A program made the translations under genes and the position numbers. Under the pieces are notes generated by a model. That model did no database searches. It was not told the DNA's origin and saw only the letters and a program-made list of their open reading frames with translations. Shown here piece after piece: positions 1 through 64,000 of a stretch of DNA of 64,000 nt (position 1 is its first letter; each line of letters opens with the position of its first letter). The stretch covers positions 1 through 64,000 of the forward strand of contig JALMLS010000523.1 of assembly GCA_038496445.1 (NCBI GenBank), written 5' to 3'. Source of the DNA: Trichosphaerium sp. ATCC 40318. Lineage: Eukaryota > Protista > Tubulinea.

Positions 1-1978
1 TTGTGCGTTCACACACTTCCTCTTACTTATAATTCGTTTTATACCAACAGCCACAAGTGCTATCGAAGTCATTAGTGGTGTTCCTATTGTAAAACTTACA
101 CGTACACTTTCTGCAAGTCCTATAAGAACTCTTCGTGTTGGTGAAGTAAAATCCAGTGATCTTAAGATTGAGAATGTAGGTGATGTATCTATTGATACTC
201 TTGAAGTAGCTTTAGGTAAGCAGAGGTTTTATTGCGGTCATAGCATTTAAAAGTACGCTAACACTTTTGCTTTCATTAAGGTGAACCTCCAAGCCTTGAG
301 TTTAAGTCATTGATGGCATATATTGAAAGTTGCCTTATTTCTGAAGAAGATACTGTAAGTTGGGATGAAGAAGCTTTACAAGAGCAATTACCTATAGCTC
401 CTGGAGATAGTATTATATTACCTATAACTTTACGTGGTAATCAAAGAAAGTAAGGGTGTTAAAGATGAACAAAGCACTAGCGTTTTTTCCATTTTTTTAT
501 AACATGTTTTGACCTCCTGTAGTGAGCCTACGGGCTTGACGTTTAAGTTTGGTAATGATGATTGTAAACAAATGCTCATTAAAAATGTTGCATATAATAT
601 TGGTGTTGATGCATCGCTCTATGTTAAGGTACAGATGCTTTTCGAGCAAAAATTCTTGTTTCTTCTTTTTTCTGTATTTTTGTTTGTCTAATTTTCGTTT
701 GTAGTCTCTTGAAGTAACCCCTTGTGCGATATCACATCTGAAAACACTAGAAAATTTTGTTCTTGGAGATAACAAACAAGCAGAGATTGGTGACATAACA
801 AATGATACAGAATGTGATGAATCTTGGTGTACTGTTTCAATGACTATTGTTAATAATTCAAGAACAACTTACTATGTATCTTGGAAGACTGTTTGTTCTC
901 AGAAAGAGGGTATACCGGACCAAGTAGCAATTGAACCTAGATCTGAAAGACGGTACGTTGAATTTTGCTTAATCTTTGAACAAACACGTGTACATACACG
1001 TGAAGTCGTGGAGGTCTTTTTTTTAAGTCTTTTTGTTTTTAGGATAGCTTTTCCATTGAAGAGGTTTTCTGTACCTAGAGAAGATGTACCTGAGCTTAAG
1101 GTTGCTGATATACGTCAAGCTATATCAACAGATAAGCCTTTAACACCTGAGATATTATTTCCTCTTATAGAGATGGCTGCATATAAGCGTGCCTTTTTAA
1201 AGGCTGTTAATATTACTTGGTGTTCTGATACGGTACTAACCTGTTTTACGATTTTTGTTTTACTTGTGTTGGAGTGTTTGACTAACTATGATCTCTTTGT
1301 TCTTAGTCTAGGCTGAATTATGGTAAATTACAGCTAAGATACTTGCCATTCACCGAAGAGATGATTACTTATATGCGTGTACCGAAGTTGAACATTCGTG
1401 TTGGTATGAGAGCTGAAAAGTTTCTTTTCCTTTGGTCTTTCTTTTATTTTTTTTATCTTATTTGTATTATTAGCTGCTTCGCCATCTGTGAATTTGAATG
1501 AGTTTTGGGAGGCAAAAGTTTCTATATTACCGAAAGGTATTAAACCGAAATATGTTGATATATTTCCTTTCACTTGTTCAGGTAATGACTTTTTCCTTTT
1601 GACACATTGTGACACTTCAGTTTCTTTAATTTTTTTTTGGTTTGACCTTCTTTCGAGTTTTGTTTTATGTAGTTTTCTTTGTTACTTTATTATTTTGTTA
1701 AATATGCTTAGGTGCATCTATTGAAAGAGTTTCAAAGAGTATGGGTCCTGTGAGTTGTCTACGAACAACAGATCATGTTGAAGTTTGGGGCGGAGAGGAA
1801 ATTCCTTTTATATTCTCATTTCACAGAACGGTGCTGAGCGGTTTTTAAAACTAACCATTTCTTACTTTTCTGAATTTAGGGAGAATATCAGCTTGCTATA
1901 AGATGCGTTGATGAAGACTCTCAAGAATTTTGGAGCTGGTCAAACAAGATTAAGGTTGTTGTTCCTGTAAAACGATAA
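1..1978 (+). CDS. 3' part of a multi-exon gene, probably TRAPP II subunit Trs120/TRAPPC9-like (5' end outside window)
   Basis: Exons join in frame via GT-AG introns to TAA at 1976-1978. Segments such as LKIENVGDVSIDTL, LPIAPGDSIILPITL, IEPRSERRIAFPLKRF and GEYQLAIRC resemble the Ig-like C-terminal part of Trs120. Confidence 0.5.
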
Positions 1979-2083
1979 ACAAATAATAACGATGGTTTTT
2001 GACAACCCAACAGAAAATGTAATGGTTTTACCCAGTAATAAAATGATTAATGTAAGTTACTGAGTTTATTGGAATTAGACTCC

Positions 2084-3424
2084 TTAGATATAAGTTGACT
2101 TGTATTTACCTCTAAGGACAGTTGAAGTTGCAATTGTTTTACCATCAGACAACAGTTGTTTGATAACATCTCGAGCATCTTTGCTGCTTACATCAAGTAT
2201 TACTTTCTTCCGTTCTAGCAAATACTTGAACGCTATACATATGTGTATCAGGGAAACCTGGGCACATGCCTTGATATCTGTTTAACGAACAAAATGAGCA
2301 ATTATTAATAAACCACAAAAACAGTAAAAATGTAAACATCAATTCACGTGCCTGTTCGTTCCATGTGAATTTTGAAGTTCCTTAGATCCTGAAGGCATGT
2401 TGTATTCACTGGCATTTGAAGGTAATCCCGTATCAAAACTTGGAATGTCTACAACAAGCCACTGTATTAAATCAAGAAGGGAAGGCTATATAGACAGAAA
2501 TTAGGAAATTGTTTGAAGATCCATTACAGAAAAGGAGAGCTTAAGGGCCAAAAACAAAAGTGATTTTGTGATAAAAATTGGCAAAAAGGCCGTAGTTTTT
2601 TGGCGATTTCTCAGAATCTCCATCTTTCTCCACCTTATCACTGCTGCTGACGCATTTATATCGCATGGTGGCCTTGTGACAAAAGTATGGGCACCGTAGG
2701 ATGCCGTAGTAAAATTGTTAAAATTTCAGCAACACTTTTCTGGTTTACATGCGGATTTGAACTAACACCCATCCGCATGTAAACCAATAAGTGCGATGTG
2801 TATGCTTCAAAAATATAAGAAAAATTATTCCGGCACTCTGAGGTGTAAAATCAAATGCTCAGAGTGCACCTTCCCTTAAGATTTTGCACGTATTCAGAAC
2901 TAGAATCGTACAATAATAGCATCTGGATCATGGACAAGTAGTACATAGCTCTTTACAGGCTGAAAAAGCTCTTCCCATTGAACTGGAAACTAATCGTATA
3001 GCGTTAGAAAAGATGTTTAGGTTTGAACTTCAAAGTTGTGATAACTTTTTTTTTTCGGAACAATTTGAAAATAAGGCACCTTGTGTAGTTTTGAGAAAAA
3101 AAAAAGTAGGAATCCGGAACAAAAAGTAGATATCTAGGTATCTAGATATTTTCGCGGATAAAAAAAATCCAGATAATCACAACCTAGATTTCTTTTTTGT
3201 ATTGCTTTGTTTTTTAACTTACTGATGGCTCTATTGTACTTCTATTGCTATGAAGGCACCCATACATTCTAGGTATTACATCACCTGAAGAAAACGCTGG
3301 AGAGAAAAGCTTGAAGGACGATTGACCTGAAACAAAGCAAATACAAAATAGAACGATCTGGAGTACAGTAAATAAACGCTACAAGTGATGAAAAGTAACT
3401 TACATATATCGCTGTTGTGTTCAT
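2084..3424 (-). CDS. Secreted PEBP / YbhB-YbcL (Raf kinase inhibitor-like) family protein, 5 exons, with an apparent +1 frameshift near 2210
   Basis: Spliced product MNTTAIYIVLFCICFVSG-QSSFKLFSPAF...SYVLLVHDPDA...QWLVVDIP...YQGMCPGFPDTHMYSVQVFAR, then in the shifted frame ...VLRGKYKSTYI*. The DPDA, GxCP/HxY and LxGxY motifs match the bacterial-type PEBP family. Confidence 0.8.
2541..2879. mobile_element. Candidate non-autonomous TTAA-flanked insertion in the 426-nt PEBP intron
   Basis: TTAAGGG at 2541 and CCCTTAA ending at 2879, with internal perfect hairpins. Removing it leaves a ~90-nt intron of typical size. Confidence 0.35.
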
Positions 3425-3512
3425 GACAGTAAAGTGTATAAAATAGGGCTACAGACTTATGTTGAACACGAATTTCGAGAATTTAGAAAAAGAGACTTCT
3501 CACGTGATTTAA

Positions 3513-3673
3513 TATTGTCCGTTTCAGTCAAGTTAGTCAACTAGGTATTTCGTCATTTATTTCTCGTAAAAAGTGCTCCATCCAATGGATACTACAACAC
3601 AAATAAAGTGCTTCCAGAGCGAAAAATATCTGGCGAAATAACTAGTTGACTAACTTGACTGAAACGGACAATA
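3513..3673. repeat. Inverted repeat: 32-bp perfect arms extended by ~20 imperfect bp
   Basis: 3513-3544 tattgtccgtttcagtcaagttagtcaactag is the exact reverse complement of 3642-3673. Confidence 0.9.
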
Positions 3674-4170
3674 CAATTTAGTGTCCTTGTACTAGCAATG
3701 CCCCGCAACAAGCAATAAATCGCCCTACACTTGATATCCCTTTCACACGAATTCGCGAAAGTAGCGCTAGTGTAATTACACTGTGCCATTTTATCTGCTA
3801 GGGTTGTAGCATATTGTTTAACCATTAAAAGTACCAGTACTTATTCTAAGGTGCACATAGCAAAGAGAACGAATGTCAACTTCAGGACGAATTACGTATT
3901 CGCTGGCTTTGGAATCAAACAGCAACCAGCAATAATAGTGAACTAACATACGTCAATCTTTGCCGGTTTTGCAATGTTTGTGGAGAAAATACAGCTCCGC
4001 AGTATCTTCAATAGTCCATAGAAATGATCTAGGCGACAAGAAGTGTTACTAATACGACATAGCGATTTCTCACAGACATACATGTCTTTTCTATAGCGTG
4101 GCTTAAGACTTTTAAAGGCACTTAGTAGGTTATGAAATCAGAACAGTACATCGGTACGCTTTATTACATC

Positions 4171-4201
<31 letters not shown>

Positions 4202-4208
4202 CTCTTCA

Positions 4209-7200
4209 TCACGTGTTACATAATATTTGCAAAACTACAAAAGTATACTCAAAGGCTAATTCAAACAAATGCTCATAACGTCCTGCAGCACCCAAATGAC
4301 CTTGATTCATATTCATCTTTAGCAACACAAGGCTTCCCTTATTAACTGATCGAAGCTTTGCTGTGTATTTAGCTGCTTCCCAGTATTGAACACGAGTGTC
4401 ATTAATACCTGAAAAAGAATAAGGGCGAGAAACAGAAGAAGAAAAAAGTCAAAACGAAAAAAAAGAAAAAAAGACAGCACATGAATTTCAAAGCAGATGG
4501 CCAAACTCCCATTGGATTTACATGGGATGTTGATCATATTATACGAAACTAGGGGTTGGCGTAAAAACAACACAAAAGTTGTCGTTTTATCAGGTCGTAG
4601 TAGTAATAGAACTCCTTCGGGGTTCAAAGTGAAGAAAAAAAACACATGTTGTTCATGATTTTAAACAAATCAATATAACCAATCACGTGGTTGATAGTAA
4701 TGAATAATAAATGCTTACCGGCAGTAATAAGAATATTAGGATATTTCAACGGACGTATATTATCATATGGAGAATACGTCATAAGGTATGAAAAAACTTC
4801 GGGGTCATAAGGATTTCCCCATTCTTCGTGTCTTGAAGAAAAAAAAAGTTAACTCCGGAAGCTAAAGGTTTTAAGATCGTTGACAAACAAAGCGTACTCG
4901 ATAACAGTCAGAGGCAATGATTGGTCCAACATGGAATTTACAATATCTACAAATGGTACCTAGTCATAAAGCGTTAGTTGTTGTTGACGTAGGAGGTTGA
5001 CAAAGAGTAAATAGACATTTGAAAAAAAAAATCTAAAATAAGGCGTACATCTAGTATCGCTGCTTTATACAAATGCGGTACCGTATTAATAACAGCACCC
5101 ACTAAAAGACCACCTGCAGAAGCCCCTTTAATTGCCAAGCGATCTGATCGTGTGTACTTCTAAATAAAAGTCAAAACGTCAGAACGAAAAAGAAACCCAA
5201 TAAAAAAACATTGTTCTCTTTTTTTTTGATGTTGCGCATGCATCACGTGGAACCAATTACGTAAAATCAATGTTCGTCATGTTTTAAGACGCTATTTTAC
5301 TTTTCAAAAACGTTGTGCGTACCTGAGCAATAAGGAACTCTGTTACAGATATGAAATCTTTAAAAGTGTTTTCCTTTTGCCTATACTTGCCATTCTCGTA
5401 CCAAGAACGACCAAGCATACCTCCACCCCGAACATGAGCAATAGCGAACACAATACCTCGATCAAGTAGGGATAAACGTGATGTTGAAAAAGAAGGATCT
5501 ATAGTGAGACCATAAGATCCATAACCATACAAATACCTGTAAATGAAAGTCAACACAAAGAGAAGAAAAAAACTACAAAACTACTTTGCGTTGAGGTCAA
5601 CCGAAACAAATAAAACAGTCCTGCCATAGGCTAGCGATAAAAAATACTAATAATTGGAGGTATTAAAAGAAAAGTGTCAACACAGTCTTGGTAATCTGTG
5701 AATGAAACATTCAATGAAAAAAAATGCTCTCTAAAATGCATTTTGTTAGTTAGTTCGTACATTGGGTTAGATCCATCAAATTTAAATAGATCTTTACGAT
5801 AAACTAGACTAATAGGTACAGAAACACCATCATGACCATTAGCAAAAACGCGTTCAGATCTATAAAGAGAAGAATCATAGCTAGGAACCTATAAAAAAAC
5901 GTGATGAGTTTTTTGGAGGAAGAAAAGAAAAAAATGAGAATCAAGTTTTTACCTGTTTTTGTTTTCTCAAGATTTTCTTCCTTGTTATAACATCATAATC
6001 GTATATAGATGCAGGCGTTGTAAAAGAAGAGTAAGAAAATCGGAAAACATGATTAGCATATTCCTCATTAAGTGCAGTATTCATTGTGTATCCAGGCTCA
6101 TCAAATTGCATGTAATGATCTTCTCCATTTGGACGCCAAACACGTGCTCTTGTTTTACCATTTGTGCGCTCCCATATCTATAAAACAAATCAGTAAACAT
6201 ATTTGAAGCGTTTTAGTTGATACTAACCACTAGAAAGTCCTTGAAAGTATCAACATGAATTAATTTAACATCAGGTGAATACGGGAAAACAGCCCTCCAA
6301 TTTTCTTGTCGTGTTGTATCAGCATTCTAACAACAGATCAGTTTGTGTCAAGATTATAGAAGCAAAACATTCTTTTCGTGTAAACAAACAATACAATAAA
6401 ATAAAATAAAAAAGTACAAGAGAGGCCCTTCATGAAGACTTAAGTAAACCAAAAAAAAAAAGTTGCTATTTTTGGAACACAAAAAATTCCCTCAACTAAC
6501 CTCGTCTACAACCATGAGTTTAAAGTTTTTAGCGCCATCTTGGTTTGTTAATATATAAAAATTTGTATCTTGATGATACACATAGTACTAAAGAAGAAAA
6601 CATAAGCATCAACAACAAGCTTTAAAAAAAATGCGATAAAAACACATTTCATAAATAAAACTAAAACTTACTTCTACGTCTTGTGCACGAGGCAAGAATA
6701 GCTGTGGACGAGAATTAGGCATATCTGCGCGTATAAAATGTACTTCAGAAGTAACTGCGCTCTCAGAGATAAGAAATAAAAATTTCCTGTCCATAGACTT
6801 TTCTAAATAAACATGGAACTTCTGGTCGAGTTCTAAGAAAGAAAGAAAAAAAAAGTTAGCATCCAAAAAAAAATCCAAAAAAAATTTGAAGATTACTCAC
6901 CATGTATTAATAATTCATCTCTTTTTGTATCCAAAAAGTGTTTATATACTTTATATGGTCTTTGTGATTCATCACGAACTAAAGAAAAAATAAGGTAAAC
7001 AAGAGAAACAACACGGAAAAATAATTTAATTTTTCCATATTTTGATGTAAACAATCCGACTTTTTTCTTACTTGTATAAAAGACAGTCTTATTATCATTC
7101 GCCCATTGCAAACTCTCTGTATTTTTTATATAATTCTCTGATAGCTCACCAGTATTTAGGTTTTTAAAATACGTTGTGTATTGTTCATCGCCTGGGCAAG

Positions 7201-8085
7201 CAAGTAAGTGAATAGCACTTGTGAATAAAAAAATAATGATGAACAGCACTTGCCTTCAAAATCAACAGAAAATGCCAGCATCGCATGACTCGGACTTATT
7301 TCATAAATACCAAGTCGACAGTATTCTCGACCTTCAGCCAAGCCATTATAATCAAGTAAAACCTTGAGTGAAGTATCAGTAACATGAAAAATCTATCGAA
7401 AACTTTTCGTAAGAATAGGGTTTTTTTAATTACTTCTTCAACTGCATTGTTCATATCTTCCTCTTTTTCAGCTCTTTTTCTACAATAAATCTTGCATTCT
7501 TCTCTATGCTTTCCACGATCTTTAATAAACGACTTGAGACTAAACAAAAAAGCGATAGGTTAGAGAAAACATTTTGGGACAAAAAAGTGACGAAAAAGTA
7601 AAACAAAAGACAACTTTCTCCAACGGTTTAACGTTATCCTTTCAGCTTTATAATAACGTCAACGTACTAATAGAAGTATGGTCCGCATTTATAAGGTAAC
7701 GACATATCCGTTACTAAACGGCGTTAAGAAATAAAAATAAAATCTTCAAATGTTACCTGAAGCCCTACCAAGCATTTCTGAGTATAGAGTCTTTTGCATT
7801 TCTTGCGTTGGCCTCATCTTTTCTATAACAGAAAAGGAAATAAGTTTTTTTGAGGAACGAACTCAACAATAAAGATTTAAATGCGTTTAAAAGCGTTCAA
7901 AAGCGTTTATATTTAAAAACAAACAGTTAACGTACCATTTGTGTATGCATTCTCCGCTTCTAAGTAATCCCTAACGCAAGGGTCGTGCTTTCCACGTAAC
8001 CAAAAGTAATCATCGTGAAGCCTGTGGTTGTGTATTTCTGTTACATGTAGTGATTTAGCTGCTATTGGCTCCCTCGCTGTGCGCC
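4209..8085 (-). CDS. Oligopeptidase B (prolyl oligopeptidase family S9A), multi-exon; start codon not resolved
   Basis: DDYFWLR...[10 protein letters not shown]-terminus; LYGYGSYG and HVRGGG motifs; catalytic GASAGG, NDTRV and QGHLG; TGA at 4209-4211. Confidence 0.93.
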
Positions 8086-8516
8086 CTATTTCGTGTCAGT
8101 TTTTCTCGTCGTGTATTCGATCAGAGCATCGAAAAACATTCGATATCGTTATAACGTGACGCATTAAATCATTAGGGCGTAATTAAACGTTCTGGTTAAC
8201 GTTTAGCACTTGCGCTACGCAGAAACGCTGGGTAGCTAGCAGAGGGTTTTACATACCAGCCGTGGGCGCGTAGCGAGATGGATTAGAGCTCTTGCGACGA
8301 GAAATCTTTTGCGTTGCCAATTATTCCGTTTTATATGTTGTCGCTGTAGCGTTAGAATTTTCCGTTGCTTTGGGGGCACCTACAAGAGAACAAGCATTAT
8401 AAAGCCGGAGAAAATTAGTACGACTTCGTCAATGCTAAGTCAAACAAACGGGGAATTTGCTAAATTAGTTTTCTTTTTTTTTAGCTATGATCAATACCAT
8501 AAACTAAACAATAACA

Positions 8517-11500
8517 ATGTCGAGGCGTAGTAGAAGTGCTGTTGATGATTCAGGGTCTAGTGAACAAAGTGGGTGGGACGTTTCAAGTAGTATGGATACA
8601 GAAATACGAGACGTTGCGTTAGGATCCTTGCAAACAGTTGAATTATTATCTTCGTTGGTATTCTCGCATCAAGTAAGCTATATTGCCTAGTAATAACCTC
8701 TAACACGCGCCAGAATGATATAGTGAGGCTTACTAAGGAAAATCAACGATTACGTCAGAAACTCGAGCTACAAAGTCGCAGACTTGATGAGTTATCTGCA
8801 TTCGTGTACAATGGTAAACAGTTACTAAAAAAGATAGTTTGCATAACTTTCGCCCGTTTTGTACAGAGGGTTTAAAACTGCAATATGAAATAACACTTTA
8901 ATAGTACGCAGTCCTAGAGGAAGATCAGCAACAGGAGACGAATCTTCAAGGCAACGAAGCCGCAAGAGTTCTCGTGCGGGTCCACGCAGAACACTATCTG
9001 TAGACTACCAAGCAGACGGGAAGAACTATAAGGCAGTAAACAAGCGATTTTTATCTTTTCTGGAAGAATCGAACCTAAGAGCGTATATGACACTATTTAA
9101 ATCATCTGATCCACTATATTTATCATATGCAACAAATGATACAGGTTTATTTAGACAAGTACGTAATATTATTATTTTCCACAAAACTCCAAAAACGAAT
9201 ACCCATAAAAATAGGTGTTTTAGATAACAGCGTAGAAAAGCTATTTCATTCTAAGTTTTTATTCGTTGCTCGATTTTTTTGTGATTTTTTTGTACTGACA
9301 AGAAGTTCATAGTGCTCTCATAAGCAAACTCAAATAGTCCTATCGAAAGCCCCTACAAGGAAGATATTTGACCTACTTATGCTACCCATTGAAGGCACGT
9401 ACTTGACAATAATTTGAGAAGTTAAAATGAATGAAGTAAAAGACATAAACGTAATTATCAATAGATGAGTTGAGATCAATTTTTGATCAACCTAAATTTG
9501 CTCGATGCTTTTTTCTAACGTACCCTGCTTGGGCATGTCATGATGAAGTGTTTGAGGCACTAACAGATGGCATATTACACAAAGATTCCAAAAAGTACAC
9601 TAAACAAAACCACTTTACAGTTTTCTAACTGTTTCTGCTTTAAAGGGACTTAGAAGCTGTTGTTGGGTCAATGTGTATTTGGTTACAAGTACTGAGAGGC
9701 AAAGATTTTAAAATGGATCAAGTCAGGCACAAGTACGTAGCATAACAAATATGACACGAAGTGTAATTAAATTTTAGAAAGCTCCGAAGCTTTACAAAAC
9801 GGCTGAAAGCGGCTTCACCTCTTTCAGGTTCACGCCTCATTGAAGCTTACGATCGTCAAAAATCAACATACACTGATATTAATATAGTCAAGTCTTACCC
9901 AGAGTATGTGATACAGTGTGGTATAATGTTTTTTTTCTGACTTTCAACCTAGTACAATTGTACCAAAAGTGGAAGATTTTACATTATTGGATATTGATGT
10001 TGTTGAGCTCTCGCGCCAACTTACGATTACAGATTCAGTACTACATGGTAATATAACTCCGTGGGAGTTCTTGAGCAAGGGTTGGGTTGGCGTAGATGCC
10101 AAGGCTGTTTCACCACACCTTACAACCTTTATTGAGTCCAGCAACAAGGTAATGTATTTTTTTGGTTTTATTGTATTTACTACAAACAAATATATTTTCT
10201 CTTTTTTTTCTCCCTTTTGATACTGGTAATATTTATCGTTGTTCGTACATGACACAGATATTTTCAAGGGTGAAGAAAACTGAGAAATTTGAAATGAAAT
10301 TCGAGTATTTTTCAGCTCCAAAATTCGACTAAATGCAAAAGAGAGTTGACATCACTTTTAGATTCATAATTGGTTCTGTACTGAAATACTGCGCCAAGAG
10401 AACGCTAAGATAAGATCACACTATATAACGAAACTGATTAACTTGGCAAGAGCGTTCCTAAAAATCAACAATTACAACGGAATGTGAGTTTCTCCGCTTT
10501 TCTTGTTTTTTGTGTGATTTTCTGACCTTCATTTTAGTTACGAAGTAGTTACTTGCTTAGAAAGTACTGCTATTCAACGTTTGAAATCGTCGTGGGATGT
10601 AAGTATCAGTTTTTAACATAGAAATATGAACGAAGTTTGAAGTAATCTTACGTTTTATGTAGCTTGTTTCCTTGCATGATAAGAAGGAGTTAGAGTCTCT
10701 TCAGGATGTTGTATTTAGACAACAAAGTTATAAAAAGAGGTTACAGAGTATTAACGAGTCTTCTGTGGCCTGTGTACCTTTGACAAGTGAGTCTTACTTT
10801 TGTATTTATTTATTACATTTTTCGTGGTTATTTTTTCTTGTTGTCTAACTTTGGTGTTTAGGTTTCGTTTGTGCAGCTATGTTTAAAGTAGATGATACTC
10901 AAGATTCATCTATTAATAATAATACAATGATAAACTGGGAAAAAATGTCAACTATGGGTGACATACTATGGGACTTTCATAAGTTCCACCACTCGTATTA
11001 TTTTAGATCTGATCCAAACATACAAAAGTTTATTAAACAAGCAGAGGTACTACCGTTAATCGTCCAATCTGTATTTTACTTACGCATTATACAATAGATA
11101 TTTGAAGTAGAAGAAACTAGGTTCGCTATAGCTGAGCTTCGTGAGTTATATGACGAAGACTTTGGAAGTCATCCACATGCTACCAAGAGAAAGTTAACTT
11201 CTCTTTCGCTTTCTCTTAATAGAAAGGGACAAATTAATCAACCAAGCGTTATAGCACAGAATGCCAACATGACTAAGAAGGAGTGTTGGCAGTGGTTGTT
11301 CCAAGCGAACGGAGTTAGATCGATTAAAAGGAGTACGACAAAACTATTACTAAAACCAAACGTTTCTTACATTTTTACGCTTTTAGGTCACAGGATAGTA
11401 CAGAGTGGTGATGACAACGAAAAACTATACTGGATACAGGACGGTACTGTTAATGTATGTAGTGGTAATAATATCGTTGCTACATTGGGTCCTGATGATA

Positions 11501-13192
11501 TCTTTGGTGAAGAATGTTTGATGAGTGGTGTACGTTGTTTAATACATTTAGCAAGTATGTTAATTGGACTTTTTTTTTCTTTAGCTGAAGGGCATGTATA
11601 CATACGTAGCTGCAACAGATGTCACTTGTTGGGTAGAAACTAATACTAATATACTACGTGGATCAGAATCAATGCCAAGAGTAGCACAGATACTATTTAA
11701 GTTTGTTGCTAAAAGACTTGCAAAGTGTTTGGCTTCTGCAGGTCGTAAAATAACAAGGGAGTTATTGGTACGCCACTATACGTCTTTATCACCCCACTAA
11801 CCTATTTATTTAAGATGACAAACGAATCACCAAAATCTACACCTCAGCTTAATGTTATGACCTCACTTGCAAAGGAACTTCGTATGAATGGCAAGCTACA
11901 GCGTACTTTTAATCTACAGGTAATAGCAATTACTATTTATTTCACAAAATCCAAATAATCCTTTTGTGCTTTATTAATTCGGGAATAGGGTGAAACTGTT
12001 CTTAGAGAGCTATCTTGTTCTTTAAAGAAAGGAAGACATTCAACAGGACGTATGTTCATTACAAAGAACTACTTATGTTACAGTGGTAAAGCATTTGGAT
12101 TGCATGTAAAAGTACGCCTCTTTTTTTTTGTATTAACGTTGGTTGCTTATTGTGACTTTAGGAACACTTCAAGATAGCAGATATAATCAATATTAATGCT
12201 GCTAAGAAGAAAGACGTCGTTAATATTAGTGTCAAGACTGACGCTGATGTCAAACTTGTAAGAACCATGCAGAGTTAACCTTGTTATTGTTTGACTAACT
12301 TTTCAATAATAGTACACTTTTGGTTTTGAGCAAAAAGATGAAGCTTTAGATATACTTAAAACTACAGTTGATCTTCACGCTCCAAAGACACGCATACAAG
12401 CTATTCAATTACTTGATGATGAAGATGATGATAAAGAGAATATGTTACCTTCAGAGAGTGATTGGAGTATAATACTTAAAGGAGCACATCAAGTTACTTA
12501 CAGAAAAAATCAAGTCATTCTTCAAGAAGGTATGACCTCATTTCTCTCTCAGTTTGACAAGAGCCATTACTACTTGGAGGAGCTTATGTTTTGTCACTAG
12601 GAACTCGTATAATACCACGACTGTTCCAGCTTACTAAAGGTAAGTGTAAGGTGCAAGTTGGTACAAGAAAGAAGGCACCTAGCGTAAAAGCACCTCATTC
12701 TTTGGATGCAGCACATGACTGCATCTTTGGTGAAATTGTACGTTTGATTGCTTTGTAAAAAGCAGTATTTCTATTACTCGTATTTTGTTATTGTTTTTGG
12801 CTGTTGACTTTTTTCTTACTTTTTTAATAGTCCCTATTGTTGACGAGAAAAAAAGCTTCTGCTTCTGTTATTGCTGCTTCAAAACTAGTTGAAGTGAATA
12901 TTGTAGATGGAGCGTTTTTGGATGTTTTGTTCCACTACAAGCCAGATATTGCTGGAAGGTTAGTCTTCATTCATTACGATTATTTTCTCTTATTTTTTCG
13001 AAGAGATTCGGTTTTTTTTCTTCTGCTGTACGTTCCCACTAACTTTTTCAATGAAGGTTTTACTATTATTTGGCGTTTACAATGGCAGAGAGATTGAAAC
13101 ATAATTATTATCATAAAGAGACATCAGATAGTTTAGATGCCATGAAGAAAGTATCTTCTTCTGGAACTCTTCCATTTATTGGTGACTTGTAA
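8517..13192 (+). CDS. GbpD-like RasGEF: REM, CDC25 RasGEF, cNMP-binding, GRAM, cNMP-binding
   Basis: FARCFFLTY (REM); ELSRQLTI, NNYNG and INWEKM (CDC25); LGPDDIFGEE and IFGEI (two cNB domains); GRMFITKNYLCY (GRAM). Domain order matches Dictyostelium GbpD. Confidence 0.85.
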
Positions 13193-13479
13193 GAAGATCT
13201 TGGTCTCTTCTCTATAGATTTCAGAGAAGAAATTAAGTGATAGTGTACAAACCTCAAGTCTTTGTTGCCTAAGGCGTATGTGTTCTTTGTTGTAATTAAA
13301 ATAATGCAATAATAAAGTGTAAAGTATTATAATGTTTATTTCTTGTTTTTTTTGTTAGCACAGGGGAGTAACATTAGATGAAATGGGATAGTAGTACATG
13401 AGTAGAACGTGTAAATGAGATAATTGAGGCCCTGAATTTATTAAGAACTTAGATACAACAAGGGAAGTCGACCTTAAAG

Positions 13480-13773
13480 TCTAGAATCTAGCTGTGTTCA
13501 TCTTCAGGAGATGTGTATGGTCATTGAGTGTATATTTTGTGAGCGTACAGAAAAAGCAGCTCTATTGTTTTAGTTTTTAACATAATCAACTACACATGTG
13601 CTTAATTGAAAGGACACTGTGTGATGCCATAATGAGGCATAGCCAAAAACAGAGTAGAGACTACTCACAGAAGGTATGCAGTCGACAAGAATAAACTTAA
13701 GAATTGTAGCCCTTATTTCCGTCGGTATTGTATAAAATACACCTGTACCGCGAGTTACGTTTGTTTCTATCAT
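13480..13773 (-). pseudogene. Degenerate F-box-like gene fragment
   Basis: FYTIPTEIRATILKFI resembles an F-box start, but no long downstream frame can be spliced on. Confidence 0.3.
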
Positions 13774-14075
13774 AATATATCTGTTATACGCAAGCCATGG
13801 TAATTGATGTTTGATACTGCTACGTCTTGCGTCCGAAAATACCAAATAAGTTCGCTGGGTGTAGTCTTTTTTAGTCGTTTTGCCTAATACAGTTTTTGGG
13901 GAGTGTGAGTGAACTTGTCATTTATTATCAAACCTGCAGATCATACTGTATCGCTCACAGTATTTACAAGTATGCTGGTAATTGATTCAATCATAATTGT
14001 TTTTCTTTAGTAACCTGTGTATCACGTGATAAACCAAAAAAAGTCAAACAATTTAATTAATGACAAAATATAAGA

Positions 14076-15762
14076 ATGAACTTTAACTTTAACCCCAGAG
14101 ATGCAAATATACCTATTTGTCCTCACAGCGCTGTAAAATCTAATTTTAAGTACCCTTCAATAGTTATTGGCTATGCTATTCTCGCTGTTACTTCTATTGT
14201 ACTCGCTTTTACTGTGTACGCTAAGTTCAACGTAGTAAAGGTTAAAACAGATATTGTGAGGTACGTTCTTGACGAAAACGTATTCCTTACTTCAAATAGA
14301 AAGATTAGCGGTAAAAACATCTCAAATATAATGTGGGTACTCTATTTCTTGTGTCTTGGCGTTCGGTACTTTGCGAAATTCCAAAATACGTCACCTTACT
14401 ATTTATAAAGGTCTATTACTGGTTCTATTCAGTATGGTATAGCTCAGGACGATAACACTGTGCCTTTTGGCGCATTTGAGAAAATAGTTATAGTTGTCGG
14501 TCTAGTAATGCAGGTAAACGCACTAGAACGCTAAATAATAGCGTCGATCTATTTTAAACGCAAACTAAACAACGGAAAACAAAAAATGTCGGCCACAGCT
14601 CCTAACTCGCGTGAAAGCGCTCGGAGAATCATTATAAATGATTCATACACTCATTTTGAGATGTCATTGACACTTTACAAAGGGATTTGGTGCACTGTTC
14701 CTAACACATGCTCTATTGAATCAGAAGCGATATAGATCTGCTCTATATACAGATGAACATATGATAATATCAGTAGAGGAACATAAACAATCTATTAATG
14801 AATCAGAAGAATTTCTAACGTCTTATGGAACAAACTCTTTCAAACGCAAAGCGGTAAGTAAACGGTTTACGATCTTTTTTTTTTTCTCCTACTGCTTTTC
14901 CCTCCTGCTTGGTGCTGTTGCTTGACAGTTCAATCGGTTGTGTTATTTTTTTTTTGTTAACTAACCACGTGATTATCGATTTTTTAAAAGATGTGTCATG
15001 TGGGTACTGTAGCAGTTTTCTTATGTTGTTTTTTTTTAGAGTATTTTGAGATTTATTTTTCGATGGGAAACTCTGTTTCTTGCTTTGTTCATCATGTACA
15101 TTGTTGCTATGGGTTTTGAACTAACGTTACGTAATTTTTATTTATCGAGCTTATGTTATCACGCAAATCTAACTCGCTGTTAGTGATAATCATACTTTTT
15201 CTGATCGTGACACTTCACCAAGGATTATTATTTTTTTGATATTTTTTTCGCTACAAAGGCTTCCTATTTTAGTATTGGCTGTAATCATCTTGCTTACACA
15301 TAATAAGTACCCAGGTACACCTTAAAAAAGTACTTTTATTAACGGACAATTACAACTCATTGTGTTTCCCAGAGGGACCGTCAAGTGCAAGTCGATGTCT
15401 TGTTGGTGTTGCTGCATTGTTTGATTTGACAAATGCAATTCCATTAACTGCTTGGGCAGTTACTTTTTGTCCAAGTACGCTGTCTAGTCCACGAATGATT
15501 GCTTATATTTGTGATATAGCTAGGGTGTGCTCTTGTGTATTTTACTTTGGTAGTATGGTAGATATCATACATGTTTGTTACTTTGTTGCTCAAATATTTT
15601 TTTTTCTATTCATTTCATTTGAGTATAAGAGATACAAAGAGGAGTGTATATGGCGGTATCATAAAAAAGTTAATGTACGTATTTCTTTACGTTCTTGTCA
15701 TTATCTTGACAGTTGGTTCTTACTTTTTATTTATATAGGAACAGCATGTTACTCTTTACTAA
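14076..15762 (+). CDS. Multi-pass (~7 TM) membrane protein of unknown function
   Basis: In-frame spliced exons with repeated hydrophobic helices (VIGYAILAVTSIVLAFTVY, MWVLYFLCLGV, IIHVCYFVAQIFFFLFI); TAA at 15760-15762. Confidence 0.65.
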
Positions 15763-15985
15763 AAAAAACATCCTAAAAACCAAAAATGTCACTTGCTTTT
15801 TTGGGTTAAAAAATTTGGCGTGTCAAAACTTTTACGTGTTGAAACTGTAATGTAGTAAAGTACCAGTATCCGTTTTACGGATACATATGCGTTTGAAAGA
15901 AATACACGTTTTTATGAATGAGACCTTGCTTAACGAGTATGAACCCTTAAGTTAAGTGCAACTTTTTGGGGTTTTGTTTGGCGCG

Positions 15986-17567
15986 ATGAGGAACAGCGCT
16001 AATTTTAAGAACAAACTGAGCGTGTTCGTGCTCTCAGCAGTGTTGATAGTGATATTTATGGCGCTCATATTTGTTTTGGTTGCCTGTATGTTATTCGCTG
16101 TTTTTATATGTGTACCTTATCACAGTGTAGCTGAAAATGGAAATGATGCTGCAAAAATTGTTTCGCAACATCCTGAACCTGAGGATGAGGAAACATTGCT
16201 CGCAAACTTGAAAGAGTACTACTCTAAGCGTACGTACACGATAAGCGCCTAAAACGAATGACACGTTGACGATTTTTGTTATCGACTCAAAAGCCAATTT
16301 AAACTTATTGATATTCTAGCACATAAACGAGCGCGTAATATTACGCTAGTTTCGACGAGTCCACGCGTTTACAAATACCATCACTTTATAACACCTTTTG
16401 AAGCTCAACATATCATCAAAAAGTACGTAAAACGACCAACGGGGCGACAAACAACAGAACCAACCAAAACTTTTTTCGGTAAACGCTTCTGTCGAAAATT
16501 CATGCAATACAACATTGTGTTATCATAAGAATGTCTTTTAAAACGGTTAATGATGATTTAGAGGTGAATCACATCTGACACGCTCAACCGTCGCAGGAAA
16601 GTCAGGAGACGTATGCAATTGCATTAAAAACTACTTAGAATTTAGTAACGACCTTACTCGCGTTCTAGAACCTTAAATCTGATGCTCGTTCTTCAAATGG
16701 AGCTTTCTTGAGTTTTATGAAAGATGACCCTGTTATCAGAGATATTGAGGTACATACATACAGTACTTTTTGAGATTGTGATTTTTTTTCTGTTCGCTTA
16801 CATAACTTTTAGATGCGTATTGCTGAATGGACACAACTACCTGTTGAGAATGGAGAAGATCTTTATTTACTACGTTATCAGCTTAATCAGCAGTATAAAG
16901 CTCATCATGATTACTTTGAAGGTACTATTTTTTTGGAAAATTAATTAATTTTGGATTTTTTTTTTTGACATGTGTCACGTGTGATTGTAATTCAATCCTA
17001 CTTCTTTCTTCGCCTCCCATATTATTTATTATTGTTAATGTAAAATAATACAATATATTTTCTATGTATCAAGAACAAGAAAAGTGATAACGACGTTTAT
17101 GAAATGTGATAATACGTGTTGTCAAAAAACCTTTTTATCTTTTTGTTTATTAATTTTAACGCCACTCTTTAGACGAAGTGTGGATCGGTAAACATGGTAA
17201 TCGCGTAGCCACAGTACTAGTGTATCTACAATCACCAGAAGAGGGAGGTGAAACTGCTTTCCCAAAAGCTGGAATATCAGTTGGGTTCGGTACGCATTTG
17301 CATTCCTTTTTACTCTTTTGCGAATCATTTTATTTCTCATGTATCTCTTCTTCTTTAGAAAGTGGTGATGCTGTTTTATTTTGGGATTATAAACCAACAA
17401 TCCAGAAAGATGCTATGTCATTACACGCCGGAACACCAGTACTGAAGGTAAATGGAAAAAAAAAAGTTGGAATTCTTTTTATTTTATCTAATTTGTTTTT
17501 AATTATTTAGGGCACAAAGTGGTGTATGACAAAATGGATTAGAATGAGAAAATTCAAGAATTGGTAA
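15986..17567 (+). CDS. Type II membrane prolyl 4-hydroxylase (2OG-Fe(II) oxygenase)
   Basis: N-terminal TM anchor; LLRYQLNQQYKAHHDYF, GNRVATVLVYL, EGGETAFP, LHAGTPV and KWCMTKWIR motifs. Confidence 0.92.
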
Positions 17568-18111
17568 GCATTCAAGCAAGGGGTTATTTGATAATAATCA
17601 AAAAACCACAAAGACTTGGGCAATGTACAGGCCGTTGTATAAAGTAAAGACTATTAAATTTTCATATTTTTTAAGACCAGACTGGTATGTCCAATCTCAT
17701 AGAATTTATCGTTTTCTTCACTTAGGTGTAGAAAAATGCTCGTAAGTAGAGTTTAACAGGAATTTATCACGGTGAAATTACAGTTGTTGAGGTATCTCAG
17801 TACCGCTGAAGTTTATACTTAAGTTTTCACAAAGGATCCACTTTACCTATCCTGAACTGCAAGTGATGTTTACAGCTACATAAGTGACATTGACTTACCA
17901 ACCTGAAATGTGTAGTTTAAAAAATAGTTTAGCTAATGAATGTGGAACTTCAACAAGTTATTTTCACTGAACTCCTTTATCTAAATGATCTTCGAAAAGA
18001 ACCGATTTTTCTTAAAGTCAGAAAGACAAACACTGCGTTCTTTTTTGTTCATATGAATTAGTGCTCGTTATAAGAATATTGCGAGATCCATTAGTTAAAA
18101 ACAATATTGCA

Positions 18112-19787
18112 ATGGAAAGCACGTTAGTATACTATAAACCAGTATCAACAGCGAATAAACGGAATAAAAAGAAAAAGAAAAAAAGAAACAAACCCCAACA
18201 AACACCGTTTGATTACATACGCTCAGGAGATTGCAAAATGATTATGAGCTATACTAAAGAACAACTGGATGTATGGGAAAATAATATAGAAGAGACTGTT
18301 GGTGACAAACAAGTAGGTACGATTGGTGCCAACTTCCAAACTCATGACATTTTTAAAACAATATTGTTTAGCTTCTTCGTGGCACATCACACATTGTGCT
18401 GTGGCATATGGACAAACTGGTATTCTACAAGGAATGATATATAAGGGAGTACATATGGATAAAGTAACACCAGTGGGCGGTAATACCTGTCTACACTTCG
18501 CGCTTGAAAGAAAAAACAATGAGCAAGTAAGACATCATTCTCACCAGCGTAGCTTGCTTTAATTTTCTTAGTTGATTAATATTTTACTTAAAACGGAAGT
18601 AAATGTAAATCTGACAAACTCAGCCGGAACAAACTTCGTGGTAAGGAACAGAACTTGGGTTTTTTTCTATAACTCATAAACAATCTATTCTTTGCCAAGC
18701 TTTGATGACATAAAACTAGGAAGTAGTGTATAGGGATCCCGTTTACTCGAGGTACAAAGACTTCATAAAAGACAAGGAGATTATGGAAAAAATGAAGAAA
18801 TTCGCATACTATGCAAGAATCAATCTTTATTCATGCTACATTTATCAAGTACCTCCAGAAATACTCGACGCAATAGTGCAGAATATATCATGTCCTAAGT
18901 CTCTAACAAATCTTGCTACAGTAAGTAAAATCTTCAACGAGATTGCTTGTGGTACGCAATACTGTGTTGTTCTAACACTAAATCCTGTTTGTGTAGATGA
19001 AAGACAGTGGAAACGAGTTTTCCATGAGCTTGACAAACAACTAAACATAACGAGTAAGGAGTATCAAGAGCATGTAAGATTAGTATCATCTCGGAGCTAT
19101 AGACTTTATGAAACCTCGAGAATGAGCTATAAAGCACGTGTCAAGAGAGCAGGTAAACCATTTAGAATTATTGTGCCTCTAAGTGTTGTAGTTCAATTAA
19201 GACGTATTGCTCCCTTGCTGTCAAATGAAAGGTGGTTAAATATCAAAGATAACTTGATTATCTTAGGGCAATGGCGCATATACAACCTAACAGAATCAAG
19301 ACAAGGATACGAGCGTTCAATTCTGAATCTAAACGCATCAAAATGCAGGTGGGAAGTGAAAAACATTACAATGACTGATAAAGAAGAAGAAGTATGTAGG
19401 ATGAATAGATTAGTAGTCCATAGTAACAAACAGAAGAGTTTTTATGACAAAGTTGGTGATGTGACCTTTGGGCTTCGCCAGGAATGGTCCGGTTGGTTCA
19501 GAGGCTATGTACAGAAACCACCTATACACATCAAATGTAGGCATTCTAAGAGCAGAGCGTATGCTGAAGTGGAGCTATCTTTTGGGCCTTGCGACTATCG
19601 AATAAAATTAAATCCATGCACGTGGAAACAAGCAAGGTTTATTGATGATAAGAGAGGTATTTATATTGTTGGGAATATTGGTCTTTTCGGATACAATGAG
19701 CTTAAAAAAACTGTTTTCTTGGATCAAGCACCTTGTAAAATGTTGTATTGGGAATATGGAATCAAACAAAAGTATTGGATTTGTTAG
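18112..19787 (+). CDS. Ankyrin-repeat + F-box protein
   Basis: THCAVAYGQ and GNTCLHFA (ANK); VPPEILDAIVQNISCPKSLTNLATVSKIFNEI (F-box); long C-terminal exon. Confidence 0.75.
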
Positions 19788-20180
19788 AAACAAGAAATTT
19801 CACCTTCTAACATCAGTTGCACTGAAGCACCTAATATGTCTGCCCTGCCATCTCTGTTCCTGTAGCTATTCAGCAACCTTTTGCTCCAATTGTTCCAACA
19901 AATGATCGACTACTATGTTTATTGTAAGTGTAAAACAAAAAACAATAAGGAATAAAATTGTTTACACTTTGGTTTAGCACGTGATGGATATCTCAGCGTT
20001 AAGCTGTCGGTTATTAATATTCTGTATTTAAACACGATACTGAAGTCAGCTTTGGGGCACAGGTAAGGGTAACGGCCGAAACTTAGAGGTTTGCTCATGA
20101 AGTCGCTTAACTTCCGTTTTTATCAACGCCTACGCTGACAATTGTGAATCAAGTTGTTCTGTTAGCAAATAGGACGAATA

Positions 20181-21657
20181 ATGGGTAACAAACAGCCCAA
20201 GCCGTCCAATACGCAATCTACAATAGCTACAATTGATTCTGCACTACTGAATATGCCTAACGAAGTGTTGGTGTGTATTTTGGTTCAATGTAAACCAAAT
20301 CAGCTTAGTACGACAAGTCTTGTCAGTAAACGCTTTCACGACCTCACACTCGCGGCTGCAAAACAAAACGTACGCTTCACAACCAAAAAAACCGACAATG
20401 AACGATTTGGTTTACAAAACCGGTAAAAATGTACTAACGTTGCTTCTAGAAGCTAAGATCGTATTCTCCACAGATGACAGCATTATCAGTTTGCTTTTTG
20501 GGAAGCGGTGGTAAAACACTTTTTACCCATATCTGTCTATTTAGTCGCTTATTATCTTGTGAAAACAGGGACAGGAAACAAGTCAGCTTTCGTTATACAA
20601 TTTTGCCATGATCATTTCGCACGTGATTTTTTTTTTATCTTTTTTGACTGATACAAAAACAATGCTTTAAGGGTGGTTCCACCCTTAAAAAGCCCGACAC
20701 TTGACTTGCGAGTTGTGACAATTGTGGATAGCACTAACAGTTTTTTCTAGAGACAGGAATATGATCCAACGATAGAAGACGTACGTTTAGTATTCCTTCT
20801 CGATTAGTTGCAAACATGTCATTAATACTTTTAGTCTTATCGGTATGTGATTGCACTTTGAGTTTCCTTTTGACGAAAACAAAGAAAAACATGGAAAGTG
20901 GATGGGATTGATGTGAATTTCGACATTTTAGATACAGCAGGACAAGAAGAGGTAGCGTAACTGGTTTCCATATGCTGATCAGCTTATAAACAAAATAATT
21001 GTTTTGTGGCGGTGTTGATTTTGTATCCTGTAGTATAGTTGTATGCGTGACCAATATATAAGACAATATGAGTGTGTTGTCATAGGATACTCTATTACTT
21101 CCCGTGGTTCTTTTCAAGATTGTGATAATCACTTCATCCCCGCAGTTCTTAGAATAAAAGAGAGAGGAGATTTTAGCAAAGTATGTCACTAGAATATTAT
21201 GTATGCCCTAATCTTGTTTTTTAGATACCAGCAGTATTCATTGGTAATAAAAAAGATCTAACTAATCAACGTGAGGTTTCATATGCTGAAGGAAAAGGTA
21301 AATCTTTCAATTTTGTTTTTTTTTTCTAATCAAACTGCACACTTTCTTATTCTTTCTTTGTATGATCATTATTCCACCTTTTTGTGTTGGAATTGAACTC
21401 TAACAGAATTGTGCAAAACTCATTTTTTGGCCCTTTGGGAATCTGCTGATTTAGTTTTTTCTTTTTTTTCTGATTATTTTGTTAAAGCATTGGCTGACAA
21501 GTACGGTGTTCCTTTTTTTGAAACCTCAGCAAAAACAAGAGAAAACGTTGAAGAGACTATGATAGCTTTAACAAGAGAGTATTGGACAAAGTTATGTTCA
21601 GGTGGTCAAACATCACCTAAAAAGAAAAAGAAGAAAAAGTGGAACAAAAAAAAATAA
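20181..21657 (+). CDS. F-box-Ras GTPase fusion, copy 1
   Basis: MGNK start; LLNMPNEVLVCIL F-box; GSGGTGNKS, EYDPTIEDSY, DTAGQEEY, GNKKD and ETSAK; polybasic end without CAAX. Confidence 0.88.
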
Positions 21658-21797
21658 AACAAGCACATCCGGCTGCCTCTATTGTATAAACTCCAATTGT
21701 TTGTAAAAAAACACGAAAGTACTCTTGGAAATAACTTAAACGCACTTTGCTTAATGCAGAATATAAGCACGTGATAAAAGTCGCAGTACATTTCATA

Positions 21798-23481
21798 ATG
21801 AATTCAAATTATCTACCTACCGTTTCTGTACAGCAAGCGCTGACATACTATGGTCACTACCACGGAGAAGCGTTTCAAAAGCTCACAGGAGAAAAATACG
21901 ACATAATCGTAAAACAACTTGAAAGAGTGTTAACAATTGCGAACGGATCCCTTTTACGACAACTTGACGATATTATATCAAAACAAACGGAGAATAATAA
22001 CGTTGTGGGCTTTGAGAAAGATAACGAACAATCCCCGAAAGAGAAGCAGCAACGGTACGCGATATACAAAGATAAAAAAAGAAAAATATCTCTTACCTCG
22101 CGACTGACAAATTAAGTTGTAGGACGCAAATTTCGATGTACGAGCCACCTAATCTTGTTGAGTTCCCTCCAGAGGTTCTTTCGCACATCTTTTGTTATAC
22201 AAGAGGACAAGATAGATTTTCTGTTGCTCAGTCTTGTCATTTGATGGCTGATATCATTCATCATGTTGTTGGATATGAAACTATTTATATCTCCAGTATT
22301 TCAGACATGTTAAAGATTAGACAGTACAAAGGCATACAAAACAAAACAATCGTTGGTATACGCAAGGACCTTGAGTGCCGCAAATTCAAACAGAGTACAC
22401 TTGATGACGACATTCTGGTAGAACTTGCAGGCGTTCGTCTTATTGATCTTTCTAATTGCGGGCAAATAACAGATAAAGGGATCAAGTCACTTGCAGGTGT
22501 TCATTCCATTAATCTTTAGATGAAGGGATCAAGTCACTCGCTGGCGTTCATTCCATTAATCTTTCTGATTCCCCATTAATAACAGATGAAGGGATCAAAT
22601 CACTCGCTGGTGTTCATACCATTAGCCTTCGTTACACTTCGGTAACAGACCAAGGTATCAAATATTTGAGAGGAGTACATGAAATCAACCTTACCAGCAC
22701 TTCAGTTACAGATGAAGGCATAATAGCATTGTCAGGAGTTCATACCATAAGTCTGCATCTTTGTAAGCTAATAACAGATGAAGGGATTAAAAGTCTTGCT
22801 GGTGTTCATACAATTAACCTTACTGATTGTGAACAAATAACAGATGAAGGGATCAAGTCACTCGCAGGTGTTCATTCCATTAATCTTTCTGGTTCTCCAT
22901 TAATAACAGATGAAGGGATCAAGTCACTCGCTGGTGTTCATGAAATCAATCTTTCTGGTTCTCCATTAATAACAGATGAAGGGATCAAATCACTCGCTGG
23001 TGTTCATACCATTAAGCTTAGTGAATGCAAACAAATAACAGATGACAGCATTGTTGAGCTTGCCGGTGTCCACACAATTGACCTCAGTTTTACTTCCGTA
23101 ACTGACAAAGGTCTTAAAGCACTCAAAGGCGTCTACAATATTGGCCTTTGTGGTTGTGAACACATAACAGATAACGGTATACAGGCATTGGCTGGAGTTC
23201 ATAAAATCTATCTGAACAATTGCATCCAAATTACTGATGAAGGAATCAAAGCGCTAAAAGGTGTACATACTATTTTCCTTACTAATTGTCAACAAGTGAC
23301 TGATGAAGGAATCAAAGTGCTAAAAGGTGTACACAAAATCTACCTGAACAATTGCACCCAAATTACTGATGAAGGAATCAAAGTGCTAATAGGTTTACAT
23401 ACTATTACCACTACTAATTGTCAAGTGACCTATGAAGGGATTAGAGCTCTTTCTGAAGTTCATACATTTGCTCTTTCATAG
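21798..23481 (+). pseudogene. F-box + LRR array (GVHxIxLxxCxxITDEGIKSLA repeats), frameshifted near 22517 unless rescued by splicing
   Basis: FPPEVLSHIF F-box; about 15 LRR units; one repeat is 19 nt shorter than its sisters; a decayed extra repeat with in-frame stops follows 23481. Confidence 0.75.
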
Positions 23482-24930
23482 TATAGTCAAGTGACAGGCA
23501 AAGGCATTTAATCGCTTCCTGGTGTTTCAAGATAAACATTTCTTTCTGTATTGTGACACTTTTGTTAGCCAATAAATAGTATTATTAAGTCTTTATTCGC
23601 GTTAAAAAAGGAAAACAAAGTTAGTTTATAAAACAGAAACACATGTAGATTTAACTTATACAAAACTTCGGAATTGTGCAAAATAAAGTACTCTCACAAC
23701 TTGTTGAAGATTAACCTCAAAACAACATCAACGTTCTTACAACCCGAACCACAACCTATTTTCGGATGACACTTGAAAACGAAGGTCATATTCTACAACT
23801 TGAAATGTTTGCTGATCTGTAAACCCAGTGTTTTCCTCACTCCGATTCTTCAAAATCCAGTAGAAAGTGCACCCTTCTTAACAACTTTGGCAACTGCATT
23901 AGGGTGAGCTACGCTCACTGAAACCAATTTAGTCACAAGGTATGTAACGCTCCAGACTCTTATAGTCCTTGACTTAACACTTAAATAAACATCTTTTATT
24001 CTAATTTCTCGGTTACGTTATCTCTAACCTTACAAGGTAAACAGTTTCTTATCATTTTTAGCACGTGCACTTGTTTACTTTTTGACTTACAATTCACAGG
24101 CAGCGTGCTGGCTTTTGATGTACAGCAATTTTAACGAAAACACCTCGCCACTTTCAATGAACTCAACCTTAGCTGTTAGAGTCTGTAAGCTACCGTTAAC
24201 TTTTTATTTAGCCCATTCATACTTTGCAATGACGTCTAATAAAACCGGGTTTGACACTGGTTTTTTGGCAACGCTCCATAACTTATTCAATAATACAGTT
24301 ATTGAGTAGGACAAGCGTATAATATCTCAATAGAGAGTTTTTAAATCTCAAAATAATTTTTTTCGAACTTTAGCACAGTACACATAGTAGCATCGGTTCT
24401 CGCGCGATTGTGCGTTAGGTAAGTATTACGAGACCTTACAGTAATAAAATAACTAAACAGCAACAAACACAACCGGTAACACGCAATCAACTAATTCTGG
24501 TTTTTAATAAGTAACTGTAAAACTGGTGAGAATTGTATCGTTTCTTGTCGTTGGAGCTATTTGTAGCGTCGTACGAAGTTTTGAAAAAAGACTAAACTTG
24601 ACGCTTCAAAGTGTCTAAAAAACCCTTGGCTAGCGTTACACGCCCGTATATGGGGTTTCAGATATTGTGATTGTATAATCTACCACGAAAACTGCCCTGT
24701 CGCTTGCCAGACGCATAAAAGCTGAGGTATACTATACTACCGAAATTACAGTAACTCTTGGGTGTATTTCATCACCAAATAAGTTTTATACCTATTTTAT
24801 TGCAATCCCCTTTCACATTCCTCCTGTTACTTACCTCTAATATCTCGCTAGTAGGTTGATTGTGGCTAAATATTACATAGCGGAGTTAATTTCTATTATA
24901 CTGAACGCAAAACGCGCATACTAATACGTG

Positions 24931-27900
24931 ATGACGGGTACTTGAGTTTTTGCCCATTTGTTTTAAAGCAATTACCAAATTATTGCCTGACGCTCTGTCG
25001 GTTTTAGACGGACCACCAAAGTGGGATAAATTACCTCCTGCAAGCGGTTCAGCATCAAATTCTAACAGGAGAAAGAAACCAAAAGAAAGTGTCAATTATG
25101 GAGCCCAACTTGAAGAAATTGTTGATTCAAAGGCAGAGGATCGCATTCAGGACTATGTAGATCATAGACCTATCGGAGACGGGTACGCGCTGGAATAATA
25201 AAAATAAAACTGATCGTACCACGTTTTTTTTCTTTTTTGGCCTTCATTCACGTGCACAAAGAAAACCAAAAAAAAAAATGAAGAGTACTAACAAAACTGG
25301 GTTTTTATCGTCCAGTCTTTTTTTTGACCGTCTGATAACGTGCGGTTAATATTAATAAATATCGTATAGTGCCTCAGGTGAAGTATTCTCGGCGAAGGAA
25401 GTGGCAACGGGTAAAACCGTAGCAATCAAAAAGATGCCTGTAAATAAGAGAAATTTGAAAATGCTTTTTACAGAATTGCAAATAATGAAGGTTACAAAGC
25501 ATGTTAATATTGTAACATACATGGATAGTTGGCTATTTGTAGATGATCTATCTGGTCGTAAACTTTGGGTTGTTATGGAGTTTATGGATAAAGGTTCTTT
25601 GACTGATATACTTGAGAAGTATGATGAAGGTGTACAGATGACAGAAGCGCAAATTGCACGAGTTTGTTTTGGGGCACGTGTTTTTTTTTTGAAAGTTTGA
25701 TTTTTTTTTCAATCTAGACAACCCTCTATGCTGTTGATGGTATTGAAAGCGACGATATCGCTATTATCTAGCTCATTAATCGCGTTTTACTTGATGCTTA
25801 TATCTTTTTTTGATATAGACGCTGAAGGCTCTTAAATTTTTACACAGCTCCAATAGGATACACAGAGATATAAAGAGCGATAATTTGTAAGATTTTCTTT
25901 TTGTAGTTTGCTCTTTTTGACTAATGGTCGTAGATTGTTGAATAGCCAGGGTGATATTAAATTAGGTACGCATTTTTACAGCGCGTTTCTATTTTTTTTG
26001 AGGCAGTATGGTCGCTAATACTTCGCGTAGCTGATTTTGGTTACGCGGCACAAAACGATTCTGATGAGCAAAAGCGTACTACGGTTGTTGGTACTCCTTA
26101 TTGGTACGTGCTTATTAAAAAGGTATTAGCGTGTTGCTAAAACAGAGAAAAATTAAGGATGTCCCCTGAGCTAATTAAAGGATTGAAATACGATAATAAG
26201 GTAGATGTATGGAGTCTGGGCATCATGGCGAGGGAGATGGCTGAAGGTAAAAAAAAAGAATGCCATTTTTTTTTTTGTAGATTCCCACAAATCTCACGCT
26301 AGTTCAATAGGAGAACCTCCATACATGGAATTCCCACCAATGAGAGCACTTTATTTGATAAATACAAAGGTTTGTGACTCTTCTTCACGTGAGAATTTTT
26401 AATTCAGTCGCTAATGCTGTGAACTAAAGGGTGTCCCTAATTTAAAAGAGCCTGACCGGTGGTCCCGCGAATTTAAGCATTTCATGCAAGTTTGTCTAGA
26501 ACGCGATGCTAAGAGACGTCCTACATCTGAACAAATGTTATCTGTGCGCTTTTTCTCCGTTCTCGTATCTTTGTCGCTCATTGTTCTGGTAGCATATTTT
26601 TTTGACTAAAGCAGCATCAAAGACACAGTTCCTAAAGGTTTATGGACCTCCAGAATTAAACGTAGAAGAAGAAGAGGCTCCACCAGCAGGTACGATAAAT
26701 GAGGCTTTTGTGCTCCATATCACTCAAATACGCACTCCAGGTCCTCCACCTAATCCACCAGGTCCTACAAAAACTATGCAGAACCGTCCACTGCCTAAAC
26801 GAGGTGGCGCACCAAAACAAAGACCATCGTATAATGCACCTAAAAAAGCGCCGTATAAGCGTCACGGCCCAAAACAAGCGGGTTATATGACAAAAACAAA
26901 GCCAAAGTATAGTTATGCAAAGCGAGCAAATGGAAAGAAAAATTACAACAGAGTATGCTAATAAGAGATATCGCATTATCAGCTAATATGGTTTAATAGG
27001 GACCTAAAAAAGCGTATTCCAACGATCCAAGGAATCGTAGACCATCACTAACTGCTAAGAGTCCAAAGAAACAGCCCTACAAAGTTGCCACAAGGCAACG
27101 TTCACCTTCAGCCGCTGAGCGACGTGTACGACTTAAAAACAAATACACATTAAGCCAACGTTAATCATTTGTTTTGTTAGGACTCGAATGCTGCTAGAGT
27201 TAAACCTACAGGGCGCCCTAGAGTTCAGTCTGCATCACTTCCTTCTCCACCAGTAACTACTGCACCTGCTCCACCTAGCACTCAGAACCGTCCAGTGTCT
27301 CCAAGGCGGCAAATGCCTAAAACGCCTAAGAAACCAAAATTAGAATGTTGGTCTGAGTTTAAGCCTGAGGAAGCTGGAGAAATTCATTTAGCTGTTGGAG
27401 ATGTCGCTGAAGTATCTAAAGAACAAGGAATGTGGTGTATGGGCAAAAATCTTAACTCTGGTACGTAGACTGCTTTAATTGTTTTTCTCCACAAAAAAAT
27501 TGTTTGTTTTCTCTGAATGTTAAGTATTTATCGTTTTTCCCTTTAGGTAAGGAAGGTTGGTTCCCTAGGAATTTTTGTATTCCATACGCAGATAAAGAAT
27601 CTGAAGAAACTATGGGTCATGTCCGTCTTCTTTCTACAGATGAAGCACAGAGAAGTAAACATGAGCTACTGTCTACATCCTCAACAAATGGATCACAGAC
27701 GTATACTCAAAGAGCTCCTGCTACGTATAGCACTCCTATTAATAATTCTGCATCTTCATCTTCTAGTGCTCCTGCTTCACCAAGGTACAATAGTCAACTA
27801 ACCAACTAAGAAACACGTTTATTTCGCTACTTCGTAAACTGTTTATTTATTTCTTTTGTCTGACTGTTACCCTTTAGAAGTTTCAAGGAGCGTGTTAATA

Positions 27901-28498
27901 AGTTTGGATCTACTGCTTCAAATCAAACACGTTATACTCCTACATCAACAAATGCTTCGTATGGTACTCCTGTTCAGCCTAAAACAACAACAAATGCATA
28001 TGGAAATCAACAGCAACAAGTTCAGCCAAAGGCTAATTATGGTCGTCCTATTAATCGGGCTTTGCCTGCTACAACATCACAGAATAAGAGATCAAAGAAT
28101 CGTGCAGTTAAAGTAGAGATCCAGATAGCAAACAACACAGAGTCCACATCGCCTACACCTGAGCCTAAAAAACAATCAACAAGCAAAAAAAAAGAAAGTA
28201 AATGGTGGAGATCTTCAAAGCGTAAATCGAAGCACAATAAGAAGAGACCTTTATCACCACCAAAGACAACTGTTCAAACACCTTTAACTAAATCACTACC
28301 ACAGGTACGTAAAGGAGACTCTCAGAGTTCGGAAAAACAAAAGCCCTGAAAACTCCAAGTTGTTTTTTTAAATCGTTTGTTTAGAACGTAACACGCACTG
28401 CACCTACACATATGCAGACAACTTCACATCCTGGACCAGGTCTTAGGTTATCACCAGAAGTGCTATTGTCTGCTTTGAAGCGATCAGGATCAAATTAA
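24931..28498 (+). CDS. PAK/STE20-family kinase with Pro/Lys-rich region and SH3 domain
   Basis: VAIKKM, LWVVMEFMDKGSL, HRDIKSDN, DFG and GTPYWMSPE; SH3 (EIHLAVGD...WC.G...GKEGWFPRNF). Confidence 0.88.
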
Positions 28499-28841
28499 AA
28501 AAAATACAAAAATCTGTACAGGAAGATTTTTTTGTAGATACAGTACAAAAAAAAAAGTATTGTGCTGTGTACGAAGATCGACTGTGTATTCTAAAAAAAA
28601 ACATACTTGTAACTCACCCCTTCCTTCTTTATCTTTATCCTACTCTCTATGCTCTTACCAGTAATACATTCTTTCAAGAATGTTCGGAATAACGAGCGAA
28701 ACTAGAAGCCTAAGCATTTTTTTTTGGTCTTTCGAAAAACGTTGATCACGTGTTTGAAGCGACTTATCTCGGAAGTAGTGCTGCTTAAAATACGCTTTAT
28801 ACTATTAATACTAGCAGCTCTTGGTATACTGGTTATCAACT

Positions 28842-29538
28842 ATGCATAAAGATAAGAAAGCACCAACAAACACGTGGCTAACAGCAACAAATCTTAAATA
28901 CGTTTTTTTTTGCCTATGTGTTGTTTTATTGTTTCTCAACACCAATGCTATAAGCGGTTTGAGAAAACAAATAAACGAAAAGAGAATTGTACCAGATACG
29001 CCTAAAGAAGATCTAAAACGAAAAATAAACGCTCTAGAGAGCAAACTGGATGTTTCTCTTGGGTCTATAAATGAAATCCAACAAGACACTCGTACAGCGA
29101 TGGATACAGCCAAACGCGCTATGCATATGGTGGAAGAGGTTCAAAGATCTATAAACAGTGTATGTTGCTTTCAAACTGCTTAAGGTTTTCTGCGCAGCGA
29201 GAAATGGTTCTTACTTCATTTCTTGTATCTGATACTGCAGCTTGTCATAACTCCGGTTAGGTGCTAAAGTTGAAGCCTCAAATACAACGAGTGTTGAATA
29301 TCTCCATGACAATGGCTAATTTAAAGAGCGTAAAGCAGATACAACAAGATTTGGTAATGTGCGTTGTTATCTTTTTTTTTTGTTTTTCCTAAGTTTCATT
29401 AATAAAGAGTTCACGAAAAATTGGATAGTATTATAAGTGGCAATGCGTGGGAAGGTACGAAATGATCTCGAATTGTTGTAATTTAATCATGTTATAGCAC
29501 CAGCTGCAACCGAAACTGGTGGAGCAGAAGAGAAATAA
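28842..29538 (+). CDS. Small type II membrane coiled-coil protein, unknown function
   Basis: N-terminal TM (YVFFCLCVVLLFL) followed by heptad-like helix; GT-AG introns join in frame to TAA at 29536. Confidence 0.55.
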
Positions 29539-29718
29539 TAGAAACCATTCTTGTAAATAAAAATTCTGAATTGATTACGACGTATTTTCCCTCTCTTTCA
29601 ACCCACCCGCTCTCAAAGGCGTTGTTCAAAAACAGGTTAACGAATGCAACTTTTTATACACCGGGAACTCACAGTGGCCTTTAGTTACAGAGGTAACAGT
29701 AATTTTTATAAATTATTA

Positions 29719-31042
29719 TTATTTAACATCTATCACATACAATTCGCTTTTCTTTTTTTCAGCAACAGCCGCATAAATTTTACCATTCTTATAGTGAAGA
29801 GCATAATAAGACTCTAACTTAGGGTTTGTACGAAGCTTTATAACCTCAGGCAAACGTCTCCTAGCAGCAATAAGCAAAACAAAAAAAACCAAAAAACAGA
29901 TTTCTTCTTCATTTTTCTCATTAATTTCTGACACTTGCTTTAAATATTCACGTGATATTTTAGAAAAAAATTCTTACCTAGTAAACCTTTTAAACAATCC
30001 ATCATGAGAAGCAAAATATATATTACTCTGTTCATCAATAACTAATCCCCAAACAAACTTTTCATGAACAACAACAGTTTCAACAATACCATTAAATATC
30101 CTACGAATACAAGTACTATCTGCAACATAAATATCATTACTATTTGGATCAATAGCAATAGAACTTGGAAAAGTAAATAAAGCATCTTCAATAGGACCAT
30201 CCAAAGTCTTTGTTATATCAGCACGTCCAGCAAGTACTCTAACATCACCTTTTCTTGATATAATATAAATACAATGATTCCAAAAATCAGTAGCTAATAT
30301 ATCACCATTATGATCAAAGCACATTCCATAAGGCCAGTTAAACTCTGCTTCATTATTACCTGAAACACAAGGACTGAATCCTTTCTTCTTAGGTGTACCA
30401 GCAAGTGTTCTTATAGTCCTTTCTCTTGTATTTATCTCACGTACTGTTCTATGACCTGTATCTGTAATGATTATATTATCGTTGTCATCAACAAGAACGG
30501 AATAAGGCCAACTCAACCCTGCACATTCTATTGGACCATCATTGTACTGAGAAAACGCTTTACTGTTCCCTTGTATCAGTTTTGTCGTTTCCCCAGTTTT
30601 TGGGTTTAGAAAGCTTACTAGAAACTTCTCTTGGTCAAGTATTACTAACTAAACAGCGTTTTAGCGTATTACCGCGCCTTTTGAATAAAAAAAACGTTAC
30701 GAATTTCTAACTAAATCGGTTGTAACATAAGTATACGTTTTAATGCGTACTCTACCATCTGCCATTGAAGCGACGCTTTTAACACCTTCAAATTGCGTAT
30801 TTGGCGTCAGATTTTTTGGTTTAAATACCTTTACGCGTATCTAGGTGTATTATTAACGCGTTTAGTGAGGGTATGGCGGGTTTTCTTATTAAACCGCGGA
30901 TAAAACTCACCTTTGCTATCTCAGAGTTATATAATACATACTTGCAGTAGCTACACCACAATTGAGCGTTAATAAGATCCTTTTGCGGGAGTAGTAACAA
31001 AACCTCCGTTATTATCTCGGGAGGTAGCTGTAAAATACTCAT
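29719..31042 (-). CDS. F-box + NHL-repeat beta-propeller protein
   Basis: ILQLPPEIITEVLLLL; NHL units WPYSVLVD..IIITDTGH, FNWPYGM and FTFPSSIAID..IYVAD. Confidence 0.85.
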
Positions 31043-31330
31043 TTTAACGTGAAAGGGCGTCAATGGATTACTGGCGTTTGTGTAAGTGGAGTCTAGTATT
31101 TTCGACGCTAGCCAAAAGTGCTCTCAGAACTACAACCTGTACGGCTTAGACTCACAAACAACATGCGAGAAATTCAGTCAAGCAATACTTAGCCTGCATG
31201 TTGGTAGTGTACCTTCGGTTTTCCTTCTTTTCTTTGAAGCAAAATAAGAGGATTTTTCTAAAAACGTGTCAAAGCGGAAATTTCAACTATTTCTCATATT
31301 GGCAGTACATACACGACTACCACGCCTAGT

Positions 31331-32487
31331 ATGAATCAACAACAAGTGTTTGACATTTTAGAACTACCTGTAGAGGTTATTGAGTTAATACTACTCAAAC
31401 TACCTGAAAGGAGCTTTATATCGTCTAGAATTCTTTGTAAGTACACGCAAGATATTATAGACGCTACGGTGGAGCATCAGGTACAAAATAAAAGCTAACG
31501 CCTGCAAAATCATGCTCATAGTTATTTAGACGCTGAAGAAGGTATTCTCGCTAACACCGTTATATCCACAAGTTGCTACAACCGATTTAGATATTGTAAC
31601 AGCTGGGGGCGCTTGCATTGACTACGAGAACAACGTACGCAATATTGTTAACTGTTTGTATTTTTTTTGCATCACGTTTTACTAACTTGCGTTCAGCTCC
31701 TTTTTCTCGAGTTAACTACGCGCGTTATTGTACGTTACAGCCCTGAAACTAAAGAATTTCGAGTTGTTGCTGGAAATGCAGCAGCTCGCGTATTTGATCC
31801 GGAATTGCGCTTCACGGACTTATATACCATTGCATGTCACGGAAAGGATATTTATATTACAGACACACGTTTCAATGGAGTACAAACGGCTTCAATTATA
31901 AAATTTGATGAACAAACTGGAGACGTTACAACACTTGCTCGACTGCCTTTCAGAGCTGTTCAAGGGATGTGTTTTTTGAAAGACAAGTGTTTTGTATCAT
32001 CTCCACGGACAAAGACATTATATGTATGTGATCTTAATGGTAAAACAGATCTAGTACACACCTACTCTTCACGTGCGTTAAAAAATAATTTTTATTTTTT
32101 TTCTTGTTTAGTGTTTGAAGTCTTATCGATCTAATCGCTTAATTAGGTAGTTGTTGTCCTCGTGAAATTGTTGTAGGAGGTCATGATGTGATGTATGCAA
32201 AGACTCAGAATGGTTTAGTAATTCTAGAACCAAATGGAGCTCAGACTTTGTTCGTCGTTGGAAAAATCCAGTTTTTTGATGTCAGTGTGAAAGGTGATGT
32301 TTATTTCATTAAACTTAAGGAGCCAGGGATATTCAAGTACTTCGCTAATTCAGGACATGTCACGAGGTTGAAGATACCTTCTCTATCCAATTTTGCATAC
32401 ATAAGACTGAAATGCTCAAGTAACAAGTTATACTTGTTCTGTAAACCAGTTAATAGAGTATGCAAAGTATTTGAGGTAGAATTGTAA
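31331..32487 (+). CDS. F-box + beta-propeller (NHL/SMP-30-like) protein, divergent from its neighbour
   Basis: ILELPVEVIELILLKLP F-box; RVVAG and DIYITDT propeller-type strands. Confidence 0.75.
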
Positions 32488-32887
32488 AAAAAGAACAGTA
32501 ATAAAAGATTAGAATTCTCGACCTACGTACAACTAAGGTTGCCAATAAACTCAACTGAGGAATGCCAATATATAAGTGCCTATTAGAGGCATATATACAG
32601 CGGCTATAGACGGTGTCTAATTTAGTTATCAAAGCACAAAGTTCAATCAAAGAGAAGCTGTGTACTGACTTCCGAAGAGAAAGCAAACTCGACAGGAGTA
32701 GCAATCTGTAGCATGCGTATTCAAACAACGCAACGTCTGCTCGTGCAAAAAACAAAGAAAAATAAGATGAAGAATTCCTGGATATGAAAGTTGCAACCTT
32801 GGTCGTTGCACGTAACAAAAACTAAGGCTATTGTGTTTGATACGTATCTACTTAGTTTATTTCTCTAAAAACCTCTTTGATATTTGC

Positions 32888-33367
32888 TTATAGTTCGGAC
32901 TCTTCTGCTGCGATCTCTTGGTGTCTTTTCCAGAAGAAATAGCCGATAACCATGACAGCAATGATAATGAGAACAACAACCCACTTTTTGAGTTTTCTTT
33001 GCTTCTTTACGGCTCTTTTGCCTACTTCTACGTCTTCTTCTTCACTTTCATCTCCGTTGGCGATTTCTACGAATGTATCACGGATTTCACCTTCTGGCAT
33101 TACGTTGTAGTAGTCTTCGATGTCCTTGTCTTCTAATTCGAATAGAAAAGAAGCTAGTTTTTCTTCTGTTCTATCATCGCAAAGAGCTCCAAAATCAGCT
33201 CTGACGCTTGACCTACGGCATACGAAGCCGATAATAGCGTTTAGCTTTTGTTCGCTTTGCTGGAGAGCTACTCTGTCGATTAAATTCATTACGCGGGTGT
33301 TAGGCAGGAAGTATTCGCCCATGACGACGGCGCATAGTAAAAGGGCGATGATAGCAGTGCGTCTCAT
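32888..33367 (-). CDS. Single-exon type I membrane protein, unknown function
   Basis: Signal peptide, acidic linker and C-terminal TM helix. Confidence 0.7.
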   Translation of the reverse strand: MRRTAIIALLLCAVVMGEYFLPNTRVMNLIDRVALQQSEQKLNAIIGFVCRRSSVRADFGALCDDRTEEKLASFLFELEDKDIEDYYNVMPEGEIRDTFVEIANGDESEEEDVEVGKRAVKKQRKLKKWVVVLIIIAVMVIGYFFWKRHQEIAAEESEL

Positions 33368-33631
33368 TGTGTGATGGGAATTATGACTAAAAACAGAAAG
33401 TAAGTTCCGGAAACGGAAGTAGCTTCTCTAGTTACGTCTGGGAGGCAAAAACGCGAAAAAAAACAACGGTTAACGTTTGAAAATGGTGTACGGTTAATAT
33501 TACAGTGCAGCGCGTAGATTTGGAATTACAATTCGCCACAGCCACTAAACAAAGCTTAATTTTGCTTGAAGACGCATCGCTACGGTTGTCTTTGTAATGT
33601 ACAGCTTAACGGTACTTATCTCATAACTTTG

Positions 33632-35158
33632 ATGGCAAACACAGATGAGAAGCTTCAAGCGGCTATAAGTAACGTCAAAAGCGCAGTTAATGTACCACCG
33701 AAGTATTCTGGTACAAAAATAGTGTAACTATAACCCAATAACATGACAAAGAGGGTAACGAATGGTGGAGAACGTTTTCACCGTATAAGAAGGCTTTGAA
33801 GGTTTGGAGGTTTAATGACGCCAAATGGGAAACTGTACCGCAAAGTACGATACTAATCGTTGTCGCACTACCGTTTAACCGCTTACTTTAGTAACCCCGA
33901 ACGCTGAACCTATAAACGCCAAAACACTCTCTGTAGTAACCTACAACGTATGTATACGCGAACCAATACGAAATAGCGTAATAAATCACTTATTTAGGTT
34001 TGGTTCGGCAGATATCGGTTTGAACAGCGTGTAAAAGCTCTTTTACGCATTTTTGAAGAACAAAACGCCGATTTTGTGTGTCTACAAGAAGGTACGTTTG
34101 CTTGGACTTCAAGACGAGTCAATCGATTTTCCTTTGCTGCTACTTGACGAATATTTAGTCACTCCAAAGTTTGTTGAGCTTCTTGTAAAAGATGAATGGA
34201 TTCAAAAGAATTATTTTTTATCAGATGCAAAAGGAGCTACAGTATTCAAGTATGGTGTTCTTATAATGTCAAGGTATCCTGTACATAATCTACGTAAGTT
34301 ATGTCTACCAACTGAGATGCAACGGGATCTTTTGTCAGTAGACATTTCCATCAATGGAAGCATAGTACGAAAGAAAATCTCCAACAAAGATGAAGAAAAT
34401 ATTTTGCATTTCATAAATATCACGTGCACATTTTTTTTTGTTTTTTTTTTTTGAGTTGCTTGTAGCCTAACTTTGTCTTTTATTAGATATGTGTTTGTAC
34501 CGTTCATTTGGAGAGCTTGGATTCAGCTGAATTGAGAGCCATACAGTTGTTTCATATAGCAGAGCATTTGAAGAACTATAAAAATATTATTTTCACAGGA
34601 GATTTCAACTTTGATTCTGTGCGTCTAATAGTACCTAATACCCAAACAACTAATTCTTTACTAAAAGACGCGTAATTTTGATATAACAAAGAAAGAACTT
34701 GAAAATGATTGCTTGGCAAAGCTGTTACCAGGATGGGAAGATATTTGGTGTAAACTACAAACAACGAAAGGTTGGACATTCGACACAACCACAAATGAAA
34801 TGTTATTCAGACATAAAGACGAGCACATGCGCTATGATCGCATAATGTGCAAGTAAGTTCTATTCTATTTCATAACAATTATTAAAGCGCTTCTAGAAGT
34901 AGTACATGGCGTGCTGAATCTATTAAAATCATTGGCAACACGCCTATTTGTGGTACCGTTTTTTTTAATTGTAGTTTTCTTTTTTCCCGTTTTAGCCCTG
35001 ACAATACATTAGACGAATCAGGGCTTGCTGTCAGAGATGTTGAAAAAGAAGATAAGGCAGTTTTTCCGAGGTATAAAGCTCGAGCAAGAATTATTGCCAA
35101 CTGACTTTATTATAGTGATCATTTTGGACTTGCTGCTGTTTTTGGCATTTTACCTTAG
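33632..35158 (+). CDS. Endonuclease/exonuclease/phosphatase family protein, TDP2-like
   Basis: VVTYNVW, VCLQEV, TVHLES, GDFN, RYDR and PSDHFG motifs. Confidence 0.88.
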
Positions 35159-35968
35159 CTCTAAAAGCTGCAATATTTCTGAGGATGCAATATAGTAGTA
35201 TAAACACAATAGAATACAAATAAAATCACATGTACCGGCATCAAGCGGAACAGTAAATAACAAGAGTATGTATTTATTGGCATGGTATACACCGTAAAAT
35301 TTCGAAAAAAAAATTCGAACAAAAAGTTCAAAATCAGACAATATTTGTTCTCACCAATGCTGATATTGTGAACGAATGCCGGGTTCTTGTGCTCAGGAGC
35401 GATTCGTATAGCGTTTACCGGCTGAAAGCGAACTCCGCTTGTTAGTCTGTAATTTGTAATGAAAGGTAACATCACTTTTGTGTTTCGAAATTGTGATTTT
35501 TGACTATTGCTATTTACCGGATTTCGAAAACCTTTGAGCCGTTTTACTCACCTCAGAACCATCTTAAACTTCAATTGCTATTCTGACTATATAGTCGGGA
35601 TTCTATACTTGTAGTAAATAAACTATTTTGCTATTCGGTTATGCTGTGCCGACGAAAAGTACCGACAGTCATAGCAATTTTTTTCCAAACACTTATTCAA
35701 CAATTTCGGAAGTTCTGAAACTGTCCCAATAGCGATGACGACCAAAAGTCTTTTAAAGCAAAAAGTCTTTATTATTGGTTATTAAACTAGTGAGCATAGT
35801 TAAGACTAAACTGCCAGTAGTACACGGAAATTTTTTCTTCCGAAAACCTCGAATTCTGTTGTAAACGATTTGAGTGCACTCAATAGTTTACTTAATTTAT
35901 TTAAGTACACCTCACATTTTTACTCGTGGCTAGTGCGTGCATCACAGCGCATCTGGCCTACTATTACC

Positions 35969-38900
35969 ATGGCACATACGCTCTTTATCATTTTGGGTTT
36001 TATCATAGCAGTACAAGCCACTACCAGGTTCATAAGCCCACAAGGTAAATTAGTAATCTCATTTGGAAAAAAACCCCTCACTTTGCGTATTTTAAAGGTA
36101 CCGACTTTGGAGACTGCACAGACGCTGTAACACCTTGTCGTTCATTGAGATACACTCTCTTCAATGTAACAAAGACAGGTGATACCGTAAAGCTTGATTC
36201 AGGGATATACACAGGTACTAAGCGCACGTGATTTGACAACCAAAAATCGACATCTCACGAAAAATTATTCAGGTTTGGACAATTGGTTTCTGGATTGGCC
36301 AGATCCCCAAACTCTCCATGGTGTAAAGATTATAGGTACTCGAGGTCGGTATTCGTATTTTTGTTAAAACATCTTGTGTTTAGGCTCAAATACAGGCGAA
36401 ACGATACTAGATGGCGAAATGCAGGCGTATTTTTTTGTATTTCATTGTGACCTTGCTTTAACAGATCCACGCATTGGCGTTTTGGAAATATCGCATATTA
36501 AATTTACAAGAGCCACATGCATACCCCACGAAAGCGCGGTACGACGAAAATAGAAAATTTTTTGGTTTCCCAACACGTGATCACAGATTACATTAGTTTG
36601 TGCTTCGAAAAATGTTTGTAGTTTAGTTGAAATCGCCCCACAGGGAACTATAATTTTTATTTTACATTATATTCAATCAAAGTAGCAACATAACGATCTT
36701 GGCGCTGTGATATTCGCTAGAGATGGTTGTAGTATCAGTTTAAGGTACAAACAACGCCATTGTCTTATTTTCTGTTTTTCTTTAGTAACTTTACTTTTAA
36801 GCGACTGTACATTTGTTGATAACGTTTGTAACGAATCTTTAACAAACCGTACACCCAGACAAAGCATAATATCCTTGGAACAGTCACATATAAAATTACA
36901 AAGGTATCGAGTTTGTGTACTATGTTTAAACCGTTTTTTTAAAGTTTGTCAAAAATAGAGTGTCGTTCATTAACAACGAAAACGCTTTCAATGGTATTGT
37001 ACGTTCGAAAAAAGGTAGAATAGATATGGAAGATTGCTTATTCCAGAACAACACCGTTGGAGGTCAAGGTATGCGGGTTTTTTGTAGCTCATCGTAATCT
37101 TCTTTTTAATCTTTACATCATTTGTTAGGATCCATATGGGCTGAAGTAACTACTGTCGAGATGGATAACTGTAAGTTTATAAACAACACAGCACCACTAA
37201 CTGGTGGTTTGAGTACGGTCATTTTTCGCAATAAGTCTCTAACGTAACAAAACTGAAACCTCTGTTATAGGATGTTTGGGTACAGTTGTAGACTCCGCAA
37301 CAATACATCTACGAAATTCGGAGTTTATCAATTGCGAAAATGGTAAGCAGTCAATTGTATGATGTTCATTGTACTAACGCGTTACCTCGTAGCTGTTTGG
37401 CTAAAATTTTCCGATCATACGTTCATTGAGGGTTGCATGTTCAAGTGCGAGATCTATTTTTAGTCACATGATTAGAAAACACGTGATAATCTCTAATTGT
37501 TTGTTTAGGGACAATATAAAAAATGCTATTCTCGCAGTTGGGGTTCTTAACACTACTGTACACGATAGTACATTTGTCAATAATTATGGAGACCAAGGTG
37601 GTGCTATATACTTGTATCCTGGTGACAGAACTGATGAGTTGACTGTGAGTGATTCAATGTTTATGGATAACACAGCAAAATGGAATGTAAGTACCTTATT
37701 TTGTTCTATGTTTTTCTTCTTCTTGTATCTCCTTAACTTACCCCTCTCTTAAAGGGCGGATCCATTTATGTTGAAAACAATGTGAATATGTCAGTTATAA
37801 ACAGCGTATTTATTGGCAGTACCTGTTCAAATAATGGTGGCGCTATCAATATTCTCAACGGGAACAAAAAATATGTTTTTCGCAATTCAACTTTTTCAAA
37901 AGGAAAGGCAGGACATCAAGGAGGCGCTATTTCGTTTAGTACAGGCTTAACTTGGTCTCCAGCAGTAGTAGAAGTAGTAGACTGCCTGTTTGAAGACAAT
38001 GTAGTCGGTGAGATAACGGATATTAATATCAGGGGATCAGGAGGAGCTATCTTTGATAAGTGGTATTCAGTGGATTACATAAATAGCAGTTTTATAGGAA
38101 ATGAAGCTACTTTCGAAGGTGGAGCTATCAAGTCTTTTGGTAGTAACCAAATTATATCTGGATGCGTTTTCAAGGATAATACTTGTCCTTCTGGCGGAGG
38201 AATACACTTGAGAGGAAGTAACAATACTGTGAGATCATCTTTCTTCGAGTTCAATAAAGGTGGAGGTACGCGTATTGTTTTGTACTTGGCTCTATACTCA
38301 CTTTGTATCAAATAGCTATTTACGCTAATCCGAATGCTGATTTATTTGATAACACGTTTGTGCGTTCATCAACTTACGATCTTGATGGATTCTTTCCGTC
38401 TGCTACAAATGGTACCACAACAAAGTGAAATAAAGGATCTTGAATTCTTACTTTTTTTTCAAGGAAATAAGTTTGATGTACTTCATGTACCTACAACATC
38501 ATTCTGGGATATTGAAGCAGAATTAGAGACATCTTCATTGGTACTGGTTGGGGGAGTGATACGTTTCCTTCCTGGAGGCAGCATCACAATCACAAAGTCT
38601 TTTGAATTTTCAGTGGACGGTGTATTAACTGTACGTCTTTTAGATAAGAAATTTAGGATTGTCTTACTTATTCATTTACAGAGTAATGAGGGAAGCTTAG
38701 ATGAAATAACGAAAAGAGATACTCTCGATGAACCTGATATTATTCTTGGCTCAGAAAGTGTTAGTGAGTTCAATTTTCGTAGCTTGACTATTCACAATGT
38801 CACAATTGAAAATAGAGGTACCTGAGTTAGTTTCTTATTTTATTCCTATTACAAACAATTGTGTAGGGCAGCTTCTGATTACTAGAGAATTGATTCATAA

Positions 38901-41036
38901 TTTTCCATTCTCTCCAAAATATAGCCATATTTCGAATGTACCAGGATCCTCGTTAGTAGCTGGCTTTGGTGTTGATATTGGTGGATATGATTCTGTAATT
39001 AGTTTTACAAACTCATCGCTCGTTGTAAATGTACGTCGTTTCTAAAAAACAGCTTTTTGTGCCTGCTCGTCTCTCTTCGTTTCTGTACTCAATAGAATCA
39101 CTACCACCTACCCATACACAAAAGGGTGAACAGAACGAGTGATGAACTGAGTCAAGAATCCTTGTATGATTTTTTTCTTACTTATTGTTCATTAAGGGAC
39201 CAATTGAGATCAATACAACCACTCTTTTTAAGAATGGAAGTAAGGTAGTAATGTTTATCGAGGAGGCTTTTATCACATGGCACGTTAATCCAACAGTTGG
39301 TACACTACATATGAGTAAAGTACTTTCAACTAATTTTTTTCTTCAAGAGGGCAAGCTTCGTGTTGAAGTGATGCGTATTGTTGTTACTGTTGGAGAGACC
39401 TTTAAAGTAATGAACTTTACTAATAAGTCAAACATAAGCAACCTTGAAGACAAGATAGACCTTGTTTTAATAACAAGACGTGGTGAAGAGTTTACAAAGG
39501 TAACTTTTTCAGAAGGAGAAATAAAAGCACTTGTTATCGAAAAACCACGTGTTTTACGAGAATGGAGTTCATGGTCTGATATTTCAACTATCATAATTGT
39601 TATTCTTTGTGCTATTGGGATACTGGCAACATTCTCAATGGCTGCTATTGTTCTTGTCTTCTGGTACGTACTATGAGACTTCTCAGGTTAAAACAAAGCG
39701 ATTTAAACTGACTTTATATCAAGGAGAAAATCTACTATTCTGAGAGCAGCATCAAGAGAATTCTTGCTTGTAATTCTGTTTGGTCTTGCATTATCTTACG
39801 CTGGAGCAATTACATGGTAATCACGTGTTTTGATCGCCTACTGTTTTAGTTAGTTATCAAATAACACTTGATTTATGTTTTATATAGGATTGCACCGGTG
39901 ACATCGAATGCTCTGTGTGAATTAAAAGTTTGGATTCCTTTACTTGGATTTGTGATTTCACTTGCGTAAGTGCTTTTTCCCGACACGACAACTTTGGATC
40001 CACTTTGTGTTGTATTGATTCCAAGCTGTTTTTTTAATTTTTTTTTTAGGCCTATCATTTCCAAGACTTATCGTATTAAACGTATATTCAGTACCAAGAA
40101 CTTGAAGATACATCTCATCACTTTCATTGAGGTTGTTCAAATAACATTAGCTATTATTGTAATCCAATTCGTATCCACACAATCACCTTTTTTTTTTTTT
40201 TTCAACCTGTTGTTTAATCTCCTTGACGATATGAGGTAATACTTGTGATGTGGACTACAACATCTCGGAACAAAATAGAACGCGTGATTGATCCAGTTGA
40301 TGACGATTATGAACTTCCTCAATGTAAAAGCAAATTCGGTTCTGTGTTCGTAATCTTAACTGTTGTTTATGAGGCACGTGTTTTTCTCCTCACTGCATCC
40401 ATCAATTTAACGATAATTATTTAGGGAGGCGTTCTTGTTGTTGGCGCATACTTTGCTTTTGCCGTAAGGAATGTTCCAGTCATGTACAATGAATCAAAAT
40501 GGATGGCAGCTGTTATTTATAACGATCTTGTTTGGGGTGTTTTACTTTTAATCTTTGGATACACTGTAACTTCTCCCACTTCATATGCTACTTTTAGTAT
40601 TGTTGTATCTCTTGGTATATGGTTCATAACAACAAGTACGTCATAACAAAAAAGAAGCTTAAACCAAGCACGTGACACGTGTTGAGAACTTACAAAAACG
40701 TTTGTTTTTTTAGTTACTCTTGGCATGATGTTTCTACCAAAAGTGACTCGAATGATTCTTAGAAGAGAAATAGATGATGCGAGACCAAGTAGACCAAGCT
40801 CAACTCCATCAAAACCGAGAATTATGCTTACAGGAAAACGTGTCATAAAAACAAAATCTAAATCAGCTTCGTCTGACGGAGTTAAAGAAGGAGAAGAAGA
40901 GAATAATAGCTTGAAACAATTTGTTAAACAACTTGAAGAAAAAGTAGAAGTACTTGAGACTGAACTTGCAAAGTATCAAACTGATTCAAGTACAAGTATG
41001 AAGTTACATTCAAATGACTCAAAAAACTCCATATAA
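35969..41036 (+). CDS. Class C (GABA-B/Grl-like) 7TM receptor with a parallel beta-helix (GGAI/FxxN) ectodomain and C-terminal coiled coil
   Basis: Signal peptide; repeated FxxN...GGAI; 7tm_3 motifs ILRAAS, KTYRI, YNESK and FLPK. Confidence 0.85.
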
Positions 41037-41411
41037 ATGTATTTCTACCATCTTAAGTTGAATACTACCAACAATAAAATTAGAGCAATTAAATTTACAC
41101 TGGTTTGTTCGCAAGATGTATTGATTATTATTTTGTCTGCTTGGTATGTATCAAGCGGTATGTATCGCTTCACTCATAGTTAGAAGATTTGATTATCGTT
41201 TCAAAGACAGTCAAAACGGACCAATTGGAATTTCATTCATTTTCTTATTTGGCAAGGAGCTGAAACTACTTAACCTATCGGTGGACTTTTTGCCTGCCAG
41301 TATTCATTGTGTACCTTGGTAGCGTCAAATAATAATAACCATATTGCAGTATTTTACCTAGCATTGTACATTGCCGTGAAACTTACACAATAGTAAAAAC
41401 AAGTTGTTTTA

Positions 41412-44400
41412 TTAGAAGATACATGCAAATAGACTCAATGTTCCCAAAAATACTATTACTGCAACTTGTGATGCACCAGGGTACTGCGGAAAAGCAGAAG
41501 ATGTGCTATTAAATTCTGAAGGTTCAAGTGTTGTTACTGGAAGTGCAGTTGGTGCAGTAGGCATCATAGGAGAAACAGGTTGTTGAGGAGCTGTAGATGT
41601 TGGTGATGATGTCGTTGGGGTAGCTGACTGAGGTGATGGCGTAGTTGGGACAGCTGATTGAGGTGTTGCAGTTGTTGGCACTTCTGTCGGGGAAGTTGAA
41701 GTTGGAATTGCTGTCGGAGAATCTGTTGTTGGAGGCGGTATACCACATACATGGCTGAAAGGAGTCATTCCAGCTACAGGTTATTTAGATAAGCTTTATA
41801 GTAAACAAAACTAAACATACTTGAACTAAACAACCATCCACTAGGGTCAAATGAATAACCAGATCCAGTGTATACTGATGAAGTTCTGTTAACTACAAAA
41901 TCAGTGATATTTGGTGTTGTGTTGATGTATCCGAATACATCAATGAAATCTTCAAGTGGAACTGAAGTTGCACATTTTGAAACCGCTAGCACAACAGCAA
42001 AGTTGTAGCTCCTACTAATATCTAATATATCAGTTGTTACATTTGGCTCCTGCGATGATAAAGGGTCCCAAGTGTCTGCAACCACATAATTTTCCCCTGG
42101 ATTTAGTGTTCCTGACATTCTGAACTTTTCTTGGAATGTCGTTGGTGAAGCTAAAAAAACACAGTTGGCTTTGTAAAAGTAAAACAAGATGTGTACTCTC
42201 AGACAAGGAAATAATACTGTATTCACTTAAATCGATAGCTGAAGATCCACAGTTCGTCAGCTCAATATAATGTGGGTATCTGCGGCTAATTTCCGAAATA
42301 ATAAGCCCTTCCGCATCTAAGAAGAGTTTGTTAATCAGCACTTTGAAGTACTAAAGTCTACTACCTTCTACAAGGTTTCCTGAGCGTGTTGGAGCGTCTG
42401 TAGTAGGTGGAGCAGTAAGGGGCGGTAGTGGCTGGGCAGCAGGTTTCACTACAAATAAGTCAAATTCGGAAAAAGAATAACGGTTAGGCGCACAAACTTC
42501 ATCACATGATCCCCCTATAGAACGACCAGTAACGTATATGTTACTGATTGCTGTCCACGCTTCAGCCGCAAGTTGGAAAGATAATCTAATTGTCAATAGG
42601 TCCCCATTATCAGATGGAATATCAACATCAAATCTAGTCGCATGTGGCATCAAAGTTGTAAATGGTGAAAGTGAAGTACTATCCGGTTCTCCATCAAAGT
42701 CAGCGTCAAGACCCAAAAAGTTATTTGTTGTAGGCCCTGCAACGAATTGAAGTACAGTTGTAAAGTAACCTGCTCGCTTCACTGACCCAGAGCGGCTGTA
42801 TTCAATTTTAACAAAGTCACCGGTTGCATAGTGTCCGGCACCAGAACAATTTAGTTCTCGGCCTGCTGCAATATCAAGACTTAGACTAACACCAAATACT
42901 CCTGTACGAGCACGTGAATCGCTTAAATCTATATCCCTCCATTCTAAAGTACAATTAAGATGAACAATGCAGATTCCGGTTTTAATGCGTACCTATAGTT
43001 GGGTGATTGACAGCACTTTCGTTATCATCATAATCAGTATCCTCTCCAATAAGAAACTTGTTTGTGAATCCTGTCACTGATCTTATTTGTGTTGGAGGGT
43101 TAAAACCGTTCCAAAAGCCAGCGATTGGACCAGCATTTGCATCAGAAATACCAAAATAGTCATCGGAGTCTTCAGTTCCTTCTGAAGCGAATATCTGACC
43201 CAAAACAACAGTAAAAGAAGTATCATTCTTTTCAAAAGCCTCGACTAGAGGACAACGATCTACAACTGGAGGGTACTCTATAAAAACAACAAAGATAAGA
43301 ACTTGTAAAATACAAACAGTCATTACCGCAGACAACTGAAAAAGACTGAGAACATTGGCTAAACACCCAATAAGGTCCATCAATAGTAAGACATTCATCC
43401 GAGCTTCCGGGAGCTATTTATTTCTTGGTCAGTAAATTGTTTCTAACTTGCAACGTACTTGTCATAGGCAAGAAATTGACATAATCCACTGTAGAACCAT
43501 CACCCCATTCATAAGTTCCCATTACCAGCCTTAAATTTATCCACGCTTGTGTACCGTTCAAGAAATTCTCCAAAAAGCTAATACATAAAAGGAGTCATTG
43601 ATTGCAGAAACAGAAGGTAAATAGTGCTTACTCTTGAACTTGTTGGTTCAGTAGCACAGGTGGATTTCCACCTATACTCTCACAAACATCTACAGCAGCT
43701 AAACAAAAAGTCAGAACAATGGCTGTGTGAAACACTATGCGTACATGCTTGGGTAGTCTGGAAATCTAGTAAGACATACTTTGTTCCATTGAATGTAGCT
43801 TCAGATACTGTTTGATATCGTTTTTCTACAAACAACCATATTAAGAAAAAAAAAAGAAAAAAAACCACCAATACCACAAATGAACCCATTACTTTCTTGG
43901 CACTCAGTTACAAACCACTTCTCGTCTGGATTCATAGCAACACATCCCTCGGTTATATTTTCAAGACTAGGCTGTCCTACAGCCCAGTTTGTGTAAACAC
44001 CAATATCTAGAGGCGTTCCATCACTCCATTGAAAATTGTTTGCAACAGAAATGTTGTGCTTTAAGCCAACCCAGGTAGAAGCGGAAAGGAAAGTAAGCCT
44101 ATTACGCAAATACGAATTGATAAAATAACTATCAATGAAAGCTAAGCCATCAAAACGTTCACCCAGACAGGCAAATTGCGCCTATTAAGCCTTAGCAAGA
44201 ACCGACGATTCCTTTTTTTTTTTTTTTTTTTAGACTTGAACTTAGACGGTAATGGCCTTGCACTTACTTGCATAATCAGTCTGTGTTTCAATTTCGATGT
44301 AATCAACGCCGTTTATTCCAAAACTCGTCGCGCCTGTACCTGCATTGACTGCATATGCGTACACTGAATAAATATGCGTGTTAGGTGTTAAACAAAGAAC

Positions 44401-44571
44401 AATAAAGTTGAGTAGGTTTTTCGTTTTGTTTTTGTAAAGGCGACGTAAACCTCGACATCCGCGTAGCGAGCTTGTCCGTGAGCGATTTAAGTCACAATAG
44501 CGAAGTTGAAATGTTTAATTGTTTTGTCCGGCCGTTTACCTGCAATGATATACAAGAGCGTAAAACTTCAT
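41412..44571 (-). CDS. Surface glycoprotein: two C-type lectin domains, lamin-tail-like domain, S/T/P stalk, hydrophobic (GPI-like) tail
   Basis: WVGL..FQWSDG..YTNW..GQP..CV..W..C (CTLD); LIISEI..YIELTNCGSSAIDLS (LTD-like); PTT-rich stalk. Apparent +1 shift in the signal peptide. Confidence 0.75.
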
Positions 44572-45139
44572 TTAACAATAACTTGAAGAGGTGCTTTTGA
44601 GTGATATAATTAGAAATAATGCCACTATCGGCAAAAAAAGGTTAAAAGTTCCGAAAACTACAAAACAAAATGGTGGAAAGTCAAGCAGCCACAACATGAT
44701 AGGGAAGGTAAACAAACTCAAAAACATCAGGATACCACAGAAAACTACAAAACATTAAACTATAGGCCAGAGCTTTGCGGCCACGGACTCTCTTTGCACT
44801 CACACTATTTTCTGTAAGTGTTACCAACTGTTGAACGACACAACCGACAAGAAAAGTTACGCAGTACAGTGTAAAACTACACCTGTTTTCACGTCATTCC
44901 ACTAAACGTTTCCACTTCTGTACTACCTTTAAATACGTTGATCTGGAGTTACGGTTAAGCAGAACGTTGCCAAGGCTGTAAGTTAAAGCTGAAAATAACT
45001 TGCAACAATAAACTACAAGTTTTTCAGCTTTGGAAATATGGAGGTGCGTTCAAGTGTATAAAGGCCTTAAGATGCTGTATAGAAAACTTAAGTACACGAA
45101 ATCCAGAATGCTATTGATTTCAGCTACAACGAGAGTATT

Positions 45140-46493
45140 TTATTTTTTGGCATTTTTTTTCTTCTTCTTTTTTTTTTTGGATGTTGCTTGTTTACTACAC
45201 TTCTTTTTCCAATACTCTCGTGTCAAGCATATCATAGTCTCTTCAATGTTTTCTCTTGTTTTTGCTGAGGTTTCGAAAAAGGGAATGCCATACTTATCAG
45301 CCAATGCTAGTGAAAAAGAATCAAAAAGGAAAGAAGTTGTTACACCAAAGATTTTACCTTTTCCTTCAGCACATGTAACCTCACGTTGATTATCAAGATC
45401 TTTTTTATTGCCAATTAACACTGCTGGTATCTAATAATATTAGGGACACATACATCACTCATGAACACTTAAAATTTAAGTTAATGGTAACTACTGTTGG
45501 ATACTTACTGAGCTAAAATCTTTTTTGTTTTTGCAACGAAGAACAGAAGGAAAAAAATGATTTATGCACTCTCCCAGAGAACAATGTGAATTAATAGCGT
45601 ATCCAATAACAAAACAATCATTACTTCTAATATATTGATCACGCATGACACTGTACTAAAAGAACAGTAAACAGTCAAGCCAAAAAAAACAAAGCAAACT
45701 GATGCTAGAAACAACTCAACTGAGTCCTTTGGCTAAGCAGTTGGTTTGACTACCTAATGTAACTTAAGAAAAAATACCTCTTCTTGTCCTGCTGTATCCA
45801 GCATATAAAAAGTCACAGGCACACCATCTACTTTCCATACTTTGCTATTGGCTGTCAAAATAAAGATCTTGATTAAACAACACACCAGTATGACTAAAAC
45901 AAAAGTAAGGTATTTGAAAACATGCAATACAAAAAGCAGATATTATAAAGGGTGCAGTCTCAACAAACACCAAAAAAAAAAAGTTCATTTGACGTACATC
46001 CTCTATTGTTGGATCATACTCCTCAACCTTAATAAAGTGTTAATCATTAGTAATGGGTTACAATAATTATCAAAAATCACGTGCGAAGTGGTTGTTTGAA
46101 AATTGTATTATGAACGCTGACTTGTTTCCTGTCCCTGTTCAAATGTTATTAGCTAAAAAAGAGCTTGGTTTTCTTATTGTCGTTTACCACCGCTTCCCAA
46201 AAAGCAAACTTTCAAAGTTGATTTCTGAGGAGAATATACTTGCAGCTTCTTGGAGTATTTTTGCATTAGATTAGTGTACAAAGCGTTCTTTTTATTGTAT
46301 TGGATTTAAAGCATACCTTACGCTTTGCAGCAACGTGAGTGAGGTCGTTGAAGTGTTTACTGACAAGCATCGTGGTACTAAGCTGATTTGGTGTACACTG
46401 AGCTAAAATACACACCAACACTTCGTTAGGCATGTTTAGTAATGCAGAATCTGTTTGATACTGCTTGATGGTCTTTTGTTGTTTATTACCCAT
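45140..46493 (-). CDS. F-box-Ras GTPase fusion, copy 2
   Basis: Same exon structure as copy 1; GSGGTGNKS, HFVEEYDPTIEDSY, DTAGQEEY, GNKKD and ETSAK; poly-K end without CAAX. Confidence 0.88.
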
Positions 46494-46701
46494 TACGTTT
46501 CGCCGTTTCACCAAACAGTCGGTACAAAAAAGCAAAGCGTTGATTTTGTATGACTTTGACTATTTACAGACGCTTCCAAACATTATTTTACCAGCGCTTT
46601 TAGGAAACGTCTGTTTAGGCACATAGCCACGACACAATGTTTCATAATGCAAAGTGCTATTGTCCAAATAACTGTAGACTTTGTTCGTCACGTGACGTTG
46701 G

Positions 46702-49516
46702 TTAACATTTTTCATTGTTATTCTCGTAGTTGCTTAGCCATGACTCGATATCCTTCTCAGAAGCATCTGAGAAGCGAGTACAATTACAATAAGTATTATC
46801 GTGGACCTACAATGAAGGAGTAAGGAATCTTTTTTCAAAGGCTACAACGTACAGTGTTATACACTGGAGTACAAGGATGATCATTGAGAAGATTTGGTAA
46901 ATACGGATAATGAACTGAGTAAGGAGGATTCTGGTAATTGACTTCGAACAATGACTCTTGAAGTGTGCCATCTACAGAACATTAGTAAGACTTAGAAAAG
47001 AGAAACAATTAACATACTTTTTTGACTACACATGGCATGTTGCCAACTGAGACCTCTGTCGTCCAAGTGAACTGCAGTATCGCACTGTTCATAATAGTTA
47101 TTGTATACTTTATTACGTCTACCGCCACCAATGAAGGTACCCTATTTTGAACAAACAGAGTCAATACAGGAGAATAAAAGAGTTGTTGTAGGAGGTACAG
47201 TTTGACAATTAATGAACTTATTATCATGTATTTCAAAGCCACTCATCTCATCATCCAAGTATACTGCTTGTACAGATGGATAGCCAAGAACAGTTTTTTC
47301 GTGATTGCGAACATTCTCAAACGTATTAAAGCGAATTATATTTCCTCTTCGTGCCCAATTTCTGCCGCTACAAATAACAGTTAATCGCGAAACAACATAT
47401 ACAATCACTAAAAATGTAGGTTACTAATCATCAAGTGTTAACGTACGTGTAGAATGATCCAGAATCGCTCACCTTAAAAATGTAAGTCTGAAAAATATTT
47501 TTTCTTACTTGTTGTTTACCTCGTAGCACATGTCATGCACATGGTTGTACTCAAAGATATTATCATTTCCTGATCCAAAGATGCCTTTAATAATATTGTT
47601 AAATTCTGGAGAATAACCTTCCAGCGATAGTGTACCAGTGTGAGGTCCAAATGATACTGTGTTGTATCCATAGTAGTTACCAACACCACCGAATCCTAGC
47701 GCAGGTTGGTATGTGCGCTTCCATCTATGAGTACAAAGTAAGATAAGAGTGAATTTAAACCTAACATTTTATCCTTTGTACCTCGCCCATTTAGAAACAG
47801 TAGAATGTGTTAATCTTACATTCCCACGTGCGAGGGTCTTTAGGTCACCTCCTTCAACACTCAAAGCAGAACATCCACAATTAAGAGATGTTATTCCAGT
47901 AACGTTACTATTTGTGCCACTTAGTCTAAGGGAGTTACCATCATTGTTCGACAAGTCTCCACCAATAAATTCGACATTATCAACTGCAAGTACATTTATG
48001 AGCATTGATGAAAGAAAAAAGAAAAACAAGCTTTGTATGTACCGTTTTGGAATTCTATTCCAGTTTTTCTGGCATACTGTATGTTTAGGTTTTTGAATGT
48101 AATATAACTTGCTCCAGTAACAGTCACTGCATTTGGAGACATTGAAACAATTGCTTGACTTGCAGAGAAATCTAAGGCACTTGGAGGCAAGAAATACAAG
48201 ATGCCTGTATCCCTACACAACCTTTAATTTCCTTTCTCCAATATTGTGATATGTACCTGTCTAAGTAATATTCTCCTGGTACGTCAAGGGCTTCAATAAG
48301 ATTGACAGCATAATAACGAGCTGGTTTTTTAAATTCATAAACTGGAGGCGTATTTGGATCAATGTAAAAAGTGCTTGTTGAAGTGTCGATTGACTTCACG
48401 TGTACGTAAGAGTCAGCCCAATCATAAGCCCAGTATCTTCAAGATTGTGTTAGTAGTATCGGGAAATCAAAGAAGGAATGAAAGCGAGAAAATAGACCGT
48501 ACCCATGGAGCCATAAATCTTTCGCTTTTGTCCAAGCCGATGGTTCTGTTCCTGAATATGAAAATGCTGTTGCAGTTGAGACAATATCAGCAATATTCCA
48601 CCAATTTGGGTAACCAGTTGTTTTGTTGATATTAGGGTGACGTGCTATGAACGATAAGAAAAGAAAAAAAAGCGAATGAATTTAAAAAGTAACACGCAAG
48701 AATTCTACCTAAAATCATTGGCTCTCCTTCCCAGTACATATTAAGTTTATCATTCGCACAATCTCCAAGACCTCCAGGAAGCAGGGATCCGTAGTCAGTG
48801 ATACCCATTGATTTAAGGTTCACTTGCATTGGTGACGACTCTATCAATTTGAGTATTTCAACATCCTTTACTGGTTTCCATAAAGACGAAGGAATGCTTC
48901 TACCAGCAGATAACATCACGCTTTCTGATTTATAAGATTGCCATCTACAAATATGTAAGCACGAGAATTAGTGTCAAAGGTGTACGTTATGATAGATTGA
49001 GCAGTTCCACTATCGCTTGAGGTTAACTCGAAAGGACCTTCAACGAATATTTAGAATCCACACAAAAGCAATTCGTTCAACCGACTTTTTATTTTCTCAC
49101 GTGATAAACGTTTCAAGTACCTGCAGATAGATCATAAAGTCCTTCACGAATATTCACTGTCACACCGCCATTAGGTAAACCACTAGGATAGGAACATCAA
49201 AACAACTTAGAAACGCAGGTGAACTTTCTGAATCACAGTAAAAAGGGATCGCACGTGTGAAAAGGGTATCAATGGTATTACGTATGTTGACTCACGTACG
49301 TTGATGATTTTAGGCTTCTAATAGTGTCTCTTGCCTTTTCTAGTGTTTTAAAGGGTTTGTCTATTGTGCCACTGTTGGTGTCGCTCCCATGAGTACCTAG
49401 TAGTTTGTTGTAAGGTGGTATCAAGCGAATAAAGAAATTTTACCATCTACGTAGTACTCAGAAGCTCCTAACACAGCTTGAAAAGCCAGTAGAGCAATAA
49501 TTGCTTGTACGATCAT
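46702..49516 (-). CDS. Secreted right-handed parallel beta-helix protein (bacterial-like carbohydrate-active family)
   Basis: YYVD..GSDTNSGTIDKPFKTLEKARD, IREGLY, LDVPGEYYLD, NDNIFEYN, DSGSFY and AVYLDD motifs. Confidence 0.8.
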
Positions 49517-49946
49517 AAGGTAACGGTTTTTAGGTGCTTGTTGTCGGCCTACAAAGTTTTTTGGTGGTGAGCCAAAATGTCAAAATATAGTCAATGTAAA
49601 AGAAAGTCATTGATGCTTGTCATTGTGACTCTGGGTTTCATTATTTGTTCCTTTTAGTGCATCTCGAATGTGATGATCGCCACAAGGCGAATCTTTCTAG
49701 GCACGTGTTTCTATAGCGTGTTGCTGTGTTTACACTGGCGCATCGATTATTTCATACAAACATGTTAGAACGTTTGAGGACTGTATACATAAAAAATTTT
49801 CTAACTTTATTACGTGTACATGCAGAATTACACTATCACTTGGTGTTTAGTTTGTTGAAATTGTACAGAAATGTGATGTAGCAATGCCTACACGTGTTTT
49901 TGAGGATTGAAAAATTGGCACAAAGTAGTCACTCAACATCATTTAT

Positions 49947-50252
49947 TTACGAGTGCGCCTGATACAATACTTCACGTGGACAACCTCTCCTGCTTACAAG
50001 ATAAACTGTTGAGTTATTTCTCAGGTTACAATCATCAACCACAAAATCATCCATTAGTTGTCTATCACCATAGACTAGATACTGTTCATCTATTGGTTTT
50101 CCTATCTTATCCCTTATTTGTATTTTGATGCTCATTATTGTATTCAAAGGTCTGGTGTTGATTTCTATTCTTTTACCAGTGGCGGTGCTAACAAACAAGT
50201 TTATTTCGTTATCCTGGTGCATATGGTGTTTTTTGATAGTGGCTTTGTCCAT
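49947..50252 (-). CDS. Intronless ubiquitin-like protein lacking the di-Gly end
   Basis: LFVSTATGKRIEI...TIMSIKIQIRDKIGKPIDEQYLVYGDRQL...STVYLVSRRGC. Confidence 0.7.
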   Translation of the reverse strand: MDKATIKKHHMHQDNEINLFVSTATGKRIEINTRPLNTIMSIKIQIRDKIGKPIDEQYLVYGDRQLMDDFVVDDCNLRNNSTVYLVSRRGCPREVLYQAHS

Positions 50253-50514
50253 CTAGTTTATAGCAATGCGTTGTGGCTTAAAAGAGAGCAATAATTGGCA
50301 AATGGTTGTATTCGGTTCATTGAACTCTGTACAGAGTACCTTTTCTTTGTATTTATTTATACATCTTCACTTGCTACACATGAAATTTGCGAATTAAATT
50401 GCGCACTATATTCACTATTAGGTACAATGGTATCTTTATATTCCTAGCACAAGTACGTTCATAAATGAATGCAAACATTAGTTTGTTGGTTCAACAAAAT
50501 AGTTAAATCAGGCA

Positions 50515-51004
50515 CTATTTTCCATCATAGCACCAACCTTTGAAATTACCTTGTAATTCGCCATTCTTATAATTACATTGCACCCACAGTTGTCCATTAT
50601 CATGCCACATTTTATATTCTCCTTCAAATTTATCATCAACATAGTTTATCAACTTGTATAACTGACCATTCTCATACCACTGTTTATACTCACCATTACG
50701 TTTACCATGTTTCCAACACTCTTGATATTTAAGCTTACATGTTAAAGAAGACTTGTAATATGTTTGTTTAAGCCATTTCCCATGTCTTTTTAAGTCAGCA
50801 TCAAACCTTGTGTTTAGTGCTGTTTGCTTGGATAATATTGGCCATTTTGTGTATACTTCAAAGTCTAAGTCAGTGATATCTAGCTGTAGCTCCACAGGAA
50901 GGCTTAATAGAGTATTATCTTCCAACAACTTAATATTAACCTATTTATTAGCTCAGTAGGTGCTGTATTGTATTTAAAACTAAAACCTTGCGTTTAGCCG
51001 CCAT
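50515..51004 (-). CDS. F-box-like + MORN-variant (YwqK-type) repeat protein
   Basis: MAAKRK exon spliced to LLSLPVELQ; repeats GEYKQWYENGQL and GEYKMWHDNGQL. Confidence 0.7.
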
Positions 51005-51241
51005 TTATCAGATTCTATACATCTTTCTAAGAATAAAACACCTTCAGGAAGGTTCAGTTTAATTGATTAAAGTACTACCCTTGTTGACTATCAAGGCTTA
51101 CGAAAGACCGTTCCTTCTTGGTATTTTACAAAACAGCTTTTTGCTGCTAAGACTTGTAAAACACATAGCAACGTTGACAATCAAGGCGTTAGATGCTTTT
51201 TATTATTCTACACGAAAGAAATACACCACAGAGTTAAGTGT

Positions 51242-54200
51242 TTAGTTGTTATACTCACTCTTGTGCATATTACCGAGTCTTTCACGCTCTTGACGCAATT
51301 GTTTCTCGAGTTGTAAGATACGAATCCTTTGTTCCATTTGTTCTCGTTTTGTCCTAGAAATAAAGATTAGTAACCAAAGCCACGTGATTGAGTGCAAGCA
51401 ATCCAAAAAAAAAAAGAAAGAAAAAACTTACTTTGACATTGTGAACGCTTTTCTTTGCTCCTCTTGTTGTTTCTCTTCGAGCCAGTTTCCTGCTTCTCTA
51501 GCAGTATTTACTAATCCTGTTGTTGCCTTAGCTACACCCTTGGCAGCGGAGGCAAGTTTCTTTACTGAAGAAGCGTTTGGATCAATCTAAGGGAAAAAAG
51601 TCAGATTACTTTACAAAATTTTTCGGAGACAAAGGCAATGTAACGTACCCTGTAGTTAGATGATGCTACAAGCTGAGCTGTGGCAGCATTTACTTCCTTT
51701 GCAGTAGCAATAAGTGCTTCTTCTACTACTTCTTTCTAAAACAAAAGTGTGAGGACGGAAAACAAACAACCAACAAAATGAAGAATTTACCTTGATTGCC
51801 AAATCGCAGTTCGATACAAGCATATTAATAGCAGCACCTACGGTCTGGGCCGCTGAGATTAATCCCTTACCCCACTGTGGGTTGTTGTGGTACTTCTTAC
51901 CAGAGAATGACGAAGATTTACGTTCCTGAAGTACAAATCAACAAAAAGTCATTCGAAAAGAAATTTTGTTACTGAGAAGTACTACGTACACCTTGTACAG
52001 CTGTTGCTGCTCTAATAAGTTCACCAGTACAACCAGCTACTAGCCGTGAAGCTTTAAGAATACCCTCATGTAGATCGTGCAAATCAATACCGCCTCCCGC
52101 TTTTGGTTCTGCACGAGGTGGAATCTTGATAGATTGAAGCAACTATCATGAGGTGAGTAAACAACAATACATGAGAGACGATTAAGGGAAATCACGTGTT
52201 TTGTACGTACCTTTGTTGCTTCTGCGATAGCCTTTGAGGTGTTTTGTAATGACAAATCTGCTTTTTGGTGAATAGATAAGGCATCTCCTCCAGTGAAGTC
52301 CACAATTTGGTGATCTGGGAACATATCCTTTAATGTGGATACAACACCTGCTACCATGCCAATAACAGCTATTTGATAAACTCGTTAGAAGATAATAAAC
52401 CACGAAGAAACCACAAAGTTTATTGTACCTTGTCCAGAGTCTTCAATCTTTTTGTTACCCTCTGGTCTTTCGAGCTTGCATTTATCCAAAAATTCCATAC
52501 AAGCTACACCTGTTTTTCTACCTGCACCAAGGAGATGGTTTGAAGCCATCTTATCAGCAGATAGACGAGTTACACCACGACATTGCGCGAGGAGTTGTTT
52601 AATGGCTGTAAAAAAGTTAATGAAAGGTAATGTTTCTAAAGCTTGAAAGAAAAATCACGTGACAGTTATCTCAAAAAATATCAATTAAAAAAACACGTGC
52701 AATCAAAGATATCCTTAGAGCAACCAACAATCTTATCTTCATTACTAGCAATAACCATTTCGTTAACAGAGTCATGTAATGCTTTAGCGGCCTTCATTAC
52801 ATCTTAAAAAGAGTGAGTTAAAACGACCTTTTTAACATATGTAAGGTTCTGCGTACCTTCTGGTCTTGCTGAAGCAGAAGCGGTATTACTGTTAAGTAAG
52901 AACTCAATATCCATGCGAGCGTCTTCTAGATATTTCTAAAGGAGAGAGTTCAGTACGAGAGGCTTGACACGAAAACTAGCCGAAGAACTTCAAACCATCG
53001 GCTATCTTTTTTTTTGGCGTAGGGTGTTAAAGGTACCTCTGTACGGTTAGAGTTCTTAAGAGCAATTTCAGTGGATTCAATAAGTTGTGCAGCTATCTTA
53101 TCAAGTTGTGTATTAGCATCTTTCAGAGTACGACCAGATAAATTATCGGAAGGATCATTAATGTTATCACGCATAGCTTGAAGGATCTATAATAAAAAGT
53201 ATATAAGCATGTGCTATCAAAATAATAAGCGAAATGTGACTATGATACGTACATCAGCGTTAAGGTCAACAAACTGTTTGGTAGCATTTAATACGCTTTG
53301 TTGTGACTCAATATCACCCATTTTACCAGCAGCGTTGATAGCCAAAGGACCAACTTGAGATTGCATAGCCTTTGCTAGACTAGCAGACAATGCTCCAAGC
53401 TTCTCTGGAGTGTTCCTGTAATAAGCGTAAGTACGTGGTTACAAGAAAAAAACAAGAGAGAAAAAAAGAAGCGGGTTCTTACTTAGCAGCAACAAAGTTC
53501 TTTGCGTATTTGACAGTAGCACCAACAGATGAATTCAATTGGCGCATCAAGTCATCTAAGCTCTCAGAACCCTTGTATGGTTCTAATTGACCTGCTTGAG
53601 CGTAAATCGCTGCAGAGTCAAGTTTGCCAACAACGTCTTTTACAACAGTTTGTGCTTGACGGATTTGACGATCTCCAGTAGATCCCTTTGCTGCAGTCTT
53701 TCCGAGACCTGTCATTGATGTAGCAATCTGCCTGATGGCGTTTTGCATTTTATTCTGACTTTGTCTTGAGTTAGGCTGGTTGACCAAGTCTTGAGCAGTG
53801 GTAGCCAAATCTAAGAAAAAAGTAAGAAGAAAAATACGCTTGTGTTTCCTTGCTTCAAAGCCACGTGTTGACGCAGCAAATGAATAAACGACGAGTTTTA
53901 AATAAGGAGATAATAGTTTTAACAATTAAAAGCCAAGAAGCGTTGGTGATAAGAAAAAGTAGAAAGGTACCCAAAACTGCGTTCAAAGAGCTCTTGAGGC
54001 CACTTGTGAATTCTGTTTTAGCGTCTTGCTCCTTTGTAGTTGCAATAGCATCTTGAACAACCTTTACAAATCGAGGAAGCTCATCAGCAAGATTCTTGCA
54101 CTCCATAGCAACTTGACCAATATTCGCTAAAAGGCACAAGTCAATACTTTGAACTTTCAATCGATAACAAACGTACATTTATCAGCAGAGCTGACTTTAT

Positions 54201-57200
54201 GAGCGCCTTCACTGACATTCTTAATCTCTTTTGTTAGGTCCAGACGGATTTGTGGGTAAGATCTTCCACTTGGTTTGCCTGGTTGTCCAGCTTTTTGGAT
54301 GAGCTCTAAAACCAACGTAAATACAAAATACTATCTTTTGAAGAACCAACTTACGTTTGATACTGTTGATGGTAGCATTGAGCTCCTTTGCAACAATAGC
54401 ATTTCCTCTTAGCTTGGTTACAAGTTGTCCAAGCGTATCAGAGGCAGACTTATAGTTTCCAAGCAAATCACGTTGAGATTCACTAATAGCAAAGTCAATA
54501 TAATTCAGCTTCAAAAGATTCCTCGCTTGTGTTATGTACCTATCGTCTGGGTTGGCTTCCTTACAACCATTAATGAGTCCAAGAAGTCCATCCGCAAGTT
54601 CTCTAGACAACGCCAAGAGATCTTTTTGCATATCAATGTTGGAAATTGTTCCAGCAGCGTTCAAAGAAGCTTGAACCAAACGAGGCATGTCTGATCCCAT
54701 TTTCTTGGCTGCAGCACGCAAGTCACCAACACCTCTTGCTCCTTCCATGAGTCTTGCCATTCCAGATGCAATATCTTTACAAACAGTGACAAGTTTGGCT
54801 TGAGCGACTTCAGGAGATTCACTGCTCTAAACATTAAAGTCAGTATTTCGAAGGTTGTTGAGAGTGCTTGACGTACCTTGGCAATACCAAGAAGTTGCGC
54901 TTTATCAAGTTCTTGAATAGCAGCATTAGCTTTTTCAGTGGCTTTATCGCATTCGTAAATAGCAGGATCCAAAGCCTGGGAAGGACAGGTGAGCAAGACT
55001 TAAAAAGGAATAATTAAGCTGGTTTTCTATGTACCTTGCAAGCCTCAAGCATGTCTTGGATGGCTTCAGATACCATCTTACTGGCTTCATTGAGGCTAGC
55101 TGGATTATAAGGACCAGCAGAGGCACCAGTATTGGAAACAGCTGTCTGAATAAGACCTAGTATTTGGTGTTAACTGAAGAGAGTACAACCAGGAAATAAC
55201 GTGTATAAAACGTACTTGTCGTTGCCAAAGCTACGCGCTTAGATGTTGTCTTGATCTTGCTTCTAGCATGATCATCCAAAGCGAATTCAGGAGCATCACC
55301 TGAGGAGAGAGAATCAACAAAGAGCAAGAAGAAATCAAAGAATGATGAATTGATTGCGTACCGCCTACAGCTTCTGCGACTTTACGAACGTGTCCTTTGA
55401 GTGCATTCGCAGCAGTAACAAGTGCTCTTACATCAGCTTGGTTTGTTCTCTTTGGATCTCTGTCGATCTTTTGAGCAGCTTTACCCATACCTTAAACGCA
55501 TATGTTAAGGCGGAGTTTCGCACTTTTTGCTTCGTACCAGATATTGCTTGTGCTAAGCCGTGTGCTAGTTTTAATGTTGCTTGTTGTTCTGGTTTTGTTT
55601 TAGCTCTGCTTGCGGCGCCTTTGAGCTCAGAAATCAATTGAGGTGCAGTGAGGGCGACCTTCTTTGTTGATGGAATTACAACATTATATTTGTTTGGATT
55701 CTAGGAAAGAATATGAGTATTGGCGGCAAATGGTAAGGTCTATGTGTACTCCAGCTATGGCATCGCATAATCCAATGATTGTGCTAACAGCAGGCGATTG
55801 AGCGGATGATGTAGCATGAGTAGTAGCTAGATAAAGGCATCAGAAAATCAAAAGACGAAATTGCTTCCACAACAAAGAACATACCAGCTGCTGCGCTCAA
55901 GATGTCATCTACGGAGTCGATACAAGCGTTACAGCATTGTCCAAGTTTTGGTGACTCAGTACGAGCAGCACTCTAACAGAAATCGTCAGATAAGAGAATC
56001 AAAGAGTGTTTTTCTTCAGTACTTACCATTACTTTAGTTGCGCTCTTTGCAAGTTCTTGTGTGGCTTCTTTGAACTGCTTCAAAACATCTTCAGGTCTTA
56101 GAGCACTTCCTGGTTTCTCACGATCAAAGTTGCTAAAACCACAAAGTTAGCCATAATTGACACGATCGCAAGTCACGTGGGCAAGGTATTTTTTTTTTCG
56201 TACTTTGCTCTTGATAATATGCGTTGGATTGCATCTTCTACTTCAGGCATTACATCACCTTGACTTGCTGTTTTAACAAGATTCTTCAATTTATTAGCCA
56301 AAAGCTGAGCTGCGCCATTAAGAGCGTCGATTGACTGAGGACTCTTCTTCGTAAGTGCAACTGCCTTGACACTATTCAAAAGAACTAAAAAAACAATTAG
56401 CAAGAGCTCACTGAAGCAATAGTAACGGATGACATACCAGGTGTTTGTTCTACGAGATCAATAGTAGCATTCTTAAGTGCAGCTCCTACAGTCTTATCTG
56501 GAGCAGTAGCGATAGCGTTTTGAGCTACTGTAACCAAATTTTTAACCTACAACAAAAGTTTGTTTGGTTCTGGACACGGCTGATAAGGTGACTTACAGTT
56601 GAAGCAACCATTTTAGCTGGAGGTCCAGCGTTCTTTGGGTTTGATTTAGCAGTCATAACAAGTTCTAAAGACAAGACGTCAGTCAAGTAAAAGACTTATA
56701 CAAAAAGTTGTACGTTGTGTAGCTGCATTCAAAGCCTTGCTTGATCCAATCAAAGCTCCAGTACAATCTTTGAAGCTTCTGGAAGCAACAGATGGGCGTC
56801 TACCTGGATCTTTCACCAATCTATCGAGAGCACCATTAACAGTGTTGATAGCGTCATCGAGGTCACGTGAACCAAGGCCTAAACGAACAATCAACGAAGA
56901 AATTCAACGACAAGATGAACGGGCTTACCTTTACTGGCAGCCATCAGTTTGTTTAATGCATCTTGAAGGTTCTTATTAGCTCTCGCAAGTCCTTCTTTAC
57001 TTCCTCCACGTGCAGCACTTCTGGCAGCGACGATAAGTTCAGCCAAAGAGTCATTCAAAAGGCGAGCCTGTCCGAGAAAATAAGTTCAAAACTGTCACCT
57101 ATGTTCAAAGTATCACGTACATTGTCTATTATACCCTTTTGAGTTGCTTTACCCTTTGCAGTACTTGCGACTACCTTTGCAGCGTCACATAGTTCAGTAC

Positions 57201-60200
57201 ATGCGCTCGTAGCAGTGGTAACAGGCTGGGAGGAAGGTCAGCAACCAAGAAATAAAAGAGTTTCCGAGAAAGAACGTACAGCGCCAAGTGGTTTACCGCT
57301 ATCAGCGGCTGCGACAATTCCTTGGATGGCCTTGGAGAGCTCAGCTGCCGCTTGAGCAAGCATGAGGTTTGCGCTTTCGAGACTCTAACAAAACATTACA
57401 AATGCAACAAAAAACATCCAAAACAAACCTGTCCTGGAAGGCTTGGTAGTGCGCCTGCATCGACTGCAAAAGCTGCAGCTTTTAGTTCAGATCCGTTAGC
57501 ATTTAATTGATCTACAGCTTCATCCAAAGCTTCATCACCAGCACGTGCAGCAACACCCTAAAACAACTTATAAGAAAAATCGAAGAAAACAAGAAGCCGA
57601 GATGCATACCTTGATGGCTCTAGCGAGGTTACCCAATTTGTCTTGTAAATCAGTTGAAGCGTTGTTCAATGAAGCCTTTGCTTTAATATCAGAGATTTGA
57701 GGTGATACTCTCTTCACTCCAGCAATAGCTTGACTCATAGGATAAACAACCTTTTTAGATGCATCCAATAAAGCGTTCTGTGCTTGTGGGCTATTAGGCT
57801 CTTTACAAGCCCATTTAAGAGGTTCCATGTAGTCCTCAAGAGCTTTGTCTAGTCCTTTGGATGCTTTTAGAAGAGCTCCTTTCACACGAGGATCAGTTTT
57901 AGCGTTTCTGTTGGAAGAGTAAGTTAAGCGAATATTTATTGGCAAAAAAAGTTAAGAGTACCTTGCTGTTGTTCTCATGTCGTTACCAAGTCTCAAAGCT
58001 TCGGTAAGAGCTGCTTTACCAGTTTTTCTCAATGCTGAACCTTCTAGAGGTTGTCCTACAGCAAGCAATTGGCGAGCGAGGGCATCAACCTTAGCAATCT
58101 AAAAAAACGTCTGGGTTAGGATTCGTTTTTCTTTTAAAAACTTACTTTTCCATTTAATCTCTGACGAGCGTTTGGATCGTTAGGATTTGCAGCTGCATCC
58201 TTTGCTGTCCTTAGAAGTTCTTGGAGTCCGTCTGTAAGCAATTTAGCGGCTTTACTCAAGTCACCACCCTGAACAAAACGGTCAACAATAAAGTCTTGAG
58301 CTGAGGCGATTTTACCAATTGGTTTGGATTAGCGTCAGCGAGTAACTTCGCAGCTTTAGCAAGTGTACTACCACCAGCCATGACATGCTTACAAGCACCA
58401 ACAATAGCGTTAGCACCGCGAGCGTTCTGTAGCATTGGCAAGGCCTTAAAAGAAGTAAGTCATACAGTGTAGCACTTGTGATAGTAATACCTTTATCAAA
58501 CGAGTATGTGGCTCGTCCAAGTCGATATCGGTCCATCCTGGCTCTGCCATCTCTACAGTAGCCTTTACTTGGTTTGCAGTAATATCCATCTCTTCAGCAA
58601 GCTCGGCAAGCCCAGGGAGTAAATTAGCAAGAGCCTTAGCAGGTCCAAGAAGATCTGTGAGAAGAGTTAGATATAAGCTCTTACAAGTTGAAAACAAAAT
58701 ACCTTCCGTAGCTCCAATAATACGTCTCCTGGCTTTTGGATTTACAGCAGCAGGTGCTAGAGTATCAACAGTACCCATCATAGCCTTTTCAGCAGCAGCA
58801 ATGTTCTTAATAAGACCACCTGTTACGTGACGTTAAAATTCTCGGTTTTAACTCTTTTCTTTTGACATAAGAAACGTACCAACTTCTCTCATTGTTTTAC
58901 CATCCTTGATGCCACCCATCTGACCTTTGGCAGCTCCCAGTAAATTATCAGTAGCAGAAGATAAACCGGCTGCAGACATATGCACCAAAGCTTTAGCAGG
59001 ACCATCGCTAAGCTAAAAAAAGAGTGAGTCGATGCTGATGTAAGCTATTTCCAACATACGTTTCCGGCTTGAGCAGAATCTAATAGAATAGCAGCGTTCT
59101 CATAAGCGCGAACAGCGTCATCATAAAGAGCACGCGTCTTTGGATCATGTGGGGCTTTTTGTAATCGCTCACCTGCAGCAAGAAGACCAGCTGCGGCCTA
59201 AACAAATAGCGATAAGCCAGAGAAAAAAAACGAAAACGGTTTGGTTTTTTATCGGTTTAACTTACAGCAGCTACACGAGCTACAGCATCTGCCAAAGCGC
59301 GAGGATCTCCTTTACCGACTAACATCTTTGCTGTTTGTCCAAGCTTTCTTACGGAATCACCTGTTGAAGAAAAAAAGTCAGCATAATTCAATTCAAACTG
59401 CTTTGCAAAACTCGGTTGGTGTTGGCGCGAGTTGCGTACCAATTGGTGGAGAGTGTTTTGCTAAAGCTGCTTTTATCATAAGAGGATCTACATTTCCTTC
59501 AAGAGCATTATTAAGTGCGCCAACATTAGCTTGAACAGCCTTCATATTTTGGGCCATTTGATCACGCCATTGTGGAAGACCCATCTCTGAGTGTTCAGCC
59601 ATAGCGTGGAACTTTTCCCTGTTTTCAAAAGGTTAGACACATGATTCGCGCACGTGATTTTGAAAAGTAGTTAACGTACCGACTTGGGTCTGCAAGTTCG
59701 TCCATGAGTAATTTCATGGCACGTTGTGCAGTTGGTAAGTCCATAATCTTTACTTGTTGTGAAGGAGCCATGTGCTTTTGATTTTGATCTTGGAATGATC
59801 CAGAGTGTGCCTAGATGTAGTTTAGCATATATAACGATTTGACTAGTCTGAAAAAAGTGCACATACGCCACCTAATGTGCCAGCTTGTCCAGTGATCATA
59901 GCCACTTAATAAAAAAGTCAGAATGAAAAACAAAAAGAAGGTTATTCTTACTTTGAGCTTGACCAACATGAGGTCTCATATCATCAATCTCAGCTGTGTT
60001 CAAGTCATCTTCTTCGTGAAGTGTAGCAACATCTATACAGGGAAGAGTAGAGTAAGTACATAAGAGTAATCGTATAAATTTGTTGCGAATGTACCTTTCC
60101 TTGCTTTCAAAATAATATCGATATAACCGGAGATAAGACCCGCAATTTGTTCTCCTTCGGTAGTAACAAGAACCTTGTATTCATCTTCGTAGTTACCAAA

Positions 60201-62013
60201 ATCTAGTCGCAAACGCGTAAGAAGTAAAGCAAGGCAAAAATATAAATAAGAGTGTACCCAAAGTGATGTTGTGTGATGTAGCGGCCCAACGTTTTAAATG
60301 CGTCAAGTGGTGATCCAAGAAAACCTCTCTAGAAGGTGCGTCTGCGAGTACAATATTTTCTCTTGTAACACCAATGTACTGAGGCAACAGTTTCTTCTTT
60401 TTTCTGTCTTTGCCGTGTGGTTTTCCCTATTTGAAAAAAAATCAGGTAAATAGCTCCTGTCGTCACGTGGTTTTATTTTTGAGAAACGTACTCTGACTTC
60501 GAAAAAGGTGATACCATAGGATGATAGAGATCGAACCATTTGTACGTAACGGTACTTGGCATTAATCTCAGACATACCAACAAGTTTTTGGTATGCTCCT
60601 AAGATATCCTTTTCAATACCTCTGTTTTTAGACCATTTCTTGGAGATGAACTTTGGTAGGCTGTAACAACAATTAGTTCCGATTTTTTACGTCTGAGAAA
60701 ATGGAGAAATGCCGTTTAATAAGTCCAGTACGTACTCCATAAAGCCTGGTCTGTGTTTCTGAGGGTTGAAATCACCCAGTTCAATTTGAAGTTGAATAGA
60801 GGCCAAAGTTTTTGATTCTTCCTTCGAAGCAGGGTAACTTCCATCAATAACTTTATCACGAGCCTATCACATAAAACATATTAATACAATAGGTACACAA
60901 AACAAACCAAAATTAAATTAAAAACAACAAAAAAAGTAAAGAATACATCACGTGGGATAACGTAGGGGCAAAAAAATGTGAGTTTTCTGCACTTGTTAAA
61001 TAGAGAAAGGAGATTTTACATTAACAACGTGAACCAAAAAAATAACAAAAAAGGCTCTGGCGTTTCAGTACACATGTGTTTTTCATATTCATACCTGAAC
61101 GTATATCAAGTGAAGTTGTACAGGATCTGATCTATCTACATTTGCATCATAGTAAAAGAACCTCTTGGCTAGTAAAAGCATCTGATTATCTTCATCAAAC
61201 CCTTGGTCTGCGAGCCCTTCAATATTTTTAAGCCATTCGCCAGCTAAACACAGCAATTAGTAATTCCTAATCTACCCAAGCATGGGGAAAAAAAGTCAAA
61301 AATTTTCTGTTACCGTTTGGATTCTCTTCGTCCTTGATGATTTTTACGCCTATAAATGATCAGTACGCATAACACATACACCAAGCTTCCTTACCGTATT
61401 CTTCAGAGTTACCAATACGCGCTTTTTTACAAATAGCTTCCAAAATGTCTGTTACATTTTTACTAACGTCAGTGACGACCTACACAAACCATACTAAGCA
61501 ATCTCCCATTAATGAAGTCGCGTACACGCTTTGTAGATCCGTCAACTAGCTTAACGTGTAGCTGTCTGTGCTTCTTTCTGTAAATCATAGCGGTCTACAA
61601 ACAAGCATGTTAGCGCAAACAGCCATAAATACATAGTGATGTGAACTGGTCTTGCAGTAGACGCACCCCGGATGTGATATCGTAGTAACGTAGTGTCCTG
61701 CGCACGTTTAGCCATCGTCCACCAGCGCCTTTCTAAAATATCGATGTTACTCAACAAAACAGGAGTGTAAGCCTACGCACCTTCTTAAATGGTTCAAATA
61801 GACCGTGATCACGTCCTTTTTAAAGTCGTTAGTATCACGTGCGGTTTAAATTATCAAAAGCACTTCAAAAAAAAAACAATGAGTCTGAGACATACCACCG
61901 CCAAACTTTTCACGCAAATCTCTAACGATTTCAGCGATGGCAATATCAGGTGGAAATTTAATTGTCTTGGTGGCATTAGTGCTCTCCAACAGTACTTTCA
62001 ATAGTATAGACAT
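51242..62013 (-). CDS. Talin (FERM head, helical rod, I/LWEQ tail), about 55 introns
   Basis: KRFFYYDANVDRSDPVQLHLIYVQ, YGITFF, LKRWAA, LDFGNY and ISGYIDIIL; C-terminal WGKGLISAA and EQRIRILQLEKQL. Confidence 0.96.
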
Positions 62014-62426
62014 TCTCGCAGTGTTGTCTACGTTGTAGCGCCTTTCTTTTTGTAAGGGTTGCTAGCGCGGAAGAGGTGTTTACGAGAAGACTGCTCTGGT
62101 TGGTTTAAATCAGTTCACAAAGGGCACATTTTGAACACATGGCTCTGGTTGGCTGTAACGGATTTTTAACGGATTTTAGCATAAAAGGGTACTGCGGATA
62201 AGGTACTGCGCACGTTTAAACTCTTGTAGCATGTTTTTGTGACTCAAAAAAAAACCAAATGCTTGAGAATTATGGGTGTTTAGTGATAAATAGTTGTCTA
62301 TTTACATGGGCTGTTGTTACACACGCGTTAGCCAAAATGGCAACACGAAAGGAGAAAAAAATTCGGAGGTTGTACTGTGCTTTTGTTTTGTACGTTAGCT
62401 CCTCCAATACACTCACGCGATTCACT

Positions 62427-63330
62427 GAGTGTTTGTCATGTCTTTAATATTGTACTAGCGCGTAATTAGAAATGATTACACGTATGAAGTGTCGTACCAT
62501 ATCCGATCCCTGTAAAAGGTTCAAAGGACGCGGAGGCGGACCTGAGGCGTTTGATCTACGAGCTCGAAGCGGCTTTAGAAAAAATAAGTAAGAAAATTAT
62601 TCTGTTGATCTAAAAAATGCTGTACATACCCTCATTGGTTTTCTTAAACTGTCTTTAATGAGTTGCAACCATTTTTCTGCAGAACTGACATCCCCAAAAG
62701 AAAATATGTAGTGTCTTGTTGTTTTATCGCGTTTGCTATTAAAAGTGAGCACTGGTAACACTCTTTATATGGTTATATACCTAAACAAGCGAAAACACCA
62801 TTTGTGACCTTGCAAAGAGTTTCCGTTTGTTTCAAGCAGCGCGAGTGTATCGTAGTGCTTTAAATCTATTACTCCAAGCGGCTAGCGGAATGTTAGTAAT
62901 TAGTGAACAATCGTTGAAAGGTTCACAAAGCTTGTAATTGCACAATGCTCCAAAAGGAGTGACATTAAAGTTGTATGCGCGCTGTAGAGTGTCGAACCTT
63001 GTCTTGTTTGTAAGTTTTGTAGTAATACAGTGTTTCTTGTCGTAGCACCAACCAGCGGCGTTTCCAAGGCTTATCAGCGTTTTTACCACCTCTTTTTTCA
63101 ATCCAACCTGTATACCTCTGACCAGCCCTTCCTGTAGATACAGAGCGCTTATTAGACGCCGCGCACATAAAAGGAGGTGCAATTCCCGAATTGCTTTGTA
63201 AGAAAACCAAAAACAGGTATCACATGCCTTAGCTTCCAAAACAGTCTCGAGGCTAAATAGTCCTTATAAACAACATACTATCCGCTCGTTCTTGATGTTG
63301 CAACACCGTTGAACACGTGTTCGCTTGTCA
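62427..63330 (-). CDS. PH-domain protein (both ends uncertain)
   Basis: GWIEKRGG..WKRRWLVL..LYYYK..PLGVIDL..YIFS..AEKWLQLI. Confidence 0.75.
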
Positions 63331-63508
63331 AGCCATGAAAAATGCGAGTAAGCTTGTGAGTTATTTTTTTTTAATTTACAATCTACCATTCGACTGTTCA
63401 GTTTGCTTTTTTTTTTTGATGTAAGGATTACATAGGAATCTACCCTTCCCTTCGTCTCTCTACAGTTTTGTTGTTATGGATGACAAATAGAAGACTCTTA
63501 AGTTCTGT

Positions 63509-64000
63509 TTAAACATAAGGACTGTCGGCATCAATACCAGGCTCTTCATTTTTATTTGCCATTGCCAATGCTTGTTCATTTCCATTCTTCTTAGCAAGTT
63601 CTTGCTCTTCATTTACATTGTAATCTCCAGTTGAGCTTTCTTCATCTCCAGTAGAGCTTGCTTGTTCGGAAGTACAGCTTATTACTTCTTCTGAAGGCGT
63701 TTCCGTATGTACTGATGATTCGCTCACAGCTCGTGTGATCTTTTTCAATGGCTCATCTGCAGGCGCAGGGCTTGGTTTAGGTTTTTTTGCCTTTGAAAAG
63801 CCTTTGTAAATATCAGACCTAGAGAGCTCGTCCCAGGCATTATATGCGATACGACCCATTGTTGCACCATCATAAAACGATAGAACTACATCAGTAATAA
63901 TGTGTATTATGATAACAGGAATACCTAAAGGAGAAAGTACAATGAGTAACAGCAACGATAAGTATAGTCTTTTTTTTATGAAATGACAATAAAATATTGA
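63509..64000 (-). CDS. 3' end of a membrane protein with an acidic tail (5' end outside window)
   Basis: Hydrophobic segment, then an E/S-rich tail with a short repeat (SSTGDE/SSTGDY). Confidence 0.5.
   Translation of the reverse strand, partial: SIFYCHFIKKRLYLSLLLLIVLSPLGIPVIIIHIITDVVLSFYDGATMGRIAYNAWDELSRSDIYKGFSKAKKPKPSPAPADEPLKKITRAVSESSVHTETPSEEVISCTSEQASSTGDEESSTGDYNVNEEQELAKKNGNEQALAMANKNEEPGIDADSPYV

Follow-up and report, generated by a model that had tools for sequence, protein, structure and literature searches.

Two expressed loci in the window, the whole 64,000-nucleotide stretch of marine protist DNA analysed here, raise the question of what is done by a protein that joins an F box to a Ras domain whose P-loop is one residue longer than normal. 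The earlier note on this DNA described two such genes, each with an MGNK start, an F box, a P-loop with an extra Asn and a poly-Lys tail lacking a CAAX box, and clean open reading frames, Pfam matches, RNA contigs and, for the P-loop, comparison within the family confirm these features. Both paralogues are thus real, but their number was understated: the F-box-Ras family comprises 11 loci in this genome, nine of which we modeled.

Copy 1 occupies positions 20181–21657 of the + strand, with nine exons encoding 256 amino acids in a frame that is open throughout. Exon 1 (20181–20369) comprises MGNK and a complete F box in 63 amino acids, ends in phase 0, and is supported by Pfam (F-box E value 9e-7) and an RNA contig at 20161–20330. 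Exon 2 (20474–20510), which lies outside the RNA cover, begins where the ancestral Ras Met stood and encodes MTALSVCFLGSG(G), corresponding to β1 together with the initial half of the P-loop. The second half, including the extra Asn (codon AAC, 20577–20579), is found with helix α1 in exon 3 (20569–20618), (G)TGNKSAFVIQFCHDHF, which ends at a GC donor and whose 3′ end, GATCATTTC, is joined to position 20751 in RNA. Switch I (RQEYDPTIED) is encoded by exon 4 (20751–20780; RNA contig record 2) and continues into exon 5 (20835–20842), an 8-nt micro-exon, TCTTATCG, that codes for S and Y, contributes two bases to the R codon and appears in RNA as TCTTATC within the joint 20780>20884. Exon 6 (20885–20951), also present in an RNA contig, encodes KTWKVDGIDVNFDILDTAGQEE with G3. 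The end of switch II, β4 and α3 form exon 7 (21034–21180; Pfam Ras E value 1.8e-5; RNA joints 20949>21032 and 21180>21225), and G4 lies in exon 8 (21225–21297; IPAVFIGNKKDL...; RNA contig record 3). Exon 9 (21488–21657; RNA contig 21514–21684) encodes ETSAK (G5), a conserved Cys, the poly-Lys tail and the stop, without CAAX.

Copy 2, on the − strand from 46493 to 45140, likewise has nine exons and an open frame throughout, encodes 251 amino acids and shares the N terminus MGNKQ. Its exon 1 (46317–46493) comprises MGNK and the F box in 59 amino acids (Pfam F-box E value 5e-7). Exon 2 (46188–46224; KSTLKVCFLGSG(G)) and exon 3 (46085–46134; (G)TGNKSAFIIQFSNNHF, with the extra Asn and a GC donor) were placed by gene model and family comparison, and the 8-nt exon 5 (45886–45893; TCATACTG) corresponds by homology to the copy 1 micro-exon confirmed in RNA. 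Exon 4 (45998–46027; VEEYDPTIED), exon 6 (45778–45844; ...MLDTAGQEE), exon 8 (45358–45430; GNKKDL, G4) and exon 9 (45140–45306; ETSAK, poly-Lys tail and stop, without CAAX) follow from the gene model. Exon 7 (45509–45655) scores 18.5 bits against the Pfam Ras profile (E value 0.0016), below the 21.6-bit cut-off, compared with 24.8 bits for exon 7 of copy 1, which lies above it. Both spliced proteins contain FLGSGGTGNKSAF, EYDPTIEDSY, DTAGQEE, GNKKD and ETSAK. Both end in poly-Lys (KKKKKKKWNKKK in copy 1 and KKKKKKKKNAKK in copy 2), and neither tail of the spliced models contains a CAAX prenylation box.

RNA contigs from run X1, identical to the window at 100%, confirm four junctions of copy 1: exon 3 to exon 4, exon 4 through the micro-exon to exon 6, exon 6 to exon 7, and exon 7 to exon 8. 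The first of these is a GC-AG intron (TTC|gcacgt). No contig of this run spans exon 1 to exon 2 or exon 2 to exon 3 of the window genes, so the reading of the P-loop rests on comparison rather than RNA. In one paralogue, C67, the F box and the Ras-like part are on a single mRNA, the transcript-derived protein P0001 being an exact match to this gene; P0001 also matches the Pfam Ras profile. The donor and acceptor positions at the P-loop are identical in all nine modeled paralogues, with a family-conserved donor, G|gtaaaa. Spliced at these same positions, paralogue C134, which has the same nine-exon structure, yields a canonical GVGGAGKS (family alignment and motif table of the 11 loci). The AAC codon directly precedes AAG TCA within exon 3 and therefore cannot be removed by any GT/GC-AG splice. 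Splice alternatives that are not conserved exist in copies 1 and 2: with a donor 3 nt upstream the loop would read GSGTGNKS, with an acceptor 6 nt downstream it would read GSGGNKS, and neither yields GxxxxGKS; in C122, C152 and C88 there are no alternative in-frame splice sites at this junction.

The family forms a graded series within one genome, from a canonical P-loop, through an Asn-extended P-loop with the other motifs intact, to complete decay. Walker A spacing is non-canonical in 10 of the 11 members. GSGGTGNKS is found in four paralogues, in which every other G motif is intact and the codons differ synonymously (6 of 9 P-loop codons, for identical amino acids). These four retain K16/S17, T35, D57, G60, Q61, DTAGQ, NKxD and SAK, although dS is saturated. 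G2 (T35 in YDPTIEDSY), G3 (DTAGQ), G4 (NKxD) and G5 (SAK) are all present in copies 1 and 2, C65, C122 and C134. A further five or six members are decayed; C39, C76 and C67 have lost several G motifs or exon 3, whereas in the window copies G1 alone is altered. Intact paralogues have short branches in the tree (0.06–0.18), with the long branches of the decayed members adjacent to them. The dN/dS ratio between copies 1 and 2 is 0.27, indicating purifying selection, and the Ras domain gives 0.11–0.25 among intact paralogues. The F box gives 0.12–0.15 (intact copies against C39 and C76), and gene-wide values of 0.15–0.39 show no positive selection. By these sequence comparisons the Asn insertion is real, derived and selected, given the shared splice sites, the canonical C134, the synonymous codon differences and the low dN/dS.

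The F box is genuine, as the earlier note had it: both window copies exceed the Pfam PF00646 gathering score (29.0 and 29.7 bits; cut-off 20.5), as do P0001 and seven of the nine family exon 1 peptides scanned, with C152 (19.0 bits) and C134 (18.3 bits) just under. We modeled exon 1 with the organism's own Skp1 (P0023, an MMETSP transcript that matches genome exons). The complex reaches an ipSAE of 0.72 against 0.02 for the best control, a score that may echo the model's memory of solved Skp1-F-box structures; 51 of the 78 complexes with solved structures and 2 of the 108 mismatched pairs reach this mark. At least 96% of contacts are common to the model runs, the partner pLDDT is at least 70, and F-box residues 19–53 face the C-terminal helices of Skp1. 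The modeling gives in silico support to docking of the F box on the organism's Skp1. Structure prediction of one relative gave a poor model.

Considered together, these data suggest a reading to which we give about even credence, in which the lineage-restricted family of 11 genes encodes substrate receptors of SCF (Skp1-Cul1-Rbx1) that use the Ras domain as a binding module. Exon 1 is a self-contained MGNK and F-box module, ending in phase 0, that stands ahead of the former first exon of a K-Ras-like gene, the fusion proteins having retained the polybasic tail and lost CAAX. Binding of the F box to Skp1, supported in silico, would make the protein a receptor, and the Ras domain, again with in silico support, would capture the normal binders of Ras: effectors, GEFs and GAPs. 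This genome encodes such proteins in very large numbers, with at least 133 exons matching RasGEF. Both switch I (YDPTIEDSY) and switch II (DTAGQEEYS.MRDQY) are identical or nearly identical to those of classical Ras, and since the family derives from classical Ras, candidate partners can be guessed. Either the bound partners or the receptor itself may then be ubiquitinated at membranes, to which the receptor would be recruited by its polybasic tail, by a conserved Cys close to it and perhaps by an N-terminal myristate. GSGGTGNKS would be likely to alter nucleotide handling, for example by a locked or regulator-independent state, and not to abolish binding, so that the receptor might be constitutive or differently gated. 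Paralogues without G motifs would probably be pure binding scaffolds, comparable to the GTPase-like domain of FBXO4. From F-box-GTPase fusions it would seem that some protists tie GTPase switches directly to ubiquitin ligases, and this family, with its Ras-identical switch regions and graded P-loop series, is a good system in which to study such coupling; we know of no substrate for any protist F-box-GTPase fusion.

The P-loop is where readings diverge. Few motifs in biology are as conserved as the Walker A spacing GxxxxGK[S/T], and a working nine-residue loop of the Asn-extended type is not known to have been described for Ras-superfamily proteins in the literature searched. The earlier note considered the loop broken and the protein a pseudo-Ras; we find instead that the G motifs are under strong purifying selection, as expected if nucleotide binding is still used, while the true losers, C39, C76 and C67, have decayed in several motifs together. 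This conservation points to a nucleotide pocket that is probably altered but working. In K-Ras, the one- and two-residue P-loop insertions G10_A11insG and A11_G12insGA leave the protein GTP-loaded (PMC4049792). The family resembles these mutants, which accumulate as Ras-GTP, in its lengthened P-loop, but here the extra residue aligns beside Lys16 and is germ-line fixed under purifying selection. Nucleotide binding may nevertheless have been lost, because an insertion by Lys16 lies far nearer to the residues that contact the phosphates than do the K-Ras insertions, at residues 10–12. A bolder proposal, which we hold to be improbable as a whole, is that the Walker A extended by Asn functions as a nine-residue P-loop and binds guanine nucleotide in a locked state without need of regulators, perhaps having originated when the Lys16 codon was duplicated (AAC-AAG), and that the proteins are SCF receptors ubiquitinating Ras effectors or regulators constitutively or according to nucleotide state. 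If true, it would link Ras signaling directly to protein degradation. A one-residue insertion beside the Lys, kept by purifying selection, merits a structure and a nucleotide-binding assay.

Alternatively, the insertion may kill phosphate binding, leaving a nucleotide-free bait that clamps RasGEFs and other Ras binders for SCF destruction, or that decoys pathogen factors. Nucleotide-free Ras mutants of the G15A type bind GEFs tightly, RasGEFs are plentiful here, and the non-canonical spacing extends to 10 of the 11 members. Several paralogues have lost G2–G5 or even exon 3, which argues that the fold can be retained without catalysis, and the family shows birth-and-death turnover within an F-box superfamily that is itself very large in this genome. 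We nonetheless consider the bait unlikely: four paralogues preserve NKxD, SAK, S17, T35, D57, G60 and Q61 without exception, which is hard to explain without bound nucleotide, the window copies do not share the relaxation of the decayed paralogues, and gene-wide positive selection is not seen. As for the integrated decoy for pathogen toxins that had been suggested, nothing in this analysis bears on pathogens.

The earlier note would have counted an already characterised architecture against its reading, and the class is indeed already described: F-box-GTPase fusions are known from Naegleria, from Euglenozoa (TbFRP), from FBXO4 and with G domains of the ARF family. FBXO4 has a GTPase-like domain so diverged that G motifs are not recognisable in it, whereas the G domain here shares 42–43% identity with the canonical Ras encoded in this genome and has G2–G5 intact, so the fusion is independent of FBXO4 and much younger. 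Those canonical Ras genes encode GxxxxGKS and polybasic tails with CAAX, for example KKKKRRKPSIKKCKLV, ending CKLV. The family resembles classical Ras of the K-Ras4B type in switches I and II, NKxD, SAK and the polybasic C-terminal region, and differs from it in the added F box and the missing CAAX. Chains of Ras, Rap, M-Ras and related small GTPases account for all of the 60 best PDB matches of P0001. In an ESM Atlas feature search, FBXO4 clusters are nearest to P0001 at 0.81–0.83, below the 0.9 level and thus a lead only. In the F-box protein FBXO4, substrates are received by a domain with an atypical small-GTPase fold (review, PMC7086354), which sets a precedent for the receptor role. In Naegleria, F-box-Rab, -Rho, -Ran and -Gα fusions led the authors to propose “GTPase-dependent ubiquitination” (Herman et al., 2021, PMC8296547, Additional file 4). 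These share with our family an N-terminal F box upstream of a Ras-superfamily G domain and lineage-specific expansion with birth-and-death turnover. In contrast, the Ras family proper is listed there with BTB only, and a P-loop insertion is not described (PMC8296547). RhoBTB and the BTB- and F-box-ARF fusions also combine a small GTPase domain with a cullin-ligase adaptor domain (PMC8358228), but with a BTB adaptor, which docks Cul3, or an ARF G domain, and they differ in domain order and GTPase family. Orthology with the Naegleria fusions is not supported, as a profile of exon 1 has no match outside this organism among 1.84 billion representatives. The 11 fusions are thus a lineage-restricted family of a known class, whose only unusual part is the conserved loop insertion.

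TbFRP suggests a different role for the F box. This FYVE-F-box-GTPase of Euglenozoa is rapidly processed, and its F box was linked by the authors to its own turnover, not to substrate capture (PMC3593210). It resembles our proteins in having the F box immediately upstream of a Ras-like GTPase domain; it differs in being a single conserved orthologue rather than an expanded family. By analogy, the fusions could be signaling GTPases whose F box serves mainly for SCF auto-ubiquitination and a short life, or for Skp1 tethering, and their Ras-identical switch regions and retained membrane-targeting features agree with this. We doubt it, however, because half of the family lacks the switch and nucleotide motifs and yet keeps the F box (dN/dS 0.12–0.15), which a receptor or scaffold fits better than a switch.

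The earlier note took the MG start for a typical myristoylation site. Gly2 and MGNK are invariant in the family, but the window copies fail PROSITE PS00008 (G-{EDRKHPFYW}-x(2)-[STAGCN]-{P}), having Pro (copy 1) or Gln (copy 2) at pattern position 5 (protein residue 6); only C65 and C88 fit. N-myristoylation of these proteins is thus only suggested by their sequence.

Finally, although no RNA contig crosses the P-loop junction in either window gene and C488, a near-identical copy, is interrupted by an in-frame stop where the micro-exon is joined, mis-assembly, mis-splicing or pseudogenes are a very improbable source of the fusion or insertion and are largely refuted by open frames over nine exons in both genes, four RNA-confirmed junctions, a full-length transcript protein of one paralogue, purifying selection and recurrence of the feature at independent loci on different contigs. 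The combination of a GC-AG intron and an 8-nt micro-exon is likely to be overlooked by gene predictors.

The window is eukaryotic (∼36% G+C, short introns), and exon assembly resolves the two fusions within it as clean nine-exon genes. Copy 1, on the forward strand, has exons at 20181–20369, 20474–20510, 20569–20618, 20751–20780, 20835–20842, 20885–20951, 21034–21180, 21225–21297, and 21488–21657 and encodes 256 amino acids. Copy 2, on the reverse strand, has exons at 46493–46317, 46224–46188, 46134–46085, 46027–45998, 45893–45886, 45844–45778, 45655–45509, 45430–45358, and 45306–45140 and encodes 251. The proteins are 73% identical and the intron positions are the same. By itself, exon 1 encodes MGNK and a complete F box in both copies, scoring 29.0 bits (copy 1) and 29.7 bits (copy 2) against Pfam PF00646 (cut-off 20.5). 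The remainder of both proteins is a Ras-family G domain, with exon 7 matching PF00071 above the cut-off in copy 1 and slightly under it in copy 2. Intron 3 is of the GC-AG type (20619–20750 in copy 1, 46084–46028 in copy 2; TTC/gcacgt), and six family members keep it with the donor TTC/GCACGTGA. Exon 5 is an 8-nt micro-exon (20835–20842 and 45886–45893, respectively) that supplies the “SY” of EYDPTIEDSY in switch I and that gene predictors are likely to miss.

Contigs from the sole public RNA run found, X1, are spliced and 100% identical to the window, overlying part of exon 1 and exon 9 of copy 1. The end of exon 3 (GATCATTTC) runs directly into 20751, confirming the GC-AG intron 3 of this copy; exon 4 continues through TCTTATC(G) into exon 6, which confirms the micro-exon, and the joints between exons 6 and 7 and exons 7 and 8 are also seen. 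The RNA thus bears out the copy 1 model from exon 3 to exon 4, at the micro-exon, and at these last two joints, while at the P-loop the short contigs extend only 9 nt upstream of exon 4 and span neither the exon 1-exon 2 nor the exon 2-exon 3 joint. A further transcript, represented by the MMETSP-derived protein P0001, carries a complete open reading frame (ORF) that maps exon by exon, with zero mismatches, to the paralogue on contig C67; this single mRNA bears both the F box and the Ras-like part. The earlier note's observation of two F-box-Ras fusion genes with an extra Asn in the P-loop is confirmed.

We looked in both copies for splicing that would restore a canonical GxxxxGKS and found none: in the genomic DNA, the codon AAC lies directly 5′ of AAG TCA within exon 3, so no GT-AG or GC-AG splice yields this motif. 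An AT-AC (U12) intron was also ruled out for want of a fitting exon end upstream. Both copies offer a non-conserved alternative donor 3 nt upstream, giving GSGTGNKS, and a non-conserved alternative acceptor 6 nt downstream, giving GSGGNKS; neither product is canonical. The donor (G/gta) and acceptor flanking the P-loop intron do not shift in position among any of the nine paralogues modelled, and in the paralogue on C134 they give a perfect GVGGAGKS. A search of C122, C152, and C88 for an alternative in-frame splice site at the P-loop found none. Because the sites are shared by nine paralogues, C134 is canonical, and no splice leads to GxxxxGKS, we accept GSGGTGNKS, by comparison rather than from reads, as the spliced product of both copies. 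Across exons 1–4, a single transcript of either gene would be expected to read ...FLGSGGTGNKSAF....

Exons 1 and 9, used as queries against the 70.3-Mb assembly, identified ten loci in which an MGNK-F-box exon is followed by Ras exons, with C134 (G000:C134:78617-81802, L023/L050) as an eleventh. The F box of C134 is diverged (18.3 bits, slightly under the Pfam cut-off), but the locus retains MGNK and intact G motifs throughout, lacks the poly-Lys tail, and offers a natural control for assays of the P-loop insertion. Copies 1 and 2, C65, and C122 all encode GSGGTGNKS, with every other G motif intact. In C152 (GSEGTGSKS), switches I and II have decayed and G4 and G5 are intact; in C88 (GSNGNGNKS), both switches have decayed, G5 is altered to ETSGK, and G4 is intact. 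C39 and C488 share GSGGTYKS and decayed switches I and II, C76 has a P-loop without the glycine frame together with GYKDD and EASSK, and C67 lacks exon 3 and has decayed in its other G motifs. C488 (L003) and C39 (L002) are almost the same in sequence and represent a single decayed paralogue; C488 has a TGA in frame where the micro-exon is joined, which makes it a haplotig or else a young pseudogene. Searched with an F-box-exon profile, 1.84 billion representatives yielded one family member, P0001, and word-based protein-database searches with P0001 and exon 1 returned no further relatives. P0001 has no recorded encoding contig, and its single-sequence AlphaFold2 model is too poor to use (mean pLDDT 40.4).

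A Skp1 is available from the same organism as P0023, a 171-residue MMETSP protein that matches three exons on contig C137 and has no close Skp1 relative in the database (next-best matches 41%–54% identical). Folded with the 63-residue exon-1 peptide, it gave an ipSAE of 0.71–0.73 in three runs (best control 0.02); among solved complexes, 51 of 78 reach the mark used for this score, and among mismatched pairs, 2 of 108 do. The runs agree in at least 96% of contacts, the pLDDT of the partner is 70, and the modelled interface places F-box residues 19–53 against the C-terminal helices of Skp1. The model supports docking of the F box on Skp1, although the score may come from solved Skp1-F-box structures that the model has learnt.

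A maximum-likelihood tree of the family, drawn midpoint-rooted but read against an outgroup of two single-exon canonical Ras genes, places C134, C88, and the C65/C122 pair close to the base. Branches are 0.06–0.18 long for intact paralogues and 0.48–1.43 for decayed ones, which are sisters of intact ones. The dN/dS between copies 1 and 2, which the earlier note had left to be computed, is 0.27 by the Nei-Gojobori method (dN 0.20, dS 0.75); for the Ras domain of intact paralogues it is 0.11–0.25, with dS often saturated. K16/S17, T35, D57/G60/Q61, NKxD, and SAK are conserved together, an argument for continued nucleotide binding; genuine loss of constraint has taken several G motifs at once. 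K-Ras whose P-loop is lengthened by one or two residues at positions 10–12 still builds up in the GTP-bound form and is transforming (PMC4049792), a partial precedent that is only indicative because the insertion here aligns nearer Lys16.

We put at about even the chance that copies 1 and 2 are SCF substrate receptors using a Ras domain with an altered, probably working nucleotide pocket. The earlier note had proposed a pseudo-Ras bait for SCF, an interpretation that is supported in part; its F-box arm is supported by the modelled Skp1 docking, but conservation of the G motifs argues against a “broken” P-loop, and we regard a nucleotide-free Ras domain that traps GEFs as unlikely. A self-destructing Ras switch seems to us comparably improbable. 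An artefact is very hard to credit. The four intact genes encode the same nine P-loop residues with synonymous differences at six of the nine codons (Asn being AAC or AAT), so that the Asn insertion is real, old, and maintained.

The architecture is not new as a class. The substrate receptor of FBXO4 is an atypical small-GTPase domain (PMC7086354), and clusters nearest P0001 in an ESM Atlas feature search are FBXO4, a result at lead level only. In Naegleria, the domain most often added to G domains of the Ras superfamily (Rab-like, Rho, Ran, and G-alpha) is the F box (PMC8296547, Additional file 4); these families show birth-and-death evolution, and GTPase-dependent ubiquitination has been proposed for them (PMC8296547). 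TbFRP is a FYVE-F-box-GTPase protein of Euglenozoa (PMC3593210), and F-box fusions also occur in the ARF family (PMC8358228). One curated Naegleria F-box-Rab-like protein reads MGNKQPS just before its F-box region (PMC8296547, supplementary file 10), the same N-terminal MGNK as here; chance, convergence on an acylation signal, or distant homology could each account for the match. Literature searches found no description of a fusion to the Ras family proper, of a lengthened Walker A under purifying selection, or of a canonical-to-extended-to-decayed P-loop series within one genome.

Canonical Ras genes number dozens in this genome, with GxxxxGKS in all that were read. A tandem cluster of at least eight (G000:C181:104000-121000; loci L026, L032-L034, L040, and L043), with P-loops GDGGVGKS and GSIGVGKS, and further genes on C492, C379, and C271 indicate a strongly expanded Ras family. 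In C71 and C2, the two with a full ORF read, the tail is a polybasic stretch plus CAAX (e.g., ...KKKKRRKPSIKKCKLV), which identifies the poly-Lys tail of the fusions as a K-Ras-type hypervariable region minus CAAX. Exon 2 of copy 1 opens with a Met that aligns to the Ras initiator Met, consistent with an F-box exon having been captured upstream of a Ras gene. A conserved Cys precedes the poly-Lys tract by 3–10 residues (REYW.K.C; 21596–21604 in copy 1, 45198–45206 in copy 2), at the same position in eight of ten poly-Lys paralogues; judged from sequence, it is a candidate S-acylation site that could replace the lost CAAX.

The F-box superfamily of this genome is very large, with all 150 scored matches, of 1398 first-look candidates, above the Pfam cut-off, and there are at least 133 RasGEF exon matches. 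Two forward-strand ORFs flank copy 1 and appear to belong to the F-box/LRR superfamily as well: one of 353 residues (18726–19787), whose F-box-like match is weak (E 2.6e-4) and falls below the cut-off, and one of 271 residues (22666–23481), which has RNI-type LRR_6 repeats (E 1.4e-30). Other ORFs, lying between the copies or outside them at 29974–30516 (−), 31667–32134 (+), 37782–38315 (+), and 54221–54760 (−), contain NHL repeats, a weak Kelch match, a Chlamydia-PMP-type repeat, and a weak talin-rod-like match and appear unrelated to the fusion genes.
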